Source of the DNA: Patescibacteria group bacterium UBA5147
Lineage (GTDB): Bacteria; Patescibacteriota; Saccharimonadia; UBA4664
Reading direction: 5' to 3'
NCBI GenBank assembly: GCA_002415345.1
Contig: DHXV01000003.1
Location: 24,213 to 88,212, forward strand
DNA length: 64,000 bases
The notes under the pieces were generated by a model, which saw only the letters and a program-made list of their open reading frames with translations, was not told where the DNA came from and made no database searches. This document shows positions 1 to 64,000 of the stretch, one piece after another. How positions within the stretch are numbered: position 1 is the first letter of the stretch; each line of letters opens with the position of its first letter. The position numbers and the translations under genes were made by a program.

Positions 1-164
1 AAGGCGAACTGGAAACGATAGTCGACGGCGTTATTGCTCGCCTCGGTGCTACGGACATGAAACAAATGGGCGCGGTGATTGGTATGGCAATGAAAGAGGT
101 TGGTGCCCGGGCAGAAGGCGGCGCGGTCTCGGCTGTCGTGAAAGCCAAATTGGGGAACTCGTGA
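1..164 (+). CDS. C-terminal fragment of a YqeY/GatB-domain protein (5' end outside window)
   Basis: Frame beginning at nt 3 reads ...GELETIVDGVIARLGATDMKQMGAVIGMAMKEVGARAEGGAVSAVVKAKLGNS*, typical YqeY C-terminus. Stop TGA at 162-164 overlaps the next gene's GTG. Confidence 0.55.
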   Translation, partial: GELETIVDGVIARLGATDMKQMGAVIGMAMKEVGARAEGGAVSAVVKAKLGNS

Positions 165-634
165 GCGCGCCCCTGGAACTTGAGATAGCGGGGGTAGTCC
201 CCGATGAACTGGATACGGCGCCGTTGCGTAAGGTGTTCAGCGCAACGGCTGCCCGCGCTAAAGAGTTGAAATTGCCCGGCGGAACCATCAATGTTACTTT
301 TGTTGATGACGCCGAGATCCAACGGCTTAACCGTGAGTACAGTGGCAACGACTATCCGACTGACGTATTGTCGTTTAATTATCTGGAAACCGGTGAGGCT
401 ATTGAAGGCGTTATCGGCGAAATGGCCATCAGCCTGACGACGGCGGGGCGCCAGGCTAAAGAGGCGGGGATTAGTCTGGGTGAAGAGACCGCCCTCCTGT
501 GTCTGCACGGGGTGCTGCACATCGGGGGTTATGATCACGCGGACGCGGACGGCCGGGAGCAAATGCAGCTGTTGCATCGTTCGTTGATGGAAGAAGCCGG
601 CTTAACTTATAGGGAATTCGAATGGAAAGATTAA
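161..634 (+). CDS. ybeY: YbeY endoribonuclease (rRNA maturation factor)
   Basis: 157 aa. DVLSFNY and HGVLHIGGYDH zinc-binding histidine triad motifs. GTG start overlaps upstream stop. Confidence 0.85.
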   Translation: MSAPLELEIAGVVPDELDTAPLRKVFSATAARAKELKLPGGTINVTFVDDAEIQRLNREYSGNDYPTDVLSFNYLETGEAIEGVIGEMAISLTTAGRQAKEAGISLGEETALLCLHGVLHIGGYDHADADGREQMQLLHRSLMEEAGLTYREFEWKD

Positions 635-984
635 TCACGAGCTTCGGCCACGCCGGACGAGGCGTCCGCTATGTGGTAAAGCATGAGAAAAATGCCCGAA
701 TACATTTAGTGTTCGCTATTGCGGTTTTAGCTCTGGGGCTGATGCTTCGGATAACGTCCGGTGATTTGGCGGCCATCCTGTTAGCTGTCATCATCGTCTT
801 TTTCGCCGAAATCATGAACACGGCTTTTGAGAAAACCCTTGATCTGGTTCAGCCCAACCATCATCCCCAAGTAAAACTGATTAAGGATATGGCGGCGGGG
901 GCAGTAATGGTAAGCGCTACAGCAGCGGTCGTCATCGGCATTGTAATTTTTACACCGTACCTGGTTGGTCTATGGCCTCGTTAA
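622..984 (+). CDS. dgkA: diacylglycerol/undecaprenol kinase
   Basis: 120 aa, three TM segments, ...AEIMNTAFE... DgkA signature. 13-nt overlap with ybeY. Confidence 0.8.
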   Translation: MERLITSFGHAGRGVRYVVKHEKNARIHLVFAIAVLALGLMLRITSGDLAAILLAVIIVFFAEIMNTAFEKTLDLVQPNHHPQVKLIKDMAAGAVMVSATAAVVIGIVIFTPYLVGLWPR

Positions 985-1505
985 TCCTGCTTATGGGTGC
1001 TACGGGGGCCGGGAAGTCCGCCCAGTCGGACCTGCTGGAGTCGGAGCTGGGATGGACCCATATTTCCAGCGGACGACTGCTACGCCAATCTCCGCATTAC
1101 CGCAAACTGTTGGAGACAGGGCAGCTAGCTCCATCGGCCGCCGTCCAATCGCTCGTGGGTCAGGCGCTGGCAAACATCGGTCCGACCGAAACGGTTATTC
1201 TAGATGGATTTCCGCGAACCGTTGACGACATCAAATGGCTTAATTCGTTCATCGCCGAAACCGGCATCGTCCTGGGGGCAGTCGTACTAATGGAAGTCGA
1301 CCGGGAAGTCAGCTTGCGGCGGCTGAGCGGTCGCAGGCGCAGCGACGACACCATCAAAGCGCTGGAGGAGAAGTGGCGGCAGTTTGATACTGAAACCTCA
1401 TTGGTATTGAACCATTATCGTGAACAAGGCAGCTTGGTCACAATCGATGCCAACGGTACTATCCGGCAAGTCCATAACAGAATAAAAAAGGTGCTCAAGA
1501 TATGA
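972..1505 (+). CDS. adk: adenylate kinase, short type without LID insertion
   Basis: P-loop LLMGATGAGKS, ISSGRLLR, ILDGFPRT and RRLSGRR motifs collinear with Adk. Overlaps dgkA by 13 nt and map by 4 nt. Confidence 0.7.
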   Translation: MASLILLMGATGAGKSAQSDLLESELGWTHISSGRLLRQSPHYRKLLETGQLAPSAAVQSLVGQALANIGPTETVILDGFPRTVDDIKWLNSFIAETGIVLGAVVLMEVDREVSLRRLSGRRRSDDTIKALEEKWRQFDTETSLVLNHYREQGSLVTIDANGTIRQVHNRIKKVLKI

Positions 1506-2248
1506 TGAATCAAATAAAATCGCCGGACGAAATTATCGCTATCCGGGAAAGCGGCCACATGTTGGCGGCAGTCTTGCGCTACCTTGAAGCCAAGACCGTA
1601 CCAGGAATAACCACCGGAGAACTTGACCGCCTGGCCGCAGCGGAACTTAAGTCATTGGGCGGTCAGCCGTCCTTCCTGGGCTATGAAGGTTTCCCCGCCG
1701 TCATCTGTATCTCGGTCAACGAAGAAGTGGTCCACGGCATCCCCGGCAAACGTACCCTGCAGATCGGCGACATTGTGGGCCTGGACTTTGGTGTGACTTT
1801 CCAGGGGATGATTACCGACGGCGCGATTACGATTCCGGTGGGTGCGGTATCCAGCGAGGCCAGTCGTCTGATGAGGGCTACCCGTGAGGCCCTGGACCAG
1901 GGAATCGCCGAGGTTAGGGCAGGCGCCCGTCTCGGGGATATCGCCCATGCTATTGAGATGAGGCTGCGGGCTGACAAACTAGGTGTTATCGAAGATTTGA
2001 GTGGCCATGGGGTCGGGCACGAGGTGCATGAGGATCCGTTGGTTCTCAATTACGGACCAGCTGGCCGCGGTATGCGCTTGAAGGCCGGTATGACCATCGC
2101 CATCGAACCGATGGCAACGCTGGGGACTCGTGAGATTGTTCAGGCAGATGACGGGTGGACCATTATGACCGCTGACGGAAGCCTCGGTTCACAACATGAA
2201 CATACCGTCCTGGTATTGCCGGACGGGGCCGAAGTTCTCACCGTTTAG
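1502..2248 (+). CDS. map: methionine aminopeptidase type I
   Basis: 248 aa. FPAVICISVNEEVVHGIP, DIVGLDFG, GHGVGHEVHE metal-ligand motifs. Confidence 0.9.
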   Translation: MMNQIKSPDEIIAIRESGHMLAAVLRYLEAKTVPGITTGELDRLAAAELKSLGGQPSFLGYEGFPAVICISVNEEVVHGIPGKRTLQIGDIVGLDFGVTFQGMITDGAITIPVGAVSSEASRLMRATREALDQGIAEVRAGARLGDIAHAIEMRLRADKLGVIEDLSGHGVGHEVHEDPLVLNYGPAGRGMRLKAGMTIAIEPMATLGTREIVQADDGWTIMTADGSLGSQHEHTVLVLPDGAEVLTV

Positions 2249-2357
2249 AACACCAAAGGTGTTCGATGTCCTTGTTTTCAGATATGGCCTATCCGCGTAT
2301 ACTTACGGTGTACACACCATTTGCGCATTCTAGTACATAAGCACTATAATTAGCTCA

Positions 2358-3614
2358 ATGAAGAAACTGGCACTAAAGATGGCTGCAGGCCCGACAGAAC
2401 AGATTTATATCGGACTCGACGTCGGCAGTACTAAAGTCTGCTGCATTGTCGGTCTCCATGAGGAAGGCTCCGCCAAGCCCAGCGTCATTGGCGTGGGTGT
2501 GGCTCCGACGAGCGGCATGCGCAAAGGCGTGGTCGTGGACGTCGACGAGACAGTGTCTTCGATTACGGCGGCCGTCGATGAGGCTGAACGTATTTCTGGG
2601 ATTGCCATCGACCGCGCAACTATTTCAATCGACGGTGCGCATATCCAAAGCCTTAACTCCAAGGGTGTTATCGCGGTGGGCAGAGCCGACAATGAGATAT
2701 CCATTGATGATCTTATCCGGGTCGAGGAAGCCGCCACGGCAATCCAGCTACCGCCCAACCGTGAAATCCTTCAAGTGTTCCCCCGGAGCTACGCCGTAGA
2801 TTCGCAAAGCAACATCAAAGACCCCGTAGGCATGAACGGTGTGCGACTGGAAGTTGAGAGCCACATCATTACGGGTGCGACGCCGGCCATCAAGAACTTG
2901 GACCGCAGCATTTATCAGGCTGGGATTGAAATCCAAGGCCAGGTGCTCGTGGCCTTGGCAGCCGGCCGGGCGGTGCTGACAAAGCGTCAGAAAGAACTCG
3001 GTGTGGCCGTCATCGATATCGGCGGAGGCACGACGGGTATCGCCGTCTATGAAGAGGGCGACGTACTCTATTCCAGCGTACTTCCGATTGGCGCCGGCCA
3101 TATTACCAACGACCTGGCTATCGGCCTCAAAACCGACATCGACGTCGCCGAAAAGATTAAGCTCAAATATGTTCGGGCCCACACTGCCCGGCTGAATCTG
3201 AATGAAAAAATTCGCATCGAGGAGCTAGATGGTGACGATACCGTCATGACCCGCCGTGATCTCCAGCGGATTGCCGATGCCCGCCTGGAAGAAATTTTCA
3301 GTCTGGTCCGTGGCGAACTTAAGAAAATCGGAAAAGACCATTTGCTGCCAGGCGGCGTGGTCATAACAGGCGGCGGTGCTAAAATGGTCGGTATCGAGGA
3401 ACTCGCCAAGGAACTATTACAGCTGCCAGCCGTCGTCGGCAAGCCCGAGGGTTTTACCGGGATTGTCGACCGGGTAAACGACCCCGCCTTTGCGGCACCG
3501 ATTGGTCTGATGCTCGAAAACATGACGCTTGGCGCCACCCATAGTACCCCAGGCGCCGGAATCGGTCAGACCGTCGATAAGATCAAGGGGATATTTAAGA
3601 ACTTCCTCCCATAG
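2358..3614 (+). CDS. ftsA: cell division protein FtsA
   Basis: 418 aa actin-fold protein. IYIGLDVGSTKVCCIVG N-terminus, DIGGGTTGIAVY, S1C/2B subdomain layout. Confidence 0.9.
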   Translation: MKKLALKMAAGPTEQIYIGLDVGSTKVCCIVGLHEEGSAKPSVIGVGVAPTSGMRKGVVVDVDETVSSITAAVDEAERISGIAIDRATISIDGAHIQSLNSKGVIAVGRADNEISIDDLIRVEEAATAIQLPPNREILQVFPRSYAVDSQSNIKDPVGMNGVRLEVESHIITGATPAIKNLDRSIYQAGIEIQGQVLVALAAGRAVLTKRQKELGVAVIDIGGGTTGIAVYEEGDVLYSSVLPIGAGHITNDLAIGLKTDIDVAEKIKLKYVRAHTARLNLNEKIRIEELDGDDTVMTRRDLQRIADARLEEIFSLVRGELKKIGKDHLLPGGVVITGGGAKMVGIEELAKELLQLPAVVGKPEGFTGIVDRVNDPAFAAPIGLMLENMTLGATHSTPGAGIGQTVDKIKGIFKNFLP

Positions 3615-3641
3615 ATGGCCTATATATCAGTTCAACCGGTT

Positions 3642-3667
3642 CCCGCCTAAACACGGCGGGTTTTTTG
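3642..3667 (+). terminator. rho-independent terminator after ftsA
   Basis: cccgcc-taaacac-ggcggg stem followed by TTTTTTG. Confidence 0.6.
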
Positions 3668-3949
3668 ATTGGAATTTTGGCGGATATTTGGCCGGCAATA
3701 GTTTGACTGTGGAAAACTTTTATGCAGACATTTTGTGTTCAAGCATAAGTATGATGAAATATGGATGCGCAATACATTGCTTGGCATAGGCAAAATAGTT
3801 TGGTTTAGAACAAAATATGTGCACTAAGTTTTTGGCTGAAATATGCCGAATAAAAAAGTTGCATTGTTTTTTATAACAGTCTAGAGTTGACGTTGTACCC
3901 GCTAGTGGTTAACACGGCTTTTGAACTTGGTGGTTAAGGAGTTATATAT

Positions 3950-5401
3950 ATGGCAGAAATAATGCCAGAGGTCGACACGTCGGCCCGGATCAAAGTAATA
4001 GGTGTAGGCGGTGGTGGCGGTTCAGCCATCAACCGAATGATCGATGCAAAAATGCAGGGGGTGGAGTTCGCGGTTATCAATACCGACGCCCAGGCTCTGG
4101 TCCACTCCAAGGCGCCGAGCAAAATTCACATCGGCCGCGAAACGACTCGTGGACTGGGAGCCGGCGCTGATCCGGAGGTTGGTCGTAAAGCCGCCGAAGA
4201 AAGCGAACAGGAAATATACGAAGCTGTAAAAGGTGCCGACATGGTGTTTATCACATTAGGTGAAGGTGGTGGAACCGGTACCGGATCCGCCCCTTATATA
4301 GCGGCCGCAGCACGTGAGGCGGGAGCCCTGGTGGTCGGTATCGTTACCAAACCCTTCACTTTTGAAGGTGAGCGCCGACGCCGCAGCGCTGATGCCGGCA
4401 TCCGGGAGCTTAAAGAAAACGTCGATACGCTGATCACTATTCCCAACGACCGTTTGCTCCAGATGATTGACCGCAAGACCTCGCTCGTGGACGCTTTCGG
4501 TATTGTGGACGAAGTGCTGCAGCAGGGCGTACAAGGAATAAGTAATCTGATTACGATCCACGGGCTGATCAACCTGGACTTCGCCGACGTCAAGGCTATC
4601 ATGAGCAATGCCGGTTCCGCCCTCATGGGTATAGGCCGCGCCAAGGGCGACAACCGGGCGGTGGAAGCTGCCCGTCAGGCTATCGACAGCCCGTTGCTTG
4701 AAACCAGTATCGAAGGTGCGCGCGGCGTACTCTTTAATATCACTGGCGGTCGTAACATGACGATGCATGAAATCGATGAAGCGGCCAAGACGGTCACAGA
4801 TGCCGTGGATCCCGAAGCCAACATTATCTTTGGTGCGGTGCTCGACGATTCCCTGGAGGACGATATCCTTATTACTGTGGTCGCGACCGGCTTCGACAAC
4901 ACGCCCAAGGAAGCTCGAAACGCTTTCCACACCAGCCGCACGGAACACGCCTCCGGAACGCCGGTGGCAGTGTCGACGCCGGAACCGCAGCCTGTTGCAG
5001 AGGCTGAACCGGAGTTTGAGCCGGAGCCTGAGCCGCAACCTATTTTCACCCGAGCGACGGTCGTGCCAACGGAACGCCAGCCGTTCATCAATGAACGTCC
5101 CCAAACCGAGATGGACTCGGACGTGGTACTGCCGGATTTCGAACCGGAGCCACCAGCTCCGCCGCGACGGTTTGCCCCACTGGCATCCATTGAACCCGAT
5201 AACAATGAGACGGCTCACGACAGCAAACAATCACATCACGCAGGCCGCCAATCCCACAGCGCCGTCGATGACGAACCGGTACTTCAGGCATTCGATGATC
5301 CGGAAGACTTTCCGGTTCGTAAGCCCCAGCCTTTAAGCGATTTCGGGATTGAAGAGGACGACTTAGACGTTCCGGCCTTTATCCGTCGCAAAGTCGAGTA
5401 G
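3950..5401 (+). CDS. ftsZ: cell division GTPase FtsZ
   Basis: [14 protein letters not shown] tubulin signature, GGGTGTG T4 loop, long acidic PEPEPE-rich linker and conserved C-terminal peptide [23 protein letters not shown] precedes the ATG. Confidence 0.95.
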
Positions 5402-5422
5402 AATTGTCCTGCCGAAGAATAG

Positions 5423-5452
5423 AGACCCCCTGATCGGGGTCTTTATTTTTTG
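5423..5452 (+). terminator. rho-independent terminator after ftsZ
   Basis: agaccccc-tgat-cggggtct stem plus TTATTTTTTG. Confidence 0.7.
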
Positions 5453-5588
5453 TGTCGGACCTTTTCTCAAAATAGTGTTGCATTACCAAACGAATGCGCT
5501 ATATGTTGTGTTCCGGCTGTGGATAAAGCCTGAGCCGCCGCACAATTTTTGGCGTTTTTGGCTTGGCTACGGGAGCAAATCAAAACGC

Positions 5589-5619
5589 TTGACGCCTCAT
5601 GCAAGCCTAGCGTTATACT
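5589..5619 (+). promoter_or_regulatory. candidate sigma70-type promoter of nrdR (TTGACG ... TATACT)
   Basis: -35 TTGACG at 5589-5594 and -10 TATACT at 5614-5619. Spacer about 19 nt, so the fit is imperfect. Confidence 0.3.
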
Positions 5620-5630
5620 AGGAACACGAC

Positions 5631-5646
5631 ACACCACATATGGTGG
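5631..5646 (+). promoter_or_regulatory. candidate NrdR box (16-bp palindrome ACACCACATATGGTGG)
   Basis: Near-perfect palindrome resembling the NrdR-box consensus acaCwAtATaTwGtgt. It sits just downstream of the putative -10 and upstream of the nrdR RBS, as expected for autoregulation. Confidence 0.4.
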
Positions 5647-5672
5647 GCCAGCAAAAAAGGAGGGTGGTAAAA

Positions 5673-6131
5673 ATGAAATGTTTCGACTGCGATTACATTG
5701 ACTCGAAAGTAGTTGAATCACGTGACGTTGACGACAGCGCCACCATCCGCCGCCGCCGGCAATGTCTACGCTGCGGGGCACGCTTCACAACTTACGAGCG
5801 GATGGAAATGCCGACGATAGCCGTGATCAAAAAGGACAACCGGCGCGAGTTGTTCAGCCGCAGCAAAGTCGCCTCAGGTATTTATCGCGCAGTTGAAAAA
5901 CGACCGATTGCGATTGCCCAAATCGAGGATCTCATCTCGCAGATCGAGCGCGAAGTCCGAGCCTGCGGTGAGGCCGAGATCGCCAGCACAAAAGTGGGCG
6001 AGATGGTGATGAAGAAGTTAGAAGTCCTGGACGACGTGGCATACGTGCGCTTCGCCAGCGTTTACCGGAGCTTCACCGATGTTGCCAGCTTTGAGGCTGA
6101 ACTTAAGCGCCTCAAGACGCGCATCTTATAA
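5673..6131 (+). CDS. nrdR: transcriptional repressor NrdR (Zn-ribbon + ATP-cone)
   Basis: MKCFDCDY...CLRCGARFTTYER zinc ribbon followed by an ATP-cone. The tracked ORF starts 33 nt earlier inside the palindrome; MKC with RBS AAGGAGGG upstream is the likely start. Confidence 0.85.
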   Translation: MKCFDCDYIDSKVVESRDVDDSATIRRRRQCLRCGARFTTYERMEMPTIAVIKKDNRRELFSRSKVASGIYRAVEKRPIAIAQIEDLISQIEREVRACGEAEIASTKVGEMVMKKLEVLDDVAYVRFASVYRSFTDVASFEAELKRLKTRIL

Positions 6132-6251
6132 CGATAGGCCGGTAATCGGTCCGGGGGTATGGGCAGGTTGTGCCTCCGGACTGGTTCCTTGCGGACCAGA
6201 AACGTATTTTGACAAGTAAGTTCAAATAACGATCAATCGCTTACTGGCTGT

Positions 6252-6315
6252 GGTTGGGCGCGGAAATTGGGGACCCTATGGAGGGTGTAGGGGCCCCGAT
6301 TTCCGCGGTCCAACC
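6252..6315 (+). promoter_or_regulatory. long imperfect hairpin in the nrdJ 5' leader
   Basis: ggttgggcgcggaaat ... atttccgcggtccaacc forms a stem of about 25 bp with a GC-rich internal palindrome (ggggcccc). Function unknown; attenuator or processing site is possible. Confidence 0.35.
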
Positions 6316-6378
6316 AAGTCAACCTGACTCCCCGCGGCAACTAAACACTGCCGCGAGGCAGGGAAGGAAGTGAACACG

Positions 6379-9144
6379 ATGACTTCTGTCATTGAAAAGC
6401 CTGCCTCGACCCCGACCGGTCGACTCAACTTGAGCGTTGCGCGAGAGGTGGTATCGAACTTCTTCGGAAGTGAGGACCGCCTGGAGCCTGCCTTCAAGGG
6501 CAACGCCGAGATCATCTTCATGAAGCGCTTCCCCCGCAAGGGCAGCGACGGCGAACCCGCCGAAACCGCAGCCGATGCGCTGTGGCGGGTGGCCTTGAAC
6601 GTCTCGAGCGTGACGGTCCTGTATGAAAAGGGTGCCGTAGCGCACAAGGCGTCCGAGGTTGGTACCCCGGTGGTGGCAACGGAGCTGGACTTCCCGTTCC
6701 GTACCATCGCCCGGCAGTACAACTGGATGCTCAAGGAAGGTCACAAGCTCAAGAAGTTCGACAAGGTTGTGACCTCAGGCGTCGACGCTTGGCTCTCACA
6801 GGCATCAGCGTACTACGACAACCTCGCGGCGCTCGTCTTCATACCGAACTCGCCCACGTGGACGGGTGCGGGAACGCCGCTGGGACAGCTGGCTGCCTGT
6901 TTCGTTCTCCCTATCGAGGACTCGCTGGTAGCTGGTGACTCCAACATCATGAAGACCCTTCGTGATGCCGTGGCTATCCAGAAGACGGGCGGCGGCAACG
7001 GGTTCTCGTTCGGGCGCCTGCGTCCGGCCAAGACCCGCGTCTCCACCAGCATGGGCGAGGCCACCGGTGTCGTCGGCTTCCTGTCGATGTTCAACGGCGT
7101 CTTCGAGCACATCCGTCAGGGTGGCTCGCGGCGTGGTGCCAACATGGGTGTTTGTCCAGTGTGGCACCCGGATGTCGTCTCTTTCATCAACTCGAAAACC
7201 ATCGAGGGCAAGATTGAGAACTTCAACATCTCGGTGGGCATCACCGGCGCGTTTATGGAAGCGGTTGACGAAGGTTCCGACTGGAACTTCCACTTCCCGG
7301 GGCCCGACGGCCCCATGGTACCGATTGAGTGGAACGGTGAGATGGTCGACAGTGTTCCTGCCAAGGACCTCTACGACCTGATCATTACCAACGCCCACAT
7401 CATCGGCGACCCCGGCGCGCTGTTCCTGGACGAGGCCAACAAGTACAACCCGAACCCCAAGTGGTACGAGTTGGAGTCCACCAACCCCTGCGGCGAGCAG
7501 TGGCTGGGCCCGTACGAGAACTGCTGCCTCGGCTCGATTGCGATCCACCACTTCGTTCGGGCGGACAAGACCTTCGATTGGGAGGCCTTCCGCAAGGTCA
7601 TCGTCGTGTCGACCGAGTTCCTGGATGACGTCGTGGATGCCAACACGTACGTCGAAAGCGTTCCCGAGCTGGAGATTGCCGCCCAAGGCGGTCGCCGTAT
7701 CGGTCTGGGACTCATGGGCGTGGCCGACGCGCTGGTCAAGATGGGCCTGCGCTACGGCAGCGATGACGGTTTGGACTTTGCATCTCAGGTGCAGGAGTTC
7801 AACCGTTATCACACCATGTTGGCGTCCATTGATCGGGCCAAGGCGCGTGGGACGTTCCCGCGTATCGAGGAGTCGATTTACGACCCGACGCTTCTCAAGA
7901 AGCTTGGCCCCGGTGCCGCATACTCAGGTACCAAGGTGGATGGGGTAACCCCCTACATCGGAAACCTGTGGCAGATTCCCGTTGGCGTTTTCGTTCGCAA
8001 CATCGATTTCGGTCGGCCGAAGTCGGATTGGATTCGGGTATGGGATCTTCTTATCGCCCATGGCATCCGCAATTCGGCCCAGAACACTTTTGCCCCCACT
8101 GGCACCATCGCCAGCGTCGCGGGAGTGGAAGGGTACGGTTGCGAGCCGGTTTTTGCCCTGGCGTTCGTTCGGACCATGATGCAAGAGGGTCAGAACATCG
8201 AGTTGCCCTACCTCTCGGATCTCTTCCGCGAGGCCTTGGTCGAATACGGCGTCAGCGAGGACCTGTTCGAGGTCATCGCAAGCAAGGTCAAGGCAAACGG
8301 TGGCTCATGCCAGGGAATCGATGAGGTTCCCGAGTCCATCCGCCATTTCATGGTGGTCACCGCCGACTTGACCTACACGGAGCATGTCCGGATGCAGGCG
8401 GTTTTGCAGGCGTACGTAGACAACTCCATCTCCAAGACCGTCAATCTCCCCAACGGGGCGACGGTGAAGGACGTGGACGACACCTACCGCCTGGCGTTCA
8501 ACCTGCACTGCAAAGGCATCACTGTCTACCGACAGGGTAGCCGGCAGCTGGAAGTTCTCAGCACCAAGGCGGCAACAACCGGTGCGGTCGAGGTCGTGGA
8601 CAGTACCCACTGGCCAATCATTCGGCCTTTGCCAATCCCGGCAGATGCCGAGACCGACGGTATGCCCTCAACGACCTACACCGTGCGCACGCCGTTCGGC
8701 AAGATGCGGGCAACTATCACGGAGCACCCCGAGCACCGGGACCGACCCTTTGACATTGGGGTTGGTATTGGTCGTGGTGGTACCGACGTCAATGCCTTCA
8801 CTGAGGCTATCGGGCGCGTGGTGTCAATTGCTCTCCGGGGAGGTATCGACCCCGGCGAAGTCGCCGACCAGCTTATCGGTATCGGCGGCTCAACTCAGGA
8901 GCTTACACTGCGGCCCGATAAGTCGCAGTCGCTTCCGGATGCACTCGGAAAGCTGCTGCGTCGTCACTATGAGATGTTGCAGGAACGAGCGAGCGGCGAA
9001 ATAGTCACGATTGTGATTCCGGCGCCTGAGAAGACTCCCGACCTGGGTATCTTTTGTCCGGAGTGTTTGCACGCCACCTTTGTTCGGTCAGAGGCATGCA
9101 TGCAGTGCAAGAATCCTGACTGTCTTTACGAACAGTGTAAATAG
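6379..9144 (+). CDS. nrdJ: class II (adenosylcobalamin-dependent) ribonucleotide reductase
   Basis: About 920 aa. NPCGEQWLGPYENCCLGS active-site/thiyl region. C-terminal Cys cluster CPECLHATFVRSEACMQCKNPDC. RBS GGAAGGAAG sits 10 nt before ATG 6379; GTG 6370 is the alternative start. Confidence 0.9.
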   Translation: MTSVIEKPASTPTGRLNLSVAREVVSNFFGSEDRLEPAFKGNAEIIFMKRFPRKGSDGEPAETAADALWRVALNVSSVTVLYEKGAVAHKASEVGTPVVATELDFPFRTIARQYNWMLKEGHKLKKFDKVVTSGVDAWLSQASAYYDNLAALVFIPNSPTWTGAGTPLGQLAACFVLPIEDSLVAGDSNIMKTLRDAVAIQKTGGGNGFSFGRLRPAKTRVSTSMGEATGVVGFLSMFNGVFEHIRQGGSRRGANMGVCPVWHPDVVSFINSKTIEGKIENFNISVGITGAFMEAVDEGSDWNFHFPGPDGPMVPIEWNGEMVDSVPAKDLYDLIITNAHIIGDPGALFLDEANKYNPNPKWYELESTNPCGEQWLGPYENCCLGSIAIHHFVRADKTFDWEAFRKVIVVSTEFLDDVVDANTYVESVPELEIAAQGGRRIGLGLMGVADALVKMGLRYGSDDGLDFASQVQEFNRYHTMLASIDRAKARGTFPRIEESIYDPTLLKKLGPGAAYSGTKVDGVTPYIGNLWQIPVGVFVRNIDFGRPKSDWIRVWDLLIAHGIRNSAQNTFAPTGTIASVAGVEGYGCEPVFALAFVRTMMQEGQNIELPYLSDLFREALVEYGVSEDLFEVIASKVKANGGSCQGIDEVPESIRHFMVVTADLTYTEHVRMQAVLQAYVDNSISKTVNLPNGATVKDVDDTYRLAFNLHCKGITVYRQGSRQLEVLSTKAATTGAVEVVDSTHWPIIRPLPIPADAETDGMPSTTYTVRTPFGKMRATITEHPEHRDRPFDIGVGIGRGGTDVNAFTEAIGRVVSIALRGGIDPGEVADQLIGIGGSTQELTLRPDKSQSLPDALGKLLRRHYEMLQERASGEIVTIVIPAPEKTPDLGIFCPECLHATFVRSEACMQCKNPDCLYEQCK

Positions 9145-9185
9145 ATCATTGAGAGGCGTGGCGTTTGATACCAAGCCTTCCAACA

Positions 9186-9230
9186 GCCGGCTGCAGGGTA
9201 CCTTCGGGTACCTTGCAGCCGGCGCTTTTC
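9186..9230 (+). terminator. strong rho-independent terminator after nrdJ
   Basis: gccggctgcagggtacc-ttcg-ggtaccttgcagccggc (17-bp stem) followed by GCTTTTC. Confidence 0.7.
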
Positions 9231-9267
9231 ATTTCTGGGGCCAGTCTTTTGTTGTATACTTTTTGTA

Positions 9268-9531
9268 ATGACGGTTTATCTTCTTTATAACAAATCGACT
9301 GCGGCTGAACGCAAGATGGCAGACCTTGCCAAGAAGCTTGAGGAAGCCAAAGTCAACTTTGAGCTGGTGGACGCCGATACGGCGCGTGGTATTGCCGTGG
9401 CGACCGATTACGATGTGCTGGCCCGCCCGGCAATTATTCTCACCAGTCATGATGGCGGGGTCCTCGAAGTATGGCCGGAGGAAGACCGGTTTCCATCGGT
9501 TCAGGAATTGGCTTACCGGGACCGCGCCTGA
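9268..9531 (+). CDS. thioredoxin/glutaredoxin-fold protein lacking the CxxC active site (NrdH-like, redox-inactive)
   Basis: 87 aa. VYLLYNKSTAAERK occupies the position where NrdH/glutaredoxins carry CxxC. No cysteine anywhere in the protein. Confidence 0.45.
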   Translation: MTVYLLYNKSTAAERKMADLAKKLEEAKVNFELVDADTARGIAVATDYDVLARPAIILTSHDGGVLEVWPEEDRFPSVQELAYRDRA

Positions 9532-9791
9532 TGTTCGTGACCGTAATATCGATATTTACCGACCTGTTCGTCCTGATTTATACCGTTCTCTTGATTGCCA
9601 GGGTTGTAGGCAGCTATATTGCAAAATCGGGAGGGCAGTTTTATCGAGCCCTAGTCAGTATTACCGAGCCGGTCATAGCACCGGTACGAAAAGTATTGCC
9701 CCAGACGCCCGGGTTGGATCTCGCGCCCTTGGTCACCTACGTTGTACTGAGAGGCATTCAATACCTCGTCCACAGCTTGCTTGGAGCATAG
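9531..9791 (+). CDS. YggT family membrane protein
   Basis: 86 aa, two TM segments. MFVTVISIFTDLFVLIYTVLLIARVV ... PLVTYVVL pattern typical of YggT/Ycf19. ATG overlaps upstream stop (TGATG). Confidence 0.6.
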   Translation: MFVTVISIFTDLFVLIYTVLLIARVVGSYIAKSGGQFYRALVSITEPVIAPVRKVLPQTPGLDLAPLVTYVVLRGIQYLVHSLLGA

Positions 9792-9799
9792 ATTAGGTT

Positions 9800-10006
9800 C
9801 ATAATAGCGTTACAACTTGGCAATGCATTTCGATTTATCGAATGAGCGGTTATCAACCGCAAAGCAGCGGAAAGAAATCGTGATCAGCGCGAAATTAGAC
9901 TCCGACGTTGACGGCTCACGATAACAGCCGATAACTAAGTGTCCATCTGGAAAGCAGGGTGGTACCGCCGGGAATCCGGTCCCTGCATCAACGGATGGTT
10001 TTTTGT
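9800..10006 (+). promoter_or_regulatory. T-box leader (tRNA-sensing riboswitch) upstream of ileS, probable Ile specifier
   Basis: Conserved T-box sequence AGGGTGGTACCGCC at 9956-9969 containing the UGGU tRNA-acceptor-binding bulge. ATC codons followed by purine in the putative specifier region (gaaATCgtgATCAg, 9877-9886). Downstream hairpin plus U-run (catcaacggatggTTTTTT) precedes the ileS RBS. Confidence 0.65.
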
Positions 10007-10023
10007 ATAAAAAAGGAATTATC

Positions 10024-12915
10024 GTGAAGAAAGCTCCAACCGCCAATTTCCCCGAATTTGAAGCCGAGATGCTGCGCGTCTGGGCCGATGAAGACACGTT
10101 TAAGAATAGCTTGGATAACCGTTCCGACGCCGAGCGATTCAGCTTCTATGACGGTCCGCCGTTTGCCAACGGCCAGCCCCACTTTGGCCACACACTGGTC
10201 ACCAGCATCAAGGATGCCCTCGGACGCTACAAAACCATGCAGGGATATTACGTGGAGCGCCGCAACGGTTGGGACTGCCATGGTTTGCCGGTCGAGTTTG
10301 CCGTCGAAAAAGAGTTCGGTGTCAGCGGTAAGAAACAGATTTTAGAACTGGGGCTGCAAAAATTCAACGATGCCTGCCGCGCCAGCGTCTTTAAATACAA
10401 AGGCGAATGGGAGGAGTTCTTCCGGCGCGCCGGCCGCTGGACCGACACCGCCAACGCCTATGCCACCATCGACCGCGACTACACCGAGAGCGTGTGGTGG
10501 ATGCTGGGGCAGGTGAATGACAAGGGGCTGCTGTATCGTGGCTATAAGAGTATGCCGTACTGCCCTCGGTGCGAAACGCCGCTGTCAAACTTCGAGGTGA
10601 ACGAGGGCTACAAGGACGATGTTCCGGACCCAAGCCTGTACGTTAAATTCAAACTGGTGGGTGAGGATGCCAGCTTGCTGGGATGGACCACTACCCCGTG
10701 GAGCCTGCCAGGCAACGCCGCTGTGGCCGTCAATCCCAAGGCAAAATATGTCTATGCCAAGCTGACCGGCGATGACGGCACCAGCGAGGTACTGGTATTG
10801 GCGAAAGCCCGGCTCGAATCGCTCAAAGCTGAATACGAAATTATTTCCGAAGTCAGCGCCGGGGAACTTGTCGGCAAATCCTATGAGCCACTGTTCAAAC
10901 AACCCTCGGCCGCACTGACCGCCGATGAGAAGAAGAATCTTTTCAAGGTTTGGGCTACCGATATCGTTTCGGTTGAAGACGGTTCCGGCGTGCTGCATGT
11001 GGCGCCCGCCTTCGGCGAGGACGACCTTAATATGTCCGTGGAATACGGCATTCCTGTCCTCACCACGGTCAAACCGAACGGCCATATTACCGATGACGTC
11101 GAGCTCGAAGACGTGCGCGACAAGTTCTTTAAGAGTGCCGACCGCCTAATCACCCAGCACCTGACGGAGCAGGGCAAAGTGTTTCTGGCCGAGACCTTCA
11201 CCCACACCTATCCGTTCTGTTACCGCTGCGAAACCCCGCTGCTGTACTACGCCATATCGACCTGGTTCGTTAAGGTCTCGGCCGTCCGTGACCAAATGCT
11301 TGCCACTGCCGAACAAATCACCTGGAGCCCGGCGAACATCAAGTCCGGCCGCTTTGGTAAATGGCTCGAGGGCGCCAGGGATTGGGCCATCAGCCGCAGC
11401 CGTTACTGGGGTGCGCCGATGCCGATCTGGGTGAACGTGGACGATGCCGATGATTTCATTGTAGTTTCAAGCCTTGATGAGCTGGTGAAGCTGGCCGGTC
11501 TGGAAGGAAAGCCCGAGGACCTGCACCGCCCAGGTATCGACAACGTCGTCATTACCAAAGACGGCAAAACTTACAAGCGCATCGACGACGTCTTTGACTG
11601 CTGGTTCGAGAGCGGATCTATGCCAGTGGCGCAGCAGCACTACCCATTTGAAAACAAGGACGTGTTTGAAACCAGTTTTCCGGCCGACTATATCGGTGAG
11701 GGTCTGGACCAGACCCGCCTCTGGTTCTACGTCCAGCATGTCCTGTCGACGATCGTCTTTAACCGCCCGGCGTATAAAAACGTCCTCGTAAACGGCATGG
11801 TCATGGCTGCTGACGGAGAAAAGTTGAGCAAGCGACTGAAGAATTATCCTCCGGTTGAAGACGTCTTCGCCAACGAGGGCGCCGATACTTTACGGTTCTA
11901 TTTACTGGGCAACGACCAGGCCGTAGGTGCCGATTATATGCGCTTTTCCCGCGACGCCATGCGGGATATCCAACGTAACGTGTTCGGGACCCTGTGGAAC
12001 ACCTACAGTTTCCTGAGTATGTATGCCGAAATCGATAAATGGCAGCCTACCAAAACCTTGCAACGGCCGACCAGCGACAATGTCCTGGACCAGTGGCTGC
12101 TGGCCCGCCTTGATGTAACGGTCGCCGAAGTCACCCGCCAGGCTGACGACTACAAATTGGCAGCCGCCCTGCGCCCTTTGCGTGCACTGGTGGAAGACCT
12201 GAGCAACTGGTACGTCCGCCGCAGCCGGCGAAGGTTCTGGAAGAGCGAAGACGACGGCGATAAGGCCGCAGCATATGCCACTTTGCATTATGCGCTCTGC
12301 CGGATCGCCCAGATTTTAGCTCCCTGGAGCCCGTTCATCGCCGAAAAACTGTGGCGCGGCCTAACCGAAGGTATGGACGAGCCGGCCAGCGTGCATTTGA
12401 GCGACTGGCCAAAAGCGGACAAAACGGACCAACCTTTGCTTGATGAAATGGAGCAGGCCCGAGCCTACATCAATGCCGCACTCTCGCAGCGGGCTGAGGC
12501 CTGCATCAAGGTACGGCAACCACTGTCGCGCCTGGAAGTGCCGCAACTAGGTGATGCTTATAAGTTCATCATCGCCGATGAAGTCAATGTCAAGGAAGTC
12601 GTCTGGAACGAGGGCGGCGAAGTCAAGCTGACTACTACTTTGACTCCCGAGCTTAAGGCCGAAGGCCTGATGCGCGACATCGTCCGCCAGGTACAATCGA
12701 CACGCAAGAGCGCGGGGCTGAAAGTTGATGACCGCATTGTTCTGACGCTCCAAACCGAGGCCGGTAACGACCTGGCGCTGGCAATTCAGGCCCACAAAGA
12801 CACCATCATGGCTGAGACCTTGGCGACCGATCTCAAGATGACCGACGCTGATCCGGACCTGATTCCGGTCAAAGTCAACGGCATGGAACTGACGATCGAC
12901 GTGGTAAAAGCTTAG
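10024..12915 (+). CDS. ileS: isoleucyl-tRNA synthetase (type 2, eukaryote-like)
   Basis: HIGH motif PHFGH, KMSKS variant KLSKRL, WAISRSRYWG. GTG start with AAGGA RBS 7 nt upstream. The tracked TTG 10003 start is inside the T-box terminator. Confidence 0.9.
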   Translation: MKKAPTANFPEFEAEMLRVWADEDTFKNSLDNRSDAERFSFYDGPPFANGQPHFGHTLVTSIKDALGRYKTMQGYYVERRNGWDCHGLPVEFAVEKEFGVSGKKQILELGLQKFNDACRASVFKYKGEWEEFFRRAGRWTDTANAYATIDRDYTESVWWMLGQVNDKGLLYRGYKSMPYCPRCETPLSNFEVNEGYKDDVPDPSLYVKFKLVGEDASLLGWTTTPWSLPGNAAVAVNPKAKYVYAKLTGDDGTSEVLVLAKARLESLKAEYEIISEVSAGELVGKSYEPLFKQPSAALTADEKKNLFKVWATDIVSVEDGSGVLHVAPAFGEDDLNMSVEYGIPVLTTVKPNGHITDDVELEDVRDKFFKSADRLITQHLTEQGKVFLAETFTHTYPFCYRCETPLLYYAISTWFVKVSAVRDQMLATAEQITWSPANIKSGRFGKWLEGARDWAISRSRYWGAPMPIWVNVDDADDFIVVSSLDELVKLAGLEGKPEDLHRPGIDNVVITKDGKTYKRIDDVFDCWFESGSMPVAQQHYPFENKDVFETSFPADYIGEGLDQTRLWFYVQHVLSTIVFNRPAYKNVLVNGMVMAADGEKLSKRLKNYPPVEDVFANEGADTLRFYLLGNDQAVGADYMRFSRDAMRDIQRNVFGTLWNTYSFLSMYAEIDKWQPTKTLQRPTSDNVLDQWLLARLDVTVAEVTRQADDYKLAAALRPLRALVEDLSNWYVRRSRRRFWKSEDDGDKAAAYATLHYALCRIAQILAPWSPFIAEKLWRGLTEGMDEPASVHLSDWPKADKTDQPLLDEMEQARAYINAALSQRAEACIKVRQPLSRLEVPQLGDAYKFIIADEVNVKEVVWNEGGEVKLTTTLTPELKAEGLMRDIVRQVQSTRKSAGLKVDDRIVLTLQTEAGNDLALAIQAHKDTIMAETLATDLKMTDADPDLIPVKVNGMELTIDVVKA

Positions 12916-12996
12916 CTACTTACGTAAATTTGGTTTGCCGTTCAAAAAGCTTCGCTTATCAGATAAGATGGGTGAAGTAATACATGAGTAAGCAGA

Positions 12997-14112
12997 GTGC
13001 TCCAAAGCCGCTTCTGGAAAAATTTTGATTGGATCCTATTCGGTTTCATAGTCCTCCTGACGGCTATGGGCCTGATTGTGATATATTCCACGTCATTTAA
13101 AGCCACATCGCTGGACAGTTCGAGCGAGGTGGTGCATCAGGGGATTTTTGCAATCATCGGCCTGGTGGCGTTGGTAACCGTGTCGCGCATAGATTATCGG
13201 ATGTGGGGGAAAATGGTCAATTGGATCTATGGCGGTTCAATTCTGATGTTGGTCGTGGTCGAGGTTTTTGCCCGTCCCGTACTGGGAGCCAAGCGGTGGA
13301 TTGATCTTGGCTTCTTCCAGTTCCAACCCAGTGAGCTGATGAAGCTGGCTCTTATCATCGTGCTGGCCAAACTCTACGCCGACAATTACGACCAGTTGGA
13401 GCGGCCAAAGTTCCTTCTGATTTCGTTGGCGTACATGGCTGTTCCGGTTATTTTGACCTTCAAGGAGCCGGACCTCGGTTCGACGTTGGTGCTCATAGTG
13501 ATTTGGCTGGGTATGACACTGGTGTCGCGGGTCCGCAAAGTCTATTTGGGCGCGCTGCTGGCGGCCGCCGTGGCGATGGCACCTATTGGATATGCACTCC
13601 TGAAGCCGTTTCAAAAAGCCCGACTGGCCACCTTCATGGACCCTGCCGCCGACCCGCTCCATACGGGATATAACGTGGTACAGTCAACCATTACGGTGGG
13701 GAGTGGTCAGATGTTTGGAAGGGGACTGGCGGCCGGCTCACAAACGCAGCTCAACTTCTTGCCGAGCCTGGCCCAGCATACTGACTTTATTTTTGCGGTG
13801 TTGAGCGAAAAGATGGGATTCGTAGGCTCGGGCTTGGTGGTTGCCCTGTTCGGGGGGGTTATGATTCGAGGGTTGATTATAGCGAACCGTTCGCAGGATC
13901 GCTTCGGTATGTTCGTTGCCTCCGGCGTGGTAGCGATGCTCTTATTCCACTTCTTTATCAACGTGGGCATGAATATTGGCATTGCGCCGGTAACCGGAAT
14001 CCCGCTACCGTTTGTCAGTTACGGCGGAACCTCGTTGATTGTAGCCATGATGAGTATCGGATTGCTTGAAAGTATCGCCATTCGTCGGAAGAAGCTGCAA
14101 TTCGGCAGCTAA
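12997..14112 (+). CDS. SEDS family peptidoglycan glycosyltransferase (FtsW/RodA)
   Basis: 371 aa, about 10 TM segments, GSGQMFGRG and conserved PE/PLPF.SYGGTS motifs. GTG start. Confidence 0.85.
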   Translation: MLQSRFWKNFDWILFGFIVLLTAMGLIVIYSTSFKATSLDSSSEVVHQGIFAIIGLVALVTVSRIDYRMWGKMVNWIYGGSILMLVVVEVFARPVLGAKRWIDLGFFQFQPSELMKLALIIVLAKLYADNYDQLERPKFLLISLAYMAVPVILTFKEPDLGSTLVLIVIWLGMTLVSRVRKVYLGALLAAAVAMAPIGYALLKPFQKARLATFMDPAADPLHTGYNVVQSTITVGSGQMFGRGLAAGSQTQLNFLPSLAQHTDFIFAVLSEKMGFVGSGLVVALFGGVMIRGLIIANRSQDRFGMFVASGVVAMLLFHFFINVGMNIGIAPVTGIPLPFVSYGGTSLIVAMMSIGLLESIAIRRKKLQFGS

Positions 14113-14141
14113 GCATAAGCATATTATGGTAGGATGGCTGT

Positions 14142-15722
14142 ATGAAATGCCCAAATTGCAACACTGAACTGACTCTAGGCGGTAAAATAGCCTTATGCCT
14201 AAATTGCGGCACCACCCAGCCGTTACCCACCGCACAACCTAAAGGTCCTGAAACGACCGCAGCCACCGCGCCAGCTGACGCGGCTAACATGGCTCAGCCC
14301 GCCACGACGCCGGTCGTAATGCCGACTATCCCCCTGGTGCCGACCGCACCCACGCCGGCTAGCCTATCCGCTCCCGAACCTGTCAACCAGCCGGCAGTAG
14401 TCGGCCTGGTGCCGCCCGTCGCAGATTCGGTCCAGTCGTCACAACCGGGTTTGACGCCGTCGCTGGCGGCCAAACAGCCCCGTCGTAAGTTGACGCTGGC
14501 GTTGATAGTCGGCGTGCCGTTACTGCTTGTGGGCGGGAGCGGTGCCTACGCCTATAACGCTTATCAAATCGCCCCCAGCCATGCTCTGGTTGGGTACCTC
14601 AATAAACTCGTAAATTCCAAAACGGGCAAGTATAGTGGCACGATTACCTATCGCGGTGATTCTGGCGACGGTTCCTCTCTGGGTATCTCCAAAGTCGATC
14701 TCACTGTTACCGGAGCCTATGATATTGTCGATCAGAAGAACCCCAAGGCCGACCTGACGCTGGGCGGTTCGGCCGGGACCTACGGCGTCAAGGCGCAACT
14801 GCGTACCCTTGATAAGGCGGCCTACTTCAAACTGGACAGCCTTGATCTGGTCCAAAACTTTGGCCTGACGCTGTCCAAAGATTGGTACAAAATCGCTATG
14901 GACGACAACGCCGAGGCAAGTAAGTGCACGAGTCAGTCGAGCAAGAACTCCAAGAACTTCCTCGGATCGCAGGTATTAACCGATCTGCCGCTCAAAAACG
15001 TTAAGGCTGTCTCATTATGGGAAAACATCGCCGGACACCGCACTACTCATTATTCTGGTGAGTTGAATGTTGCCAAATTACAGTCGTACATCGATAACGC
15101 CAATAAGGACTTGTCGGCCGATTGTAAAATTACGCTGTCGGCCAAAGATTTGGAACATACTACGATAAGTTATGATTTGTGGTCGGGTACGGACTTTGAC
15201 CGTATGCGCATCAAGGCCAATGATACGGAATCCAAAAGCCAGATCGAGAGCACCATCGATACCTCCGGTTACAATAAATCGGTCAAGATTGTTGCCCCGG
15301 CCAATGCTAAAGAGCTTAAGGATGTGCTCTCCGCCCTCTACGGCAGCGACGGCACGGACTCGGTCGGCTCATTCAGTAGTAGCTCCACTAGCTCATCCGG
15401 AGCAAGCGCGCAGGTGAAGGCCCGCGACATCCAACGTCAAACCGATTTGCGGTCTGTCCAAAAGGGGCTTGAAGAGTATTTTGTCGACAACAGTACCTAT
15501 CCATTGACGTTGATTGCTCTTACTCAGGGGCAGGTGCCGATATTTAAAACGGTACCGGTTGATCCAGTAGGCAAGGCACCCTATGGGTACATCTATAAGC
15601 CTGGTCCGGCCGGATGCAAGACTACGTGTGACAGCTACACCCTCAGCGCACAACTAGAGGATACAAAAGCTACCGGCTCAAATATCGTCAACGGAGTATA
15701 CTCTCTCGTAAACCCCAATTAG
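14142..15722 (+). CDS. membrane protein: N-terminal Zn-ribbon, Pro/Ala-rich linker, TM, large ectodomain ending in a pseudopilin (GspG)-like domain
   Basis: MKCPNCNTELTLGGKIALCLNCG zinc ribbon. TM segment LTLALIVGVPLLLVGG. C-terminus ARDIQRQTDLRSVQKGLEEYFVDNSTYPLTLIAL...PVDPVGKAPYGYIYKP matches the type IV pilin/pseudopilin globular-domain pattern but has no prepilin N-terminal helix. Confidence 0.6.
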   Translation: MKCPNCNTELTLGGKIALCLNCGTTQPLPTAQPKGPETTAATAPADAANMAQPATTPVVMPTIPLVPTAPTPASLSAPEPVNQPAVVGLVPPVADSVQSSQPGLTPSLAAKQPRRKLTLALIVGVPLLLVGGSGAYAYNAYQIAPSHALVGYLNKLVNSKTGKYSGTITYRGDSGDGSSLGISKVDLTVTGAYDIVDQKNPKADLTLGGSAGTYGVKAQLRTLDKAAYFKLDSLDLVQNFGLTLSKDWYKIAMDDNAEASKCTSQSSKNSKNFLGSQVLTDLPLKNVKAVSLWENIAGHRTTHYSGELNVAKLQSYIDNANKDLSADCKITLSAKDLEHTTISYDLWSGTDFDRMRIKANDTESKSQIESTIDTSGYNKSVKIVAPANAKELKDVLSALYGSDGTDSVGSFSSSSTSSSGASAQVKARDIQRQTDLRSVQKGLEEYFVDNSTYPLTLIALTQGQVPIFKTVPVDPVGKAPYGYIYKPGPAGCKTTCDSYTLSAQLEDTKATGSNIVNGVYSLVNPN

Positions 15723-15816
15723 GTACGGTTGCCAGGAGGGAGTATTTCTGGTATTATCGTTTGGTTACGCAAACTAACAAGCACGCCTGCTAGACCCAGG
15801 CTTACAAGGAGCTTAC

Positions 15817-16125
15817 ATGCAAGCAGTTATCGCTTCCGGTGGGAAGCAATACATCGTTAAGGCCGGAGACATCGTTGAACTGGAACTGCTGGGCGACGCC
15901 AAGAAGTTCGAGTTTGACGCCCTCATGACCTTTGACGGCGACAACATCAGTATCGGTACGCCGTTGGTCGATAAGATCAAGGTGCATGCCGAGCTGATTG
16001 AAGAAGTTAAGGGTGAGAAGATCAAAATCATGAAATTCAAGGCCAAGAAGCGCGTTAAGCGCCTCACCGGTCACCGCCAGAAATATACCCAGCTCAAGAT
16101 CACCAAGATCACCAAGATCACCTAA
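15817..16125 (+). CDS. rplU: 50S ribosomal protein L21
   Basis: MQAVIASGGKQYIVKAGD...GHRQKYTQLKI. RBS CAAGGAG. No rpmA follows. 3' end carries a 3x9-bp tandem repeat (KITKITKIT). Confidence 0.9.
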   Translation: MQAVIASGGKQYIVKAGDIVELELLGDAKKFEFDALMTFDGDNISIGTPLVDKIKVHAELIEEVKGEKIKIMKFKAKKRVKRLTGHRQKYTQLKITKITKIT

Positions 16126-16130
16126 GAAAA

Positions 16131-16157
16131 ATCACCGCTTCGGCGGTGATTTTTTTG
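16131..16157 (+). terminator. rho-independent terminator after rplU
   Basis: atcaccgc-ttcg-gcggtgat followed by TTTTTTT. Confidence 0.75.
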
Positions 16158-16179
16158 ATCCGGCCGGTAACGCCGAATA

Positions 16180-17286
16180 CTATTGAATGACCCAATAATC
16201 AAAGGCGTAGCCACGGCCCGAGTATATGCCTGAGGCTGCCCCAATAGTAAAGTCGGTAGCCGTGCGTTGGACGTAATAGGGCAGCGCCCCGGCAAATGAC
16301 CCGACGGGAGTTATCAGAACCCGGGGCACCCGCCCGTAAGCGGTATGGAAAGTGACTTTAATGAGTAATCCGCCTCCCGCCGTAGCGGCATTGGTGACTG
16401 AACCGGTATTGACGGAAACGGTACCCGCAGAATCATTGCCATCGATGTTGGCCGAGGCGCCACCGCCAGCCTCACTCCCTAAGCTTATGCCGGGGCGTTG
16501 GCCGGTAATAATCAGGTGGCCGCTCAGGTTGAGGTTGCCGGTAACGGCCAGAGTCGAAGTATTGATGACGCCGGCGGACAAACTCCCGCCGAACGTCCCG
16601 TTGCCGCTGGCCGAGAGGTCGCCCTTGGCCGTGGCCCCGCCGTTTAAGAGCGCCGGGCTTTGCAGGATGAGCGGCCCGGTGACGTTCAGGGCGGCACGAA
16701 CGTTAGTGACGCCAAGGGTTGATGTCTTATCGACGATCAGGTCGCCCAGGTTGGCGGATCCAGGAGCGGAAATGCCGCCAATAACCTTGAGGTCGTTATT
16801 TATCGCAACGCGGTTTGAGAATAACGTGGAGGAAGAAATGGTCAGAACCTGAGACGAGCCGCCGCCCGCCCCGCCAAAAAACGTTCCCAGTTTTTCCAGG
16901 TCTTTTTGGTCGAGGGTCGTCACTTTGGGCGCGGTCACTACGGTCTTTTTATTCGTTTGAGTCAGGTATAAATAACCCCCCAGAACGAGGCCGGCGGCAA
17001 TTATTGCCACCACGAAGGTTACGAGCGTCGTGATAATGTCGGCACGTTGGTAAACCGAAGTCAGGGAAGCGCGTCCCTTGGCGACGACTCCAGCCGAGAT
17101 TCCAGCGCCGGGATCCAGCACGGTCGGGACCGTACCGTCTGAGAGGGGGTCGGCCTGAAGCTTGCCGCCTGCGAGAGGTTGCGCCTCAGCTTCATCCCCG
17201 GCAGCGGGGGTCACCAAATTGTCCGGCTCGGCAACAGGAGTAGGGTCGGTTTTGGTTGTATCTTCGTCGCTCATCATCGTGCTCAC
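16180..17286 (-). CDS. membrane-anchored beta-helical repeat protein (paralog 1 of 2)
   Basis: 368 aa. Acidic/Pro-rich N-terminus, one TM, then Gly/Thr/Asn-rich repeats (LxVxGxxNLxG...). Conserved C-terminus GRGYAFDYWVIQ shared with 33001-33918. Confidence 0.55.
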   Translation of the reverse strand: MSTMMSDEDTTKTDPTPVAEPDNLVTPAAGDEAEAQPLAGGKLQADPLSDGTVPTVLDPGAGISAGVVAKGRASLTSVYQRADIITTLVTFVVAIIAAGLVLGGYLYLTQTNKKTVVTAPKVTTLDQKDLEKLGTFFGGAGGGSSQVLTISSSTLFSNRVAINNDLKVIGGISAPGSANLGDLIVDKTSTLGVTNVRAALNVTGPLILQSPALLNGGATAKGDLSASGNGTFGGSLSAGVINTSTLAVTGNLNLSGHLIITGQRPGISLGSEAGGGASANIDGNDSAGTVSVNTGSVTNAATAGGGLLIKVTFHTAYGRVPRVLITPVGSFAGALPYYVQRTATDFTIGAASGIYSGRGYAFDYWVIQ

Positions 17287-17375
17287 TCAGTAATAATATG
17301 ATAGCGGTTACGCTTAGGTTTGTACAACCTGGCAGCTATCCGGGGCGGGCGTATGGTATATTCTAAGTAACGGTT

Positions 17376-18317
17376 ATGGTTGTCAAACTAAGTCATCATC
17401 GGCATTCGGGGCGGTTAAGACCCCATCACGAGACGTCTTATGCGTTGCTCGTATTTTTGCTAATGGTTACGACCATCGTTGTGGCTGCCGTAACTACGCC
17501 TGCCAAGGCGGCACTCACAGGATCAGGTTCCTACAGCGTATTGGCTGTAGTGCCCGGACCGCGTCCGACGCAACCAGCTATCATTACTTCACCGGTCAAC
17601 GGGCAGATCTTCCAGACGAACCCCATTACCGTTGTGGGAACGTGCCCTAAGGGAACGCTGATTAAAATATTCAAGAACGGGGTTCTCGCTGGGAGCATCA
17701 TCTGTGACAGTACCGGTCATTTCAACCTGCCCATCGACCTGCTGATTGGTTCCAACGCTCTCACGGCCGTTGCTTTTAACACTAACGATCAGGCTGGTCC
17801 GGATTCGCCGGCCGTCAATGTGACGCTCAACGTGCCGGCCGGGGGATTCGGTTTCTCCAGCGAGCTGATATTGCAATCCACCAGTTATTACCGCGGGGTA
17901 GTCCCGGGTCAACAAGTGGTGTGGCCCATTGATATCGTGGGCGGGCTAGCTCCGTATGCCGTCAACTTTGAATGGGGCGACGGTACCAGCAGCCTGGTTA
18001 CGCGGCTTGGTCCCGGACCGTTCACCCTTGAGCACGTATACAATAAGGTCGGGGGATATCTGGGAGCATTCCCGTTGATTATCCGGGCCACAGACGCCGC
18101 CGGGCATACCGCTTACTTGCAACTGACAACCATTGTCAACGACCCGACGGCCGCAACGGCCTCCACGACCAAAGGTGGCGGCACGGGTTTTAACGTCAGC
18201 AGCGTTATGGTTATTTGGCCGCTTCTCATAGTTTTGTTCCTGATTGTACTGGCCTTCTGGCTCGGTGAGCGTCGTGAAGAAGGCATTATGCAGCGACAAA
18301 TGGCAGCGTTGGCGTAA
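17376..18317 (+). CDS. bitopic membrane protein with Ig-like and PKD-like domains (paralog 1 of 2)
   Basis: His-rich N-terminus HHRHSGRLRPHHETSYA, TM, PKD signature FEWGDGTSS...HVY, C-terminal TM ending WLGERREEG. Paralog of 39227-40180. Confidence 0.6.
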   Translation: MVVKLSHHRHSGRLRPHHETSYALLVFLLMVTTIVVAAVTTPAKAALTGSGSYSVLAVVPGPRPTQPAIITSPVNGQIFQTNPITVVGTCPKGTLIKIFKNGVLAGSIICDSTGHFNLPIDLLIGSNALTAVAFNTNDQAGPDSPAVNVTLNVPAGGFGFSSELILQSTSYYRGVVPGQQVVWPIDIVGGLAPYAVNFEWGDGTSSLVTRLGPGPFTLEHVYNKVGGYLGAFPLIIRATDAAGHTAYLQLTTIVNDPTAATASTTKGGGTGFNVSSVMVIWPLLIVLFLIVLAFWLGERREEGIMQRQMAALA

Positions 18318-18325
18318 GGGGGATT

Positions 18326-18901
18326 ATGATTAAGACACGACTTGCAAAGACAATTTCGATTCTAATCCTGGTAGGGGCGATTTTCGGCTTTGCCATTATA
18401 TTCCTGATGAGGTTCGTCGACGGCCCCGTCTCGGGCAAGGTCAGCTCCACAACGCTGGCCGATGTCAAGGCCAGTGCCGCACCCACCCCACTACCGGCGC
18501 ACCAGCTCGCCGGACTGTATGTAGCCTTGGATTACCCGGCAACCTATGACCAGCTGGCCCAAATTAAAACCGACAAAACGGCCTTGGAACAATATGATAT
18601 GTCCCCAAAGGGCGATTACCGCCAGTCGATTACCGTTCACGTCGCCGAGTTGCCTTCAGGCGATCCGCACGAGGACGCAAGCTACCGCATTCGCGAGCTG
18701 AACACTGCCGAATATCGATCGACGGTTATTCCAGGCGGTGACCGGACTGTCCTTATGACTAAGGCTGACGGCAGCGAACAGACCTTGTTTGTGGTGCATA
18801 AGGCGAGGCTGCTCACCGTAGCGGTGACGTCCACCAGCACCAAGGCGACCGCCAAGGAGATCATGGCAATAATCCAACCAAGCGTGAGGTGGATCCAGTG
18901 A
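18326..18901 (+). CDS. N-terminally anchored hypothetical protein
   Basis: 191 aa, signal-anchor TM (ISILILVGAIFGFAIIFLM), no recognisable motif. Co-oriented and overlapping with the next gene. Confidence 0.45.
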   Translation: MIKTRLAKTISILILVGAIFGFAIIFLMRFVDGPVSGKVSSTTLADVKASAAPTPLPAHQLAGLYVALDYPATYDQLAQIKTDKTALEQYDMSPKGDYRQSITVHVAELPSGDPHEDASYRIRELNTAEYRSTVIPGGDRTVLMTKADGSEQTLFVVHKARLLTVAVTSTSTKATAKEIMAIIQPSVRWIQ

Positions 18902-19953
18902 CGGGAGGCAGATGGCTGCAGGCCGTCCTGTCGGCGGTGATGCTTGCCGCCCTACCGGCGAGCGGTAACTACCAGCTCAATTCCTACGGGTTCGGCACAG
19001 GCGGCACTGCCGGGACCAGTTCGGCCAACTACTCCATTAACGGCATCGCCGGGGATATGGCCGGATCTGCGGCTTCGGCCAATTTTAAAATCGGCGGGGG
19101 GGAAACCTTCGCTAAACAGGCTGATGCCCCCACGGTAACAATCGCTAACAATGCCCAGTGGTATAACAAACTGCTGCTGACGATAGGTCCCGAAGGCAAT
19201 CCTAGCGATGCGCTGTTTGCGGTGGCCATCTCCACCGACAGCTTTGCGACCACCCAGTATGTTAAAAGCGACCTGACTGTGGGCTCGAGCCTGACTCTGG
19301 CCGATTACCAGACTTATGCCGCCTTTGGCAGCGGGAGCGGGGTCTTGATCCGCGGGCTTAAATCGGGAACGGTGTATACCGTAAAAGCCAAAGCGTACCG
19401 CGGCCATTACACGGAGTCCGGCTACGGGCCAACTGCCAACGTCGCGACGGCCGACCCGCAATTATCATTCGACATCAATGTATCAGCAGCCAACACCGTG
19501 ACGGCGCCGCCATATGTCGCGAGCTTCGGTAACCTGTTGCCGAGCAGTGTGACTAATGCCCCTCTGCCGATATGGATTAACTTTGCCTCCAACGCCGAGT
19601 CGGGCGGGAACGTGTATCTCACGGGCCAGAACGCCGGCCTCAGGTCGGCGACCAGCACCTATACCATTGCTTCGCAGTCGGGCGATATCAGCGCGCTCAG
19701 CGAAGGTTTCGGTGCTCAGGTTGCAAGCGTTACTCAAACCTCCGGCGGCCCGTTGTCGGCCTCGGCGCCTTATAACGGCGGCGGATCCATCGTCGGTATC
19801 GCGGACACGGTTTATCGGACCATCATAACGGCCACGGCGCCGGTCGTAGGCGGCCAAAGCTCGGTAACACTCAAGGCCAAGTCCCAGGCGTTGACCCCGG
19901 CTTCCAGTGATTATTCCGAGCTACTGACTCTTGTGGCAGCGGCCAGTTTCTAA
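18889..19953 (+). CDS. secreted surface-subunit family protein, subfamily A
   Basis: Signal peptide, N-terminal NY.LN...G.GG...SANF repeats shared with 34036-34800, Thr/Ser/Gly/Ala-rich body. C-terminus DYSELLTLVAAASF (family motif). Confidence 0.6.
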   Translation: MDPVTGGRWLQAVLSAVMLAALPASGNYQLNSYGFGTGGTAGTSSANYSINGIAGDMAGSAASANFKIGGGETFAKQADAPTVTIANNAQWYNKLLLTIGPEGNPSDALFAVAISTDSFATTQYVKSDLTVGSSLTLADYQTYAAFGSGSGVLIRGLKSGTVYTVKAKAYRGHYTESGYGPTANVATADPQLSFDINVSAANTVTAPPYVASFGNLLPSSVTNAPLPIWINFASNAESGGNVYLTGQNAGLRSATSTYTIASQSGDISALSEGFGAQVASVTQTSGGPLSASAPYNGGGSIVGIADTVYRTIITATAPVVGGQSSVTLKAKSQALTPASSDYSELLTLVAAASF

Positions 19954-20094
19954 TGATGTGGTGTTGTGGAAAAGAAACGTTGTAAAAAGTGTTGACAAGC
20001 CTAAGCGTATTGCTGTAAATTAAGCGTAAGTAGTTTTAAAAACAAAACGTCGGTGGAAAAACTAAACACGCCTCCGACAGAAAATAAACCAAAA

Positions 20095-21213
20095 ATGAAA
20101 TCCAGAAAATTAAAACTCATCTTTGCTACCACCACGGCTATAGTTTTAGAAATTATGGCACCTACCTTTATTCAGGTGGCTAACGCCGCGAGTGCGCCTC
20201 AGTTCACGGAGACATTTGTGCGGGTTGATCGTCACAAGGCTCTTACACAAACTGGTCTCATGGTCTGTGCCAAGCCGTCGGCGGCCAGTACCGCCGGAAT
20301 TGAAGCGGCAGTGAATATAACGTTACCGACATTGTTGGGCGCGGGCACGGACTTTGTGGTGAACGCGACAGCCGCCAACTGGACGGTAGACGTTTTGAAT
20401 CTACCAACTGAGCCAGGCAGCACCGGCCCAGCCGTGGCTGCAACCGCATGGCCAGGAATCGGAACCGCCACGAATGTCAGCGGACATACCGTAACGTTCC
20501 CATCGGGAGACCTGACAGCTGCGACTCTTTACTGCTTCCACATCTCCGGGACTAACACCTTTACGACCAGTACTGCCGCCGCAGGATCAGCCATCGTTAA
20601 TGCGACTTTGTACACTGAGGACAGCGTTCCGGCTACAATCAACCAAACAAACTGGTCAACCTCGGTAATCACTGACGACCAAATCGTAATCTCCGCCATC
20701 GTACCTCCTAGCTTCTCACTGACTCTCGATGGTAATACCGATGCCTTCCAGTTCAATCTGGACCCGGCCGCCACAATCAGCACCGGCGGCCGTACCGTCA
20801 GCGTCGTCACCAACGCAGTAGGTGGATGGATAGCCTGGGTAAAGGACACCCAGCAGGGCCTATACTCCGCGACGGCTAACTACACCATCCCGACCAAAGG
20901 GACGATCAACGCCACTCCCGAAGCGTTAACGAACGGCACCGAAGGCTACGGATTAGTCACATCCATTACCACGGCCAACGTGGGCGGCTGTACGACGGTA
21001 GTAGATCCGGAGTACAACGGCTCAGCCACCGACGTGGGTGCCTTCAGCGCATCCTTCCAGCCGATCGCCGCCTGTACCAGGACAGGGGCTCCTCCTGGAA
21101 CCTCCGACGGTGACGTGCTCACCCTGATCGAGCGGGCGACCATCAGAGGTGGTACTCCGGCCGGATCAGACTACTCGGACATTCTTACCATCGTCGGAGC
21201 CGGTAACTTCTAA
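20095..21213 (+). CDS. secreted surface-subunit family protein, subfamily B
   Basis: MKSRKLKLIFATTTAIVLEIMAPTFIQVANA signal peptide. The tracked GTG 20053 is 42 nt upstream. ANWTV, YCF.ISGT, AIVPPSFSLTL.GNTD motifs shared with 21337-22419. C-terminus DYSDILTIVGAGNF. Confidence 0.6.
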   Translation: MKSRKLKLIFATTTAIVLEIMAPTFIQVANAASAPQFTETFVRVDRHKALTQTGLMVCAKPSAASTAGIEAAVNITLPTLLGAGTDFVVNATAANWTVDVLNLPTEPGSTGPAVAATAWPGIGTATNVSGHTVTFPSGDLTAATLYCFHISGTNTFTTSTAAAGSAIVNATLYTEDSVPATINQTNWSTSVITDDQIVISAIVPPSFSLTLDGNTDAFQFNLDPAATISTGGRTVSVVTNAVGGWIAWVKDTQQGLYSATANYTIPTKGTINATPEALTNGTEGYGLVTSITTANVGGCTTVVDPEYNGSATDVGAFSASFQPIAACTRTGAPPGTSDGDVLTLIERATIRGGTPAGSDYSDILTIVGAGNF

Positions 21214-21231
21214 ACCGCCTTAATCGAGCAG

Positions 21232-21259
21232 GGAAGCCATGAAAATGGCTTCCTTTTGC
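21232..21259 (+). terminator. rho-independent terminator
   Basis: ggaagccat-gaaa-atggcttcc followed by TTTTGC. Confidence 0.55.
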
Positions 21260-21288
21260 TTGTAGCAGCATTTTGTTCTTGCAACCTG

Positions 21289-21302
21289 CTTATGCTTTAG
21301 CT
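21289..21302 (+). promoter_or_regulatory. CTTATGCT-type extended -10 promoter element (operon 21337-24446)
   Basis: ctgCTTATGCTttagct, 41 nt upstream of the start codon. Confidence 0.35.
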
Positions 21303-21336
21303 AAACTACGTTCAGTAGTGTAGTGAAAGAGGTTAT

Positions 21337-22419
21337 ATGCGGAGCTTACAGCCCCGAGCGATTTATCGAATTGTTATTATTGTGGCAATCGTACTGAGTA
21401 CGTTGTCAGTATTTACTCCTGCTTCAGCTGGGGCTGTCGGCTTTCAACAGGCGTATATCCGCCTGGACCGTCTGAAAGCCAACACGGCAACCGGTGGAAC
21501 CGTTTGTGCCACGCCGGCATCAGCTGCCACGGAAGGCAAAGTAGTTCTAACGTTTCCCTCGACCTATACTCTCAATACCACCGCGGCCAACTGGACCGTC
21601 ACAACAACCAATCTCCCGACGGGCGCCACTGCCTGGGTTGGTATTACGACTGCGACCGCCATTGATAACGTACTAAAAACCGCCACCTTTACATCGGGTG
21701 ATCTCACCGTAGCTACAGAGTACTGCTTTAATTTTTCCGGAACCACCACACTGACCACGGCTGCTAGCGCGGCCACGAACCAACAGGCGAACATTCAGAC
21801 CCAGACGAGCGGTGCAGTCGTGATTGATTTCACCAATATCGCTTTTGCCAACATTAACGATGACCAAATTCTGGTAACCGCCGTGGTCCCGCCATCGTTC
21901 AGCTTCACACTGTCCGGTAACACTGATCCGTTTGTGACCAACCTTGATGCAACCCAGGTGATTTCCACGAGTGGCAAGACAGTTACCGTCACCACCAACG
22001 CCAAAGGCGGCTGGATAGCCTGGGCTAAGGACAGCCAACAGGGCCTGCATTCAGCAACCGCCAACTACACTATCAACACTACCAGCGTGGTATCTGGTTC
22101 ACCGCCCCTAAAACAAGTTTCTGCCGGCGTCGAAGGGTACCTCCTTGATACCGATTTAACTACCGACGCAGCCAGCGGGTGTACACTTGCAATTGACACG
22201 TCTTACGGCGGTACGACTACTGGTGTACCAGTAACTTTGGCAACTGGCGGTGCCTTTAGCGCCAACTTCCAATCGATAGCTGCTTGTACGGGTGCGTCGC
22301 CAGCCTTCTCTGCCGGGGACGTGATCACCCTGATTGAGCGGGCTGCAATTACCAATGCCACGCCAGCTGCCAGCGACTATACTGATATTGTCACTGTTGT
22401 GGGCGCCGGTAACTTTTAG
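21337..22419 (+). CDS. secreted surface-subunit family protein, subfamily B
   Basis: Signal peptide. Paralog of 20095-21213 (ANWTVTTTNLP, YCFNFSGT, AVVPPSFSFTLSGNTD). C-terminus DYTDIVTVVGAGNF. Confidence 0.6.
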   Translation: MRSLQPRAIYRIVIIVAIVLSTLSVFTPASAGAVGFQQAYIRLDRLKANTATGGTVCATPASAATEGKVVLTFPSTYTLNTTAANWTVTTTNLPTGATAWVGITTATAIDNVLKTATFTSGDLTVATEYCFNFSGTTTLTTAASAATNQQANIQTQTSGAVVIDFTNIAFANINDDQILVTAVVPPSFSFTLSGNTDPFVTNLDATQVISTSGKTVTVTTNAKGGWIAWAKDSQQGLHSATANYTINTTSVVSGSPPLKQVSAGVEGYLLDTDLTTDAASGCTLAIDTSYGGTTTGVPVTLATGGAFSANFQSIAACTGASPAFSAGDVITLIERAAITNATPAASDYTDIVTVVGAGNF

Positions 22420-22443
22420 ATCATTTCTGTACAAAGGTCCTTC

Positions 22444-23505
22444 ATGAAGAAACGTTTCCTTCTTTCCCTGTCATTTATCACGCTTATTGGGGCACAAGCT
22501 CTTATCCCCCTAGTTGCTGTGGCGGTCGATTCTAAACCATTAAATCTGATAACCTCGCCGCTACCGATTAACTTGGCGACCGATCCGGGCAAAACCGTGA
22601 GCACGGATCTGAGAATTAAACAGGCCGGCGGCGACACCCAGCGCCTCAAGGTCAGCCTCATGAAATTTGCCGCCTATGGCAGCGAAGGCAAGCCCAGGCT
22701 GGTTGACCGCGGTCCGGGAGACAATTATTTTGACTGGGTAAAATTTGATAAGACCCAGTTCGACGCCCCTTCCAACGTTTGGCAAACAGTGCATATGACG
22801 ATCAACGTTCCTAAGGATGCCGCTTTTGGTTACTACTACGCCGTGGTTTTTAGCCGTGAGGGGGATGACACGCGCCAGGCCGGTAACACCAACGCCATAA
22901 ACGGTGGCACGGCCGTTTTAGTGCTGTTAGATGCCAAGGTGCCCAACGCTGTCCGCTCGCTGCAGTTAAACGCTTTTACGTCCGAACATCGGCTCTACGA
23001 GTTTTTGCCGGCCAAGTTCAAGGTCAGCTTCCACAATAGCGGGAATGTCCATCTGGTCCCGACGGGCAATATTTTCATTAGCAAAGGCAAGACTCAGGTT
23101 GCCACACTATCGATAAATGCTGAACAGGGCAATGTTCTCCCTCAATCCAACCGGGTATACGATAGTAGCTGGGGTGACGGTTACCCTCATAGTGAACCGG
23201 TGGTTGAGGGCGGAAAAACCAAAATCGACGCCAAAAACCAGGAGGTGGACCATTTGGTGTGGAGTAACGGCGAAGGCAAGGACATCACACCCCATCTACG
23301 CATGGGCAAGTATACGGCCCATTTGTTTGCCGTTTACGACGACGGCCAGCGTGACGTACCGGTAGAGAGCGAAATTAGCTTTTGGGTGATCCCGTGGCGC
23401 TTCCTCTTGGCTCTGCTGGGTGTGGCACTACTCATCGGATTCGGCGTCTACGGCTTAATCCGCGGAACCTGGAGCGGGGCGCGTAAGATAGGGCGTAAGA
23501 AATAG
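22444..23505 (+). CDS. two-Ig-domain cell-surface protein with C-terminal TM anchor (CscA/DUF916-DUF3324-like architecture), paralog 1 of 3
   Basis: Signal peptide, beta-rich ectodomain with NSGNVHLVP and GNVLP motifs. C-terminus SFWVIPW + TM + GRKK basic tail. Confidence 0.6.
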   Translation: MKKRFLLSLSFITLIGAQALIPLVAVAVDSKPLNLITSPLPINLATDPGKTVSTDLRIKQAGGDTQRLKVSLMKFAAYGSEGKPRLVDRGPGDNYFDWVKFDKTQFDAPSNVWQTVHMTINVPKDAAFGYYYAVVFSREGDDTRQAGNTNAINGGTAVLVLLDAKVPNAVRSLQLNAFTSEHRLYEFLPAKFKVSFHNSGNVHLVPTGNIFISKGKTQVATLSINAEQGNVLPQSNRVYDSSWGDGYPHSEPVVEGGKTKIDAKNQEVDHLVWSNGEGKDITPHLRMGKYTAHLFAVYDDGQRDVPVESEISFWVIPWRFLLALLGVALLIGFGVYGLIRGTWSGARKIGRKK

Positions 23506-23507
23506 CG

Positions 23508-24446
23508 GTGGCGCTCAGACGCCTGCTAATGGGACTGCTTCTAGCCGGGGGCTTGAGCATTCTGATGGCCCTGCCGGTGCGGGCAGCGAGCCAGGGGTTC
23601 ATTATTTCGCCCGCATTTCAAAGCGTCATCCTGACGGCGGGCCAGACTCACACGCAGTATGCGCTGCAGCTGACCAATTCGACACCCACGGATCAGAATT
23701 TCCGCTTGTCCGCGGTGGATTTCGGCTCGCTTGATGAAAGCGGTGGCGTAGCCTTCCTAGGAATCCCAACCAGCGAACTTGAACATCGGTATGGCTTGGC
23801 AGCCTGGATGAAACTGGGCACCAACACGGTATTTGTAGCGGCGGCGAAGAGCGTCCAGGTAATCGTGACGATTGATAACCGTGCGTCGCTGGCTCCAGGG
23901 GGCCATTATGGGGCGATTTTAGCGACGGCCGTCACCGATACCGGTAAGGATACTGCGGGTGATCCAAGGGTTAACTTGCGCCAGGTATTATCATCCCTGG
24001 TGCTGTTAACCAAAGACGGGGGGATTAACGCTGAGCTCAAACTGACCAGCCAAAGCGTTAACCGGTCCGGGCTGCGGATGCCTAGTGCTACTTCCCAACG
24101 GTTCCAAAATACCGGCAATGTGCATTTGGTACCGCGGGGCACGGTGGTAATAAAAGATCCGGCCGGACGTGTCGTGTCACGCGGAGCGCTCAATGACGGA
24201 TCCGGCACTATCTTGCCCGAGAGTTTTCGCCGCTATGACACACCTCTAATGAGCATCGGCGCCCCCTGGCTACCCGGCCGGTATCAGGCCGTCACGACCT
24301 ATCGCTACGATGGTACCGAACAAACCAAGACGTTGGCGACTAGTTTCTGGTACGTAGGACAAGGAATTGTTTGGATTGCCGCGGTGGCGGTAGTTGGTTG
24401 TGTCGGTTGGCTGGGCTGGTTTTTTTGGCGGCGCAGGCGGAGCTAA
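23508..24446 (+). CDS. two-Ig-domain cell-surface protein with C-terminal TM anchor, paralog 2 of 3
   Basis: NTGNVHLVPRG, GTILPESFRRYD. C-terminus SFWYVGQG + TM + RRRRS. Confidence 0.6.
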   Translation: MALRRLLMGLLLAGGLSILMALPVRAASQGFIISPAFQSVILTAGQTHTQYALQLTNSTPTDQNFRLSAVDFGSLDESGGVAFLGIPTSELEHRYGLAAWMKLGTNTVFVAAAKSVQVIVTIDNRASLAPGGHYGAILATAVTDTGKDTAGDPRVNLRQVLSSLVLLTKDGGINAELKLTSQSVNRSGLRMPSATSQRFQNTGNVHLVPRGTVVIKDPAGRVVSRGALNDGSGTILPESFRRYDTPLMSIGAPWLPGRYQAVTTYRYDGTEQTKTLATSFWYVGQGIVWIAAVAVVGCVGWLGWFFWRRRRS

Positions 24447-24508
24447 CTGGAAGTTGGGTTTTTCCTTATGGTTAAGCCTTATAACTCTTGTGTTTAAGTA
24501 ACAAAACC

Positions 24509-24522
24509 CTTATGCTATAAGG
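24509..24522 (+). promoter_or_regulatory. CTTATGCT-type extended -10 promoter element (giant-protein operon)
   Basis: ccCTTATGCTATAAGgg. TGn + TATAAG, embedded in the inverted repeat CCCTTAT-gct-ATAAGGG. Confidence 0.4.
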
Positions 24523-24539
24523 GTAAATGTTGTTATGGA

Positions 24540-27500
24540 GTGTATCTGCCTAATCGTCTCTCTACGAGTCGAATGTTCAAGGTAGCGGCGGTAGCCATAC
24601 GTCGGCAAAAGACAAAGGCCCTTGCGGTAACTGGTCTTTTAGGCGTTGTGCTGATTACAGCGATAAGTTCGATGCCCGCTCCGGTCATTGCCGCCGTGGG
24701 CATCAACAAAACCATCAACTTTCAGGGGAAAGTCGTCAATACCAACGGCACCAACGTGGCCAACGGCAGCTATACTTTTGTCTTCAAACTCTACACTGTT
24801 GCCAGCGCGGGAAGTGCCAACTGGACCGAATCAAAGTCGCTGACCGTAACCGACGGAGTGTTCCAGACCAACCTCGGTGACGTAACCAGCCTCCCGGGAT
24901 CGGTCGACTTCAACAGCGATAATATCTACATGGGGATTACTTTTTCGACCGATGCTGAAATGAGCCCGCGCATCCAGTTCACGGCCGCGGCTTACGCCTT
25001 TAACTCTGACCGTCTGGGAGGGATTGCGGCGGCCGGTTTCGGTCAACTTAACCCGGGGAGTGCGCAGTCCGGTTCGCTCAATGTTACCGGTAGCATTCAG
25101 GCCGCTACTTCGCTGCAGGCGCCACTGGTGGATACCGCCACGGGTGTGGCCCTGAATATCGGCACGACCACTCAGACCAGCCTGACCCTTGGGCGTAGCG
25201 GTGCGGCCTTCGTTTTGCAGGGTTCATCAACCAGCACGGTTAAAGCCACCTCGGGCGCATTTACCACCACTTTGGGATTCATTACGCCAACGGCCAATAA
25301 TACTATCAGTCTGCCGAATGAGGGGGGTACGCTGTGCATACAGAATTCCGTTAGCTGCGGGTTCCTGACGGGCGCGACTAGCGATTACGTCCAGAACACG
25401 ACAACCCAGCAGGCGAGCAGTAATTTCAATATTTCCGGCATCGGTGTTGCTGCCGTCGCAATCCAAGCACCACTTCATGCTACCGCCGATTCGGCAGTCG
25501 CCGGGACGGCAAATTTGACTCTCCGTACGGGAAATGTGACAGCCGGAAATGCCCTGTCGTCTGGGAACGTTACGATTAAGTCGGGCGACGGAACGGGTAC
25601 CAGCACCAACACCAGCACCGGAAATGTCTCGGTCGATGCCGGAGTCAAGAGCGGCAGCGGATTCGCCGGCAATTTGAATATCGGGACGATCAACGCTCCG
25701 AACGTCACGATTGGCCACAACGGCGCAACTCCTGCAACAGTTTCAATCCAGGGTGCGGCGGCCACTTCGGCTCTCATTATGTCCAATGCCGCCGGTACCT
25801 TTAGCTCGACGATTGCCTTTGCCAACCCTACCGCAACAACCACTACGACTATTAGCAATGCGGGCGGCACGGTTTGTACGACCGTATCGAGCACGTGTTC
25901 TGGGACGTACCTGGTTTCGGGCAGTTATTTGGCAAAAAATGCCGCGGATACTTCCAACGCGGGCGTTGCCGGCTATTTGCTGGGTCTCACCAACACCTCT
26001 GGAAACGTGTTGCAGCTAACTGGTGCCGGCACCGGTTCGGCACTCAGCGTGAGCCAATCCGGCAATCCGGTGGCAGGCTCGGCGGTAATTTTTGCCAACA
26101 ATACCAACGGAACACCGTCAGGCAACCTGATTGATCTGCAAGCTGTGAGCGTCAGCAAGTTCAGCGTGACAAGCGCTGGTGCCGTCACTGCTGCCAGCAC
26201 CATCAATAGCCAGACGATTTCCGCCACCGCTCAGTTTACGGGTACTGTAACATCCGCTGGTGCAGTGACGGTTCAGGCTGGCGGGATTGGAGTGACCGGA
26301 AACTCATCAATCACAGGTACGCTGGGTGTGAGTTCTAACGTCACGGTTTCGGCCGGTAACCTCACGCTGTCAAACGGCACGCTTAGCGTTACCAGTGCGG
26401 CCCAGAACTCCATCAGTGGCGGCCTGCAATTAACCGGCGGCTTGGATAATCAGAGCGGCGGCATAACTAACACCGGTGCCGTGTCCGGCGCAACCACTGT
26501 GACGGCCAACGGCACCATTACCGGCGGCGGGGCGTTCAAATCGGCCGCTGCGGCCTCAACTTCCGCGGTCACCCTGATGTCCGGCAATGCCAGCGCCGGT
26601 ACATCGGGCGACGTTACCGTGGATTCTGGAACCGCCACTTCAACAACCGGCATCGTGAACATCGGGACCTCAAATGCATCGGCTATTAATGTCGGGAACT
26701 CCACGGCTCCCGTTACGGTGCAGGGGAGTGCAACTTCGAAATTGGTGTTTGGCAACAGCACGATTAGTGCTGTCAGCTCGGCTACGGCAGCCACCTATCA
26801 ATTTGCGGCCCCCTCTAGCGCTACAACCTATAACATTTGTACCAGTGACGCCAACTCCTGTACGGCGACCTTCCTCCGCAAGAACATCGTGGGTGAACAA
26901 TCATCGGCAGGCTTGGCCGCAGGGCAATACTTGTATCAGTTCGCCAACACCGGTGCCGCCACAGCAGACGTGTTGCAGCTAAATTCTGGCACCGGCACCG
27001 GTTCAGCCCTTAAGGTAACCGCTGCCGCCAACGCTGCCGCCGGAAACGCCCTGATTTTTGCGGAACTTACTAACGCCTCTATCGGCGGCAATCTGCTGGA
27101 CCTATGGAGCGGTGCCAGCGGCAGTGAGACTAGTAAGTTTGCCGTGGCCGCCAGCGGTGCCGTCACCAGTGGCACCATTAACGGCCAGACATTGGGCGCC
27201 ACTTCACAGCTCGCAATCGTCAACACCTCTGGCCTTCTGACGGCAAACTCCCTCACGGTTACAAACACTGCCAACTTAAACAGCGCTGTAAATGTTACCG
27301 GCCTACTAAGCGCCAATGGCGGGGCCAGCGTTACCGGGGGAATTGCCAATAATGCCGGCGGGATTACTGGGGCCGGGGCAGTGAGCGGAGTAACTGGCAT
27401 TACCTTCAGTTCGGCCGGGGCAATAGATTCCAGCGCCGCCACGGCTATAAACATTGGTACAACGACAGCATCCACCGTCAACATCGGGCGGACGGCGGGA

Positions 27501-28550
27501 TCGTTGTCATTGCAGGGCGCGGCCGCGAGCACTACGCTGGCCGGATCTAACGGTGGCTTTACGACAACGGTTGGTTTCGCCAACCCGATGGCGGCGGTAA
27601 TTTATCAATTCGCCACGGCTACCGCCGGTACTTACCAGCTGTGCTCGACCTACGCGTCAACCTGTGGGAGCACCTACGCGCCCTTTTACGGTGCCGGGTA
27701 TGTTCAGCTGGCACCAGGCTCGGCCCAAACTGATACTTCAACCAATACTGCGTTATTCATTAATAAAACTGCCGGAACTTCGTTGGTTAACTTGCAGGCT
27801 TCGGGGTCAACGGTATTCAATGTCCAGACTAACGGCACAGCCTATCTGGGAGGAGACTCAGCCTCGGCTGCCTTTATGGTGGACACGACCAGTTTCCGCG
27901 TCAAAGTAGGAACAGGCACGCCGAGCCAGTCCGGGGGCACCAACAACGCCACCACTGGGCTATATGTCAGTGGCACCACGGAGCTCGCAGGGTTGGTATT
28001 TATTGGAACCGCGGCCAACAACGCTTCCTTTAGTAATGCCACCAAGGAAGTAACATTCAACGGAACCGCGCGTCACGCCAGGACCTTACGCCTGATTGCC
28101 GAATACGCTGGCGCAGTGCTTGATACCGGTGGAGCCTCCACCGTCAATGGAATTATGACTGCCAGTTTTGATGCTGCGGCATCGCCGACCATGAGCTATT
28201 ACAAATGGACTACCAGCCAGGCAACCAACCAGAGCTATGACGTCGTAGTTACCGTACCGGTGCCTGAAGATTGGGGAGCCTGGAACGGCAACGCGACAAT
28301 CGTGAACTATGGTAGCGGAACCGGAGTATCGGAATCCGTCACCGTTTATGACACTGCCAATGCTATCGATACCAATATCAATACTTCAGCTCTGACGGTG
28401 GCAGGAGCGTGGTCGACCAGAACCCTCCCGGCATATGCAGGAACGTATACGGCTGGTGGGGTAATGAAGCTGCGCATCCATATGGTATCCGGTGCCGGCG
28501 GTGACGTAAGGTTGGGCACAATCTCCTTGCCTTATTTGAGCAAGTGGTAG
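24540..28550 (+). CDS. giant secreted Gly/Thr/Ala/Asn-rich repeat fibre protein (1336 aa)
   Basis: Signal peptide, likely from MFKVAAVAIRR at 24573. Internal tandem modules of about 330 aa (e.g. LQLTGAGTGSALSVSQSGNPVAGSAVIFANNTNG vs LQLNSGTGTGSALKVTAAANAAAGNALIFAELTNA). Four repeats carry a Cys pair (GT[LV]C...S.C). Distinct C-terminal globular domain ending LPYLSKW. Confidence 0.7.
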   Translation: MYLPNRLSTSRMFKVAAVAIRRQKTKALAVTGLLGVVLITAISSMPAPVIAAVGINKTINFQGKVVNTNGTNVANGSYTFVFKLYTVASAGSANWTESKSLTVTDGVFQTNLGDVTSLPGSVDFNSDNIYMGITFSTDAEMSPRIQFTAAAYAFNSDRLGGIAAAGFGQLNPGSAQSGSLNVTGSIQAATSLQAPLVDTATGVALNIGTTTQTSLTLGRSGAAFVLQGSSTSTVKATSGAFTTTLGFITPTANNTISLPNEGGTLCIQNSVSCGFLTGATSDYVQNTTTQQASSNFNISGIGVAAVAIQAPLHATADSAVAGTANLTLRTGNVTAGNALSSGNVTIKSGDGTGTSTNTSTGNVSVDAGVKSGSGFAGNLNIGTINAPNVTIGHNGATPATVSIQGAAATSALIMSNAAGTFSSTIAFANPTATTTTTISNAGGTVCTTVSSTCSGTYLVSGSYLAKNAADTSNAGVAGYLLGLTNTSGNVLQLTGAGTGSALSVSQSGNPVAGSAVIFANNTNGTPSGNLIDLQAVSVSKFSVTSAGAVTAASTINSQTISATAQFTGTVTSAGAVTVQAGGIGVTGNSSITGTLGVSSNVTVSAGNLTLSNGTLSVTSAAQNSISGGLQLTGGLDNQSGGITNTGAVSGATTVTANGTITGGGAFKSAAAASTSAVTLMSGNASAGTSGDVTVDSGTATSTTGIVNIGTSNASAINVGNSTAPVTVQGSATSKLVFGNSTISAVSSATAATYQFAAPSSATTYNICTSDANSCTATFLRKNIVGEQSSAGLAAGQYLYQFANTGAATADVLQLNSGTGTGSALKVTAAANAAAGNALIFAELTNASIGGNLLDLWSGASGSETSKFAVAASGAVTSGTINGQTLGATSQLAIVNTSGLLTANSLTVTNTANLNSAVNVTGLLSANGGASVTGGIANNAGGITGAGAVSGVTGITFSSAGAIDSSAATAINIGTTTASTVNIGRTAGSLSLQGAAASTTLAGSNGGFTTTVGFANPMAAVIYQFATATAGTYQLCSTYASTCGSTYAPFYGAGYVQLAPGSAQTDTSTNTALFINKTAGTSLVNLQASGSTVFNVQTNGTAYLGGDSASAAFMVDTTSFRVKVGTGTPSQSGGTNNATTGLYVSGTTELAGLVFIGTAANNASFSNATKEVTFNGTARHARTLRLIAEYAGAVLDTGGASTVNGIMTASFDAAASPTMSYYKWTTSQATNQSYDVVVTVPVPEDWGAWNGNATIVNYGSGTGVSESVTVYDTANAIDTNINTSALTVAGAWSTRTLPAYAGTYTAGGVMKLRIHMVSGAGGDVRLGTISLPYLSKW

Positions 28551-28555
28551 GGTTG

Positions 28556-31500
28556 ATGCCAAAATTTTCAACGGTTAAGCTTAGGACTATGCCTGGGCTT
28601 CTTCGAATTATCTATCGCCAAAAAAAACCGGTTCATCTGGCAACTCTTGGACTCATTCTTGGCGCAATTATCGCTCCCATTATCAGCCAACTGGTCATTA
28701 ACCAACAATATCGGCTCAGTTCCGACATCACCGCCTTGACCGCCCCGCGCACCCCCAAACTTGAGGCAAAAATGATGCGCGATGAATCTAACAAGCAGAC
28801 GTCTTTCAATGCCTCGGCGAATACGGCGAGCAAAGACAAGCTCCAGTCAAAGATTGGTGCCGGCACATCCGACCAGCTTTATTCGGTAGTGTTCCCTGAC
28901 GACAGCCGCAAAGGCATAACCATCACCGACAACGTCAATCAAGTTGATGTGGTGATGACCCCACGGTTTAAAACCAGTGAGGCACGGTTATCGGATGGCA
29001 GAGTAATATATCCGACCGCAATCAGTTCGGCCAGGCTGGTTTATACCCCCGCGTCCGACGGGCTCAAAGAAGATATCGTCATCGATTCCAAGCCGGGCCA
29101 AGACACTTTGTCTTTTGCCTATGATCTGAAACTTCCGGATTATTTAGAAGCCAGGATGATGCCCGACGGCTCTCTGGGAGTGTATTCCGGGGCACCGGAA
29201 CTGTTCGGGGCGATGTCATACGGCAGTGATAATGATCGTGCCACCATCACTAAGGCGCGCCAGAACGCCGCCAAGAATTATTTGATGTTCGCCATTCCTG
29301 CCCCGGTCGTAAAACAGACGGGTAAGCCGTCTCGGGCTGTGGCGTCCCGTTTCGAATTCAAAGCCGGTGTCCTCACTGTAATAACAACCGGATTGGGTCA
29401 GGCTTCATATCCGTTAACTATCGACCCGACATTCTTTATTTCCAGCAGCAGCGACTTTGACGCCGGTACCGGTGAGGAGGACCTCGACTACAGCGTAGCC
29501 GGGCAAATCGGCCGGGCGGCCCTTACGGGCGGGGCGGTTAACAGCTGGACCGCAACTAATACGTTACCGAACGCCCAGTGGGGGGTATCATCAGCCGGGT
29601 ACAACAATTACTTGTACACGACCGGGTCGTACCAGGGATCAATGTACACCTCCCATGCGCCGGTCAATTCCAACGGCTCACTTGGCACGTGGGTATCGGA
29701 CGGGGTCACTTATACTCCCGGCAAAATCGGCTCTCGCATGGTTGCCTATAATGGCTATTTATACACGCTGGGTGGCGAAGATAGCTCAACGCACACGCAG
29801 TATGCGACCGTGTTGTACTCGAAAATCGATGCGATAACGGGCGCTGCCGGTACCTGGAACAGCACTACCGGTTTCTCCGGGGCGCGGGCGTTCTTTGGTG
29901 CGGTGGTTTATAAGGGTTACATCTACCTGATGGGCGGTGGCCAGGGCGCTAATGAAACGGCCGCCAGCGACGTGCAGTATGCCAAAATCAATGGTGACGG
30001 AACTTTGGGTACCTGGGCGACCACTACGGCCTTGTCGAGCGCGCGCGAAGGGTTGGCTGCCACTGCGCAGAACGGCTGGCTTTATGTGACCGGTGGCCGG
30101 AGCGGTACGTCCGCATCCACTAACGCAAAGACTACGGACGTGTATCGGGCTGCTCAAAATGCCAACGGAACACTCGGGAGCTGGGCACAGACCACCTCAT
30201 TTAATACGGCGCGACGGGACCATCAGATATCCATTAACAATAACTATATGTATATTACGGGCGGTTGTACCGCCACGGGGGCAGATCCCTGCACCACGCT
30301 GGCTGCTGACACACAATATGCCCCAGTTTATGCTGATGGTACCGTAGGAACCTGGACAGCCAGCGCCAACATCACGACGGCGAGGGATCAGGCCGGAATG
30401 GCCGCCTACCGGGGAAATCTGTATGTAGTGGGCGGCTGCTCTGCCGAAACGGCCGGTCCGGCTTGCGGTACCAGCGATGCTAATGCTTTGGGCAGCGTCC
30501 AATACTCCTCCCTGGCGGCTGCTGGCAACATGGCATCAGCAGCGGCATCCGGAAGCACCTTTACGACGGCCCGCCACTCTCAGCTGACAACGGTTTACGA
30601 CGGGTATATGTACGTCGCCGGTGGTTGCGCGGTAAACACTTGCTCTGCCGTTCTCAGTGATACCTATTACGCTTCCGTAGCGGCTGATGGAACAATTGGC
30701 ACTTGGACCGCGACCGGAACCTTGCCCTCGACCGCTAACGACCAGCCTGGTCGGATGGCCTCATGCATGGTCGGGTATAACGGGCGGCTATACATCGTCG
30801 GGGGAGGGCAACTGCACAATGGTAACAACAACCTGGAAACGGTAAGCGACACCGTGGTTGGGGTAATTGGAGCGAGTGGCGCAGTAAGCAGCTGGACAAC
30901 TGGTACGGGAGGATCGCTGCCGGTCAACTCCTGGTATCATTCCTGCGAAACCTACAACGGCTACATCTATGTTATCGGTGGCACGACCTCGACTACCGCG
31001 ACCTACCGCACTACTATATATTACGCCACACTCAACGCTGATGGTTCCTTCGGGACTTTTGCCACCACCACCAATACCTTTGCCACGGGACGTAACAGCC
31101 AGGCCTCCGCGGTTTGGCATGGCTATCTCTACATTGGCGGAGGGTATACGGGCAGTGCGTATTTGAACGATATCCAATATGCGAAAATGGGTAATGCCGG
31201 CGACATTACGAGTACTTTTGCAACCGCCGGAAACACGTTTACGCAAACCCGCAGATTCCTGACGATGGTTGCTACCAACGCCGTGTTATATGTATACGGA
31301 GGCTATACCGGGTCGGCGGTTAGGAGCGATGTACAGTACTCTACCCTGGATCCGACGACAGGTGCACCTGGCACTTTCACAACATCAGGATCGACGCTAT
31401 CGACTGCCCGCTGGGGGACAGGCACGTCATACCGTGGTGTCTTATATCTGGTGGGTGGATGCACGACCGCCAACTGCACCGGTTTCTCAAACGTAACTGA

Positions 31501-32965
31501 TATTTTACAGACTAACAACGGCGGTAACGGCCAGACGGCGACCTGGACGACAAGCGGCTCAAATTATACTACGGCTCGCGTCGACTTCATGAGCGTGGCG
31601 TATAACGGCTTCGTTTATGTAATGGGCGGATGCGCCGCGTTCGGCAATGGTAACGGCACTTGCACCAATACTCTAACCACCGTGTGGGCCGCACCAATCA
31701 ATGCTGACGGCTCGCTGGGCACCTGGGTTGCCGCGACTGCGCTTCCGTCAGCCCGGTACAGCGGCTCAGTGGTGGCTTATAATAACCGGATCTATGTGAT
31801 TGCTGGCAGCAGTGGTGCTACGGCACTTTCAAGCGTAATTTACACCCAACAGGCAGCAAATGGCACTCTGGGCGCCTGGCAGACGGTAGCTGCCAATGAT
31901 ATGCCCGGCGGAGCGGCCCGATATGACGGTGATGCCACATTGTATGGATCTTATATTTACGTAGGGTCGGGTTATAACGGAACCGCCCAACTGAGTGACA
32001 TTTATTACGCTCAAATTACCACGGCCGGAAACCTGGCGGCCAACTCTGGCTGCGGTACTACTTGGTGCACAGGTACTTCATTCACTACCATACGGCGTAG
32101 TGCCTCTCTATTCGCATATAACGGTACCCTCTATATTGCCGGAGGGGTGTCCGGAACGACAACCCTGCGTGACGTGCAATACGCTCCAATTAACTCCAAC
32201 GGCACCATTGGGACTTGGAATTACACCAATGCCATTGAAAGCGGTATCATCGACATTCCGGTGGTCGGCTCAAACGGATACATATATATGATGGGAACGG
32301 CGCGCGACACCAGCGACATTACTTATTTTGCGGTGAGTGCCAACGGCACTCTGGGGCAGTCTGCCAACAGTAACGCCAAGATGGCCGCCAACCACTCGCG
32401 AGGATCGGCCGTTACCAACGCCGGTTTCGTCTACGTTCTGGGTGGCTGTACCACGCTCGGGACGGGCGGGGACTGCACCACTATGAACCAGACGATTGAA
32501 TATACCGGACAGCAGGCATCCGCGCGTATCGGCCGTTATGCCAGGCTATTTAGTACCGGTGCCGACACTGCCCCCTCACAGGTGGTCATGAATGGTACAC
32601 TATCAAGTTACAACTCGGCGGTTCAACTCTCTTTCCAGACCGCTAGCCAGGCCGACCCGGTGCTGGGTTTAGCTCAAATCATCAATCCGGTGGTGTTTAA
32701 TACCAACTACTCAGTCCTGGCACTGGATACCAGCGGAACTAACGTCGGCGTGGCCTACAACTATTTCCTAGAATTACTTCTGGATGACTCCGCGTCCAGT
32801 TCCTTCCCGGATGTGCCAACATCAGGGACCCAGACGTCAATCAACAATTTTATCCTGTACTACCATGCCAACCCCGGCCGACGGCTACGACACGGTGCCA
32901 GCTTCAACGATACTAGCTGCTCCGACACCCCGGCCACAGGCTGTGTCTTGGACACGGCCCCGTAG
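28556..32965 (+). CDS. giant surface protein with arrays of Kelch-type beta-propeller repeats (about 1470 aa)
   Basis: Signal-anchor HLATLGLILGAIIAPIISQLVI. At least 20 repeats of the form YNGYLYTLGG, YKGYIYLMGG, NGWLYVTGG, YRGNLYVVGG, YDGYMYVAGG. Tracked GTG 28544 overlaps the upstream stop; ATG 28556 is the likely start. Confidence 0.7.
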   Translation: MPKFSTVKLRTMPGLLRIIYRQKKPVHLATLGLILGAIIAPIISQLVINQQYRLSSDITALTAPRTPKLEAKMMRDESNKQTSFNASANTASKDKLQSKIGAGTSDQLYSVVFPDDSRKGITITDNVNQVDVVMTPRFKTSEARLSDGRVIYPTAISSARLVYTPASDGLKEDIVIDSKPGQDTLSFAYDLKLPDYLEARMMPDGSLGVYSGAPELFGAMSYGSDNDRATITKARQNAAKNYLMFAIPAPVVKQTGKPSRAVASRFEFKAGVLTVITTGLGQASYPLTIDPTFFISSSSDFDAGTGEEDLDYSVAGQIGRAALTGGAVNSWTATNTLPNAQWGVSSAGYNNYLYTTGSYQGSMYTSHAPVNSNGSLGTWVSDGVTYTPGKIGSRMVAYNGYLYTLGGEDSSTHTQYATVLYSKIDAITGAAGTWNSTTGFSGARAFFGAVVYKGYIYLMGGGQGANETAASDVQYAKINGDGTLGTWATTTALSSAREGLAATAQNGWLYVTGGRSGTSASTNAKTTDVYRAAQNANGTLGSWAQTTSFNTARRDHQISINNNYMYITGGCTATGADPCTTLAADTQYAPVYADGTVGTWTASANITTARDQAGMAAYRGNLYVVGGCSAETAGPACGTSDANALGSVQYSSLAAAGNMASAAASGSTFTTARHSQLTTVYDGYMYVAGGCAVNTCSAVLSDTYYASVAADGTIGTWTATGTLPSTANDQPGRMASCMVGYNGRLYIVGGGQLHNGNNNLETVSDTVVGVIGASGAVSSWTTGTGGSLPVNSWYHSCETYNGYIYVIGGTTSTTATYRTTIYYATLNADGSFGTFATTTNTFATGRNSQASAVWHGYLYIGGGYTGSAYLNDIQYAKMGNAGDITSTFATAGNTFTQTRRFLTMVATNAVLYVYGGYTGSAVRSDVQYSTLDPTTGAPGTFTTSGSTLSTARWGTGTSYRGVLYLVGGCTTANCTGFSNVTDILQTNNGGNGQTATWTTSGSNYTTARVDFMSVAYNGFVYVMGGCAAFGNGNGTCTNTLTTVWAAPINADGSLGTWVAATALPSARYSGSVVAYNNRIYVIAGSSGATALSSVIYTQQAANGTLGAWQTVAANDMPGGAARYDGDATLYGSYIYVGSGYNGTAQLSDIYYAQITTAGNLAANSGCGTTWCTGTSFTTIRRSASLFAYNGTLYIAGGVSGTTTLRDVQYAPINSNGTIGTWNYTNAIESGIIDIPVVGSNGYIYMMGTARDTSDITYFAVSANGTLGQSANSNAKMAANHSRGSAVTNAGFVYVLGGCTTLGTGGDCTTMNQTIEYTGQQASARIGRYARLFSTGADTAPSQVVMNGTLSSYNSAVQLSFQTASQADPVLGLAQIINPVVFNTNYSVLALDTSGTNVGVAYNYFLELLLDDSASSSFPDVPTSGTQTSINNFILYYHANPGRRLRHGASFNDTSCSDTPATGCVLDTAP

Positions 32966-33000
32966 ACAGTACTTTGCGGACGACAGTTTGTTATCCGAGG

Positions 33001-33918
33001 CTATTGGGTTACGAAGTAGTCGAAAGCGAGCACTGAGCCGGCCGGAGGGGGAGAATCGGTACGTATCTGGAATCCGGAGGAAGTGCGGTTTACGTAGACA
33101 GGAGTTGCGGCGCTTGCCCCGGTAAGCGGCGACAGCAGAACATGGACGCCACCGGTGAAGCCCGCGCGGAAGGTAACCGAGGCCAAGATTCCGGCTGCCG
33201 TGCCGCTGCCGGTGTTAACGTTAACGGTACCCGCAGTGTCGTTACCGCTGATGTTAACCGTTCCGCCGCCGCCAATGGCGCTTCCGGCCGTGATTCCCGG
33301 GGTTGCGCCTTGGGTGCGCAGATGTCCGATGGTCAGAGGCCCGGCAATGGAAATAGTTTGCGTGGAAATGGATTGCGTGTTCAGCGTGTTGACGCTGGCT
33401 GCTCCGCTCACATTGAGGCCGCCATTCACTGACAGTAACTGAGAAACTGTCAGTCCTTTAAGCAGGGTGGTTGTTCCTGATACCGTTAGATTGGACCCCA
33501 CGCTCAGTCCGGAAAGTGCGGTGGTGCCGCTGATATTAAGCTCACTCAAGGTTACTGGCCCGTTGGCATTGAAATGGCCGCCCACACTAAGGTCGCCGGC
33601 GACGTCCAATTTCCCGCGGAACAGGGAATTGGCGCCAATATTAAGGGTCTGGTTGGAGTTACCCAGGCTGGTGCTGACGTCGGTAAGCTTTTGGATATCT
33701 TCCTGACTCAAGGTCTGGACCTGGGTTTTAGCGGGAACAGCCGTTTTCTTGGTACTCAGCGAATAAAAGTATCCCACCACAGCCCCGACGAATAACACGC
33801 AGATGAGCAGCGCGACAACGGTTGAAATATTGTTGGCCCGCCTGATCATGCGCGACCATGAACGCCCCTCCTTACGGGGCGGCGGGTTTGTGGGGGTTGG
33901 CAGTGTGGTAGGGGGCAT
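33001..33918 (-). CDS. membrane-anchored beta-helical repeat protein (paralog 2 of 2)
   Basis: 305 aa. Basic N-terminus, TM, LNISGTTALSGLSVGSNLTVSGTTTLL beta-helix-like repeats. C-terminus VLAFDYFVTQ matching 16180-17286. Confidence 0.55.
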   Translation of the reverse strand: MPPTTLPTPTNPPPRKEGRSWSRMIRRANNISTVVALLICVLFVGAVVGYFYSLSTKKTAVPAKTQVQTLSQEDIQKLTDVSTSLGNSNQTLNIGANSLFRGKLDVAGDLSVGGHFNANGPVTLSELNISGTTALSGLSVGSNLTVSGTTTLLKGLTVSQLLSVNGGLNVSGAASVNTLNTQSISTQTISIAGPLTIGHLRTQGATPGITAGSAIGGGGTVNISGNDTAGTVNVNTGSGTAAGILASVTFRAGFTGGVHVLLSPLTGASAATPVYVNRTSSGFQIRTDSPPPAGSVLAFDYFVTQ

Positions 33919-33950
33919 TTGGGTAAATTCTCTTATCTATCAATATAGCG

Positions 33951-33966
33951 CTTATGCTCCTACAAT
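33951..33966 (+). promoter_or_regulatory. CTTATGCT-type promoter element in the divergent region 33919-34035
   Basis: gcgCTTATGCTcCTACAATcc. Confidence 0.35.
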
Positions 33967-34035
33967 CCAACTCTACAATCGTTAATTAGCCTAAGCGGTT
34001 TGAAAATATCATTGGTATAGGCCATTATAGATAAC

Positions 34036-34800
34036 ATGAGACGATTGCGAATTGTAGGAGTATACGCCCTGGCCGGCATAATTGGCTGGCCCACCGCGGC
34101 CCTGGCCGTGACCCCGGGCGACCCGTCATTCAGGTCGACTAACTACAGTATCAACGAGAGCTATATTGGACCGGGCGGGGACAGCCAGGGCATCTCCACC
34201 AGCTATAAGACTCAAGGCTCAACCTTGGGAGATACCGGCGTAGGTAATTCCGGCTCGGCCAACTTTCAGGCCAACAGCGGTTATGACACCACCAACGATC
34301 CGCGGTTGAGTTTTACCGTTAACACGGCTTCCGCCGATTTAGGCGTTCTGTCCACGTCTGTGGCGTCTACGGCCACGGCTACCTTCAGTGTCCTCAATTA
34401 CACGTCGTACGGGTACGTCGTTTCTATGGTGGGAAGTCCGCCTAGTAATAGCGGGCATCCGCTGTCTGCCCTTGCAACCGATACTGCCAGTGCTAACGGG
34501 GTGGAACAATTTGGAATTAACCTGGTTGCCAACACGAGCCCGGTGTCGGTAGGAGCTAACCCGGTTCAGGACGTCAGCGGTTCCACCACATTTGGTTTTG
34601 GGCGCGCCGGTACCGGCGCCGGCACGGCCTATGCTCAAACTAATTTGTATCGATACGTTCCCGGCGAAACCATCGCCTCGGCACCAAAATCCTCTGGCAT
34701 AACCAACTACACGATGTCGTTTATGGCCAACATGAGTACCACGACTCCAGGTGGCAAATACTCGGGTCCCATGACGCTCATTTGTACCGGTACATACTAA
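34036..34800 (+). CDS. secreted surface-subunit family protein, subfamily A
   Basis: Signal peptide. STNYSINESYIGPGG...SANFQANSG N-terminus (paralog of 18889-19953), FGINLVANTSP. C-terminus YSGPMTLICTGTY. Confidence 0.6.
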   Translation: MRRLRIVGVYALAGIIGWPTAALAVTPGDPSFRSTNYSINESYIGPGGDSQGISTSYKTQGSTLGDTGVGNSGSANFQANSGYDTTNDPRLSFTVNTASADLGVLSTSVASTATATFSVLNYTSYGYVVSMVGSPPSNSGHPLSALATDTASANGVEQFGINLVANTSPVSVGANPVQDVSGSTTFGFGRAGTGAGTAYAQTNLYRYVPGETIASAPKSSGITNYTMSFMANMSTTTPGGKYSGPMTLICTGTY

Positions 34801-34823
34801 TTAATGTCACTAACATAAGCGGG

Positions 34824-34852
34824 TTGACCTGGTAATTATTCTTATGCTAATA
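34824..34852 (+). promoter_or_regulatory. sigma70-like promoter with CTTATGCT extended -10 (subfamily C operon)
   Basis: -35 TTGACC, 17-nt spacer, cttaTGcTAATAT. Confidence 0.45.
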
Positions 34853-34893
34853 TTCATGCATTAGTATGGTCATAAAAGGGAATTGAATTAACC

Positions 34894-36012
34894 ATGAAAA
34901 ACGTATCAATTAAATTAAAGGACTTGCGTCGGAAACTGGCCGTATGGGCTTCCGTTGTTGCTATGGCATCGATGGCATTGCTTCCAGGCGCTGCTAGTGC
35001 AGCCGGCCAATTGACTGCTCGTAAGACCGTGCTTACTAGTTCGGCAGCTGCCGCAGTGACAACTTACGTCACCACATTCACTATGGGAACCGCCGGCCAA
35101 ACGCTGGGTTCCTTAAAAGTTGAACTATGCGACTCGCCGCTTCAAACTGCCTCGTGTGTCAACACTGGTAGCTCCTCCGGCGTTAGCATGTCTGCTGCCG
35201 CTTTAACTGGCGTTACCGGTGCAGTTGGAACGGGTACCTGGACTATAGGTACCAGAACCGCTAATTCCGCCCTGGTTAACAAGTCCACAAACGATGTTCA
35301 GACCGCTAACCCAACCCTGGTTGTAACCTTGACCACCATTACGAACCCAACGGCGATCAACTCGCCATTCTATCTCCGCGTTTCAACCTACACAGCTACA
35401 GCCGGTGGTGGAACTAATACCGACTTTGGTGCCATGGCACTGTCTACTACCCAATCATTAACTGTTTCAGCCAACGTTCAGGAAAGTCTGACCTTCTGCA
35501 CTGGCACCAACGTTGCTTCAACGAGCTGTGGTGATATCACTGGCAGCACCGTTAGCGTCGGCACTGGTACCGACAACATCCTATCGACATCACCATCGGG
35601 TGGAGTATCCGTCATGTACGCGGCTACCAACGGCACCAGTGGGTACTCCGTTACCTACTTTGCCGCGAACTTCTCGTCTTCTAGCGACACCATTGCGTCC
35701 AACGGTGCTGTCAAAGCCGCCTTACCGGCAGTCGGAACCGCCGCCTTCGGTATCAACCTGGCTGCCAACGCGACGCCGTCAATTACCGGTTCTTCCGCAG
35801 TCTCTGGTGCCGGTTCAGGCGCCGTGGATGCCAACTACAACACCGCAAACCAATTCGCTTTTGTACCCTCGGCAGCATCGGCCGTGGCTTCAGCGGCCGG
35901 GCCTACCCTCATAAACAAGTACGTCGTGTCATACGCCGGTCAAGCTGGCAGCACGACCAAGCCTGGCGCCTTCTCGACAGTCTTCACCTACGTCGCTACC
36001 GCCACTTTCTAA
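34894..36012 (+). CDS. secreted surface-subunit family protein, subfamily C
   Basis: Signal peptide, conserved Cys pair (ELCDSPLQTASC; LTFCTGT), FGINLAANATP. C-terminus FSTVFTYVATATF. Confidence 0.6.
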   Translation: MKNVSIKLKDLRRKLAVWASVVAMASMALLPGAASAAGQLTARKTVLTSSAAAAVTTYVTTFTMGTAGQTLGSLKVELCDSPLQTASCVNTGSSSGVSMSAAALTGVTGAVGTGTWTIGTRTANSALVNKSTNDVQTANPTLVVTLTTITNPTAINSPFYLRVSTYTATAGGGTNTDFGAMALSTTQSLTVSANVQESLTFCTGTNVASTSCGDITGSTVSVGTGTDNILSTSPSGGVSVMYAATNGTSGYSVTYFAANFSSSSDTIASNGAVKAALPAVGTAAFGINLAANATPSITGSSAVSGAGSGAVDANYNTANQFAFVPSAASAVASAAGPTLINKYVVSYAGQAGSTTKPGAFSTVFTYVATATF

Positions 36013-36058
36013 GACTCTCTCTCGTTATTCTAGTAACCATTAACGACTGAAGCCAATC

Positions 36059-37096
36059 GTGAAAATAAACCGACTCATTTTAAAAGCCATTCTTGTCGCA
36101 ACTGCGGTATCCATACTACCGCTTGCGGCCATGGCAACAGAGGTAACCGATCGGAGTATTACGTTAGGTTCCTCTGCCCCGGGAGCTATAACGACCCATA
36201 CTTTCGGCCTCACCGTACCGAGCACTGCAAATGTTGGATCCATTGAGTTCAAATATTGCACCACACCCCTCGGTGCCTGCACCACCCCCGCGGGCCTCGT
36301 TACCACCGTCGCGTCGCTAATAAACCAGACGGGTGCTACAGGCTTCAGTGTAGTCAACACTAATAACGGCACGCCGTACATTTCACGCGGTTCCGCCAGT
36401 ATTCCGGCGACAACGCAAGTCACATATCAGTTCTCCGGTGTAACCAACCCGTCAGGGGTGAACGTCGAATATTGGGTCCGGGTTAACACCTACGCGAGCA
36501 TCGACACCACCGGTTCCCCTATAGATGGCGGAGTCGTCGACTTTGTTACCACAAGTGATATCACCGTTTCAGGAATCATGCCTGAATCACTGATCTTCTG
36601 CGTCGGAACCAGTGGCACCAGTTGTGCCAATATTACCGGTAGTGCCGTGAGTCTTGGAATTTTCAGTCCGGCTCTTACCAACACGGGTACCAGTGTGATG
36701 AGTGCCAGTACTAACGCCTCATTCGGATACACTATCGCGCTGGCTGGAAGTACTCTCAGTTCCGGGGCCAATACTATTACATCCATGGGGCAGCAGTCTC
36801 AGAACGGTACGGCCTCGGCGTCGGCCGTTGGGACAAGCCAGTTCGGAACGAATCTTAGAGCTAACTCAACACCACCTGTCGGAGCGAACGTGAGTGGTTT
36901 GGGCACAGGAGTAGTCGTAGGCGGGTATAATGTCGTCGATAATTTCCGCTACTTCTCAGGTGATACTTTGGCTAACGCGGGTGGCCCGGTCAACGATAAT
37001 CTCTTCACGAACTCATACATCGTCAACGTGAGCCCCGATCAGGCGGCCGGAGTCTATACCGCTACCATGACCTACATTTGTACGGCGACCTTCTAA
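36059..37096 (+). CDS. secreted surface-subunit family protein, subfamily C
   Basis: GTG start. Signal peptide, FKYCTTPLGACTTPAGLVTT, LIFCVGT, FGTNLRANSTP. C-terminus YTATMTYICTATF. Confidence 0.6.
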   Translation: MKINRLILKAILVATAVSILPLAAMATEVTDRSITLGSSAPGAITTHTFGLTVPSTANVGSIEFKYCTTPLGACTTPAGLVTTVASLINQTGATGFSVVNTNNGTPYISRGSASIPATTQVTYQFSGVTNPSGVNVEYWVRVNTYASIDTTGSPIDGGVVDFVTTSDITVSGIMPESLIFCVGTSGTSCANITGSAVSLGIFSPALTNTGTSVMSASTNASFGYTIALAGSTLSSGANTITSMGQQSQNGTASASAVGTSQFGTNLRANSTPPVGANVSGLGTGVVVGGYNVVDNFRYFSGDTLANAGGPVNDNLFTNSYIVNVSPDQAAGVYTATMTYICTATF

Positions 37097-38109
37097 TGAC
37101 GACGCGCCGCAGTACGGCCATAGCTGTAATCGTGGCTTTGTTGCCGTTTACGGCGAATGCTGCCGCCCTCATCCCCCGGTCGGTACAGCTGGGTTCAAGC
37201 CAAGCCGGCGTAACAACCACTAATACGGTGGCTGTCATGACGGCGACCACATCGAACATTGGGTCCATTGGTTTGAAATACTGTACGACCGCCGCCGGCG
37301 CGTGTACTACTCCCGCCGGCCTTGTAACCACTAGCGCAAGCCTCACCGGACAGATCGGGATAGCCGGCTTTAGTATTAATAACGTGGTCAACGGGGCGCC
37401 GTTTATTAGCAATGGGGCAGTACCGAATGTGAACGTTGGCACGTTGGTTACGCTTAATTTGAGTAGCATCGTAAATCCGTCTAGCGCAAATACAACGTTT
37501 TTTATTCGGGTCACTACATATATCGGTACCGATGGCGCAACCAGTGTAGTCGATGCTGGAACGGTGGCGGTAAGTACCGCACAGGAAGTCCAACTCACAG
37601 GGGTCACGCCGGAAATTCTAATCTTCTGCGTTGGCATCACTATAACCACTGATTGCAGTTCCATGACCGGATCAAATATCGACTTTGGTGATTTTTCGCC
37701 ACAATCTACCCGCACCGGTTCCAGCGTGATGCAGGCCTCAACAAATGCGACCGGGGGGTATAGCGTTACGGTGAACGGAACAACGCTGGCGTCGGGGGTG
37801 AACACAATCCCGGCGCTGGCCGCTCAAACTATATCAACCGTGGGAACGGGGCAGTTTGGTTTGAATCTGCGAGCTAACTTCACACCGGCTGTTGGGGCTG
37901 ACCCAACCGGAGCCGGTACCGGCACGTTTACAGGCACTTATGGCGCTCAGAACCAATACCGATTCAATACGGGTGATTCGGTAGCTACAGCCGCAATGCC
38001 AACCAATGCTAATACGTATACTTCCAGTTATATTGTGAATATCGGTGGGATACAGGCGGCTGGTGTTTATACGTCAACTATGACATATATTTGTACCGCA
38101 AATTTTTAG
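37096..38109 (+). CDS. secreted surface-subunit family protein, subfamily C
   Basis: ATG overlaps upstream stop (TAATG). LKYCTTAAGACTTPAGLVTT, LIFCVGIT, FGLNLRANFTP. C-terminus YTSTMTYICTANF. Confidence 0.6.
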   Translation: MTTRRSTAIAVIVALLPFTANAAALIPRSVQLGSSQAGVTTTNTVAVMTATTSNIGSIGLKYCTTAAGACTTPAGLVTTSASLTGQIGIAGFSINNVVNGAPFISNGAVPNVNVGTLVTLNLSSIVNPSSANTTFFIRVTTYIGTDGATSVVDAGTVAVSTAQEVQLTGVTPEILIFCVGITITTDCSSMTGSNIDFGDFSPQSTRTGSSVMQASTNATGGYSVTVNGTTLASGVNTIPALAAQTISTVGTGQFGLNLRANFTPAVGADPTGAGTGTFTGTYGAQNQYRFNTGDSVATAAMPTNANTYTSSYIVNIGGIQAAGVYTSTMTYICTANF

Positions 38110-38178
38110 AGTCTTCGGGACATTTTAACATTGTGCAATCCTCTAAAAAAACCAAGACGCAGGTTGTATACTAACGCC

Positions 38179-38191
38179 CTTATGCTATTAT
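38179..38191 (+). promoter_or_regulatory. CTTATGCT-type extended -10 element immediately upstream of 38199
   Basis: ccCTTATGCTATTATtac. ATG follows 8 nt after the hexamer. Confidence 0.4.
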
Positions 38192-38198
38192 TACTTTA

Positions 38199-39203
38199 AT
38201 GCAAAAGTGGTTTACTAGAGGAATAACGGTTGTCGCGGCGTTAGTCGTGGTTTCGTCGTCGCTGGCTCTTGCTGCTACGCCTGTTCCGACCGCCACGCCA
38301 AAGGCCACCAATTCGGGTCAGGGTCTTGAGATATCGCCCCCGGTCATTGAGCTGAGCGCCGATCCAGGCCAGACTGTCACCGCTACGATTCGAGTTCGAG
38401 ACGTATCCTCGGGTCCGCTCATCGCCAAAGGTCGGGCCGATGACTTTGGGGCTGGCACCGCCGAAGACGGACAGCCAAAATTGTTATTGGATGAGCAGGG
38501 CGCAACGCGCTACTCTCTCAAATACTGGATACCGAGCGTTCCTGATCTTAATCTAGCACCTCAGGAGCTTAAAACTGCGGTAGTAAACATTATCATCCCC
38601 AAGAACGCCGAGCCGGGGGGGCACTTTGGTGTTATTCGGTTCACCGCAGTTCCGCCGGATTTGGCAGGCACTGGAGTATCTCTTTCGGCAAGTGTCGGTA
38701 CGTTGGTCCTACTTAAGATTTCGGGTGCAGTGAAAGACGATCTGAGTCTAGCTGAATTAAGCACAGGTGCCGTAGATGCCAAGGGCGCCTTCAAGTCCAA
38801 ATCCCGCTTCTTCGAAACGGGCCCGGTGGGATTCCTGGTGCGCCTGCGTAATAACGGTACCGTCCATGAAAAAGCTACTGGCGGTATCACTGTTACAGAT
38901 ACCTTCGGCAATAACGTGGCAACCGTCGCCGTGAATGACAAGGGTGGCAACGTCCTCCCAGACAGTATCAGGCGTTTTGAGCAAACGCTCGCCAAAAAGA
39001 ACCTGTTCGGCCATTACAACGCCAAGCTTAGCCTGACATACCTGGGCGGACAGAAGAAGATTGATGCCACGACCAGTTTTTGGGTGATTCCATGGGTATT
39101 GATTCTGGATGTAATCGTAGTACTGGTGATACTGTTCTTTGCCCTAAGGTTCTCGCTCAAAAAATATAACCAGCACATCATTGCTCAGGCCCGTCGTAGA
39201 TAA
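38199..39203 (+). CDS. two-Ig-domain cell-surface protein with C-terminal TM anchor, paralog 3 of 3
   Basis: NNGTVHEKATG, GNVLPDSIRRFE. C-terminus SFWVIPW + TM + ARRR. Start only 8 nt downstream of a -10-like TATTAT, so possibly a leaderless mRNA. Confidence 0.6.
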   Translation: MQKWFTRGITVVAALVVVSSSLALAATPVPTATPKATNSGQGLEISPPVIELSADPGQTVTATIRVRDVSSGPLIAKGRADDFGAGTAEDGQPKLLLDEQGATRYSLKYWIPSVPDLNLAPQELKTAVVNIIIPKNAEPGGHFGVIRFTAVPPDLAGTGVSLSASVGTLVLLKISGAVKDDLSLAELSTGAVDAKGAFKSKSRFFETGPVGFLVRLRNNGTVHEKATGGITVTDTFGNNVATVAVNDKGGNVLPDSIRRFEQTLAKKNLFGHYNAKLSLTYLGGQKKIDATTSFWVIPWVLILDVIVVLVILFFALRFSLKKYNQHIIAQARRR

Positions 39204-39207
39204 AGCA

Positions 39208-39220
39208 CTTATGCTACACT
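39208..39220 (+). promoter_or_regulatory. CTTATGCT-type extended -10 element immediately upstream of 39227
   Basis: caCTTATGCTACACTag. ATG follows 6 nt after the hexamer. Confidence 0.4.
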
Positions 39221-39226
39221 AGAAAC

Positions 39227-40180
39227 ATGAAATACGGTCTCTGGCAACTTATAGCGCATCATCATTCGGGGAGACTCCGGCATCATAGCCATACGTCATA
39301 TGCCGGGTTGATGTTCGCATTACTCCTTACCGGAGTGTTGCTTGTTGGCTCCAGTATAGCGACACTGGCCGCCGTGCCGCCCGTGAACCCCCAGAGCGGA
39401 TCAGTTGGCCTGACCGGGGCCGTGAGGGGGCCGGCTCCGTCACAGGCCGCCACCATCATCAGTCCGGCCAACGGAACCCGGACAACCACCATACCGCTGA
39501 GTGTTTCAGGTAACTGTCCGGCGAACACCTTCGTCCTTATTACCAAGAACGGAGCCTTTGCCGGTGCGACCGATTGCTCGGCTAACGGCACCTATAAGCT
39601 TGATATCGACTTATTTGACGGCCAGAACCAACTGGTTGCCAAAGTGTCCGATGCTCTTGGCCAATATGGCCCCGACTCCGTTCCGGTCTCGGTGTTTTAC
39701 GCCGCGCCAAGTTTTGGTGTTCCTGGCGGGAGCGTCGGGCGGCAGCTGTTCTTGCAGGCCGATGCCACGGTGTATGCCGTTTCGCCCGGCCAGGACCTGT
39801 CGCGCAGCGTCACGATTGTCGGTGGCGTCGGGCCATATGCCGTTTCCTGGGATTGGGGCGATGGTACGACCAGCCTGATCAGCCAGGGGGTGGAGGGGAC
39901 TATCGTAACCAGCCACTCGTATGAACGACCAGGCAACTACCGCGTGATCGTGCGCGTAACCGATGGTGCGAGCAACGCGGCTTTCCTGCAGCTGGTGACC
40001 ATCGTAAACGGGCCGGTCGCCGCCGCCGGTACAACTAATGGGAGCGGTTTGGGGGCACTTTCAGGTAATCTCCTGTCTGCTTGGCCGCTCTACATTTTAG
40101 CGTTATTAATGGTCTTGTTTTTTTGGATCGGCGAGCGCGTTGGACTCAGACAAAATCGGCAACGCGAACTCCATGCTTAG
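39227..40180 (+). CDS. bitopic membrane protein with Ig-like and PKD-like domains (paralog 2 of 2)
   Basis: HHHSGRLRHHSHTSYA N-terminus, TM, PKD signature SWDWGDGTTS...HSY, C-terminal TM + WIGERVG. Paralog of 17376-18317. Confidence 0.6.
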   Translation: MKYGLWQLIAHHHSGRLRHHSHTSYAGLMFALLLTGVLLVGSSIATLAAVPPVNPQSGSVGLTGAVRGPAPSQAATIISPANGTRTTTIPLSVSGNCPANTFVLITKNGAFAGATDCSANGTYKLDIDLFDGQNQLVAKVSDALGQYGPDSVPVSVFYAAPSFGVPGGSVGRQLFLQADATVYAVSPGQDLSRSVTIVGGVGPYAVSWDWGDGTTSLISQGVEGTIVTSHSYERPGNYRVIVRVTDGASNAAFLQLVTIVNGPVAAAGTTNGSGLGALSGNLLSAWPLYILALLMVLFFWIGERVGLRQNRQRELHA

Positions 40181-40271
40181 GCAAGATCTTTACCAATAAC
40201 TAAATCAAAAATGCCCAACCACAAGCAATATTTGCTATAATGGATTAAGAAGCGAGGTATGTTTACGCTCT

Positions 40272-41048
40272 ATGGCACACATTATAGCCATTGCGAACCA
40301 AAAAGGCGGCGTCGGAAAGACCACCACCACCATCAATCTGGGGGCCTATTTAGCTGACGGGAAGAAATCGGTACTGATTGTCGATCTCGATCCTCAGGGC
40401 AATACCTCGAGTGGCCTTGGCATTGCCAAAGACAAGCTGGCAGGTGATTTGTATGACGTGCTCGTGGAAAAGATGCCAGCCCTGGCCGTGGTGCAGGAGA
40501 CGGCTATCAAAGGTCTGAGCGTGTTGCCGGCCTCGCCGGTATTGGCCGCCGCCGAAGTTGAGCTGGTGGCTCACGCCAAACGTGAATTCAAACTGCGTGA
40601 GGCAATCAAGGATTTATCTTACGATTACATTATTATCGATTGTCCGCCGTCATTGGGGATCCTGACCATAAACGGCCTGGTGGCCGCCAACGACCTGATT
40701 ATTCCGGTCCAGGCCGAATTTTACGCTCTCGAGGGTTTGGGCCAGTTGGTGCAGACGGTGCAGCGAGTGCGCAAAGGCCTTAATCCCAAGCTTGGTCTGA
40801 TGGGTGTGCTTGTAACCATGCATAACGGCCGGACCAGCCTGAGTACTCAGGTTCACAGCGAAATCAAGCGTCATTTCCCCGATAAGGTTTTTGATACCGT
40901 GATTCCGCGTAATGTCCGGCTGGCGGAAGCGCCGAGTTTCGGAAAATCCATTATGCATTATGATAAGTGGAGCAAGGGAGCCAAGGCGTACAAGGATTTT
41001 GCCAAAGAGGTGGTAAAACGGTCTAAACAGCCGGCGGGCAAGTCATGA
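40272..41048 (+). CDS. parA: chromosome partitioning ATPase ParA/Soj
   Basis: IAIANQKGGVGKTTTTINLGAYLA deviant Walker A. Promoter TTTGCTATAAT upstream. Confidence 0.9.
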   Translation: MAHIIAIANQKGGVGKTTTTINLGAYLADGKKSVLIVDLDPQGNTSSGLGIAKDKLAGDLYDVLVEKMPALAVVQETAIKGLSVLPASPVLAAAEVELVAHAKREFKLREAIKDLSYDYIIIDCPPSLGILTINGLVAANDLIIPVQAEFYALEGLGQLVQTVQRVRKGLNPKLGLMGVLVTMHNGRTSLSTQVHSEIKRHFPDKVFDTVIPRNVRLAEAPSFGKSIMHYDKWSKGAKAYKDFAKEVVKRSKQPAGKS

Positions 41049-41091
41049 GCATTGACGCAGCAATCATTCGTAACGTAAGAGGGCAAGAGTA

Positions 41092-42000
41092 ATGGCAAAC
41101 AACAAACGAGGACTGGGCAGAGGATTTGATTCACTTATCCCAACGCAGCTGGTTGAAGAGGAGTTCGATATAACGGCCACGGGCGGTGCCGATGGCAAGT
41201 CTCGGGTATTAGATACCCTTCGCGAGGTATCGCCGGAGCTGGTCGACCCGAACCCGCATCAACCGCGCACTAACTTTGACGCGGCGGAACTTGAGGCCTT
41301 GGCGGCAAGTATCCGGGTTCACGGGATACTGCAGCCGCTAATCGTCACACTGGTCGGGCAGAGGTATGAACTGATTGCCGGCGAGCGACGTTTGCGTGCC
41401 GCCAAGCTGGCGGGATTTGATGCCGTTCCGGTTATCGTCCGCAGTTTCGACGAACAGCAGAAGCTGGAGCTCGCCCTAATTGAGAACCTGCAGCGCGCTG
41501 AACTCAACCCCATTGAAACCGCCACAGCCTACCGTAAGCTCATGGACCAGTTCAATCTGAATCTGGCCGACATCGGAGGCCGGGTGGGTCGCGATATTTC
41601 CACCGTTTCCAATACGATGCGCTTACTCAACCTGCCGCTTGAGGCCAAACGGGCCATCGTGGAAGGGCGCATAACCGAAGGTCATGGGCGGGTCATCCTG
41701 AGCGTGCTTGAGCCCGATAAACAGGCCATGTTGCTGGACCTGATGCAAAAAAACCATTGGACTGTTCGCCAGAGCGAAGAGTACGCGCGCGCTTTTAAGG
41801 GCGCTTCCGGCACCCATGAGAAAGCCGCCGCCCGCATTGCCTCAACCAATGATTTAACTCGGTCCCTGGGCGATTACCTGGGCACCAAAGTGACCCAAAC
41901 GACATCGGCCAAGGGCGGCAAGTTGGTCATCGAGTATTATTCCGACGAGGAATTGGACCGTATTTACCAAGCGATCAAACCCAGCGGCGTAGCGCTCTAA
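41092..42000 (+). CDS. parB: chromosome partitioning protein ParB/Spo0J
   Basis: ParB N-terminal domain (GERRLRAAKLAG), HTH and C-terminal dimerisation region. Confidence 0.9.
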   Translation: MANNKRGLGRGFDSLIPTQLVEEEFDITATGGADGKSRVLDTLREVSPELVDPNPHQPRTNFDAAELEALAASIRVHGILQPLIVTLVGQRYELIAGERRLRAAKLAGFDAVPVIVRSFDEQQKLELALIENLQRAELNPIETATAYRKLMDQFNLNLADIGGRVGRDISTVSNTMRLLNLPLEAKRAIVEGRITEGHGRVILSVLEPDKQAMLLDLMQKNHWTVRQSEEYARAFKGASGTHEKAAARIASTNDLTRSLGDYLGTKVTQTTSAKGGKLVIEYYSDEELDRIYQAIKPSGVAL

Positions 42001-42626
42001 AAAAGCTTTGACTGCGCAACCGGTAACAGACGCATAATGGCGTTGCCGATGATATTCTCCGATGGGAGCTGGCCCCAAGCACGGGAGTCAAAGGAACCGC
42101 CCGGAGTGCGGTTATCGCCCATGACAAAGACGTGGCCGGGTGTCACGGTAATATCGGTGTCTTCCAAAGTTTGGGTACCTGAAGGTTCATAAGCGACATC
42201 CGGGTTGTAGCCGGCGGGTCGGGCGTCGTTATATACCGTCACAGTCCCGTTTCGAACGACCACGCGGTCTCCCGGGAGGGCGATGACTCGTTTGACAAAG
42301 ATTTCCGCGGGATCAACGGGGTAATGGAACACGATAATCTGGCCACGCGCCGGCAGGTAATCGGCGTTTTTGTTAACCGCGTGACGAACTTGCGCGATGG
42401 TGTCATCTAGCTTTGAGACTATGAGATAATCGCGATTCTGCAACGTTTGCAGCATGCTAGTGCCCTCAACGTGGTAAGCCTGGAAAACAAAAGTATGCAG
42501 TACCAGGACCATCACGAGCGGGAGGATAACCCAGCTTAGCAAACCCCGCCCAGCAATCGTTAACCCTTTTGCGAAGCGGCTGAGCGGCGATTTATGATCT
42601 GGTGATGGTGGTGGCGTATCGGCCAT
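41997..42626 (-). CDS. lepB: signal peptidase I
   Basis: GTSMLQTL (Ser box), KRVIALPGD, GDNRTPGGSFDSR (box E). Confidence 0.85.
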   Translation of the reverse strand: MADTPPPSPDHKSPLSRFAKGLTIAGRGLLSWVILPLVMVLVLHTFVFQAYHVEGTSMLQTLQNRDYLIVSKLDDTIAQVRHAVNKNADYLPARGQIIVFHYPVDPAEIFVKRVIALPGDRVVVRNGTVTVYNDARPAGYNPDVAYEPSGTQTLEDTDITVTPGHVFVMGDNRTPGGSFDSRAWGQLPSENIIGNAIMRLLPVAQSKLF

Positions 42627-42645
42627 AATCAGCTTCGGCGGGTGC

Positions 42646-43395
42646 CTAGAATACCTTGGTGTCTTTTAGCGGCAGCAATCGCAAAACCGCATCGCCGATG
42701 ATATAGCTGGACGGAAGCTGGCCCCATTCGCGAGAGTCAAAGGATCCCCCTGGTGTCCGGTTATCGCCGAGGACAAAGACATTGCCGGGTTGTACGGTCT
42801 CATCGGTATCTATGAGGGTGGTGGTGCTGCTAAGTTCGTATTTGGTATCGGGATTGAAACCATTGGGGTTGGCAGGGTTGAACACTGTAACCGTACCGTC
42901 TTTGATGATGACGTGGTCGCCGGGCAGTCCCACTACTCGTTTCACGAATACTTTCGTCGGGTCCTGCGGGTAGTGGAATACAATGATTTGGCCACGGGAC
43001 GGAATATAGTCGACGTGCTTGCCAAATACGCCCTCTACCATCGCCGCCGTGTCACCCAATTTCGATACGATGAGGTAATCGGTTTCATGGAGCGTCGGCA
43101 CCATGCTGCTGCCTAGAACATGGTAGGCCTGGAAAACAAAGTTGTGGAGCAGCAAGACAATGGCAATCGGGAAGATGACCCAGCTCAGCAGCGCAAATAC
43201 CACTGCCTTGAAACCGTTGGCGACCGTTTGGAGCGGCCCTGGGGGTGTTTGAAAATCGGCGTCGGCTTCGGAAGGGTCGTCGACGCGTAATATATCGCCG
43301 AGCACTGGGGTTTGAGGCTTATCCGCGACGGGAGGGGGAGCCGGGGTGGAAGGCTCCGGGCGGAAAGGATTTTGCGGGCGATTTTGCGGTTCCAT
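42646..43395 (-). CDS. lepB: signal peptidase I (tandem paralog with Pro-rich N-terminal extension)
   Basis: GSSMVPTL, KRVVGLPGD, GDNRTPGGSFDSR. About 60-aa Pro-rich cytoplasmic N-terminus. Confidence 0.85.
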   Translation of the reverse strand: MEPQNRPQNPFRPEPSTPAPPPVADKPQTPVLGDILRVDDPSEADADFQTPPGPLQTVANGFKAVVFALLSWVIFPIAIVLLLHNFVFQAYHVLGSSMVPTLHETDYLIVSKLGDTAAMVEGVFGKHVDYIPSRGQIIVFHYPQDPTKVFVKRVVGLPGDHVIIKDGTVTVFNPANPNGFNPDTKYELSSTTTLIDTDETVQPGNVFVLGDNRTPGGSFDSREWGQLPSSYIIGDAVLRLLPLKDTKVF

Positions 43396-43492
43396 ATGTT
43401 TCCGAGTATACCCTTAACGCCTAAGCTCCCGCAACCGTTCGGTTAACTTTTGGCGTTTACCGCCCGGGAGATACTGGTTATACTTAATATCA

Positions 43493-45082
43493 ATGAGTAA
43501 AGATTCCACGCCAGGACGGCGACAACTTGACGGACCCGTACGCAGGATAGCCAGCCCGCCGGTTGATACCGGTACTCCTGATGAACCCAGGTTGCAGGGT
43601 TTCGTCCCGCGGCCTGTTACCGACCTGAAAATTGACCCGATCGAACCAGTTTATGTTTATCGCAAGTCCAAACGCCATGGTTTCAAAAAGAAACTGCTCT
43701 TCATTCCGGTGCTAATAATTGTCGTCGTCGTGGGATGGTTCGGTTACAAGGCGGTCCAGGCGGCTCACCGAATTATCGGCCAGGCCGGATCAGGAGCGCC
43801 GGCTCTGGCAGGAGCCATCGATCCCACCAAACTTAAAGGTGAGGGGGACGGCCGGGTCAATATTTTGGTTTTGGGTGTTGGCGGGGCCGGCCACGACGGA
43901 CCGGACCTGTCCGATACCATGATGGTCTGGAGTATCGATCCCAAAACCAAGGACGTGGCGATGCTGAGCGTGCCGCGTGATTTGTATGTCAAAATTCCGG
44001 CATCGGTCAAGAACAAGTCCCAATCCGGCAAAATCAACTCGGCCAATGCGCTGGGCGGCCCGAACGTGGCAGCTAAGGTCGTGGAAAACGTCATCGGCGT
44101 GCCAATCCATTATTACGTAGTCGTGGACTTCTCCGGCTTCAAACAGGCGGTTGACGCGGTGGGAGGCGTAGATATCGACGTCAAGCAGGCTTTGTTCGAT
44201 AGGTCCTACCCTTGTGAAACCGGCAATAAGTATTGTCCTTACGTGCAGCCGGCGGGCCACATCCATATGAGCGGCATCCAGGCCCTGCGCTATGCCCGCT
44301 GCCGACATGATGAGGCGGGAATCGGCAACTGTGGCAACGACTACGGTCGTGCCGCCCGTCAGCAGGAGGTTATCGCGGCGCTGCGGCAGAAAGCCCTCTC
44401 GGCGGGCACGCTGACGAATCCTATCAAACTGAACGCTCTCATCAACGCCATCGGCGAGCACGTTAAGACCGACTTGCAGTTCGGCGAGCTTAAGAAACTT
44501 GCAGCTATGGCCAAAGACGTCAATCCGGCCAAGATCGTCAACAAGGTGTTGGACGACGCACCAGACAGCTTTCTGGTGGGCGGAGTCAATATTATCCCCG
44601 CTGCCGGCTATATATACGTACCGAAAGCCGGCGCAGCGCAAGCGAATTACTTCGACTATTCCGATATCCAGGATTTCGTTAAGAATATTTTCGTCGACCA
44701 CTACATCACTGACGAGAACGCACGGCTGGAAATCCAGAATGGTTCGGGTATTATCGGATTGGCATCGCGAATCACGCAAAGTCTGAAGTCGGCGCACTAT
44801 AATGTCATGCTTCCGGCAAACGCTCCGACCATTACCGCTCAAACCGTCATTTATGACTACACAAATGGCAAAAAGCCGTATACTATCAACTATCTGGAGA
44901 AGCGATTCGGCGTGAAGGCGATTAAAACCAACTTGCCGCCGGTGGTCTCGACGTCACCGACGATAACATCAAGCGCCAGTGTGTCAGGATCGCCCGCGGC
45001 TGCGGCGTCACCAGAGATTAGGATTATCCTTGGCTCAAATTACCAGTCGACAACTCAAAGCAGCCCGACACCGCTTAACTAA
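43493..45082 (+). CDS. LytR-CpsA-Psr (LCP) family cell-wall glycopolymer ligase with C-terminal LytR_C domain
   Basis: TM anchor, VNILVLGVGG...DTMMVWSIDPKTKDVAMLSVPRDLYVKIP LCP core, R-rich motif YARCRHDEAGIGNCGNDYGRAARQQEV. Confidence 0.85.
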   Translation: MSKDSTPGRRQLDGPVRRIASPPVDTGTPDEPRLQGFVPRPVTDLKIDPIEPVYVYRKSKRHGFKKKLLFIPVLIIVVVVGWFGYKAVQAAHRIIGQAGSGAPALAGAIDPTKLKGEGDGRVNILVLGVGGAGHDGPDLSDTMMVWSIDPKTKDVAMLSVPRDLYVKIPASVKNKSQSGKINSANALGGPNVAAKVVENVIGVPIHYYVVVDFSGFKQAVDAVGGVDIDVKQALFDRSYPCETGNKYCPYVQPAGHIHMSGIQALRYARCRHDEAGIGNCGNDYGRAARQQEVIAALRQKALSAGTLTNPIKLNALINAIGEHVKTDLQFGELKKLAAMAKDVNPAKIVNKVLDDAPDSFLVGGVNIIPAAGYIYVPKAGAAQANYFDYSDIQDFVKNIFVDHYITDENARLEIQNGSGIIGLASRITQSLKSAHYNVMLPANAPTITAQTVIYDYTNGKKPYTINYLEKRFGVKAIKTNLPPVVSTSPTITSSASVSGSPAAAASPEIRIILGSNYQSTTQSSPTPLN

Positions 45083-45821
45083 GCAGTTGGAGGGGGTACC
45101 GCAACGGCTTCTACTGCCGGTGCTTCTAGGTCTGTTAATTTGGTGGCCCAGCCAGAAGGGATACTGGTGGGTGGCCCTTATCCTAGTGGTAGCTGCCGAG
45201 ATTGTCCTGGCGGAGTCAAAGGACACCATTCAGAATCGTCTGATTGAGCGGTTTCCGGCTCTCATGATGGCGGGAAGCATCGCGCTGAGTATCTCGCTGT
45301 TACCTAAGGCCGCTTCCCAATTGGCCCTGGCCGGAGCCTACGTCACCTGGCGGTTCTTCTTCGACGGTGTCTCGAAAGCCGGCGATAGTGGCTTAATCAG
45401 TATATTCTTAGTTCAAATTGCGTTCTTTGAGGCGGTATTTTTGTCCGCGGCCATCGCCGGGCCATCGCCCGCGTTGACGATTACTGCGGTTTGGCTTGGC
45501 TGCTTTGGCCTGGCTCACGCGCTGTTGCGTGGTCGAGGGGAGCGGAGCACCATGCTTATGGCATCGGTTTGGGCGCTGGTGGCGGCGGAGTGCAGCTGGG
45601 TATTTACGACTTGGCTTGTCAGCTACGTTACGGTCGGTGGGTACGTAATCGTGCCACAGCCTACGCTCGTGTTGTCAGCACTGGCGTACTGTTTTGGCGG
45701 CATCTACATGGCGCAACGCCAGAACAAGCTCAGCCGGACGCGTCTGAGTGAATATTTATTTATTGTCCTGATTATTCTAGCGATCGTTATTGCCGGGACA
45801 AAATGGCGGGGCTCGCTTTAG
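44979..45821 (+). CDS. polytopic membrane protein, unknown function (start uncertain)
   Basis: Six or more TM segments. The tracked GTG start overlaps the LCP gene by 104 nt. Later in-frame starts (TTG 45087 after the GGAGGGGG-like stretch, GTG 45120) are more plausible. Confidence 0.45.
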   Translation: MCQDRPRLRRHQRLGLSLAQITSRQLKAARHRLTKQLEGVPQRLLLPVLLGLLIWWPSQKGYWWVALILVVAAEIVLAESKDTIQNRLIERFPALMMAGSIALSISLLPKAASQLALAGAYVTWRFFFDGVSKAGDSGLISIFLVQIAFFEAVFLSAAIAGPSPALTITAVWLGCFGLAHALLRGRGERSTMLMASVWALVAAECSWVFTTWLVSYVTVGGYVIVPQPTLVLSALAYCFGGIYMAQRQNKLSRTRLSEYLFIVLIILAIVIAGTKWRGSL

Positions 45822-45877
45822 CTTTCAGCTGACCCTCAGGGTGCTACCATAGAATTAAGGTAATTAAGCGCCCATAA

Positions 45878-47032
45878 ATGAGGATAATTATGTTGCTCGA
45901 AAATATTCCCAGGCCTAGACGTATCTCCGGCTTAACGTCCCGGGTAATCGCTATCGGACTTGCTGCCGGTCTTGTCGGGGGAAGTCTCGGTTCCTACAGT
46001 TTTATCAAGTATTTTGCCAGCGCCGTACCCACCGCTAAACAGCAGTTGGTGGTTAATGAGACCTCCAGCGTCATTGACGTTGCCGCCAAGGTATCTCCGA
46101 GCGTCGTATCCATTACCACAAAACAACTGGCCCAAGGTTTCTTCGGGAGGACGCAACAGGTGGAAGGTGCGGGAACAGGCATAATCGTGACTGCCGATGG
46201 ATTAATTCTAACCAACAAGCACGTGGTGCCGGCCGGGACGTCTACGGTCACCGTGGTCGATTCAAACGGTAAGCAGTATACCGACGGGCAAGTAATCTCA
46301 CGCGATCCGGTTAATGACATAGCATTTATCCGCATCAAGGCTTCCGGTCTGCCGGCGGCCCAACTCGGCGATTCGAGCAACGTGAAAGTCGGTCAAAAAG
46401 TGGTTGCCATCGGTAATGCTCTCGGGCAGTTCCAGAACTCGGTCACCGAAGGGATTATTTCAGGAGTTTCCAGGGAGATAGCGGCGGGGGACGAAACCGG
46501 CACCGCATCCGAGGTGCTTCAAAACGTCTTTCAGACCGACGCCGCCATTAACTCCGGCAACTCGGGCGGTCCCTTGGTGAATTTGGCCGGCCAGGTCATT
46601 GGCATGAACACGGCCGTCGCCAGCCAAAACGCGCAGAATATCGGCTTTGCCATACCGATCAACGATATTAAAAATGACATCTCCAGCGTCAAATCACAGG
46701 GGAAAATTGTCCGACCTTATCTCGGCGTTCGGTTCGTCGCACTGACCAAAGACGTCGCCACAAGTAATAACTTGAGCGTCAACAGCGGCGCCTGGCTGCA
46801 GAGTGATTCTTCGGGCTCAGCTGTTGTTCCGGGGAGCCCGGCCGAAAAAGCCGGTCTCAAGGACGGAGACATTATTGCGAAGGTAGCAGGTACTACGATC
46901 GATGGGACCCATAGTCTGCAAACCTTGGTATCAAACCATAAGGTCGGCGATAAGGTGGATCTCAACATCATCCGTGATGGCAAGACCATTAATGTCGCTG
47001 TAACCCTCGAAGAGGCGACGGCTAGTAATTAG
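45878..47032 (+). CDS. HtrA/DegP-family serine protease with one PDZ domain
   Basis: TM anchor, trypsin-like catalytic triad region (TNKHVV; GNSGGPLVN), C-terminal PDZ. Confidence 0.85.
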   Translation: MRIIMLLENIPRPRRISGLTSRVIAIGLAAGLVGGSLGSYSFIKYFASAVPTAKQQLVVNETSSVIDVAAKVSPSVVSITTKQLAQGFFGRTQQVEGAGTGIIVTADGLILTNKHVVPAGTSTVTVVDSNGKQYTDGQVISRDPVNDIAFIRIKASGLPAAQLGDSSNVKVGQKVVAIGNALGQFQNSVTEGIISGVSREIAAGDETGTASEVLQNVFQTDAAINSGNSGGPLVNLAGQVIGMNTAVASQNAQNIGFAIPINDIKNDISSVKSQGKIVRPYLGVRFVALTKDVATSNNLSVNSGAWLQSDSSGSAVVPGSPAEKAGLKDGDIIAKVAGTTIDGTHSLQTLVSNHKVGDKVDLNIIRDGKTINVAVTLEEATASN

Positions 47033-47079
47033 TTGCACAGGTACGCACTATTACTGCCGTACATCGCCAGTGCGATTTA

Positions 47080-47892
47080 TTAAATATTTCGGCGTAAGCC
47101 CAATATAAAGTAGTCTTGTTCAATCACCTCAAGCCCAACTTTTGCTGCCTCGGTTATCAGATTCGGTTGTTGCCACGGGTCGCATTCGGTGAACAGGAAG
47201 CCGCCATCGATTAACCGCTCTGGAATAGCTGTCAGAAAACGGCGATAAATATCCAGTCCGTCCTGGCCGCCAAACAACGCTACGTCTGGTTCACGTTTTA
47301 CTTCTTCCATGAGCTCAGACCTAGCCTCATCCTTGAGATAGGGGAGGTTGGTGCAAATGGTATCGAATTGACCTTCTATGCTCTGCCATAAGTCGCTTAA
47401 AACAAACGTCATGTCAGCTTGATGAGCGGAGGCATTTCGCCGAGCTACCTCCAACGCGGTTTCAGACACCTCGGTTGCAGTAACGTCGAGATCGGGCCGA
47501 GTATTTTTAATAGCTACGGCAATGGCACCTGATCCGGTTCCAATGTCGATAAGTCGGGAGTTTTGCGGCGCGTATTTGACCGCCCATTCAACCATTTGCT
47601 CGGTTTCGACGCGGGGCGTTAGCACCTCTGGGGTAATCTCAAAATCAAGGCCATAAAATTCACGCTTGCCAATTATATGGACCAGCGGCTCGCGGTCTAA
47701 GCGGCGGTTGAGGAACGTTTGCGCCTGGCGTGCCCCCGCTTCCGGGAATACGTCATCGGTGTGGGCCAGAACCCAGGCACGGTTGTGATTGGTGACATGC
47801 GCCACAATCAGCTCAGCATCAAGCCGGCCGGACGGTACGCCGACCCGCTCGAGGGCACTATATGAAGCGGTTAACCATTGGCCGATGGTCAC
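47080..47892 (-). CDS. prmC: release-factor glutamine N5-methyltransferase
   Basis: [14 protein letters not shown] motif and NLPY (NPPY-type) motif. 4-nt overlap with prfA. Confidence 0.85.
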
Positions 47893-48962
47893 GCGGCCGC
47901 TTGCTCCAGCTTGAGCCGCAGGTCTTCGGCGCGCAGGGCTTCGATAATGCCGCCGATGTCGCCGGTCATGAAGGAGGGCAGCCCGTGGCGCGTGAATCCG
48001 ATGCGGTGGTCGGTGACGCGGTCCTGCGGGAAGTTATAAGTGCGGATCTTCTCCGAGCGGTCGCCGGAACCGATTTGACTCAGGCGCGCGTCGCGGCCGG
48101 CCTGCTCTTCTTCGTCGCGCTTGGCGGCCAGCAGTCGTGAGCGCAAGACGCCCATGGCCTTGATCTTGTTCTTAAGCTGGCTCTTTTCATCCTGGCAGGT
48201 CACGACCAGTCCCGAAGGCAGGTGGGTGATGCGCACCGCCGAGTCGGTGGTGTTAACCGACTGGCCGCCGTGGCCGCCGGAGCGGTAGACGTCGATGCGC
48301 AGGTCCTGGTCGCGGATTTCCAGATCGTGTTCCTCGGCCTCAGGCAGCACGGCTACGGTGACGGTTGAGGTGTGGATGCGGCCGCCGCTTTCGGTTTCCG
48401 GCACGCGCTGCACGCGGTGGACGCCGGATTCGTATTTGAGGGAGCCAAAAACGTCGGCTCCTTTAACCTCAAAGATAATTTCCTTGTAGCCGCCGACGTC
48501 CGACGGGCTTTCGCTGATCAGTTCAATTTTCCAATGGCTGACTTCGCAGAAGCGCGCGTACATGCGGTACAGTTCGCCGGCAAACAGGCTGGCTTCGTCG
48601 CCGCCGGCGCCGGCCCGAATTTCAACGATGGCGTTCTTGGTGTCGGCCGGGTCCTTGGGCACTAGTGCCAGCCGCAGCTCATCGTTGACGGCCGCGAGCC
48701 TGGCCTCGATGGCCGGCAATTCCTCGCGGGCCAGCTCTTTCATTTCGGTGTCGCTGCCTTCGAAAGCGGCGGCGTACTCGCGCTGGTCCGCTTCCAGGGC
48801 GGCGCGCTTGTCGTAGAGCTCAACCAGAGGCGTGAGTTCGCTCTGTCGTTTGGCTAGAGTTACCATTGTTTTAGTACCAAAAAGACTCGCATCGAGCATT
48901 TGCTCGGCGATGGCTTGGGACTCTTCTCTGATTTTGACTTCGCTTGGGTCCATGTCTATCAT
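47889..48962 (-). CDS. prfA: peptide chain release factor 1
   Basis: PxT-region and [25 protein letters not shown] (GGQ motif). Confidence 0.9.
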
Positions 48963-49035
48963 CCTACTGTTGATTGCGGGCGATTACAAAAGGAGCGGCC
49001 TGAAAACAGGGCACGCTCCTTATAAATGACTTAAG

Positions 49036-49353
49036 CTAAGCTTTGGTCTGGGCGGCGTCGACGGTCTCGCTCTGGAGTTCGTCTTGGATCTCGGCGAGCT
49101 TGGCGTCTTTCTTATTCTGCAGGGCGGCTTTGACTTCGGCGGCTTTGGTACCGGCGGCTTTGCGCGCCTTGAAGCGGTCGACCCGACCGGCGGTATCGAG
49201 AAGTTTCTGCTTACCCGTGTAGAACGGGTGGCAGTTTGAACAAATTTCGACGTCAATCGTCTTCACAGTGGTGTGAAGAGTAAACTTGGTGTCGCAACCA
49301 TTACAGTGAACGGCGGTCTCAAATACTTCGGGGTGAATTGCTTGCTTCATAAC
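49036..49353 (-). CDS. rpmE: 50S ribosomal protein L31 with Lys/Ala-rich C-terminal extension
   Basis: MKQAIHPEVFETAVHCNGCDTKF...CSNCHPFYTGKQ (Zn-ribbon Cys4). The tracked ORF extends 37 codons upstream; MKQAIHP matches the canonical L31 start. Confidence 0.8.
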   Translation of the reverse strand, partial: VMKQAIHPEVFETAVHCNGCDTKFTLHTTVKTIDVEICSNCHPFYTGKQKLLDTAGRVDRFKARKAAGTKAAEVKAALQNKKDAKLAEIQDELQSETVDAAQTKA

Positions 49354-49538
49354 TGCACAATCATAGCCGATAACTTCTGGAGGGTCAACCCTGATAGCTA
49401 AGGTCGCTGCAGTACGGCGCTTTAGATGCTTGGCAGGCGGCAATGTTTCTGTTAAAGTGGTCAAGTTATCAATGAATGAATCAATACGACCGTAATCCTC
49501 CCGCTCGGGTGGTCGTATGAAGTGAAAGGAACTATTAC

Positions 49539-50264
49539 ATGGCAGACGTAAGCCTGAAAGAATTATTGGAGTCCGGTGCGCATTTTGGCCACCAGACCCG
49601 TCGTTGGAATCCCAAGATGAAACCGTTTATCTTTGGAGCTCGTGGCGGCGTACATATCATCGACCTTACCCAGACGGCCCCCCGACTCAAAGAGGCCGCC
49701 GATTTCGCCCGCAGCGTTACAGCCCGTGGCGGGAAGGTCCTGTTTGTCGGCACTAAGCGCCAAGCCGCCGATATCGTTAAGGATGAGGCGCTGGCCGCCG
49801 GAATGCCTTACGTCAGCGTTCGCTGGCTCGGCGGCATGCTCACCAACTTCCGCACCATCAAGCAGCAGATCAGCCGCCTCAAGAAGCTGGACGCCGGCCT
49901 GGAAGGCGGAGATTTCCTTACCAAGTACAACAAAAAGGAAATCCTGGACTTCACTAATGAAGCCGCAGCCCTGGAGCGCATCTTCGGCGGTATCAAGCAG
50001 ATGGATCAGTTGCCAGCCGCCGTCTTTGTAATTGATACCCCCAAGGAGGAGCTGGCTATTGCCGAGGCCCGCAAGCTTGGCATTCCGGTCATAGCTTTTG
50101 CCGACACCAATTCTAACCCTGACTACATCGATTATCCGATCCCAGCCAACGACGACGCTATCAAGGCCGTTAAGATAATTACTCATCACATAGCCGAAGC
50201 CGCCGCCGACGGTGCCAAGGCTTACGCCTCCAAAAAGGCCGACGAAGAAGCGCCAGCCGCTTAA
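49539..50264 (+). CDS. rpsB: 30S ribosomal protein S2
   Basis: LLESGAHFGHQTRRWNPKM, VLFVGTKRQA. Confidence 0.9.
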   Translation: MADVSLKELLESGAHFGHQTRRWNPKMKPFIFGARGGVHIIDLTQTAPRLKEAADFARSVTARGGKVLFVGTKRQAADIVKDEALAAGMPYVSVRWLGGMLTNFRTIKQQISRLKKLDAGLEGGDFLTKYNKKEILDFTNEAAALERIFGGIKQMDQLPAAVFVIDTPKEELAIAEARKLGIPVIAFADTNSNPDYIDYPIPANDDAIKAVKIITHHIAEAAADGAKAYASKKADEEAPAA

Positions 50265-50286
50265 ATATCGAAAAGGACTAACATTC

Positions 50287-50874
50287 ATGGCTCACACAAT
50301 CCAAGATATCAAAAAACTCCGTGATATGACCGGCGCCGGCATGATGAAGGCTAAAGAGGCCCTCGAAAATTCCGACGGCGACATGGACAAGGCCGTTATC
50401 TACCTGCGGGAAAAAGGTGACGCCTCGGCCGCCAAGAAGAGCGACCGCGAGGCCCGCGCCGGTCTCATCGAGGCCTACGTCCACGGTGGCCGCATCGCGA
50501 CTATGGTTGAAATCAACTGCGAGACCGACTTCGTCGCCATGACTGACGACTTCAAGACCTTTGCCCGCGACATCGCCATGCACGTGGCCGCCGCCAACCC
50601 GGAGTACCTCAATCCGGAGAGTGTGCCGGCCGAGATCGTCGAGCGCGAACGTTCCATATACGCCAAAGAAGTCGAAGACAAGCCGGCCGAGATTCTCGAC
50701 AAGATCGTCGACGGCAAGCTCGCCAAGTTCTACGAAAGCGTCTGCCTGACCAACCAGCGATTCATTAAGGATCCTGACATTACCATCGACAAACTCACCA
50801 AGGAACTCATTGTTAAGTTGGGCGAGAACATCGTTATTCGTCGCTACGTGCGGTTTGAACTGGGCCAGCTCTAG
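50287..50874 (+). CDS. tsf: elongation factor Ts (short form)
   Basis: MAHTIQDIKKLRDMTGAGMMKAKEAL UBA-like N-terminus. ATG 50287, not the tracked upstream ATG 50212. Confidence 0.85.
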   Translation: MAHTIQDIKKLRDMTGAGMMKAKEALENSDGDMDKAVIYLREKGDASAAKKSDREARAGLIEAYVHGGRIATMVEINCETDFVAMTDDFKTFARDIAMHVAAANPEYLNPESVPAEIVERERSIYAKEVEDKPAEILDKIVDGKLAKFYESVCLTNQRFIKDPDITIDKLTKELIVKLGENIVIRRYVRFELGQL

Positions 50875-50968
50875 GGGAATCGTCAAAACAACCAACTACA
50901 CATCATTATTTGCGGTGTAGACTGGATATAAACCTTTATCAACGCCAAAAACGGGAGAACAAGAGCAT

Positions 50969-51529
50969 ATGATTAGACCTATTGTCGAAAGCGCCCAGCC
51001 AAAAATGGACAAAGCCATCGACCACCTGGTGGAAGAATTGAAATCAATTCGGACCGGACGCGCCTCCGGAGCCCTCGTCGAAAATCTGGTGATTGATTAT
51101 TACGGCATGACCCAACCGCTCAAGGCTATTGCCTCCATTAACACCCCCGACGCCCGCACTATTGCCATTACGCCCTGGGATAAGGGTGCAATGACCTCAA
51201 TTGAGAAAGCCATCAAGGAGTCGCCCACGCTGGGCTTAAACCCGATGAACGACGGCATCGTAATCCGCTTGTCCATTCCGACACTTACCGAAGAGCGTCG
51301 TCGCGAAATCGCCAAGAGCCTGGGGACTAAGATTGAAGATTGCCGCATCACCCTCCGCAACGTCCGCCACGACGTCCTCAAAGAGGTTCAGAAACTCGAG
51401 AAAGACAAACTCGCGACTCAGGACGACGTGAAGTTCGCCGAGGCCGAGCTCAACAAGAAGATTGATGCCTGCCAGAGGCGCATCGATGAGATTGAGACCG
51501 CCAAGACGAAAGAAATCCTGGAAGTTTAA
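50969..51529 (+). CDS. frr: ribosome recycling factor
   Basis: 186 aa, LKSIRTGRASGALVENL...RRF fold motifs. Confidence 0.9.
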   Translation: MIRPIVESAQPKMDKAIDHLVEELKSIRTGRASGALVENLVIDYYGMTQPLKAIASINTPDARTIAITPWDKGAMTSIEKAIKESPTLGLNPMNDGIVIRLSIPTLTEERRREIAKSLGTKIEDCRITLRNVRHDVLKEVQKLEKDKLATQDDVKFAEAELNKKIDACQRRIDEIETAKTKEILEV

Positions 51530-51553
51530 GCCACGGACACCTCAGCCAATAAT

Positions 51554-52234
51554 TTGATTGTTCCCGGGCATCTGGGTATTATTCCCGACGGTAATCGGCG
51601 CTGGGCGAAGTTGCATGGCAAAATGACCATCAGCGGACACCGGCAGGGTTTGGACGTCGCCAAGGATATCGCAATGAAGGCCTTTGATCGCGGCGTCAAA
51701 TTTTTCACTATTTACTCCTTTTCCACCGAGAATTGGAGCCGGGCCGAAGAAGAAGTCGGTTACTTGATGGAGCTGTTCTACGGTCTGGCCACCGACGAGT
51801 TGAGCGAACTCGGGAAGAAGAACATTCGTTTTCGGGTCATTGGCTCACGCGAGCGCCTGTCGCCGCGCCTGGTTGAGGCCCTTGAGACTGCCGAGAAACA
51901 GACCCAGCACAATACCGCTGGCACTCTGGCTGTCTGCCTCAATTATGGCGGGGAGCAGGAAATTGCCGATGCCGTGACCAGCTTGATTGCCAACGGCCAT
52001 ACCGGCAAGGTCACGCCCGCCGATATCAATGCTCATCTCTACGCCCCCGAAATCCCGCCGGTCGATTTGATTATAAGAACCTCAGGCGAACACCGCATCA
52101 GTGGCTTCATGCTGTGGCGGGCGTCTTATGCTGAGTTATATTTTGTCGCCAAGCACTGGCCGGAATTTACCGAAGCCGATCTTGACGCCGCCCTTAATGA
52201 TTATTCCAAGCGCCAACGCCGTTTCGGGGTTTAA
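51554..52234 (+). CDS. uppS: undecaprenyl diphosphate synthase
   Basis: IIPDGNRRWAK, FSTENWSR. TTG start. Confidence 0.85.
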   Translation: MIVPGHLGIIPDGNRRWAKLHGKMTISGHRQGLDVAKDIAMKAFDRGVKFFTIYSFSTENWSRAEEEVGYLMELFYGLATDELSELGKKNIRFRVIGSRERLSPRLVEALETAEKQTQHNTAGTLAVCLNYGGEQEIADAVTSLIANGHTGKVTPADINAHLYAPEIPPVDLIIRTSGEHRISGFMLWRASYAELYFVAKHWPEFTEADLDAALNDYSKRQRRFGV

Positions 52235-52278
52235 GCCAGACGACGTTCGAATAGCCGTGGGCCGTGATATCGGCTAGA

Positions 52279-53391
52279 ATGGAATCTATGCTAACTATCA
52301 TCGTCATCCTATTCCTGTTCTCCTCGCTTGTGTTACTTCACGAGTACGGCCACTTCGTGGTAGCACGGCGCAACGGCGTTGACGTGGAGGAGTTCGGTTT
52401 TGGGTTTCCCCCCAAGCTCTACGGCCGCAAGTACAAGGGCGTGCTGTATTCATTTAATCTCTTACCGCTTGGGGGTTTTGTCCGCCTCAAGGGCGAAGAC
52501 GCCAACGACATGAGCAAAGGCTCGTTTGCAGCCTCATCGTTATCAGTGAAAGCCAAAATCTTATTGGCTGGCGTCGGGATGAACCTGCTCACGGCTTTTG
52601 TCATTTTTTACGCCTTGTGCGTTACCGGCATTCCCGGTCTGGGCAAACAGTTCGAGCCGTCGTTCCTCAAGCCTACCTACGCTCAGAATAAGCAGTTGAT
52701 CCTTTCGGAAGTCGAAAAGAACAGTCCCGCTGAAGGCGCGGGGCTCAAGCGCGGCGATTACGTCTTGGCATTTAACGGCGCCACTATTGCCACCGACGTC
52801 CAGCTTCATGACCTGACCAAGGCCAATGCAGGGAAGGAGGTCGCTCTTACCGTGCGTCATGGCGATAACATTAAGGACATCAAGCTCACGTTGCGTCCTG
52901 CCAGTGCCAAGAGCGGGTTCCTGGGTGTCGTCTCGCAACAGGTTTACAAACTGCGTTATGACCCGCTTCAGGCTGTAGTAGCGGCGGCCTATGTGACGTT
53001 GGCTCTGCTGCTGGCAACCATAGTTGGCGTCTTGCAGCTCTTTATAGCGCTGCCAGCTCTCATTATTGGACTATTTTCACCCAGTGTACCGGCCGCCGCC
53101 GCCGCGGCTTCGGGACCGGTGGGTATAGTCTTTATTCTTAAAAGCATCTCCTCGCTGGGTTGGGCCTATGTACTGTTGTTCATGGCCAACATTTCGGTGG
53201 CGCTGGCTGCCTTTAACGCCCTGCCTCTGCCGGCCCTGGACGGAGGACGCCTCTTTGTCTCGGTCATGCAGCGGGTAACCAAACGCAATTGGAAGCCCGA
53301 AACTGAGGCCAAGTACCATGCCATAGGCTTCATTGCGCTCATAGGGCTGATGATACTGATCTCCGTTTACGACGTGAGGAAATACTTCTAG
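52279..53391 (+). CDS. rseP: site-2 protease RseP (zinc metalloprotease with PDZ)
   Basis: HEYGHF (HExxH) in first TM, PDZ domain, LDGG motif. Start taken at MESM/MLT rather than the tracked GTG 52264. Confidence 0.8.
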   Translation: MESMLTIIVILFLFSSLVLLHEYGHFVVARRNGVDVEEFGFGFPPKLYGRKYKGVLYSFNLLPLGGFVRLKGEDANDMSKGSFAASSLSVKAKILLAGVGMNLLTAFVIFYALCVTGIPGLGKQFEPSFLKPTYAQNKQLILSEVEKNSPAEGAGLKRGDYVLAFNGATIATDVQLHDLTKANAGKEVALTVRHGDNIKDIKLTLRPASAKSGFLGVVSQQVYKLRYDPLQAVVAAAYVTLALLLATIVGVLQLFIALPALIIGLFSPSVPAAAAAASGPVGIVFILKSISSLGWAYVLLFMANISVALAAFNALPLPALDGGRLFVSVMQRVTKRNWKPETEAKYHAIGFIALIGLMILISVYDVRKYF

Positions 53392-53392
53392 C

Positions 53393-54121
53393 GTGCGACC
53401 TCTACCGTCTCACTTGAGGGTGCCGTGGGGAATCGGTTCGGCGCTGGTGGTATATCTGTCAGCCTGGGTGGGTTCAACCCTAATTTTGGTGGCGTTGCTG
53501 CGGGTCGCGGCGGTGTATTTGGCGGAAGCTCAGAAGTACCTGCAGGCCCTATCGACCGGGGAAATTTACGCCAGTTTCAGCCTGACGATTATCAACGCAC
53601 TTATAGCCCTGGGACTGGAAGCCTGGTATTTGAAGCGCTATCACCTCACCTGGAAAGCGGTCGGCTGGCGAAGATTCAACCTGTGGGAAGCTGCGCTATA
53701 TCTGCTGGGGATTTTTGTAACCTTTGCCGTGGCGGTCAATGCCTTGCTGTGGATACTGCCGTTTCTTATTCCCGGATTTAACAGCCAGCAGCCCCAAGTC
53801 AATGAATTTACCTCTTCAACGATCAGCAACCCAACGCTTGCCCTCATAGCGCTCGTCGTAATACCGCCAATTATCGAAGAAACCGTGTTCAGGGGCTTTA
53901 TCTTTCCCGCATTTGCCAAAAAGTGGGGGACGGTCTGGGGCGCCATCATATCCAGCCTATTGTTCGGCTTCGCTCATCTCCAGCTCAATATAAGCGTCTA
54001 TACCTTTGTTCTGGGGCTGCTGCTCTGTTTTTTGTACGTTCGCTTAAAGAGCATATTTCCGGGGATGTTCTTTCATATGCTTAATAATTATCTGGCGTTT
54101 CTTGCAATCACCGGTAAATGA
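53393..54121 (+). CDS. CPBP family intramembrane metalloprotease (CAAX protease/Abi)
   Basis: EETVFRGF and FGFAHL motifs, about six TM segments. Confidence 0.75.
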   Translation: MRPLPSHLRVPWGIGSALVVYLSAWVGSTLILVALLRVAAVYLAEAQKYLQALSTGEIYASFSLTIINALIALGLEAWYLKRYHLTWKAVGWRRFNLWEAALYLLGIFVTFAVAVNALLWILPFLIPGFNSQQPQVNEFTSSTISNPTLALIALVVIPPIIEETVFRGFIFPAFAKKWGTVWGAIISSLLFGFAHLQLNISVYTFVLGLLLCFLYVRLKSIFPGMFFHMLNNYLAFLAITGK

Positions 54122-54192
54122 CGGTGCCTCGAGATATGAAGCTGGTACGGGTTGGCTAGAGAAAATCCGCCCAGTACGGTAAAATACGACCC

Positions 54193-55446
54193 ATGAGACT
54201 TTCCAAGCTGTACACCAAGACCCGACGCGACGCCCCAAAAGACGAGACCGCCAAGAACGCCCAGCTACTGATTAAAGCCGGCTACATCCATAAGGACGCG
54301 GCTGGCGTTTACCTGTGGTTGCCGTTGGGCCGTATCGTCCTCAATAAAATCATTCAGATAATCCGGGACGAAATGGACGCCCTCGGCTATCAGGAAGTCA
54401 TGATGTCGAGCCTGCAGCGCAAAGAGTTGTGGGAAACCACCGACCGCTGGGACGACGACAAGGTGGATATTTGGTTCAAGACCAAGTACAAGAACGGCAA
54501 GGAAGCCGGGCTGGCGTGGAGCCACGAAGAGCAGATGGTGGACATGATGCGGCAATTCATTTCCAGCTACAAGGATCTTCCGGTGGGCGTGTACCAGTTC
54601 CAAAACAAGTTACGTAATGAGATACGCGCAAAAAGCGGTATTATGCGGACCCGTGAATTCATCATGAAGGATTTGTACTCGTTTTGCCGCGACCAAGAGC
54701 AGCACGATAGCTTTTATAACGACGTCAAGGAGGCCTATCTGCGGATTTTCGAGCGGGTCGGACTGGGTGATTCGACATACTTTACTTTTGCTTCCGGCGG
54801 TCCATTTGCGGAGTTCTCGCACGAATTCCAAACCGTGACCGAGGCCGGTGAGGATATTATTTACGTTGATAAGTCTAAGCGCATCGCCATCAACCAGGAA
54901 GTGCTACGGGATGACGTTCTTAACAATCTTGGTGTTAAGCGTGAGGATCTTGAGGAAGTTAAGGCTTCTGAGGTGGGGAACATCTTCAGCTTCGGAACCA
55001 GCAAGAGCGAACCGTTCGGTCTGAAATTTACCGACGAAGACGGCAAGGAGAAGTTTGTCACCATGGGGTCCTACGGGATCGGTCCCGCCCGCGTCATGGG
55101 CGTCATCGTGGAGCATTTTGCCGATGAACGGGGCCTGGTCTGGCCCAAGGGAATCGCGCCGGCCGATGTCCATATCGTGCGCATCGGTGATACCCCTGAG
55201 GTGGTGGCTGCGGCCGACAAGCTCTACGCCGATCTCCAAGCGGCCGGCAAGCAGGTCATTTACGACGACCGCAACGAGCGCGCCGGCCAAATGTTCGCGG
55301 ACGCCGACCTGATTGGCGTGCCGCACCGCGTGACCGTCTCGGCTAAAACCATCGAACAAGGGAGTGTGGAATACAAGGCTCGCACCGGATCCGACAGCAA
55401 ACTTGTCAAGACCGATGAGGCTGTCAAGACCTTGACAAAGGCCTAA
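54193..55446 (+). CDS. proS: prolyl-tRNA synthetase (compact form without insertion/editing domain)
   Basis: MRLSKLYTKTRRDAPKDETAKNAQLLIKAGYI N-terminus, class II motifs, C-terminal anticodon-binding domain. 417 aa. Confidence 0.8.
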   Translation: MRLSKLYTKTRRDAPKDETAKNAQLLIKAGYIHKDAAGVYLWLPLGRIVLNKIIQIIRDEMDALGYQEVMMSSLQRKELWETTDRWDDDKVDIWFKTKYKNGKEAGLAWSHEEQMVDMMRQFISSYKDLPVGVYQFQNKLRNEIRAKSGIMRTREFIMKDLYSFCRDQEQHDSFYNDVKEAYLRIFERVGLGDSTYFTFASGGPFAEFSHEFQTVTEAGEDIIYVDKSKRIAINQEVLRDDVLNNLGVKREDLEEVKASEVGNIFSFGTSKSEPFGLKFTDEDGKEKFVTMGSYGIGPARVMGVIVEHFADERGLVWPKGIAPADVHIVRIGDTPEVVAAADKLYADLQAAGKQVIYDDRNERAGQMFADADLIGVPHRVTVSAKTIEQGSVEYKARTGSDSKLVKTDEAVKTLTKA

Positions 55447-55450
55447 ACCC

Positions 55451-55942
55451 TTGACAAAAGCGAGCTCAACCAGTGAAGGCTCGTTGCTGACCGGCATTTC
55501 AACTATTATTTTTGATATCGGGTCCACCCTTAAACACATGCAGGCCTGGGATTGGTACGACGATGCCAGGCCATGTTTGAAGCGGCTCAGCGCGACTCAC
55601 CGCTTACTCGTGGGTGCCAACCAACCGAGCCTGATGTTGGGCTATCTGGAAGCCGGCGGGATGGCGCAGTATTTTCATCATATATATCTCAGCGAATCAA
55701 TCGGCTACGCCAAGCCGGACCCGCAGTTCTTCCTGCATATTTTAGGTCAGGAAGGGCTGAACCCGACAGAAGTAGCCATGGTTGGCGACGAACTGATCAA
55801 CGACATCGCCCCGGCCAACATGCTGGGGATGCGCAGTATTTGGATTAAGCGGGGATTGGGGCTGGAGCTGGCTCAAACTATGGATTTGGAAGCCAAAATA
55901 AAACCGGATCATGTGATTCGGACGCTGGACGAATTACGCTGA
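55451..55942 (+). CDS. HAD-superfamily hydrolase
   Basis: MVGDELINDIAPANMLGMRSIWIKRG C-terminal HAD motifs. N-terminal DxG motif diverged (IIFDIGST). Confidence 0.6.
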   Translation: MTKASSTSEGSLLTGISTIIFDIGSTLKHMQAWDWYDDARPCLKRLSATHRLLVGANQPSLMLGYLEAGGMAQYFHHIYLSESIGYAKPDPQFFLHILGQEGLNPTEVAMVGDELINDIAPANMLGMRSIWIKRGLGLELAQTMDLEAKIKPDHVIRTLDELR

Positions 55943-56016
55943 AGGAGCGTTTAAGGCGGGCCTTGCCCCAGATAGCGGCCGACTGTTAGACTAGGGGGAA
56001 TGAAAATGCTTGCCTT

Positions 56017-57069
56017 ATGATAAACCGATTACTCGGCCTGTTGAGCCATGATATCGGTATTGACCTTGGAACCGCCAATACGTTGGTGTACGTACGCGGG
56101 CAGGGAATTACCATCAACGAGCCAAGCGTCGTGGCCATCAACATCAAGACCAAGCAGGTGTTGGCCATCGGTGAAGAGGCCAAAAAAATGGTCGGAAAAA
56201 CTCCGGCCAACATTGTGGCGACGCGCCCTCTCGTCGACGGGGTGGTAAGTGATTTCGAAGTTACCGAGCAAATGCTCAAATACTTCATCAACAAGGTCCA
56301 CAAGGAGTCCTACAGCATTTTTCCGCGGCCCCGCGTTGTGGTGGGTATTCCATCCGGAGTGACTGAAGTTGAAAAACGCGCGGTGGAAGACGCCGCCACC
56401 AATGCCGGGGCCCGGCAGACGTTTCTGATTGAGGAACCGATGGCGGCGGCAATTGGCGTTCGGCTGCCCATTCAGGATGCGGCCGGCAGCATGATCGTGG
56501 ATATCGGCGGTGGCACCACGGAAGTGGCGGTTATTTCGCTCGGCGGAATCGTGGCGTCGCGCAGCCTGCGCATTGCGGGCGACGAGTTGTCGGACGATAT
56601 TATCAAATATGCCCGCGAACAGTTCAGTTTGCAGATTGGCGAGCGGACGGCCGAAAACATCAAGATTCAGATCGGTTCCGCCTATCCCTTGAGCGGGGTC
56701 AAGCCCGTGCCGATGCGCGGACGGGACCTGGTTACGGGCCTTCCTAAAGAAATAATGGTTGAACCGGAGCAAATCCGGGCCGCCCTGGCCAAAAGCGTCC
56801 GCGAGATCGTCGAAGCCGTGAAGATTACCATTGAGGAAACGCCGCCGGAGCTGGTAGCCGATATCATGGACCGCGGGATCGTGCTGGCCGGAGGCGGGGC
56901 GTTGCTTAAGGGCCTCGACAAGATGATTGAGCATGAGACCAGAATGCCGGTCCACGTGGCCGATGATCCGTTGACGGCAGTTGCTCGCGGAACCGGTTTG
57001 GTGCTGGAGGATCTGGACTCGCTGAAAGACATCCTGATTCCGACGCAATATGGCAAGATTCCGCGCTAA
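56017..57069 (+). CDS. mreB: rod shape-determining protein MreB
   Basis: DIGIDLGTANTLVYV, DIGGGTTEVAVIS actin-fold phosphate loops. Confidence 0.9.
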   Translation: MINRLLGLLSHDIGIDLGTANTLVYVRGQGITINEPSVVAINIKTKQVLAIGEEAKKMVGKTPANIVATRPLVDGVVSDFEVTEQMLKYFINKVHKESYSIFPRPRVVVGIPSGVTEVEKRAVEDAATNAGARQTFLIEEPMAAAIGVRLPIQDAAGSMIVDIGGGTTEVAVISLGGIVASRSLRIAGDELSDDIIKYAREQFSLQIGERTAENIKIQIGSAYPLSGVKPVPMRGRDLVTGLPKEIMVEPEQIRAALAKSVREIVEAVKITIEETPPELVADIMDRGIVLAGGGALLKGLDKMIEHETRMPVHVADDPLTAVARGTGLVLEDLDSLKDILIPTQYGKIPR

Positions 57070-57081
57070 GGATGGTCTGAT

Positions 57082-57882
57082 ATGAACCGACGCAATTTAA
57101 ATCGTCGAATATTCCTCATCGTTACGGCTGGGGCAGTTTTAGTAATTATCGGCTTGACCAGTGCTAAGGGGCCGCTGGACTGGCTTTATAACGTTACGCT
57201 TGCCCCCGTGTCCCGGTCGCTGGCCGGCATGGGCAGCGGCATCAGTGCCACCATGGCCGACGTTGGGCGGGTAAGCCGCCTGGCAAGTGATAATGCCGCG
57301 CTGGCACGGGAGAACGCTAAGTTGCGTCAGCGCCTGGCTGCCGATAGCGAAACGCGCCATGATAACGAACTGCTCCGTCAGCAACTGGGCCTTGACGTCG
57401 CCGGTGCCGCGCCGCAGGTGGCCGCCGAAGTGGTGGCGTTCCAACCTGATTCGTACCGCCAATTCATAACAATCGATAAAGGCTCGGCCGACGGACTCAA
57501 AGCTGGGCAGGCCGTTCTGAGCGAAGGAGTGCTGGCTGGGTTGATCGCTTCCGTCACAAGCCATAGTGCCAAAATTATTTTGGTCGTCGACCCCGAATTT
57601 AAGCTGGCTGCCAAGGTCCAAGGCAGTAATATGGCCGACGGAATCGTCCAGGGCCAATTGGGCGGCGGCCTGGTCATGCAAAAAATCGACCAGACAAAGC
57701 AGGTTAAACCCGGGGATACGGTGACCACCAGCGGTCTTGGCGGGCGTGTCCCGGCCGGCCTGCTTATCGGCCAGGTTCAGTCGGTTAACAACCATATCAA
57801 CGTAATTTTCCAGTCGGCTCAAATTTCCACGCCGCTGGAACCGAGTCGGTTACGCTTTGTGTTTGTGGTGACACCCGAGTGA
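57082..57882 (+). CDS. mreC: rod shape-determining protein MreC
   Basis: N-terminal TM, coiled coil (ENAKLRQRLA), beta-barrel domains. Confidence 0.8.
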   Translation: MNRRNLNRRIFLIVTAGAVLVIIGLTSAKGPLDWLYNVTLAPVSRSLAGMGSGISATMADVGRVSRLASDNAALARENAKLRQRLAADSETRHDNELLRQQLGLDVAGAAPQVAAEVVAFQPDSYRQFITIDKGSADGLKAGQAVLSEGVLAGLIASVTSHSAKIILVVDPEFKLAAKVQGSNMADGIVQGQLGGGLVMQKIDQTKQVKPGDTVTTSGLGGRVPAGLLIGQVQSVNNHINVIFQSAQISTPLEPSRLRFVFVVTPE

Positions 57883-58379
57883 GACGGATATCGTTGGTAT
57901 TATTATTGGCCTTGGCAATTGCCGCCCAAGTCAGCTTGTTGCCTGCCCTGCGTCCGTTAGGGGTCGTACCGGGCATGTTATTAGTGCTGGTAATATTGCT
58001 TGGGCTAAGATCGACAGTGAGTCAGGCCTTGATGTTGGCGTTGTTCGGCGGGGTCATAATGGATCTTTCAAGCGGGTCGGATTTTGGCATTCATACGGGA
58101 ATACTGGTTCTGGCGGCATTGTCGACGGGAATGGTCCGGCGCAGCGGAATTGCCCTGATAGGTCCGCTTGTAGCTATCGGCCTGGTGCTGGTGCTGACCT
58201 TGGTGTCAAACGGCCTGAGCTTGGCAAATATCCTGGGGTCATTGTCATTGGGGTCGGCTGGCACGGTACTGGCAACCCTGCTCGGTGAGCTCGTGATAAA
58301 CTTAACTCTAACGCTTGGGATCCGGCCGATCATCAACCGGTTGGTACCCGACGAGTCGGCGTTGCCGACGATAGCCTAG
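57879..58379 (+). CDS. mreD: rod shape-determining protein MreD
   Basis: 166 aa polytopic membrane protein directly following mreC with 4-nt overlap. Confidence 0.7.
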   Translation: MRRISLVLLLALAIAAQVSLLPALRPLGVVPGMLLVLVILLGLRSTVSQALMLALFGGVIMDLSSGSDFGIHTGILVLAALSTGMVRRSGIALIGPLVAIGLVLVLTLVSNGLSLANILGSLSLGSAGTVLATLLGELVINLTLTLGIRPIINRLVPDESALPTIA

Positions 58380-58389
58380 GGGGGCGGAC

Positions 58390-60429
58390 ATGAAGGGCAA
58401 AATATTCGGATATCTCGAAGGCGGTGGTACGAGAGGCCTCAAATTGAGCGGTGATTTGGCACGTCACGAGGAGTGGACCGAAGCCATCCTCCCGGCGGAC
58501 TCCGAGCGACTGGGAGCCGAGACCGAGACTAACCGCCGGCCCCTCATAGTGTTTGCTGCCATTATCATCGGTGCGATAAGCCTGTTAGGGGTGCGGTTGT
58601 TCGGCCTGCAAATCGTCGGCGGCGACCACAACCTGGCGCTGGCCGACGGCAACCGCACCCGGCAACAAGTGACCCGCGCCCCGCGCGGAGATATCCGCGA
58701 CCGTAACGGCGTGGTCCTTGCCAGCAATCAGGCCAGTTTTGATGTGACCGTGGTCCCGCAGCAGCTCCCCAGGGACGTCGGGGCACGCTCTGCTCTGTAC
58801 GGCCGCGTCGCCGCTACTCTAGGGATGACGCCGGCCGATGTGCAGGCTAAGGCCGAGGTCACCTGTAAGGGTCTTAAACTGAGCTCGGGCTGCCTGACGA
58901 TGCCTATCCCGCAACTCATCGCTGCAAACGTGGAGCGTAACCGTGCCCTGCTGATCGATCAGGACAGCGCAACCCTGCCCGGTTTTTCCTTGGACACCAA
59001 CCCCATCCGCCAGTACAAAGACGATAGCTTGCTGTCGGTATTTTTAGGTTACACGGGGCGCGTAAATGCCGACGAAGCCGTAAATGATCGGACTTATGGT
59101 CCCACTGATCTCATTGGCAAACTGGGACTCGAAAAGCAGTACGAGTCGGTTCTGCGGGGCAAAAACGGCTATAAGCAAACGGAAGTGGATGCCATGGGCA
59201 AGCCGGTTAGGGTGCTGGCAAGCCAGGATCCATCCCCTGGTAGTAACATTATCCTAACGGTCGATATGGCGCTGCAGCGCAAGTTGGCAGAGTCGATCGC
59301 CAAACAAATGGCCGCTTCCGGTGCCAAGCGTGCATCCGGGGTTGCCCTGAACCCCAAGACCGGGGAAGTGTTGGCCGCCGTTTCCTTGCCGAGCTATGAT
59401 AACAATTCGTTCAGCGGCGGCATTTCGAATGACGATTATCAGCGTCTCGTTAAGGATCCCGGTCAACCTCTGTTCAATAAAGTTGTGAGCGGCACGTATC
59501 CTTCCGGCTCGATTATCAAGCCGATTGGGGCGGCAGCCGCTCTGGAGGCAGGTATCGTAACGGTGGCAACATCCGTTTTGGATGCGGGGCAAATTACGGT
59601 CCCGAATAAGTATGATCCTTCAAAACCGTCCATTTATAAAGGTTGGGAAACCGGGCATGGCGGCTTGGGTGTCATGAGCGTACTGACAGCGCTTTCGCGT
59701 AGCTCGGACATCTTCTTCTATAAGGTTATGGGAGGTTTGGTCGGCACCAATGAGGATTTCGCTCGTCCCCTCGGCGTGACGAAGCTCACTGACTACTACA
59801 AATTATTTGGTCTCGGCGCCCGGAGTGGGATAGATCTGCCTAATGAGGCCGTCGGCAGAGTACCGACGCCGGCGTGGAAAAAGGCTTTCTCGGGCGACAG
59901 TTGGTACACCGGAGATACTTATAACATTTCGGTCGGCCAGGGCGATATCTTGGTGTCGCCGTTGCAGATGGTAACGTCGCTGGCAGCCATTGCTAATGAG
60001 GGAACGCTGTATAAGCCTCATTTCCTAAATGCCGTCACGGATTCGTTAGGTAATGTTGTCCAAACGCGCCAACCAGAAATTATACGTCAAAATTTTATTA
60101 GCAAAAGCAACATTGACACGGTGAGGCGGGGAATGTGGATGGCCGTCAACGATCCCAATGGTACGGCATGCTGCCGGATCAAACAGGAGGTGCCGGTAGA
60201 GGTTGCAGGCAAGACTGGAACCGCTGAGACGGTTGTGCACGATGACGGTTCAGGTGCTCTTCTACAAAGCCGCCCCCATGCATGGTTTGAAGCTTTTGCG
60301 CCGTTCAACAATCCCCAAATAGCCATCGTCGTATTGGTGGAGCACTCCGGTGAGGGAGCTGAGTACGCCGCCCCCGCCGTCAGGGAAACCATGTCTTGGT
60401 ATTTCACCCAAGGCGCAGGGAGCAAATAG
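58390..60429 (+). CDS. mrdA: penicillin-binding protein 2 (class B transpeptidase)
   Basis: SGSIIKP (SxxK), SRSSD (SxN-like), KTGTAE (KTG). N-terminal TM anchor. Confidence 0.85.
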   Translation: MKGKIFGYLEGGGTRGLKLSGDLARHEEWTEAILPADSERLGAETETNRRPLIVFAAIIIGAISLLGVRLFGLQIVGGDHNLALADGNRTRQQVTRAPRGDIRDRNGVVLASNQASFDVTVVPQQLPRDVGARSALYGRVAATLGMTPADVQAKAEVTCKGLKLSSGCLTMPIPQLIAANVERNRALLIDQDSATLPGFSLDTNPIRQYKDDSLLSVFLGYTGRVNADEAVNDRTYGPTDLIGKLGLEKQYESVLRGKNGYKQTEVDAMGKPVRVLASQDPSPGSNIILTVDMALQRKLAESIAKQMAASGAKRASGVALNPKTGEVLAAVSLPSYDNNSFSGGISNDDYQRLVKDPGQPLFNKVVSGTYPSGSIIKPIGAAAALEAGIVTVATSVLDAGQITVPNKYDPSKPSIYKGWETGHGGLGVMSVLTALSRSSDIFFYKVMGGLVGTNEDFARPLGVTKLTDYYKLFGLGARSGIDLPNEAVGRVPTPAWKKAFSGDSWYTGDTYNISVGQGDILVSPLQMVTSLAAIANEGTLYKPHFLNAVTDSLGNVVQTRQPEIIRQNFISKSNIDTVRRGMWMAVNDPNGTACCRIKQEVPVEVAGKTGTAETVVHDDGSGALLQSRPHAWFEAFAPFNNPQIAIVVLVEHSGEGAEYAAPAVRETMSWYFTQGAGSK

Positions 60430-60660
60430 CGGCTAATTTACTGACTCAATAACCGCGGTGGATAACCGGATTCAAGACTGTCCACAGGGTCGTTTTATTG
60501 TTTATCGTGGTTATGGTATTTATGGCTCTGGGAAGCATAATAACCCTGTTAAACAATAGTAACTCTTGACGTTACGCGAGCCCTGAGCGAATATAGTAAA
60601 ACAAAACAGATACGCAACTAACGTTTAGAAATTTAAGTCGTCCAACTTGACCGATTGCCT

Positions 60661-60684
60661 AGGGGTTCCCCCGGGGTTTTTTTT
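60661..60684 (+). terminator. intrinsic-terminator-like hairpin in the greA 5' leader
   Basis: aggggttCCCCCGGGGTTTTTTTT, about 40 nt upstream of the greA ATG and about 230 nt after the mrdA stop. Confidence 0.5.
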
Positions 60685-60724
60685 CACTCACCCAGATTGT
60701 TCAAGGCTGATGAGGAGCACAATT

Positions 60725-61204
60725 ATGACTACAACTACAACTACAACTAAAACTGAATTCAGATTAACCGCCGGTGGAATGGCTGCCTTGAAGGCGGAAC
60801 TTCAGGAGTTAACAACCAACAAGCGCGTTGAGATTGCCGAGCGCCTTAAAGAGGCAAAGGCAGATGGCGACCTGAGCGAGAACGCGATGTATGATGCCGC
60901 ACGTGAAGCTCAAGGTTTCATGGAAGGACGGATTTCGGAAATCGAGCATATCCTTAAACATTCTTCGCTGATTTCAAACACCGGTAAGAGCGAAGTTGCC
61001 CTTGGATCCACTGTACACGTGGCCCTTGCGGGAAGTACCCAGAAATACACCATCGTCGGTTCAACCGAAGCCAATCCTGACGAAGGCAAGATCAGTGAGG
61101 AGTCTCTCGTTGGCAAAGCATTGCTCGGCAAGAAGGCTGGTGACGAGGTATCCGTCCAGGTTCCGTCGGGCACCCTCACCTACACGATTCACAAAGTCGA
61201 GTAG
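60725..61204 (+). CDS. greA: transcription elongation factor GreA
   Basis: MTTTTTTTK then coiled-coil with acidic tip (DLSENAMYDAAREAQ) and FKBP-like C-terminal domain. RBS GAGGAG. The tracked ORF begins upstream, inside the terminator. Confidence 0.85.
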   Translation: MTTTTTTTKTEFRLTAGGMAALKAELQELTTNKRVEIAERLKEAKADGDLSENAMYDAAREAQGFMEGRISEIEHILKHSSLISNTGKSEVALGSTVHVALAGSTQKYTIVGSTEANPDEGKISEESLVGKALLGKKAGDEVSVQVPSGTLTYTIHKVE

Positions 61205-61228
61205 CTGAGCGTCGTTCAAAATGGAAAA

Positions 61229-61254
61229 TGACCGCCCATCCGGGCGGTCATTTG
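61229..61254 (+). terminator. rho-independent terminator after greA
   Basis: tgaccgccc-atc-cgggcggtca followed by TTTGAG. Confidence 0.6.
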
Positions 61255-61323
61255 AGTTGGGAGCTCCATTCAATTTTAGTTACCATTCGCTCCGAGGTGA
61301 ATTTTCGGGTAAAATAGGCCTCA

Positions 61324-62897
61324 TGAAACCCCAAAGCAACTATTGGCTCGATGTCGCGGTACGCGAGATCCTTGAGAAATATCCGGAAGGCGAAATCGTC
61401 GTCTCAAGCGGCATCTCGCCCTCAGCCTCTTACCATATCGGCCACTTTCGCGAGATCATGACGGCTGACGCCCTTACCTGGGGTATTAAACAGGCTGGAC
61501 GCAGCGCGCGGCACCTCCACGTCGTCGATAACTTCGACCCCCTGCGCAAACGCTACCATTTTTTACCCGAAAGCTTCGAACAGTACGTCGGTTGGCCGAT
61601 ATCGCTGGTGCCAGATCCGATTGACGCCTGTCGCGACGAGCACAAGACCTATGCCGAGCACTTCTACCGCGAGTTCGAAGGCTACGCCCGCCAAATGGGC
61701 ATCGTGCCCGATGAGGTAGTGCGCTCGTACGAGCAGCTTTATGCCAGCGGCAAGATGGCCTCAAGTATCGAGAAGGCCGTTGAGAATGTCGGGCGAATCA
61801 AGACGATAATGAAGGAAGTCTCCAAGCGCGACCTGCCTGACGGGTGGCTTCCGTTGCAGCTGATGGGACCGAACAAGAGTTTTGCTGAACTTACCTACAA
61901 GAGTATCGATACTAAAGCTAAACGAATTATCGGCATTTCCACCGACGGCATCGAACATAGCCTCGATTACACGGCCGGGGAAGTCAAGATGTACTGGCGT
62001 TTGGATTGGCCGGCCCGCTGGCAGGTACTCGGTGTGAAAGTAGAACCTTTCAGCATCCAGGAACACGGAGCCGCGGGTGGTTCATACGAGACTGGCGTGA
62101 GGTTAGATCGCGAGATTTTCGATTATGAACCTCCTATTCCGGGGGTACGTTACGGCAACATCCATATGCAGGGTGATACCAAGAAGATGAGCTCATCGTC
62201 AGGCAATCTCATCACTCCCGAGCAGGCCTTGCAGATTATGCCGCCGGAAGTACTGCGCTACTTTATTGCTCGCAGTCGGCCCGAGCGGACGCTGTTTTGG
62301 GAGTCCAATCAGGGGCTGATGAAGTTACTGGAGGAATTTGCCCAGGTCGGACAGGCGGTGGACGCGGGGGAGCCGCATGAATTCGCCGAAGCTTACGCTT
62401 TTGCTATGGCTTCCAAGGTGCACAACACTATATCCAGCGTGCCCTTTAATCATCTGATCCAAGTGTGGCAAGCCTCTCGCGGCGACCAGGTCCGTGCACT
62501 CGAAGTTCTTGAACGCACCGATTTCTCCGAGGCCGTTAAGAACGAGTCCGATGTCTTGGAGCGGGAATTCGTCTATGTTGCCAAATGGTTGGAGCTTTAC
62601 GCACCGGAAACCGTGAAATTCAGTGTTCAGGAAGTTTTGCCCCAGGTTGAATTAAGCGAACAGCAGCGTGATTTTCTTGGGAAGCTGGTCGACGCTGTCG
62701 CCGAGAGTGAGTTGGACGGCCAGGGGATGCATCAGGCAATCTATGCCGCAATCGATGCGGCCGGTCTCAAACCAGGAGAAGCCTTTAAGGCATTGTACCG
62801 GGTAATCCTCGGCAAAGACTCTGGCCCCAAGGCCGGATGGTTCCTGGCCTCTCTGGAAAGAGGCTGGCTGGTTGAACGTCTGCACTTGACAAAATAG
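61324..62897 (+). CDS. lysK: class I (archaeal-type) lysyl-tRNA synthetase
   Basis: SGISPSASYHIGHFREI (HIGH region of class I LysRS), KMSSSSGN (KMSKS variant). ATG 61324; the tracked ORF start lies inside the greA terminator. Confidence 0.8.
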
Positions 62898-62979
62898 CGA
62901 AAAAGTACGATTGTAAAGGACGACGGTTGGCCTTCTGCCAGCCCTCGCTCTTTTTTCATAGATCCAGGAGGCGGTACGG

Positions 62980-63183
62980 ATGGGATTTCTCGATCGAGCA
63001 CGTCAAGTTATTACTGCCGGGCAACATGCGGCCGACATCAAGCGGCTTCAGGAAGCGGCGAATCTGCCCGGCAACAACATGCAGGCTCAGACCCGACTTC
63101 ACGTTGCCCACAGCAAGAAATTCCATCAGGGAGTTCGATGCCCCAAGGCAACGAAAGCCCTTCAACCCAAGAAGCGCAAATAG
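62980..63183 (+). CDS. small basic hypothetical protein (67 aa)
   Basis: Strong RBS AGGAGG 8 nt upstream, followed by a good terminator. Lys/Arg-rich C-terminus. No recognisable family. Confidence 0.45.
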   Translation: MGFLDRARQVITAGQHAADIKRLQEAANLPGNNMQAQTRLHVAHSKKFHQGVRCPKATKALQPKKRK

Positions 63184-63197
63184 CGCCCTCCGGCTAT

Positions 63198-63232
63198 GGC
63201 CCGCTTCCGTTCATCGGAAGCGGGCCTTTCTC
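63198..63232 (+). terminator. rho-independent terminator
   Basis: ggcccgcttccg-ttcat-cggaagcgggcc (12-bp stem) followed by TTTCTCG. Confidence 0.65.
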
Positions 63233-63270
63233 GTGCCAAAAACTGCCTGGCGCGGTATACTTGTCCTATT

Positions 63271-64000
63271 ATGATTGATATACGTGAACTCAAAACCAAC
63301 CCGGACCCGTACCGGCAGGCAGCCGCTGCCAAGGGTATCGGAATCGACTCTATCGACCGCATCATAAAACTGGATAATCGACGAATCGAACTGCTCGGTA
63401 CGGTTGAAGCGCTGCGCGCCCAGCTCAACGTCAAAGGCAAGCCGTCGGCTCAGGAACTGGAGACCCTTCAGACCGCCAAAGCCAAACTAGCCGATTTGGA
63501 TGTGAAGCTCAAGGATATTGAAGCCGAGCTGCATCAGGAAAGTCTGCTGGTCCCGAACCTGATTGCGCCCAACACACCCGAGGGCGGCGAGGATAACAAC
63601 CGCGAAGATCGCAGCTGGGGGGAGCATAAATCCTACGAATTCGAAATTAAAGACCACCTGACCATAGCCGAGGCCAACGGCTGGGTCGACTTTGAACGCG
63701 GCGCCAAAGTCGCCGGCTCCAAATTTTATTACCTGCGTGGCTCGCTTGTTCGCCTGGAATTGGCTGTCACACAGCTGGTTTACGATTTGGTTGCCAAGCA
63801 CGGCTTGGAACCGATGCTGGTGCCACACATGGTTAATTCCCGCGTCTTGGAAGCCTCTGGTTACCAGCCGCGCGGTGAGGAGCAGCAATCGTATAAGATC
63901 GAGAATGACGATCTAACCCTGATCGGTACGGCCGAGATCCCGTTGACCGGTTTTTACGGCGATGAAATCCTGCCACTCGAGAAATTGCCCGCCGCCTTCA
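63271..64000 (+). CDS. serS: seryl-tRNA synthetase (N-terminal part, continues beyond window)
   Basis: MIDIRELKTNPD... N-terminal coiled-coil arm, then the start of the class II core (FYYLRGSLVRLELA). Confidence 0.85.
   Translation, partial: MIDIRELKTNPDPYRQAAAAKGIGIDSIDRIIKLDNRRIELLGTVEALRAQLNVKGKPSAQELETLQTAKAKLADLDVKLKDIEAELHQESLLVPNLIAPNTPEGGEDNNREDRSWGEHKSYEFEIKDHLTIAEANGWVDFERGAKVAGSKFYYLRGSLVRLELAVTQLVYDLVAKHGLEPMLVPHMVNSRVLEASGYQPRGEEQQSYKIENDDLTLIGTAEIPLTGFYGDEILPLEKLPAAF

Follow-up and report, generated by a model that had tools for sequence, protein, structure and literature searches.

The window, that is, the whole 64-kb stretch of DNA analysed here, contains on its forward strand an intergenic region (9797–10023) between a small unannotated open reading frame, whose stop codon occupies 9794–9796, and ileS, encoding an isoleucyl-tRNA synthetase (IleRS) of 963 residues (Table 1). 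The naming of the downstream gene in a preliminary description of this DNA was borne out, its product matching the TIGR00392 equivalog with 866 bits against a cut-off of 621; the next-best matches are to the MupA/MupB, eukaryote-like type, and the Pfam domains are tRNA-synt_1, Anticodon_1, and DUF5915. The nearest IleRS relatives (59–89% identity) all belong to MAGs of Candidatus Saccharibacteria / Saccharimonadia, and the best 120 protein homologues are all of the Saccharibacteria type. Judged from these sequences, the host is a Saccharimonadia bacterium of the Candidate Phyla Radiation (CPR), in keeping with the earlier impression of a CPR-like genome. Other synthetases encoded in the window are a LysRS of class I and a short ProRS; tRNA searches of the window and of 29 loci found no tRNA gene, hence no tRNA-Ile.

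A probable promoter lies at the upstream border of the intergenic region, with the transcription start predicted near A9812, within a conserved uACAA. At the equivalent site the relatives carry the −10-like hexamers TATAAT, CATAAT, TATAGT, or TATACT, frequently with a TGn extension, and one locus (L046) has a textbook promoter, TTGACT-17-TGgTATAAT. The proposed ileS leader promoter was not called by a simple promoter scan, because its −35 element agrees at only three of six positions.

Table 1 Positions of the genes and leader elements in the window, with the basis of each assignment
Feature	Positions	Strand	Basis or remark
Probable promoter	9777–9805	+	predicted from sequence: −35-like TTGCTT 9777–9782, 17-nt spacer, −10 CATAAT 9800–9805
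T-box leader of ileS	9812–10004	+	RF00230 sub-threshold match and custom covariance model
Stem I, short Class III type	9824–9866	+	covariation
Stem I basal helix UGC / GCA	9824–9826 / 9864–9866	+	3 bp, covaries
Lineage-specific inserted hairpin in Stem I	9829–9842	+	
K-turn-like UGA opposite AA(A)	9843–9845 / 9861–9863	+	
Specifier helix	9846–9850 / 9856–9860	+	paired in 100% of cells, compensatory changes
Apical loop U-AUC-A of hairpin 9846–9860	9851–9855	+	
Specifier codon AUC (Ile), then conserved purine A9855	9852–9854	+	conservation; amino acid agrees with ileS
Stem II	9868–9904	+	covariation
Stem II lower helix CGGA / UCCG	9868–9871 / 9901–9904	+	pairs in 98% of cells; 4 of 4 pairs change on both sides
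S-turn-like purine strands AAGAAA / AAAUUAGAC	9872–9877 / 9892–9900	+	motif conservation; geometry predicted
Stem II upper helix	9878–9882 / 9888–9892	+	pairs in 83% of cells
Stem IIA CGU / ACG	9906–9908 / 9918–9920	+	
IIB pseudoknot CGGCU / AGCCG	9912–9916 / 9926–9930	+	arms covary
Stem III module	9937–9953	+	
Purine string AAGUG	9937–9941	+	RRRxG-type flank
Vestigial Stem III UCC / GGA, loop AUCU	9942–9944 / 9949–9951	+	3 bp
AA flank 3′ of Stem III	9952–9953	+	
T-box discriminator core	9954–9986	+	covariation and RF00230 alignment
T-box core AGGGTGGTACCGCC	9956–9969	+	read from sequence
Helix A1 GCAGGG / CCCUGC	9954–9959 / 9981–9986	+	
Bulge UGGUACC	9960–9966	+	UGGU to pair with tRNA 3′-ACCA (predicted)
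Helix A2 GCCGG / CCGGU	9967–9971 / 9976–9980	+	G9967–U9980 wobble at base
Outer helix 3′ arm CGGAUGG	9992–9998	+	partner 9943–9949
U-tract UUUUUU	9999–10004	+	directly 3′ of outer helix
SD AAGGA	10013–10017	+	read from sequence
ileS	GTG 10024 to stop at 12915	+	963 aa; eukaryote-like type 2 IleRS
proS	54193–55446		
class I lysS	61221–62897		

At the gathering thresholds of Rfam, nothing was reported anywhere in the 64 kb. At a sensitive setting, the T-box family RF00230 aligned end to end with 9801–9987, scoring 27.7 bits where the gathering score is 93, with E = 2e-4 when 401 nt were searched and 0.033 in the whole window, and it was the sole family of 4227 with E ≤ 1 in the 64 kb. The alignment is excellent across the T-box core, with high posterior probability; most of Stem I is deleted in it, this stem being reduced to 51 nt in place of 89. 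The preliminary description had counted a score below the RF00230 threshold as evidence against a T-box, and the score does fall below it. This failure is nevertheless no valid refutation, since RF00230 models the short Stem I of Class III poorly and none of 16 relatives reached the gathering score either. Because all scores lie far below the Rfam threshold, the whole family has been missed by standard annotation.

A covariance model was built from 16 leaders (hereafter designated R1). It gave exactly one match in the window, at 9842–9986 with 138 bits, and matched 26 Saccharibacteria ileS loci (65–138 bits) among the 45 first fetched, always upstream of the gene and on its strand; a contig pair fetched later also matched. 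About 15 ileS loci from outside the Saccharibacteria (proteobacterial, archaeal, chlamydial, planctomycete, myxococcal, and Gemmatimonadaceae) gave no upstream match with R1, nor was one obtained in L021, L024, or L043. Neither R1 nor Rfam detected a second T-box in the window, and proS and the class I lysS have none upstream, as had been stated earlier for proS and the lysine tRNA synthetase gene. On a MAFFT alignment unfitted to any structure, 88% of the cells pair in the proposed structure against 68% in shuffles (0 of 500 shuffles reaching the observed value), sliding the partners by 1–3 columns lowers the paired cells to 32–41%, and changes on both sides are found in 25 of the 31 pairs. 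The formal support in Stem IIA/B and at the top of Stem II is understated, because MAFFT misaligns these parts between lineages.

The basal helix of Stem I occurs among the leaders as UGC/GCA, AGC/GCU, AGU/GCU, UAC/GUA, and UCC/GGA. The K-turn is present in a plain GUU-UGA...GA form without the inserted hairpin in L016, L005, L007, and L011, and the element reads GUU-AGUA in L015 and L041. The specifier helix of 4–5 bp, with the variants GCGG/CCGC, GUAG/CUAC, GUGG/CCAC, and GCAG/CUGC, carries a specifier loop of 5–7 nt, in which Stem I ends without the distal interdigitated T-loop elbow motif. ileS T-boxes with an 'ultrashort Stem I' were reportedly described by Sherwood in 2015. In the window the loop is U-AUC-A, closed by the pair U9850–A9856, and in leaders with C/A at the closing position it is a 7-nt loop, C-U-AUC-A-A. 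The AUC-A is invariant in the apical loop, being found in 24 of 24 relatives by a pattern test and also in all 26 listed leaders. Thus, among the eight ATC triplets of the window leader, the sole conserved one is that at 9852–9854, followed by A9855, which upholds the ATC-plus-purine proposed earlier for the candidate specifier loop.

The region 3′ of Stem I is placed by RF00230 on its own Stem II, and the motifs GAAGAA and UAGUAGAA/AUUAGAC in it are conserved among the leaders. The arms of the IIB pseudoknot were found in at least six variants, among them CGGCU/AGCCG, CAACU/AGUUG, CUCGA/UCGAG, AUUACU/AGUAAU, CGACUA/UAGUCG, and CUGC/GCAG; the pair counts for Stem IIA and IIB (58–73%) come from the MAFFT alignment, in which the lineages are misaligned at this place.

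In the discriminator core, the conserved T-box sequence with a UGGU bulge, which the preliminary description had pointed out, was found again, its pairing with tRNA being predicted. In L035 the bulge reads UGGC, for which a tRNA-Ile with G73 would be predicted. Helices A1 and A2 are paired in 100% of the cells, and 8–9 of their 10 pairs change on both sides. The basal pair of A2, where in T-boxes a G–U wobble senses the aminoacyl group sterically, is G–U in 13 of the 16 leaders of the alignment and U–A in one subgroup, and A2 contains insertions in some relatives (L022 and L039), as noted for translational T-boxes. The A1/A2 element remains folded in both predicted states of the leader described below. 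The Stem III module is more variable: Stem III has 3 bp in the window and its own subgroup and 8–9 bp in L008, L009, L011, L014, L015, L019, L022, L023, L032, L038, and L041, and is absent from L005, L007, and L035. Moreover, the segment 9943–9949 (CCAUCUG) doubles as the 5′ arm of an outer, terminator-like helix. With the bulge, A1/A2, AUC-purine, S-turn-like strands, IIA/B, and purine flanks all conserved, the earlier reading of a T-box leader with an Ile specifier upstream of ileS holds good, and the leader is almost certainly a T-box specific for tRNA-Ile.

Class III T-boxes, as exemplified by those of Nocardia farcinica and Mycobacterium tuberculosis ileS (PDB 6UFM), are marked by a short Stem I that lacks the elbow-binding motif, a specifier presented in an apical loop of five or six nucleotides, and a Stem II that is required (Suddala et al., PMC10482949). 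By its sequence and covarying helices, the decoding domain of the present leader is of this Class III (actinobacterial ileS) type: it precedes ileS, bears an AUC specifier in a small apical loop, has a short K-turn Stem I without the double T-loop elbow motif, and continues with a predicted Stem II S-turn and then the IIA/B pseudoknot, before the standard purine string, A1, UGGN-ACC bulge, and A2. The Stem II S-turn and IIA/B pseudoknot are absent only in glycine T-boxes. The host differs, being of the Saccharibacteria/CPR instead of the Actinobacteria, and most Saccharibacteria members carry, unlike the known Class III, an extra hairpin at the K-turn bulge. With Class I (Bacillus subtilis tyrS type; RF00230), the leader shares the T-box sequence, Stem II, IIA/B, and the Stem III flanks, together with a putative output of the intrinsic-terminator type; in both, the terminator fold exceeds the ON fold without tRNA in stability, as predicted for the present leader. 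Of the Class I features, it lacks the long Stem I, the AG bulge, the distal loop, and the elbow contact, and its specifier lies in a terminal loop instead of an internal loop.

When the leaders were folded only through the 3′ strand of A1, Stem III and A1/A2 were predicted. On adding the next ~45 nt, the outer helix appeared together with an unchanged A1/A2 in the MFE structure of 26 of 27 leaders, this fold being more stable than the Stem III fold by 10–23 kcal/mol. In the alignment unfitted to structure, 79% of the outer-helix cells are paired, with two-sided changes at 7 of the 9 pairs, and eleven distinct anchor sequences occur, each with co-varying partners. The z-scores of the outer-helix duplexes against shuffled partners range from −1.7 to −7.4 (only −1.9 for the window taken alone, where the helix has no more than 7 bp), and the best non-cognate partners are always within the same sequence class. 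These z-scores and the unfitted-alignment counts were used in place of an ungapped 9-mer register test, which is too weak per leader (chance mean, ~6.4 of 9). The downstream strand covers the whole 3′ arm of Stem III and 3–6 loop nucleotides, and in the eleven lineages with a Stem III of 8–9 bp it is a near-copy of the Stem III 5′ arm. Pairing with both the 3′ arm and the loop is the layout that would be expected for toehold-mediated strand displacement.

At least five U residues are found within the 8 nt after the matched strand in 85% of the 26 leaders, as compared with 5.5% of background 8-mers; in L009 and L010, which read UAUUUG here, the tract is poor. In the window, the U6 ends 8 nt before the SD sequence and 19 nt before the GTG start; the hairpin and U-run first noticed upstream of the ribosome-binding site correspond to the outer helix and its U-tract. 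The outer helix (7–15 bp among the leaders) and the U-tract thereby resemble an intrinsic terminator, a function that we infer from their arrangement. A simple terminator scan made no call there; such a scan is blind to this unit because the stem encloses a nested structure as its 'loop'. The preliminary description had expected a fold with Stem I, a specifier loop, and mutually exclusive terminator and antiterminator or sequestrator helices. Stem I with its specifier loop and A1/A2 are predicted to form, whereas the terminator-like helix encloses the T-box element and the canonical mutual exclusion does not apply.

The distance from leader to ileS varies from 32 to 793 nt among the loci, being 97–793 nt in L039, L018, L020, L032, L004, and L007, and an intact leader-plus-U-tract is separated from ileS by an unrelated gene in three loci, L004, L007, and L032 (the three genes being AAA_33, GDSL hydrolase, and cupin). 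The variable distance and intervening genes thus favour transcriptional control over one based on the SD sequence. As the conserved output we favour transcription attenuation, to which L009 and L010, with their weak U-tract, may be exceptions.

The leader quite probably acts through a terminator, and, with a slight preference on our part, the switch would be a strand exchange at Stem III. From the conserved elements and predicted folds we infer tRNA binding, termination, and the protection of Stem III by docking, and propose the following course. The decoding half, namely the AUC-A loop buttressed by Stem II, and IIA/B, would bind the GAU anticodon of tRNA-Ile, and the 3′-ACCA of an uncharged tRNA would pair with the UGGU of the discriminator half (AAGUG, Stem III, and A1/bulge/A2). 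The genetic decision would not be made through unfolding of A1/A2, but through 9992–9998, which is complementary to the loop and 3′ arm of Stem III (9943–9949). Without uncharged tRNA (that is, with charged tRNA or none), the Stem III module would be undocked and invaded by 9992–9998; the outer helix would then close round the folded A1/A2 with the U6 directly after it, leading to intrinsic termination, and this OFF state is predicted to be the thermodynamic default. In the ON state, uncharged tRNA-Ile would dock Stem III and its purine flanks against the tRNA–bulge duplex and block the invasion, so that the outer helix could not close before the polymerase passes the U-tract and reads through into ileS. 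The scheme is weakest for the subgroup of the window, with its 3-bp Stem III, and for L005, L007, and L035, with none; there, speculatively, the purine string alone would have to provide the protection by its docking.

T-boxes sense aminoacylation with the participation of Stem III and the RRRxG/AA purines as integral parts (PMC7583486), and single-molecule work on the M. tuberculosis ileS T-box shows directly that charged tRNA leaves the linker undocked and Stem III removed from the antisequestrator (PMC12647780). The proposed scheme resembles generic strand-displacement riboswitch platforms in that two exclusive helices share a strand and the later competitor is longer, with a loop toehold; it is unlike them in that the shared strand lies in an accessory sensor helix (Stem III) and the ligand-binding helices never unfold. 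To capture tRNA fast, transcriptional T-boxes generally depend on a long Stem I that carries the elbow-binding motif (PMC7583486), and the lack of this motif in the Saccharibacteria leader counts against the transcriptional reading. On balance, it is nonetheless reasonably likely that this T-box senses tRNA-Ile and attenuates the transcription of ileS through a non-canonical switch.

The outer helix might instead be a structural clamp, present in both states in place of a weak Stem III, and the U-rich stretch an AT-rich spacer, with regulation exerted via RNA stability or Rho, or with the leader binding tRNA constitutively. Indeed, the outer helix leaves A1, the bulge, and A2 undisturbed, so that tRNA could in principle bind meanwhile, and L005, L007, and L035 offer it no competing Stem III at all. 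In leaders with a real Stem III, however, the two helices strictly exclude each other, the outer one reaching into the Stem III loop, and the enrichment of U-tracts directly at the 3′ end of the helix is strong. A clamp would also separate RRRxG and AA to opposite ends of a 7–15-bp duplex, whereas solved discriminators have the two on either side of the Stem III base (PMC7583486). We therefore consider a clamp unlikely.

Control at translation, in the style of the actinobacterial Class III, is likewise improbable. Here, 9994–10004 would sequester the SD and start region (10013–10023), and tRNA binding would hold the strand following A1 in the outer helix, thereby freeing the SD sequence. Class III T-boxes do regulate mostly translation (PMC10482949), and the MFE structure of the window holds an 11-bp hairpin, GAUGGUUUUUU / AAGGAAUUAUC, which, folded alone, has −8.4 kcal/mol and z = −2.4. 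This hairpin is, however, predicted in the window only: in 12 relatives with a nearby SD sequence the z-scores are −1.4 to +0.9, and SD sequestration was accordingly rejected as a mechanism of the family. It is also hard to reconcile with the six loci in which the leader is remote from ileS, some with a gene between, and what has been conserved is a U-tract that follows the helix directly. In the known Class III, the helix that replaces the antisequestrator sequesters the SD sequence, whereas in Saccharibacteria the outer helix with its U-tract encloses A1/A2; the competition would take place at Stem III, and, unlike in the known Class III, SD sequestration is not conserved. Separately, a 9-bp complement between 9916–9924 and the start-codon region (10020–10028) was set aside, as it occurred in one MFE structure only and is not conserved.

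Attenuation by the canonical route, in which a terminator formed from the 3′ strands of A1/A2 and downstream sequence competes with the antiterminator, is very improbable, the sequence already contradicting it. All transcriptional T-boxes characterised so far work in this way, and in characterised T-boxes the A1 and A2 3′ strands are reused as the 5′ side of the terminator or of the sequestrator (PMC7583486). In the Saccharibacteria leaders, by contrast, only 5–8 nt separate the A1 3′ strand from the outer-helix arm, no downstream sequence complementary to the A2 or A1 3′ strands was found, for which reason a canonical terminator was rejected, and A1/A2 stays intact in the MFE structure of the full-length 3′ domain in 26 of 27 leaders. 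The predicted terminator thus differs from that of Class I in using a strand of Stem III. A chance resemblance or a decayed, functionless relic, as the score under the Rfam gathering threshold might suggest, is scarcely credible, because the leader lies far beyond chance in being conserved with covariation over at least 26 related loci, is kept upstream of ileS in as many divergent genomes, and shows compensatory changes in every helix, a covariation that refutes this reading.

T-boxes are known mainly from Firmicutes, Actinobacteria, Chloroflexi, and Deinococcus-Thermus, rare others being attributed to horizontal transfer (PMC2494555; PMC7778990). Full-text literature searches brought to light no publication on a T-box in Saccharibacteria, TM7, CPR, or Patescibacteria, and literature searches found no report of a natural riboswitch in CPR. 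No Saccharibacteria/CPR phylum appears in the TBDB paper or in its supplement, and the Class II ileS model of TBDB was run only on Actinobacteria (PMC7778990). A 2024 perspective describes regulation in Patescibacteria as virtually unknown and speaks of riboswitches solely as a future means of engineering (PMC11665869). The present leaders would extend T-box regulation to the Candidate Phyla Radiation, either by descent within the Terrabacteria or by transfer from the Actinobacteria that these epibionts have as hosts. Since these bacteria rely on host cells for building blocks (PMC11665869), an ileS T-box would directly sense their supply of isoleucine.

The wiring of the off-switch appears different from that of the T-boxes described in the literature examined. 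Whether the leaders form a previously unrecognised class, combining Class III decoding with a Stem III strand-exchange terminator in which A1/A2 never unfold and docking or undocking is read out, we regard as evenly balanced. If they do, kinetic (transcriptional) control would be possible without the Stem I elbow contact: an elbow-independent Stem I combined with apparent transcriptional control would stand against the generalisation on elbow contact (PMC7583486). The family would then offer a natural experiment on the T-box mechanism, with Stem III docking, not antiterminator stability, as the regulated step, in agreement with the movement of Stem III driven by charged tRNA (PMC12647780). In practice, R1 can recover Saccharibacteria ileS T-boxes that standard annotation overlooks.

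The architecture of the T-box leader upstream of ileS varies among the fetched ileS loci of relatives (L numbers, mostly Saccharibacteria). In Stem I, a variable hairpin, present in the window and in most relatives, is inserted at the K-turn bulge and converts it to a three-way junction, an arrangement that recalls a 'k-junction'. This hairpin is missing in L005, L007, L011, L015, L016, and L041. Variation also extends to the discriminator: the T-box bulge of L035, whose leader is without Stem III, reads UGGCACC in place of UGGUACC; from this sequence, the tRNA-Ile of the lineage is predicted to carry G73 instead of A73. At the base of helix A2, the G–U wobble, to which the primary role in sensing the aminoacyl group sterically has been ascribed, is replaced by a U–A pair in a subgroup of relatives (L008, L011, L014, L015, L019, L023, L032, and L041). 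Moreover, helix A2 carries large insertions in L022, including an extended hairpin of ~70 nt, and in L039, similar to those reported for translational T-boxes.

The outer helix, the proposed terminator, is very strong in L009 and L010 (11–15 bp, approximately −25 kcal/mol) and is followed by a poor U-tract (UAUUUG). Its 3′ arm, AAGAGAGG, is similar to the true Shine–Dalgarno (SD) sequence (AGAGGAG) located ~20 nt downstream, and the regulatory output may be different in this lineage.

Two alternative pairings involve the ileS start region of the window. An 11-bp hairpin (z = −2.4), confined to this genome, would as modelled mask the SD sequence along with the stretch that leads to the start codon; it could represent an extra translational layer or a chance pairing. 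In one full-length MFE structure, the perfect 9-bp complement of UCACGAUAA and UUAUCGUGA joins the 3′ side of Stem IIA and the linker to the start-codon region; it is probably due to chance, because none was seen in relatives.

Coordinates of leader variants and neighbouring features (L loci in their own numbering)
Feature	Locus	Position
Hairpin inserted in Stem I	window	9829-9842
9-bp complement	window	9916-9924 / 10020-10028
SD hairpin	window	9994-10004 / 10013-10023
ProRS	window	54193-55446
LysRS	window	61221-62897
Variant T-box bulge	L035	~2928-2940
A2 insertion	L022	2866-2952
A2 insertion	L039	2863-2903
Outer helix	L009 / L010	~2921-2960
AAA_33 kinase-like gene	L004	2469-2999
GDSL hydrolase gene	L007	2242-2838
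Cupin gene	L032	2651-3004
Saccharibacteria-type leader (IleRS P0098)	L046	5765-5959
Saccharibacteria-type leader (IleRS P0098)	L047	1551-1745

Elsewhere in the 64-kb window, no Rfam family reached its gathering score, ARAGORN detected no tRNA gene (1–64000), and no T-box was found upstream of the ProRS or LysRS gene. The short ProRS (417 aa) apparently is without the insertion domain, since the bacterial profile matches it in two stretches, and the LysRS is a class I (archaeal-type) enzyme.

In three different lineages, unrelated genes, encoding an AAA_33 kinase-like protein, a GDSL hydrolase, and a cupin, sit between the T-box terminator and ileS and would be co-regulated by tRNA-Ile charging. 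Finally, the same Saccharibacteria-type leader (79 bits with our covariance model R1), with a promoter of textbook type and a nearby IS200/IS605-type Y1 transposase gene, was found on a contig that encodes an IleRS annotated as 'Candidatus Limnocylindria' (Chloroflexota). Either this contig was binned wrongly or the leader reflects a transfer.

Follow-up and report, generated by a model that had tools for sequence, protein, structure and literature searches.

A type IV pilin head without leader or alpha1-N at the C-terminus of a predicted single-pass membrane protein of Saccharimonadia

Introduction

In type IV filaments, alpha1-N serves membrane insertion, processing and assembly and forms the main subunit interface, according to PMC4471445. 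Pilin parts can also be recombined with unrelated domains, which two articles describe as diversifying surface functions (PMC8179133, PMC3047682). Reports name type IV pili as drivers of episymbiosis in organisms like the one considered here. For the family to which the middle of the present protein belongs, SCO4651 is listed among the genes of the sigma-E regulon (cell-envelope stress response) in S. coelicolor (PMC6767563). Our literature search returned nothing else on this family, nor any account of a membrane protein that bears a pilin head without its leader.

Here we analyze a gene of the Patescibacteria group bacterium UBA5147 (Saccharimonadia), located in a 64-kb stretch of contig DHXV01000003.1, hereafter the window. 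An earlier reading of the DNA alone (the sequence-only reading) had proposed that the gene product begins with a zinc ribbon, a Pro/Ala/Thr-rich linker and a single transmembrane (TM) helix and ends in a pilin-like head that lacks a prepilin leader. Coordinates are positions in the window and refer to the + strand unless stated otherwise.

Results

Gene and genomic context

The complete coding sequence (14142..15722) has an ATG start and 526 codons plus a stop, as the sequence-only reading had given it on the + strand, and encodes a bitopic membrane protein predicted to be N-in/C-out. The 14142 start is favored over one at M50 because a Shine-Dalgarno-like AGGAT (14131..14135) lies 7 nt 5' of the ATG. 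In the public gene call on a (near-)identical contig (P0001), translation starts at M50 and the zinc ribbon is left out. Upstream of 14142 no promoter was found above chance.

The gene order rodA-gene-rplU recurs only on a near-identical JGI contig. Synteny with distant homologues is not kept, the family members examined having unrelated contexts without pilus genes. An operon-based function, including a link to RodA/FtsW, was dropped as the neighborhood differs in distant homologues, and synteny in these homologues likewise does not support a functional link to the neighboring 'surface island'. The window holds nine copies of the CTTATGCT motif against 1.18 expected, and those on the + strand lie upstream of surface-island genes. 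The reverse copy near the gene spans 14112..14119 on the - strand, which corrects the 14113-14120 of the sequence-only reading; it faces away from the 526-codon gene and overlaps the rodA/ftsW stop codon. With this copy reversed and overlapping that stop, regulation of the gene by CTTATGCT is unsupported, and the copy is probably unrelated to it.

Zinc ribbon, linker and TM helix

Residues 1-27 (14142..14222), predicted to be cytoplasmic, carry Cys3, Cys6, Cys19 and Cys22 in a CxxC-x12-CxxC spacing, the pattern of a four-Cys knuckle-pair zinc ribbon, modeled as two short hairpins with pLDDT 82-88; metal binding is putative. Matches of the protein to Pfam zinc-ribbon families (Prok-RING_1, Zn_Ribbon_1) are sub-threshold. 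Of 153 family members, 34 have an N-terminal CxxC..CxxC at the corresponding position, P0002, P0003 and P0005 among them, and the ribbon is 96% identical in P0002/P0003. The linker (residues 28-112; 14223..14477), also predicted to be cytoplasmic, is rich in Pro, Ala and Thr (18, 16 and 10 of 85 residues), is disordered in the model at residues 34-110 (pLDDT <50), and retains 60-73% identity in close relatives. The single TM helix (residues 117-140; 14490..14561) is preceded by KQPRRK, a positive-inside flank, and runs on into a stalk helix that ends near residue 158, the modeled helix spanning residues 115-158. Nearly all relatives have one hydrophobic helix immediately N-terminal of the middle domain. 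Ribbon, linker and TM helix are thus all present as first proposed and are conserved in relatives. The positive-inside flank and the Cys pairs, including the conserved C262/C328, predict an N-in/C-out topology.

A beta-rich extracytoplasmic domain

A folded domain of about 240 residues (160-400; 14619..15341), of which the sequence-only reading made no mention, separates the TM helix from the head. The model has about 11 strands and short helices, mostly at pLDDT >90, and a C262/C328 pair that is at least 90% conserved. The domain matches NCBIfam NF053532, the uncharacterized SCO4651 lipoprotein family, at 70.2 bits (cutoff 65; E=2.3e-19), residues 185-389 aligning to profile positions 70-272 of 277, and 67 of 93 relatives match the same profile. 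Neither a lipobox nor a class II signal peptide is found in the protein, whose anchor is the TM helix after 116 cytoplasmic residues; a lipobox-like motif occurs in only about four short relatives. Pfam PF07161 (LppX_LprAFG) does not match the protein itself but is matched weakly by 20 of 93 relatives (E<=0.01, best 1.4e-5), and P0164 reaches 22.8 bits, slightly under the 24-bit gathering threshold. The middle domain may therefore be distantly LppX/LprG-like, that is, related to LolA-like lipid carriers. Sequence and profile searches found no relative of it in the PDB, the matches at profile positions 26-130 being Pro-rich low complexity. Foldseek with the whole 526-residue model gave only poor, generic curved-sheet matches (TM<=0.36, rmsd >11 A); these were hot-dog thioesterases and barrels, uninformative on the middle domain.

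The C-terminal pilin head

Residues 421-526 (15402..15719; 106 residues) have the parts of a type IV pilin or pseudopilin globular head: an alpha1-C helix (423-450), an alpha-beta loop, an antiparallel sheet of 3-4 strands and a Cys492/Cys496 pair. The C-terminal peptide quoted in the sequence-only reading was found at residues 427-488. With the single sequence the signal is modest. Pfam T2SSG (PF08334) scores 17.4 bits with the module alone (E=0.0048) and 14.6 bits with the whole protein, against a gathering threshold of 21, and GspG in the PDB is reached at a weak E=0.04. T2SSG is matched at E<=0.01 by 12 of 93 relatives, with a best E-value of 2.3e-8. A module profile built from seven sequences finds GspG (2kep, 3.3e-6) and EpsG (3gn9, 1.7e-5) in the PDB, GspG/EpsG matches ranging to 4e-5. 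Searched against 5.8 billion proteins, it returns 747 matches, with E-values down to 2.8e-33. The best 120 of these are all 116-189 residues long and 38-49% identical across 80-99% of the module, and 116 of the 120 carry the prepilin leader domain PF07963.

The isolated head was modeled by AF2 with pLDDT 92, as a helix at module residues 6-33 followed by strands. Its best Foldseek matches are EpsG structures (3gn9/4lw9; probability 1.00/0.99, TM 0.55-0.62), followed by C. difficile PilA1 (6t8s), and the credible matches are solely pseudopilins and pilins. The whole-protein model has pLDDT 81, exceeding 90 in both folded extracytoplasmic domains. The sequence-only reading had named a lack of significant pilin similarity in profile searches as the outcome that would speak against its proposal; the similarity is highly significant, and an independent fold match joins the E-values in supporting a pilin-like C-terminal head. 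On sequence comparison, residues 421-526 are truly homologous to the head domains found in the roughly 145-residue prepilins of this lineage, with up to about 50% identity.

Absence of leader and alpha1-N

Where pilins have their leader and alpha1-N, the protein has a Ser-rich tether (residues 401-420; 15342..15401), modeled as flexible with pLDDT <50 at 402-417. When the protein is aligned with eight true prepilins, it has no counterpart to their GFTLLELLIVIVIIGILALIIVPG block of 24 residues, and homology starts directly past alpha1-N, at alpha1-C, with the Ser-rich linker in its stead; a polar linker precedes alpha1-C in 37 of 37 other module-bearing relatives. The class III signal motif G[FM..][TS]..E is absent from the 526-residue protein and from 153 family members, and was found in none of the window's ORFs of at least 70 residues. 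The proposed lack of a prepilin leader is therefore real, the prepilin alignment placing the boundary after alpha1-N. The protein has no leader, no Gly-1/Glu+5 processing motif and no hydrophobic alpha1-N of 21 residues continuous with alpha1-C. Of the features of a type IV filament subunit, then, it has the head fold and homology, and has neither the signal peptide nor alpha1-N. No pilin or type IV pilus (T4P) machinery genes, including pilB, pilC and pilD, were found among the scanned or recognizable ORFs of the 64-kb window.

Distribution of the head and apparent exchange with true pilins

The core of TM helix and middle domain is represented by 189 clusters. The head was detected in 38 of 153 relatives at E<1e-8, none with a prepilin motif; only between roughly a quarter and a third of the family has it. 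Head-bearing members come from independent sources (JGI, NCBI, ENA and Logan). The same kind of head is borne by a second, unrelated membrane anchor, DUF4190. By divergence, the head is the fastest-evolving folded part of the protein: it is 74-75% identical to those of P0002/P0003, while the middle domain is 85-92% identical.

The P0004 head shares 78.6% identity with the prepilin P0008, compared with 59% for the nearest fused head and 60% in the middle domain. Fused and true pilin heads interleave on a neighbor-joining tree (capped distance), which requires 11 pilin/fusion switches (resamples, 10-15) where monophyly would require one. The tree spans about 108 columns, is poorly resolved and is biased towards interleaving as its true pilins were the best matches to the fused-head profile. 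The interleaving and the 79% identity of P0004 and P0008 imply recurrent swapping of heads between the fusions and bona fide pilin genes. For the head in the window, a metagenome search found no 'twin' true prepilin, the nearest being only 42-50% identical. Unlike the case of P0004 and P0008, recent copying of a pilin is thus unsupported for the window's gene.

Discussion

The protein very probably has its zinc ribbon and Pro/Ala/Thr-rich linker inside the cell and, across the TM helix, the beta-rich domain, the Ser-rich tether and the pilin head outside, the head being displayed and non-polymerizing. Because alpha1-N is the anchor, the prepilin-peptidase substrate and the main subunit interface, and is missing, the head would not be open to PilD processing or polymerization. 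As part of an N-in/C-out protein it would probably be exported by the general Sec/YidC route and shown at the cell surface as a monomer on a flexible tether, not in a filament.

Overall, the locus is probably best explained by a displayed, non-polymerizing pilin head, which may serve as a recycled binding surface. Reuse of the head in this way could provide the cell body with its own short-range version of the recognition carried by the tip or shaft of the pilus. For episymbiotic CPR bacteria, the target recognized would be the host cell surface, and the tethered head would bring the LprG-like domain, which lies close to the membrane and is the family's conserved core, to the host contact. Because it is sporadic, fast-evolving and apparently exchanged repeatedly with pilins, the head would be an exposed accessory module for recognition and not a catalytic core. 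Its role in adhesion or host recognition is drawn from the architecture and is tentative. The idea presumes a resident T4P with a head like the module; no T4P gene was found in the 64-kb window, and the nearest true prepilin from metagenomes is only about 50% identical.

The same conservation pattern can be given another meaning. As the TM helix and middle domain are the conserved core and most members lack the head, the protein could be a handler of envelope lipids or glycolipids with an LprG/LppX-like core, whose head docks to the cell's own pilus or pilin pool via head-head contacts; docking would place lipid handling at the base of the pilus or exert control over pilus dynamics. The matches to SCO4651 and LppX_LprAFG fit this proposal, as do the place of SCO4651 in the sigma-E regulon governing the cell-envelope stress response and the close tracking of true pilins by the heads, as if fitted to the resident pilin. 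However, the main filament interface is alpha1-N (PMC4471445), and head-head contacts are weak. No pilus genes lie beside any family member examined, and the whole-model Foldseek search did not confirm a LolA-like fold. Lipid binding is putative, and the proposal is rather unlikely. The zinc ribbon might instead be the output of a transmembrane sensor whose outside domains sense an envelope or host cue, for example as a sequestering, anti-sigma-like regulator. The single-pass layout resembles that of many bacterial single-pass regulators, the cytoplasmic-side ribbon is present in 34 of 153 members and 96% conserved in close relatives, and SCO4651 is linked to the sigma-E regulon. Yet the ribbon is not of the HxxxCxxC anti-sigma (ZAS) type, its generic zinc-ribbon matches being sub-threshold, most family members have no ribbon, and no gene for a sigma factor or regulator recurs in the neighborhood. 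A sensor is quite improbable.

A real pilin head and a hydrophobic helix on one polypeptide could also suggest a non-canonical polymerizing pilin or pseudopilin in which TM helix 117-140 stands in for alpha1-N. Between that helix and alpha1-C, however, lie some 280 residues, an entire folded domain among them, there is no Gly-1/Glu+5 motif, and a polar, Ser-rich tether precedes alpha1-C in every relative. Such a pilin is effectively refuted by the sequence, which does not have the defining type IV pilin features given in PMC4471445, and its chance is vanishingly small. Equally remote is an artifact, be it a chimeric assembly, read-through from a membrane-protein gene into a pilin pseudogene that has lost its 5' end, or similarity due to chance or low complexity. 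The start of the P0001 gene call at M50 does indicate that annotation of the 526-residue gene is unstable. But the 14142 start has a Shine-Dalgarno sequence, and P0002, P0003, P0005 and some 30 further relatives share the zinc ribbon. The uninterrupted architecture of 38 divergent members from independent sources refutes an artifact by conservation, and the head is confidently folded in the model, with E-values to 1e-33.

The displayed recognition surface can be extended into a broader scenario, decidedly speculative and unlikely as a whole, in which head-only pilin modules form a mobile recognition cassette in Saccharimonadia. Copies of the head of the major pilin in use, stripped of signal peptide and alpha1-N, would repeatedly be added to two membrane anchors, the one with zinc ribbon, TM helix and LprG-like domain and the one with DUF4190, so that the cell body shares the host-recognition surface of the pilus. 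Once pilus retraction has drawn the epibiont to its host, the contact would be secured by the tethered head, and the neighboring LprG-like domain would then take host envelope lipids. CPR bacteria are not known to make such lipids themselves.

What sets the family apart is that a globular head cut at the exact alpha1-N boundary now serves as a plain C-terminal domain in membrane proteins of the Sec type. It does so on at least two anchors that are unrelated to each other, and it seems to have been swapped with real pilin genes more than once. Should the head have retained the specificity with which the pilus binds, it would offer a handle on what CPR pili recognize on their hosts and on how pilus capture is turned into stable cell-cell contact, and possibly insight into lipid acquisition through the LprG-like core. 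Automated annotation could mislabel such proteins as 'pilin' or 'GspG-like' though they are not filament subunits, and at least one public gene call cuts off the zinc ribbon.

Compared with the prepilins of Saccharimonadia and other CPR bacteria (about 140-165 residues; P0042, P0043 and ORFs on L008 and L011-L020), the head is homologous over its full length. It is 42-50% identical to true prepilins of the P0042/P0043 type and shares with them an R-D-x-x-R-x-x-D-L ... Y-P ... D-P ... Y-x-Y signature and the C-terminal Cys pair. True CPR pilins are short and start with KKQGGFTLLELLIVIVIIGILALLI..., comprising leader, Gly-1, Glu+5 and alpha1-N, whereas here a Ser-rich tether takes that place and the head is the C-terminus of a 526-residue protein. 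GspG and EpsG (2kep, 3gn9, 3fu1, 4lw9) are the best matches of solved structure by both profile and fold and likewise have an alpha1-C helix on a small antiparallel sheet, at only about 23% identity. The present protein differs from them in having neither a class III signal peptide nor a type II secretion system (T2SS) context; the organism is presumably monoderm, and a T2SS is not expected. With the SCO4651-family lipoproteins and LppX, LprA, LprF and LprG it shares an extracytoplasmic, membrane-tethered, beta-rich domain, but a TM helix and cytoplasmic zinc ribbon replace the lipobox and a C-terminal pilin head is added.

Laboratory truncated pilins and MBP-pilin chimeras (4tsm, 4ogm, 4pe2, 7t31) have the same design, with alpha1-N removed and alpha1-C plus head placed on a carrier. 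Such chimeras are present among the PDB profile matches of the module. They are man-made and have a soluble carrier, whereas the present fusion is a natural, conserved gene with a membrane anchor. The modular pilins PilB and PilC of S. sanguinis (PMC8179133) also join pilin parts to unrelated domains, and the sugar-binding proteins of the Sulfolobus bindosome, with their class III signal peptides (PMC3047682), are likewise products of pilin-part recombination. As described in these articles, PilB, PilC and the bindosome proteins retain both alpha1-N and the class III signal peptide, remain substrates of the T4P machinery and carry the foreign module at the C-terminus. The protein described here is the inverse of the PilB-type order, with the foreign part N-terminal and a pilin part that lacks the segment recognized by the machinery.

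Architecture of the Window Protein and Its Family

The ORF at 14142..15722 (+ strand, ATG start, 526 aa) stands as the sequence-only reading had placed it, and the features named there for its N-terminal half are all present: a zinc ribbon with Cys3, Cys6, Cys19 and Cys22 (CxxC-x12-CxxC), a Pro/Ala/Thr-rich linker at residues 28-112 (18 Pro, 16 Ala and 10 Thr of 85), and one hydrophobic helix at about 117-140 with KQPRRK just before it. The C-terminal peptide quoted in that reading lies at residues 427-488. A reverse copy of the short motif CTTATGCT does occur beside the ORF, at 14112-14119, one base off the 14113-14120 first assigned to it. Upstream by 29 nt is an FtsW/RodA gene (12997-14112; PF01098, E=3e-99), while rplU lies 94 nt past the end of the ORF. 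The public JGI gene call (P0001, 477 aa; positions 1303-2736 of L003, a contig identical to the window) starts at Met50 and omits the ribbon, which is still encoded in-frame upstream on L003. As the ribbon is kept in the homologues P0002, P0003 and P0005 and in about 30 further relatives, the start at 14142 is the better one; a Shine-Dalgarno AGGA lies 7 nt 5' of that ATG on the + strand.

Overlooked earlier was a domain of ~240 residues between the TM helix and the C-terminal module, modeled as roughly 11 beta-strands with a few short helices (pLDDT mostly >90). This middle domain matches NCBIfam NF053532, 'SCO4651 family lipoprotein' (70.2 bits, curated cutoff 65), as do 67 of 93 relatives. 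Pfam LppX_LprAFG, which comprises mycobacterial LolA-like lipid-carrier lipoproteins, gave weak matches in 20 of the 93 (best 1.4e-5), and P0164 scored 22.8 bits against it (cutoff 24). Foldseek of the whole 526-aa model was uninformative on a LolA-like fold, and no sequence relatives of the middle domain were found among solved structures. The conservation of C262 and C328 in this domain (>=90%) and the positive-inside signature beside the TM helix support a predicted N-in/C-out topology, in which both folded domains are extracytoplasmic.

When the full library was searched with residues 116-420 by HMMER, 189 cluster representatives were recovered (E<=1e-3), of which 54 reached E<=1e-30; they are 106 to 1117 aa in length. 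In nearly every one, a single hydrophobic helix comes directly ahead of the middle domain; a lipobox takes its place in about four of the short members. Given that an N-terminal CxxC..CxxC ribbon is present in just 34 of 153 members and the C-terminal pilin head in 38 of 153 at E<1e-8 (50 at E<1), the core of the family is the TM helix and SCO4651-like domain, with ribbon and head as accessory modules. The named relatives are Saccharimonadales/Saccharimonadia MAGs, from which the source of the window is probably a member of Saccharimonadia. No conserved gene neighborhood was found among the homologues examined, and no T4P machinery is recognizable in the 64-kb window.

A Pilin Head without Leader or Stem

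Alone, the query fell short of Pfam T2SSG (14.6 to 17.4 bits, cutoff 21) and matched GspG crystal structures at only E=0.04 to 0.3. A profile of the C-terminal modules from seven homologues (alignment A2) retrieved GspG 2kep (3.3e-6) and EpsG 3gn9 (1.7e-5) from the PDB, then 3fu1 and 4lw9, and the lesser matches were likewise pilins. Against 5.8 billion proteins the same profile gave 747 matches, with E down to 2.8e-33 and 38-49% identity over 80-99% of the module. The best 120 of these are all 116-189 aa long, and 116 of the 120 carry the prepilin N-methylation domain PF07963; P0022, among the best-matching prepilins, bears the partial label 'Candidatus Sa...'. Modeled by itself, with alignment depth supplied by prepilins from the profile search, the head (residues 421-526) forms a 28-residue helix against a small antiparallel sheet (pLDDT 92, pTM 0.84). 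Foldseek placed this model with EpsG 3gn9/4lw9 (probability 1.00/0.99, TM 0.55-0.62); the other credible match was Clostridioides difficile PilA1 (TM about 0.5), and all remaining PDB matches were at probability <=0.04. The profile search proposed as a check on the pilin-like C-terminus thus bears it out with high significance.

The absence of a prepilin leader also holds, and extends further than the leader. In an alignment to eight true prepilins, homology opens exactly at alpha1-C, the helix at the start of the head. At this boundary the true prepilins read ...KKQGGFTLLELLIVIVIIGILALIIVPGLASGPKRARDAQRKSDL..., whereas the window protein reads ...SSSSTSSSG-[gap]-ASAQVKARDIQRQTDL..., so that the leader, Gly-1, Glu+5 and the hydrophobic stem alpha1-N are all missing, with a Ser-rich tether in their place. 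The 30 residues ahead of the module are polar or of low complexity in all 37 other module-bearing relatives, and no class III motif was found in the 153 family members or at the N-termini of window ORFs of >=70 aa. Since a class III signal peptide is a defining feature of type IV pilins (PMC4471445), the protein, judged by its sequence, is not to be classed as a pilin despite its pilin head, and it should be incapable of polymerizing.

Evolution of the Head

Compared with its close relatives P0002 and P0003, the window protein is 96% identical in the zinc ribbon, 85-92% in the middle domain and 74-75% in the head, which makes the head its fastest-evolving folded part. In the homologue P0004, the head shares 78.6% identity over 117 aa with that of the true prepilin P0008 and only 59% with the fused head closest to it; the middle domain of P0004 reaches only 60% identity with its nearest relative, P0148. 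Seven of the 38 fused heads are nearer a true pilin than any other fused head. On a neighbor-joining tree of 38 fused and 120 true heads (108 alignment columns), all cluster representatives and the true pilins being the best matches to a profile built on fused heads, there were 11 switches between pilin and fusion (10-15 in column resamples), against 1 expected under a single origin and about 34 with the labels shuffled. Taken together, these relationships argue that the fused heads are not a clade, and they are hard to explain without at least one exchange of heads after P0004 and P0148 diverged. For the window gene no recent copy event is evident, as the nearest true prepilins from a metagenome search are only 42-50% identical to its head. 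P0004 (661 aa; L002 10001-11986) has two pilin-like modules in tandem: that at residues 435-530 is degenerate (E=3e-3), and that at 545-661, the one so close to P0008, is well conserved.

The metagenome search also matched a 281-aa protein (P0275; L010 452-1297) in which an N-terminal region is followed by the two-helix membrane domain DUF4190 (PF13828, 7.6e-17). Its C-terminus is a pilin head that lacks the leader (T2SSG, 4e-4) and is joined to DUF4190 by a linker rich in Ser and Thr; a homologue 52% identical to the protein (P0276) lies on a 1.1-Mb contig. With this second anchor, the stemless pilin head is a reusable module not confined to one protein family.

Genomic Surroundings

A surface island spans 17376-40180, with tandem secreted proteins of ~310-390 aa, mostly without Pfam matches, at 20053-24446 and 34036-40180. 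Ig/PKD-like proteins with signal peptides are encoded at 17376-18317, where the product ends in a C-terminal TM helix, and at 39227-40180. Two overlapping giant ORFs lie within the island, one of 1336 aa without a Pfam match (24540-28550) and one of 1473 aa with multiple Kelch/beta-propeller repeats (28544-32965; PF24681, 5e-38). Genes for TM-anchored proteins that are Gly/Ser/Thr-rich by eye are found on the minus strand just upstream of the island (16180-17286) and inside it (33001-33918), the latter with a weak, below-cutoff Bactofilin match (E=0.0095). By layout alone, the island resembles the CPR donor-strand-exchange 'Pam' pilus operon, which encodes PamA/B pilins and membrane-anchored chaperones (bioRxiv 10.64898/2026.03.03.709456).

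The window holds nine copies of CTTATGCT (3742, 14112, 21289, 24509, 33951, 34841, 38179, 39208 and 52125) against 1.18 expected, six of them on the + strand 12-85 nt 5' of surface-island genes. As TTGACC precedes the copy at 34841 at promoter-like spacing, TATGCT could serve as a -10 element. For two of the copies a start codon follows at only 12-13 nt, so the transcripts of those genes could be near-leaderless.

An envelope-biogenesis cluster spans 41997-47032. It opens with a minus-strand pair of tandem signal peptidase I genes (41997-42626 and 42646-43395), and also encodes an LCP (LytR-CpsA-Psr) protein that includes LytR_C (43493-45082) and a PDZ-containing HtrA-type protease (45878-47032). 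From ORF order, size and N-terminal sequence, putative ftsA/ftsZ (2358-5401) and mreB/mreC/mreD with a PBP2-like gene (56017-60429) were recognized; among the division and elongation genes, FtsW/RodA is the only one confirmed by Pfam. On these readings the organism appears to retain both machineries.

Possible Function and Relation to Known Systems

The protein would be inserted via the general pathway, leaving the zinc ribbon and linker inside the cell and the SCO4651/LprG-like domain at the outer face of the membrane. Beyond it the pilin head would be displayed as a monomer on a tether of roughly 20 residues and, lacking alpha1-N, would be neither a PilD substrate nor a filament subunit. Since only some family members have the head, and since it evolves fast and has changed places with real pilins, it may be an exposed surface for recognition, copied from that of the pilus. 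As two papers report that type IV pili drive host association in Saccharibacteria (PMC11623550, PMC9894109), the head may be a short-range adhesin placing the membrane-proximal domain at the contact.

Other readings can be weighed against a recognition surface. The head might instead dock onto the cell's own pilus or pilin pool, which we consider unlikely; no prepilin gene was found within 6-10 kb of any of the homologues examined. The single-pass topology would also suit a sensor with the ribbon as cytoplasmic output, a role we hold to be improbable for a family in which most members have no ribbon. That the protein is a non-canonical pilin that polymerizes is scarcely credible given the missing stem and class III signal, however pilin-like the head itself. 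An artefact is just as implausible: the JGI gene call lacks the ribbon, but the fusion recurs in sequences from independent JGI, NCBI, ENA and Logan sources and is thus not an assembly artefact.

Each part is already known in kind, be it the zinc ribbon, the SCO4651/LppX-like domain or the pilin head; our literature search found no published description of this combination or of head-only reuse. The protein is a clear and rather unexpected example of domain exaptation, one that may bear on CPR host contact in ways open to test. The window head follows the same working principle as the alpha1-N-truncated pilins of crystallographers, and MBP-pilin chimeras are among the PDB matches of the head profile. 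Modular pilins such as Streptococcus sanguinis PilB and the bindosome proteins keep the class III signal and have foreign domains grafted on; the window protein is the inverse.

Follow-up and report, generated by a model that had tools for sequence, protein, structure and literature searches.

A conserved Saccharimonadia locus that very likely holds two complete gene sets for Pam-type pili

Gene content of the block between rplU and parA

The window, a stretch of 64,000 nucleotides, contains 17 genes between rplU and parA on the ORF map (16180-40180, 24 kb; Table 1). The first-pass annotation had described these as an array unrelated to the core genes, and they lie where it placed them. The block comprises module 1 (17376-24446) and module 2 (34036-40180), with two giant genes between them and a membrane-protein gene upstream of each module; altogether it carries two PamR, two tip pilins, five shaft pilins and three chaperones. 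Searches of every block ORF against Pfam and NCBIfam found no sortase, usher, secretion ATPase, WxL, PapD or fimbrial domain. Likewise, Pfam PapD, Fimbrial and SCPU gave no match among the block's ORFs or their families, and a motif scan found no C-terminal LPXTG, no prepilin leader and, in the subunits, no WxL, in agreement with the absences reported earlier.

Table 1 Genes of the block and its boundaries (TM, transmembrane segment)
Gene	Coordinates	Strand	Description	Basis
rplU	15817-16125		Boundary of block
BH1	16180-17286	-	Membrane-anchored tail-fibre-like protein	Paralogy, profile matches
PamR-like	17376-18317	+	Proposed pilus terminator and membrane anchor	NCBIfam NF058578
Small membrane protein	18326-18901	+	Single-pass, 191 aa, TM 10-28	Module 1-specific
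T1	18889-19953	+	Tip-like pilin	Partial PamT match, hhalign, C-terminal motif
P1a	20053-21213	+	Two-domain pilin	AF2, hhalign, fold matches
P1b	21337-22419	+	Second two-domain pilin	49% identical to P1a; shared C-terminal motif
C1a	22444-23505	+	Membrane-anchored two-Ig chaperone, PamC/D-like, WxLIP-like	BLAST, TM helix
C1b	23508-24446	+	Second membrane-anchored chaperone	BLAST E 2e-17 to C2
FIB	24540-28550	+	T/A/G/S-rich surface protein, 1336 aa	Composition, relatives
KEL	28544-32965	+	1473 aa, TM 30-48, at least 16 Kelch blades	Pfam Kelch families, E 5e-38
BH2	33001-33918	-	Second tail-fibre-like membrane protein	BH1 paralogue
PamT	34036-34800	+	Single-domain tip pilin, acceptor domain, no linker	NCBIfam
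P2a	34894-36012	+	Two-domain Pam pilin	NF058581, 79.9 bits (cut-off 55)
P2b	36059-37096	+	Two-domain Pam pilin	NF058581, 149.6 bits
P2c	37096-38109	+	Two-domain Pam pilin	NF058581, 167.9 bits
C2	38199-39203	+	Membrane-anchored two-Ig chaperone	AF2, Foldseek, family Pfam matches
PamR	39227-40180	+	Proposed terminator and membrane anchor, PKD domain	NF058578, Pfam PKD
parA	40272-41048		Boundary of block	Pfam AAA_31, E 5e-59

Module 2 is a canonical Pam set, composed of PamT, three two-domain pilins, one chaperone and PamR. The curated NCBIfam cut-offs are 300 bits for NF058578 (PamR), 240 for NF058579 (PamT) and 55 for NF058581 (Pam_pilin_C). PamT scored 262.5 bits with NF058579 and 144.4 with NF058581, and four of the seven subunits (ORF starts 34036, 34894, 36059 and 37078) exceeded the PamT or Pam_pilin_C cut-offs. 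PamR reached 295.5 bits with NF058578 (E 3e-88), against the cut-off of 300, and matched Pfam PKD at E 5.5e-9; its TM segments lie at residues 32-50 and 283-301. By BLAST, P2b and P2c are 49% identical and P2a is 31% identical to both; an identical P2b protein is present on a 247-kb ENA metagenome contig. The ORF lister starts P2c at TTG 37078, whereas the public gene call uses ATG 37096 (337 aa, L001), a start at which the last base of the P2b ORF is the first base of P2c (ATGA).

Module 1 is a divergent second Pam set, with two pilins and two chaperones besides its PamR, a tip-like pilin and a small membrane protein. Its PamR-like protein matched NF058578 (CPR_pilus_PamR) at E 3.5e-85 and 285.5 bits, against the cut-off of 300; it has a His-rich motif at its N-terminus, Ig-like domains and two TM segments, one at 23-41 and the other, a C-terminal helix, at 276-294. 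The two PamR proteins had been described as PKD-TM paralogues; the paralogy holds at 44% identity, but only the module-2 protein has a Pfam PKD match. The small membrane protein gave no match in Pfam, NCBIfam or PHROG, and a counterpart occupies the same position in locus L004 and in CP064960/L088 (39-46% identity).

All seven subunits carry an N-terminal hydrophobic leader and end in a common pattern, [YF](-13)...T(-8)...[FY](-1)-COOH. Six show the exact form Y-x4-T-x6-[FY]$, the exception being P2a, with F at -13. Among the window's 430 stop-to-stop segments of at least 60 aa, the motif is confined to these seven, and it is kept in about 85 homologues outside the window. BLAST relates the subunits only inside two separate groups, which profile-profile comparison connects: hhalign joined P1a to the module-2 pilins (P1-P2, 97%, E 1e-10), P1 to T1 (97.7%, through the C-terminal domain) and P2 to T2, the PamT of module 2 (99.8%). 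This upholds the earlier claim of seven signal-peptide proteins sharing a C-terminal strand motif. The seven subunit genes encode pilins of a new class, and the heading under which the block was first described, as having no pilin gene, has to be abandoned. None of the window's pilins is PamA-sized (55 kDa).

T1 has a Gly-rich N-terminal motif of the PamT type and a C-terminal acceptor domain of the Pam type, with an extra region between the two; its C-terminal motif is SDYSELLTLVAAASF. The NCBIfam PamT model covers its residues 15-76 only (E 4.6e-7, far under the cut-off), and hhalign pairs its N-terminal region with T2 (81.5%). This partial match apart, NCBIfam gave no match for the module-1 pilins at E≤0.1. 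In the AF2 model of P1a (pLDDT 76.7), an N-terminal sandwich (50-201), a linker (210-217) and a C-terminal domain (221-386) follow the layout of Pam pilins; the linker is the lowest-confidence stretch of the model and among the most conserved. P1a is possibly the major subunit of module 1, and its gene has a promoter-like site on one side (19992-20021) and a strong hairpin on the other (21230-21255). At E≤0.001 it has 629 homologues, none annotated, the few organism-named ones being from Saccharibacteria/Saccharimonadia.

Relatives of the block proteins come from the same lineages. CP064960 keeps the order RodA-rplU-BH-module 1-FIB-giant-BH-module 2-ParAB, with block proteins only 40-67% identical, and both module types were found again in other Saccharimonadia. 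The analysis shows which genes module 2 contains and to which families they belong, and likewise the homology between the modules, the chaperone fold, the lack of other assembly machinery and the conserved synteny. We consider it very likely that the block is a conserved super-locus of Saccharimonadia (CPR) with two complete gene sets for Pam-type pili. The system itself is already known: it is the Pam pilus, published in 2026 from bacteria of the Candidate Phyla Radiation, a surface fibre of ultrasmall cells that uses inter-subunit strand exchange and membrane-tethered chaperones and is free of an usher (Troman et al., bioRxiv 2026, 10.64898/2026.03.03.709456).

Tail-fibre-like proteins and giant surface proteins

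The genes of BH1 and BH2 (36% identity) are transcribed away from modules 1 and 2, at 90 bp from the PamR-like start and 118 bp from the PamT start, respectively. In BH1 a cytoplasmic low-complexity N-terminus precedes a TM segment (84-102); a beta-helix-like stalk then leads to a conserved C-terminal domain that ends in FDYxVxQ. The BH profile matched the PDB entry 9cuy_g, "putative tail fiber protein", over the repeat region (E 5e-5), and family members weakly matched Bactofilin (8 of 12) and H_lectin (2 of 12). These profile matches suggest a beta-helix in both proteins, in line with the pair of beta-helical membrane paralogues noted before.

FIB consists of a leader/TM segment (27-45), a conserved N-terminal domain of about 150 aa (FIBN) and a variable distal part, and has no sequence match in Pfam, NCBIfam, PHROG or PDB. 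The first-pass annotation had described FIB and KEL as coupled giants, a Gly/Thr repeat fibre and a Kelch propeller. The two genes lie very close or overlap: the FIB stop (TAG 28548-28550) either overlaps a KEL start at GTG 28544 by 7 nt or precedes one at ATG 28556 by a 5-nt gap, and the Kelch assignment was confirmed, with at least 16 blade motifs about 55 aa apart that probably form three propellers. The FIB "repeat", however, is compositional only (54% T/A/G/S), because self-BLAST finds no internal repeats. Across 12 relatives FIBN is nearly invariant while the distal parts differ, with CBM_4_9 in two and a right-handed beta-helix in one, as exchangeable adhesins would show. FIB probably serves the pilus locus as an adhesin-like partner.

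Gene neighbourhood suggests roles for BH, FIB, KEL and the small membrane protein, and the BH proteins and the two giants may work with the pili in host attachment. On the most far-reaching version of this idea, the 24 kb would encode one integrated apparatus, with BH as a membrane platform replacing the usher and FIB and the Kelch protein as pilus-associated host-binding adhesins; we regard it as possible but doubtful. BH1 keeps its position in L004 and CP064960, and BH genes stand divergently upstream of the tip pilin at further loci (L003, L007, L008, L012, L019, L022, L025, L027, L028 and L035). A "tail fibre-like protein" is also central in the neighbourhood network of the Pam preprint, which presents it only as a conserved neighbour (bioRxiv 10.64898/2026.03.03.709456). 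FIBN giants directly follow PamR in 9 of 24 loci and a chaperone in four more, 13 in all, distant loci included, and Kelch giants come after FIB-type genes in L019, L022, L027 and L028. All of this is neighbourhood evidence, however, and the association is far from general: BH was upstream in just 8 of the 33 loci with enough upstream sequence, FIBN follows PamR in only the fraction given above, and CP064960 has an unrelated, non-Kelch repeat protein in the position of KEL. Moreover, the assembly model of the preprint gives proteins of the BH, FIB or KEL type no role (bioRxiv 10.64898/2026.03.03.709456). An integrated apparatus would extend the explanation by Pam pili and does not exclude them.

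Membrane-anchored chaperones and the WxLIP link

C1a, C1b and C2 are paralogues (26-29% identity, E 3e-21 to 7e-8). C1a, a member of families A4/A6, has a leader, a C-terminal TM helix (321-339) and a BLAST match to C2 at E 3e-21; the C-terminal TM helix of C1b spans 287-305. In the AF2 model of C2 (pLDDT 84) a leader is followed by two beta-sandwiches and, at the C-terminus, a TM helix (299-333), which bears out the earlier description of three two-Ig membrane-anchored paralogues. None of the three matched NCBIfam at E≤0.1. Foldseek searches of PDB with the C2 model ranked the Enterococcus WxLIP structures 9i1y/9i25 first (E 5e-10 to 4e-9), followed by the chaperones CfaA, CsuC, DraB, Caf1M, SafB and CupB2. 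The two Enterococcus entries show EfmWxLIP1 on its own and in complex with a long WxL protein. Pfam PF06030 (DUF916/WxLIP_PGBD) was matched by 55 of the 73 Ig/TM family members (best E 8e-8), and the family profile recovered EfmWxLIP1 over its entire first domain (E 0.06). WxLIP is the top structural match and the only named system found by sequence, and the CscA/DUF916 resemblance first noticed in architecture is borne out. In sequence it is visible only in relatives, at the level of the family; the window's own three proteins gave no DUF916 match at E≤0.1. The Pam preprint does not contain this link.

The same likeness could be read as a WxL/Csc-type surface complex, in which the Ig/TM proteins hold secreted partners by strand insertion, with no polymerised fibre. 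WxLIP of the Firmicute clusters (DUF916, DUF3324 and a TM helix; CscA) has the architecture of the block's chaperone-like component, both systems belong to monoderm envelopes and cluster with several secreted partners, and a hairpin strand of WxLIP is predicted to enter WxL (PMC10599100). We nevertheless find this reading improbable. Curated HMMs identify the partners as Pam pilins, and cryo-EM shows the homologous PamA and PamB as filaments; polymerisation is not known for WxL proteins. The WxL Pfam model matched none of 94 partner-family members, the WxL motif occurs in none of the seven window subunits, no LPXTG protein of the CscD type accompanies them, and DUF3324, the second WxLIP domain, is not among the Pfam matches of the Ig/TM family. 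Still less credible is the idea that module 2 alone makes a pilus, with module 1 a duplicate that is decaying or has no function. NCBIfam Pam models miss the module-1 pilins and a first P1/module-2 profile comparison from shallow alignments was weak (58%), but every module-1 ORF is intact, homologues of P1 number more than 600 and share at least 60 invariant positions, linker and C-terminal motif included, synteny of the entire module extends to L004 and CP064960 (40-67% identity), and module 1 comes with a PamR, a tip pilin and two chaperones of its own.

Proposed assembly of the Pam-type pili and comparison with known systems

For the two Pam sets, the closest guide to assembly is Ca. Mycosynbacter amalyticus, whose PamA and PamB filaments were resolved by cryo-EM. 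There the strand is donated by the linker that joins the N- and C-terminal domains, whose acceptor domain includes the conserved C-terminal strand, PamC and PamD are TM-anchored and PapD-like, and the roles of PamT and PamR and the assembly order were modelled with AlphaFold (bioRxiv 10.64898/2026.03.03.709456). By homology, strand exchange and assembly order in the block's pili would be the same, with the linker as the donated strand. All components would be exported by Sec. The C-terminal domain of each pilin would be an incomplete Ig-like fold with an open groove, capped first by a strand of the chaperone (C1a, C1b or C2) and then filled, in donor-strand exchange, by the inter-domain linker of the following pilin. 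A linker-less tip pilin (T1 or PamT) would start growth, two-domain shaft pilins would be added, and the N-terminal strand of PamR would fill the last groove and stop growth, its TM helix anchoring the fibre to the cytoplasmic membrane. Usher, sortase and ATPase would not be required. Module 1 may build a separate pilus.

The first-pass annotation had proposed a monoderm chaperone-subunit-like fibre, in which the Ig/TM proteins act as tethered chaperones or anchors and the family with the C-terminal strand supplies the polymerising subunits, and this matches the cryo-EM and modelling in M. amalyticus except that the donated strand in PamA/B is the linker and not the C-terminal strand. Its alternative, an epibiont attachment apparatus of a CPR cell, describes the functional side of the same thing. 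The mechanism was right, but the system is not new, since the subunits strongly match a characterised family by HMM.

The Pam pilus of M. amalyticus JR1 (PamA/B/E, PamT, PamC/D, PamR) has the families of module 2. Both systems come from Saccharimonadia. Each has Sec leaders, pilins of two domains joined by a linker, the C-terminal one a truncated Ig fold, and a tip pilin that lacks the linker; the two-Ig chaperones are held in the membrane by a C-terminal TM helix, the anchor is a TM protein of the PKD/Fn type, and neither system has an usher, sortase or ATPase. JR1 has a PamA-sized pilin, unlike the block, and the preprint reports a single operon that contains one PamR and two chaperones, whereas the block has two adjoining full sets, flanked by rplU and parAB among the ORFs scanned rather than by the ATP synthase, CorB and MFS genes stressed there. 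What is new beyond the preprint is modest: the two side-by-side sets, the module-1 pilins outside current NCBIfam Pam models (T1 with its extra region), the DUF916/WxLIP link, and the Kelch and FIBN giants, which it does not discuss.

Chaperone-usher pili (Pap/Fim; alternate CFA/I; archaic Csu/CupE) share with the block incomplete Ig-fold subunits whose C-terminal strand ends in an aromatic residue, and two-Ig-domain chaperones; as a single domain, the pilin C-terminal domain of P1a gave fold matches to CfaB, the PapG pilin domain and CsuA/B. In contrast to these pili, no usher and no outer membrane are involved, the block's chaperones are TM-tethered, its pilins have an additional N-terminal domain, and the Pam donor strand is an internal linker instead of an N-terminal extension. 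We know of no sequence relation of the block to the TasA/TapA fibres of Bacillus or to archaeal donor-strand filaments (cannulae, bundling pili), nor of a two-Ig TM-anchored chaperone in those systems. TapA is a subunit-like nucleator.

Pam-type genes between rplU and parA

The block comprises 17 ORFs embedded in core genes (ybeY, adk, map, ftsA, ftsZ, nrdR, ribonucleotide reductase, ileS and rodA upstream; two signal peptidases I, an LCP enzyme, HtrA, prmC, prfA, rpsB, tsf, frr and uppS downstream). GC content is even throughout the window (0.51-0.60), so the block bears no sign of foreign DNA. Scans of this gene-dense 64-kb window for tRNA genes and for Rfam families at gathering score found nothing. 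All-against-all BLAST of the block proteins reproduced the paralogue sets described in the first-pass annotation. The closest genomes are Saccharibacteria/Saccharimonadia MAGs, relatives carry the labels Candidatus Saccharibacteria or Saccharimonadia, and a protein identical to the pilin P2b is present on a 247-kb ENA metagenome contig.

Features of the block and its flanks, with identities among paralogues (BLAST unless stated)
Feature	Position (strand)	Description	Identity
526-aa protein	14142-15722	between rodA and rplU	
rplU	15817-16125	upstream flank	
Block	16180-40180	17 ORFs	
BH1	16180-17286 (-)	beta-helix membrane protein	36% with BH2
Module 1	17376-24446		
PamR, module 1	from 17376	PKD/TM protein; His-rich motif 17376-17450	41% with PamR, module 2 (44% in alignment)
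T1	18889-19953	subunit	
Promoter-like site	19992-20021	upstream of P1a	
P1a	20053-21213	pilin	49% with P1b
Hairpin	21230-21255	downstream of P1a	
P1b	from 21337	pilin	
C1a	from 22444	Ig/TM chaperone	26-29% among C1a, C1b and C2
C1b	from 23508	Ig/TM chaperone	
Hairpin	24506-24524	C1b-FIB gap	
FIB	24540-28550	giant protein	
KEL	28544-32965	giant protein, Kelch	
BH2	33001-33918 (-)	beta-helix membrane protein	
Module 2	34036-40180		
PamT	34036-34800	tip pilin	
P2a	from 34894	pilin	31% with P2b and P2c
P2b	from 36059	pilin	49% with P2c
P2b-P2c overlap	37093-37099		
P2c	from 37078	pilin; public gene call from 37096	
C2	38199-39203	Ig/TM chaperone	
PamR, module 2	from 39227	PKD/TM protein; His-rich motif 39227-39320	
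parA/parB	40272-42000	downstream flank	
Signal peptidase I	41997-42626 (-)	tandem copy	
Signal peptidase I	42646-43395 (-)	tandem copy	
LCP (LytR-CpsA-Psr)	43493-45082 (+)		
HtrA	45878-47032 (+)		
PamR homologues, examples	L003:9899-10927; L019:6163-7119; L043:10872-11972	His-rich motif, other contigs	

Pfam gave no match for the window's pilins, chaperones, BH proteins or FIB, and their identity emerged only in a scan of NCBIfam release 20, which holds models named for the 'Pam pilus system' of CPR bacteria. The first ORF of module 2 matched the PamT equivalog NF058579 with 262.5 bits (cut-off 240), and P2a, P2b and P2c matched NF058581, Pam_pilin_C (cut-off 55), with 79.9, 149.6 and 167.9 bits. 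Both PKD/TM proteins, each with a C-terminal TM helix, matched the PamR model end to end (E 3.5e-85 and 3e-88). Their scores of 285.5 and 295.5 bits lie slightly below the equivalog cut-off of 300; their homology to PamR is clear, although formally they fall short of equivalogs.

The Pam system was described from cryo-EM of filaments of Ca. Mycosynbacter amalyticus, in which two pilins, PamA and PamB, were identified, the groove of one subunit being filled by the linker of its neighbour in donor-strand exchange (bioRxiv 10.64898/2026.03.03.709456). The same operon encodes a third pilin, PamE, a linker-less tip pilin, PamT, two PapD/FimC-like chaperones that retain a C-terminal TM helix, PamC and PamD, and the TM-anchored, RbmA-like (tandem Ig/Fn) PamR, proposed as pilus terminator and anchor; the system has no usher or other envelope machine. 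Linker exchange comes from the preprint's structures, whereas chaperone capping, tip-first order and termination by PamR come from its AlphaFold models (bioRxiv 10.64898/2026.03.03.709456). The M. amalyticus proteins carry the accessions WP_260763277, 280, 282, 284, 287 and 289, with PamE printed as WP_26076385.1 in the preprint. It has been proposed that ultrasmall CPR parasites first touch their host bacteria through Pam pili.

The block agrees with this system in its CPR host and, as the first-pass annotation had noted, in its missing machinery: Pfam and NCBIfam detected no sortase, usher, PapD, fimbrial or ATPase domain in any of the 17 ORFs. We regard the block as one case of a system that had been described before and is represented in the annotation library. 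The organism of the window differs from Ca. Mycosynbacter amalyticus. A genome-collection scan with PamR as query returned five loci, M. amalyticus not among them, and sequence searches with P2b, P1a, BH and FIB found no match in a PDB copy without the PamA and PamB structures. Pam pili are rare usher-less donor-strand-exchange pili, and the window adds little to that principle. What it does contribute is modest and in part inferential: a second module that lacks annotation, the recurring giants and tail-fibre-like neighbours, and a link to the WxLIP proteins of Firmicutes.

Pilins of the two modules

The order of module 2 (PamT, three pilins, one chaperone, PamR) recurs on many other contigs. 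The seven subunits of the two modules had been grouped by a shared C-terminal strand, and this grouping held. Six end in Y-x4-T-x6-[FY], and in the seventh F replaces the first Y. No other stop-to-stop segment in the window has this ending (424 of 60 aa or more), and about 85 homologues on other contigs retain the motif. The earlier proposal of an usher-less chaperone-subunit fibre was, judged by homology, correct in substance. As in chaperone-usher pilins, the conserved C-terminal strand is more plausibly the final strand of the acceptor domain than the donated one.

P1a and P1b matched no Pfam or NCBIfam model. Their family counts more than 600 members, all unannotated, and those few with an organism name come from Saccharimonadia/Saccharibacteria. 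A first profile comparison of P1 with the module-2 pilins on shallow alignments was ambiguous (58%), and we reran it on deeper alignments. hhalign then aligned the two at 97% probability (E 1e-10) over 206 columns that run from the last part of the N-terminal domain through the linker and the entire C-terminal domain. T1 aligned with P1 at 97.7% and, via an N-terminal Gly-rich motif, with PamT at 81.5%; the NCBIfam PamT model covered only its N-terminal 60 residues (29.5 bits, E 4.6e-7). We conclude that module 1 represents, as far as homology can tell, a divergent but complete second Pam-type set, which may build a pilus of its own. Some Saccharimonadia carry two Pam gene sets, one with pilins missed by current annotation models, and because these models miss pilins of the module-1 type, surveys of Pam distribution will undercount.

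Structure prediction, suggested earlier as a check, gave the expected architecture for P1a. The AF2 model (pLDDT 76.7) consists of an N-terminal sandwich (residues 50-201), an unpacked linker (210-217) and a C-terminal domain (221-386). The linker falls below pLDDT 50 in this monomer model, and the linker region is invariant across the P1 family at D209, A215, V217, P218, P219 and F221. The linker strands read SGIMPESLIFCVG in P2 and SAIVPPSFSLTLDG in P1, and the N-terminal strand of PamR reads SGSVGLTG. If the preprint structures can be transferred, the filaments would assemble by donor-strand exchange of this inter-domain linker.

P1a may be the major subunit of module 1, since a promoter-like site and a hairpin bracket its gene. 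Just upstream lies a sigma-70-like TTGACA-18-TAAATT (10/12), and just downstream an 11-bp-stem hairpin, AGGGAAGCCAT-GAAA-ATGGCTTCCTT. Both are consensus matches only, and as such they resemble the layout at the major-pilin genes of pap/fim operons. A separate palindromic hairpin with an 8-bp stem, terminator-like on both strands, occupies the 93-bp gap between C1b and FIB. In module 2, the public gene call starts P2c at an ATG that shares its first base with the end of the P2b ORF (ATGA), and this overlap makes translational coupling of the two most similar pilin genes likely.

Directly N-terminal to their first hydrophobic segment, the PamR proteins share a His-rich motif, H-x-H-[TS]-G-[KR]-x-x-x-H-x-H-T-S-[YH], that is strongly conserved. 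It is found in PamR homologues of about 35 loci and retained even in very divergent ones; the NCBIfam model begins only near 'HTSY'. Cleaved signal peptides do not usually have such a conserved stretch in their n-region. The motif suggests an uncleaved N-terminal anchor with a putative cytoplasmic function, e.g., metal binding or a sorting signal.

Chaperones and other assembly systems

None of the three Ig/TM chaperones matched an NCBIfam model. In the AF2 model of C2 (pLDDT 84), a leader is followed by two beta-sandwiches and then by a TM helix (299-333). Foldseek placed this model closest to EfmWxLIP1, alone and in complex with a long WxL protein (9i1y, 9i25; E 5e-10 to 4e-9, normalised TM-score 0.47-0.56), followed by the chaperones CfaA, CsuC, DraB, Caf1M, SafB and CupB2 (E 4e-9 to 1e-6, normalised TM-score 0.43-0.49). 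Model and fold matches together show a two-Ig, PapD/FimC-like chaperone with a C-terminal TM helix, as described for PamC and PamD. The chaperones resemble WxLIP of Enterococcus/Lactobacillus more closely than PapD.

The Ig/TM proteins had been likened to CscA, with DUF916 and DUF3324. The fold points the same way, as do Pfam matches to PF06030 (WxLIP_PGBD, formerly DUF916) in 20 of 26 close and 55 of 73 diverse chaperone relatives (best E 8e-8), and a profile of the 73 sequences reached EfmWxLIP1 over its entire first domain (E 0.06, PDB profile search). However, the three window chaperones have no PF06030 match at E<=0.1, and PF11797 (DUF3324) was not recovered among the Pfam matches of the family. 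For these two reasons we keep the link at probable remote homology rather than membership. For WxLIP itself, a hairpin strand is predicted to enter the WxL partner (PMC10599100); neither WxL nor DUF916 is mentioned in the Pam preprint (bioRxiv 10.64898/2026.03.03.709456). The likeness could connect a poorly understood, virulence-associated surface system of Gram-positive bacteria to a known assembly mechanism.

Other assembly systems include the WxL/Csc clusters of Firmicutes. Their WxLIP (DUF916, DUF3324 and a TM helix) resembles the block chaperones in architecture and is the top fold match of C2, but these clusters have at least two partners with a C-terminal WxL domain, whereas the Pam-type partners have none: PF13731 matched none of 94 pilin relatives, and the seven subunits contain no W-x-L. 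We take the C-terminal Y-x3-hydrophobic-T-aromatic strand of the pilins to be reminiscent of WxL motifs. Kinship of the pilins with WxL domains was nevertheless rejected, there being no PF13731 in the 94 members and no WxL chain in the fold searches. Classical chaperone-usher pili use a soluble periplasmic PapD chaperone, whereas the block chaperones are TM-anchored and alike at the fold level only. PapD_N/C is absent among the 25 best-represented Pfam families listed for the 73 chaperone relatives, Fimbrial and SCPU models are absent among those listed for the 94 pilin relatives, and no block ORF has an usher domain (PF00577 and related, Pfam). A PapC_C match in one BH relative (E 0.73) is noise. 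Profile searches, as proposed in the first-pass annotation, placed four of the seven subunits in a known family, Pam. Sortase-assembled and type IV pili do not fit either: the pilins end in ...T-x-x-[FY] without LPXTG, TM segment or basic tail, the N-terminal 60 residues of the block proteins contain no prepilin motif (G/FxxxE), and the block has neither a sortase domain nor an assembly ATPase, ParA lying outside it. The earlier statement that LPXTG, WxL and prepilin leaders are missing was borne out for all seven subunits.

Giant and beta-helix neighbours

BH1 and BH2 are each divergently transcribed from one module, 90 and 118 bp away. In both, an N-terminal TM helix precedes beta-helix-like repeats, and the C-terminal domain is conserved; a BH gene lies upstream of the tip pilin in about 10 other loci. 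Searched with a profile of the family, the PDB yielded 9cuy, a phage 'putative tail fiber protein' (E 5e-5), and there were weak matches to Bactofilin and H-lectin; PHROGs assigned neither BH nor FIB to a tail-fibre family. The BH proteins are probably the 'tail fibre-like protein' in the central position of the preprint's neighbourhood network (bioRxiv 10.64898/2026.03.03.709456).

The two giants had been described as a translationally coupled Gly/Thr repeat fibre and multi-Kelch propeller. KEL has strong Kelch matches with at least 16 blades. At the junction, the FIB stop occupies 28548-28550 and KEL starts at GTG 28544 or ATG 28556, closely abutting or overlapping. The Gly/Thr repeat did not stand; FIB (1336 aa) is 54% Thr/Ala/Gly/Ser, and no internal repeats were detected. 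Its N-terminal domain, FIBN, of about 150 aa, is nearly invariant and common to large proteins with variable distal parts (CBM_4_9 or right-handed beta-helix). FIBN proteins directly follow PamR in 9 of the 24 loci with enough downstream sequence and a chaperone in four more distant loci; a homologue search with this domain returned only 28 short unannotated fragments. Kelch giants occupy the KEL position in four other loci (L019, L022, L027 and L028).

The neighbourhood recurs in other Saccharimonadia. The complete MAG genome CP064960 keeps the order RodA-rplU-BH-module 1-FIB-giant-BH-module 2-ParA-ParB, with block proteins at 40-67% identity. Its second giant is not Kelch but another repeat protein, with motifs like ...YYDKSGTALKVANYVGG... 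(L003:1-3795, L088:20186-21140), so the partner gene of FIB is exchangeable between genomes. Given the recurrent neighbourhood and the variable distal parts, BH, FIB and KEL are conserved neighbours with adhesin-like distal parts. FIBN giants, the Kelch protein in several genomes and the tail-fibre-like membrane protein are obvious candidates for host-specific adhesins; they may take part in attachment, in a working link to the pilus.

A broader reading, doubtful as a whole, would make the Pam chaperones and Firmicute WxLIP one ancient family of membrane-tethered, strand-complementing proteins. The usher-less route would be general in single-membrane bacteria, with WxL clusters as a non-filamentous or unrecognised branch, module 1 as a second, unannotated Pam class, and the BH, FIBN and Kelch neighbours as attachment parts. 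As part of the same tentative scheme, the adhesins might dock, e.g., through the nearly invariant N-terminal strand GINxQINFQG of FIBN.

Several genes of the locus are fragmented in CP064960 (563433-584572), namely ileS, PamR, the second of the chaperones and FIB. All are intact in an independent assembly of the same sequence (L088, Logan DRR830131), which suggests long-read frameshift errors rather than pseudogenes.

The 526-aa protein between rodA and rplU combines an N-terminal zinc-ribbon-like CxxC...CxxC, a Pro/Ala-rich spacer and a TM segment with an SCO4651-family lipoprotein domain (NCBIfam, E 2e-19), and a faint T2SS-G (pseudopilin-like) match (E 0.036) falls towards the C-terminus. 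On the other side, just past parAB, two signal peptidase I genes, an LCP enzyme and an HtrA protease adjoin this locus, which exports 17 proteins. One of the two peptidases might be dedicated to processing the pilins, in the way that SipW serves TasA. A signal peptidase gene keeps the position after parB in three other loci (L003, L012 and L015).
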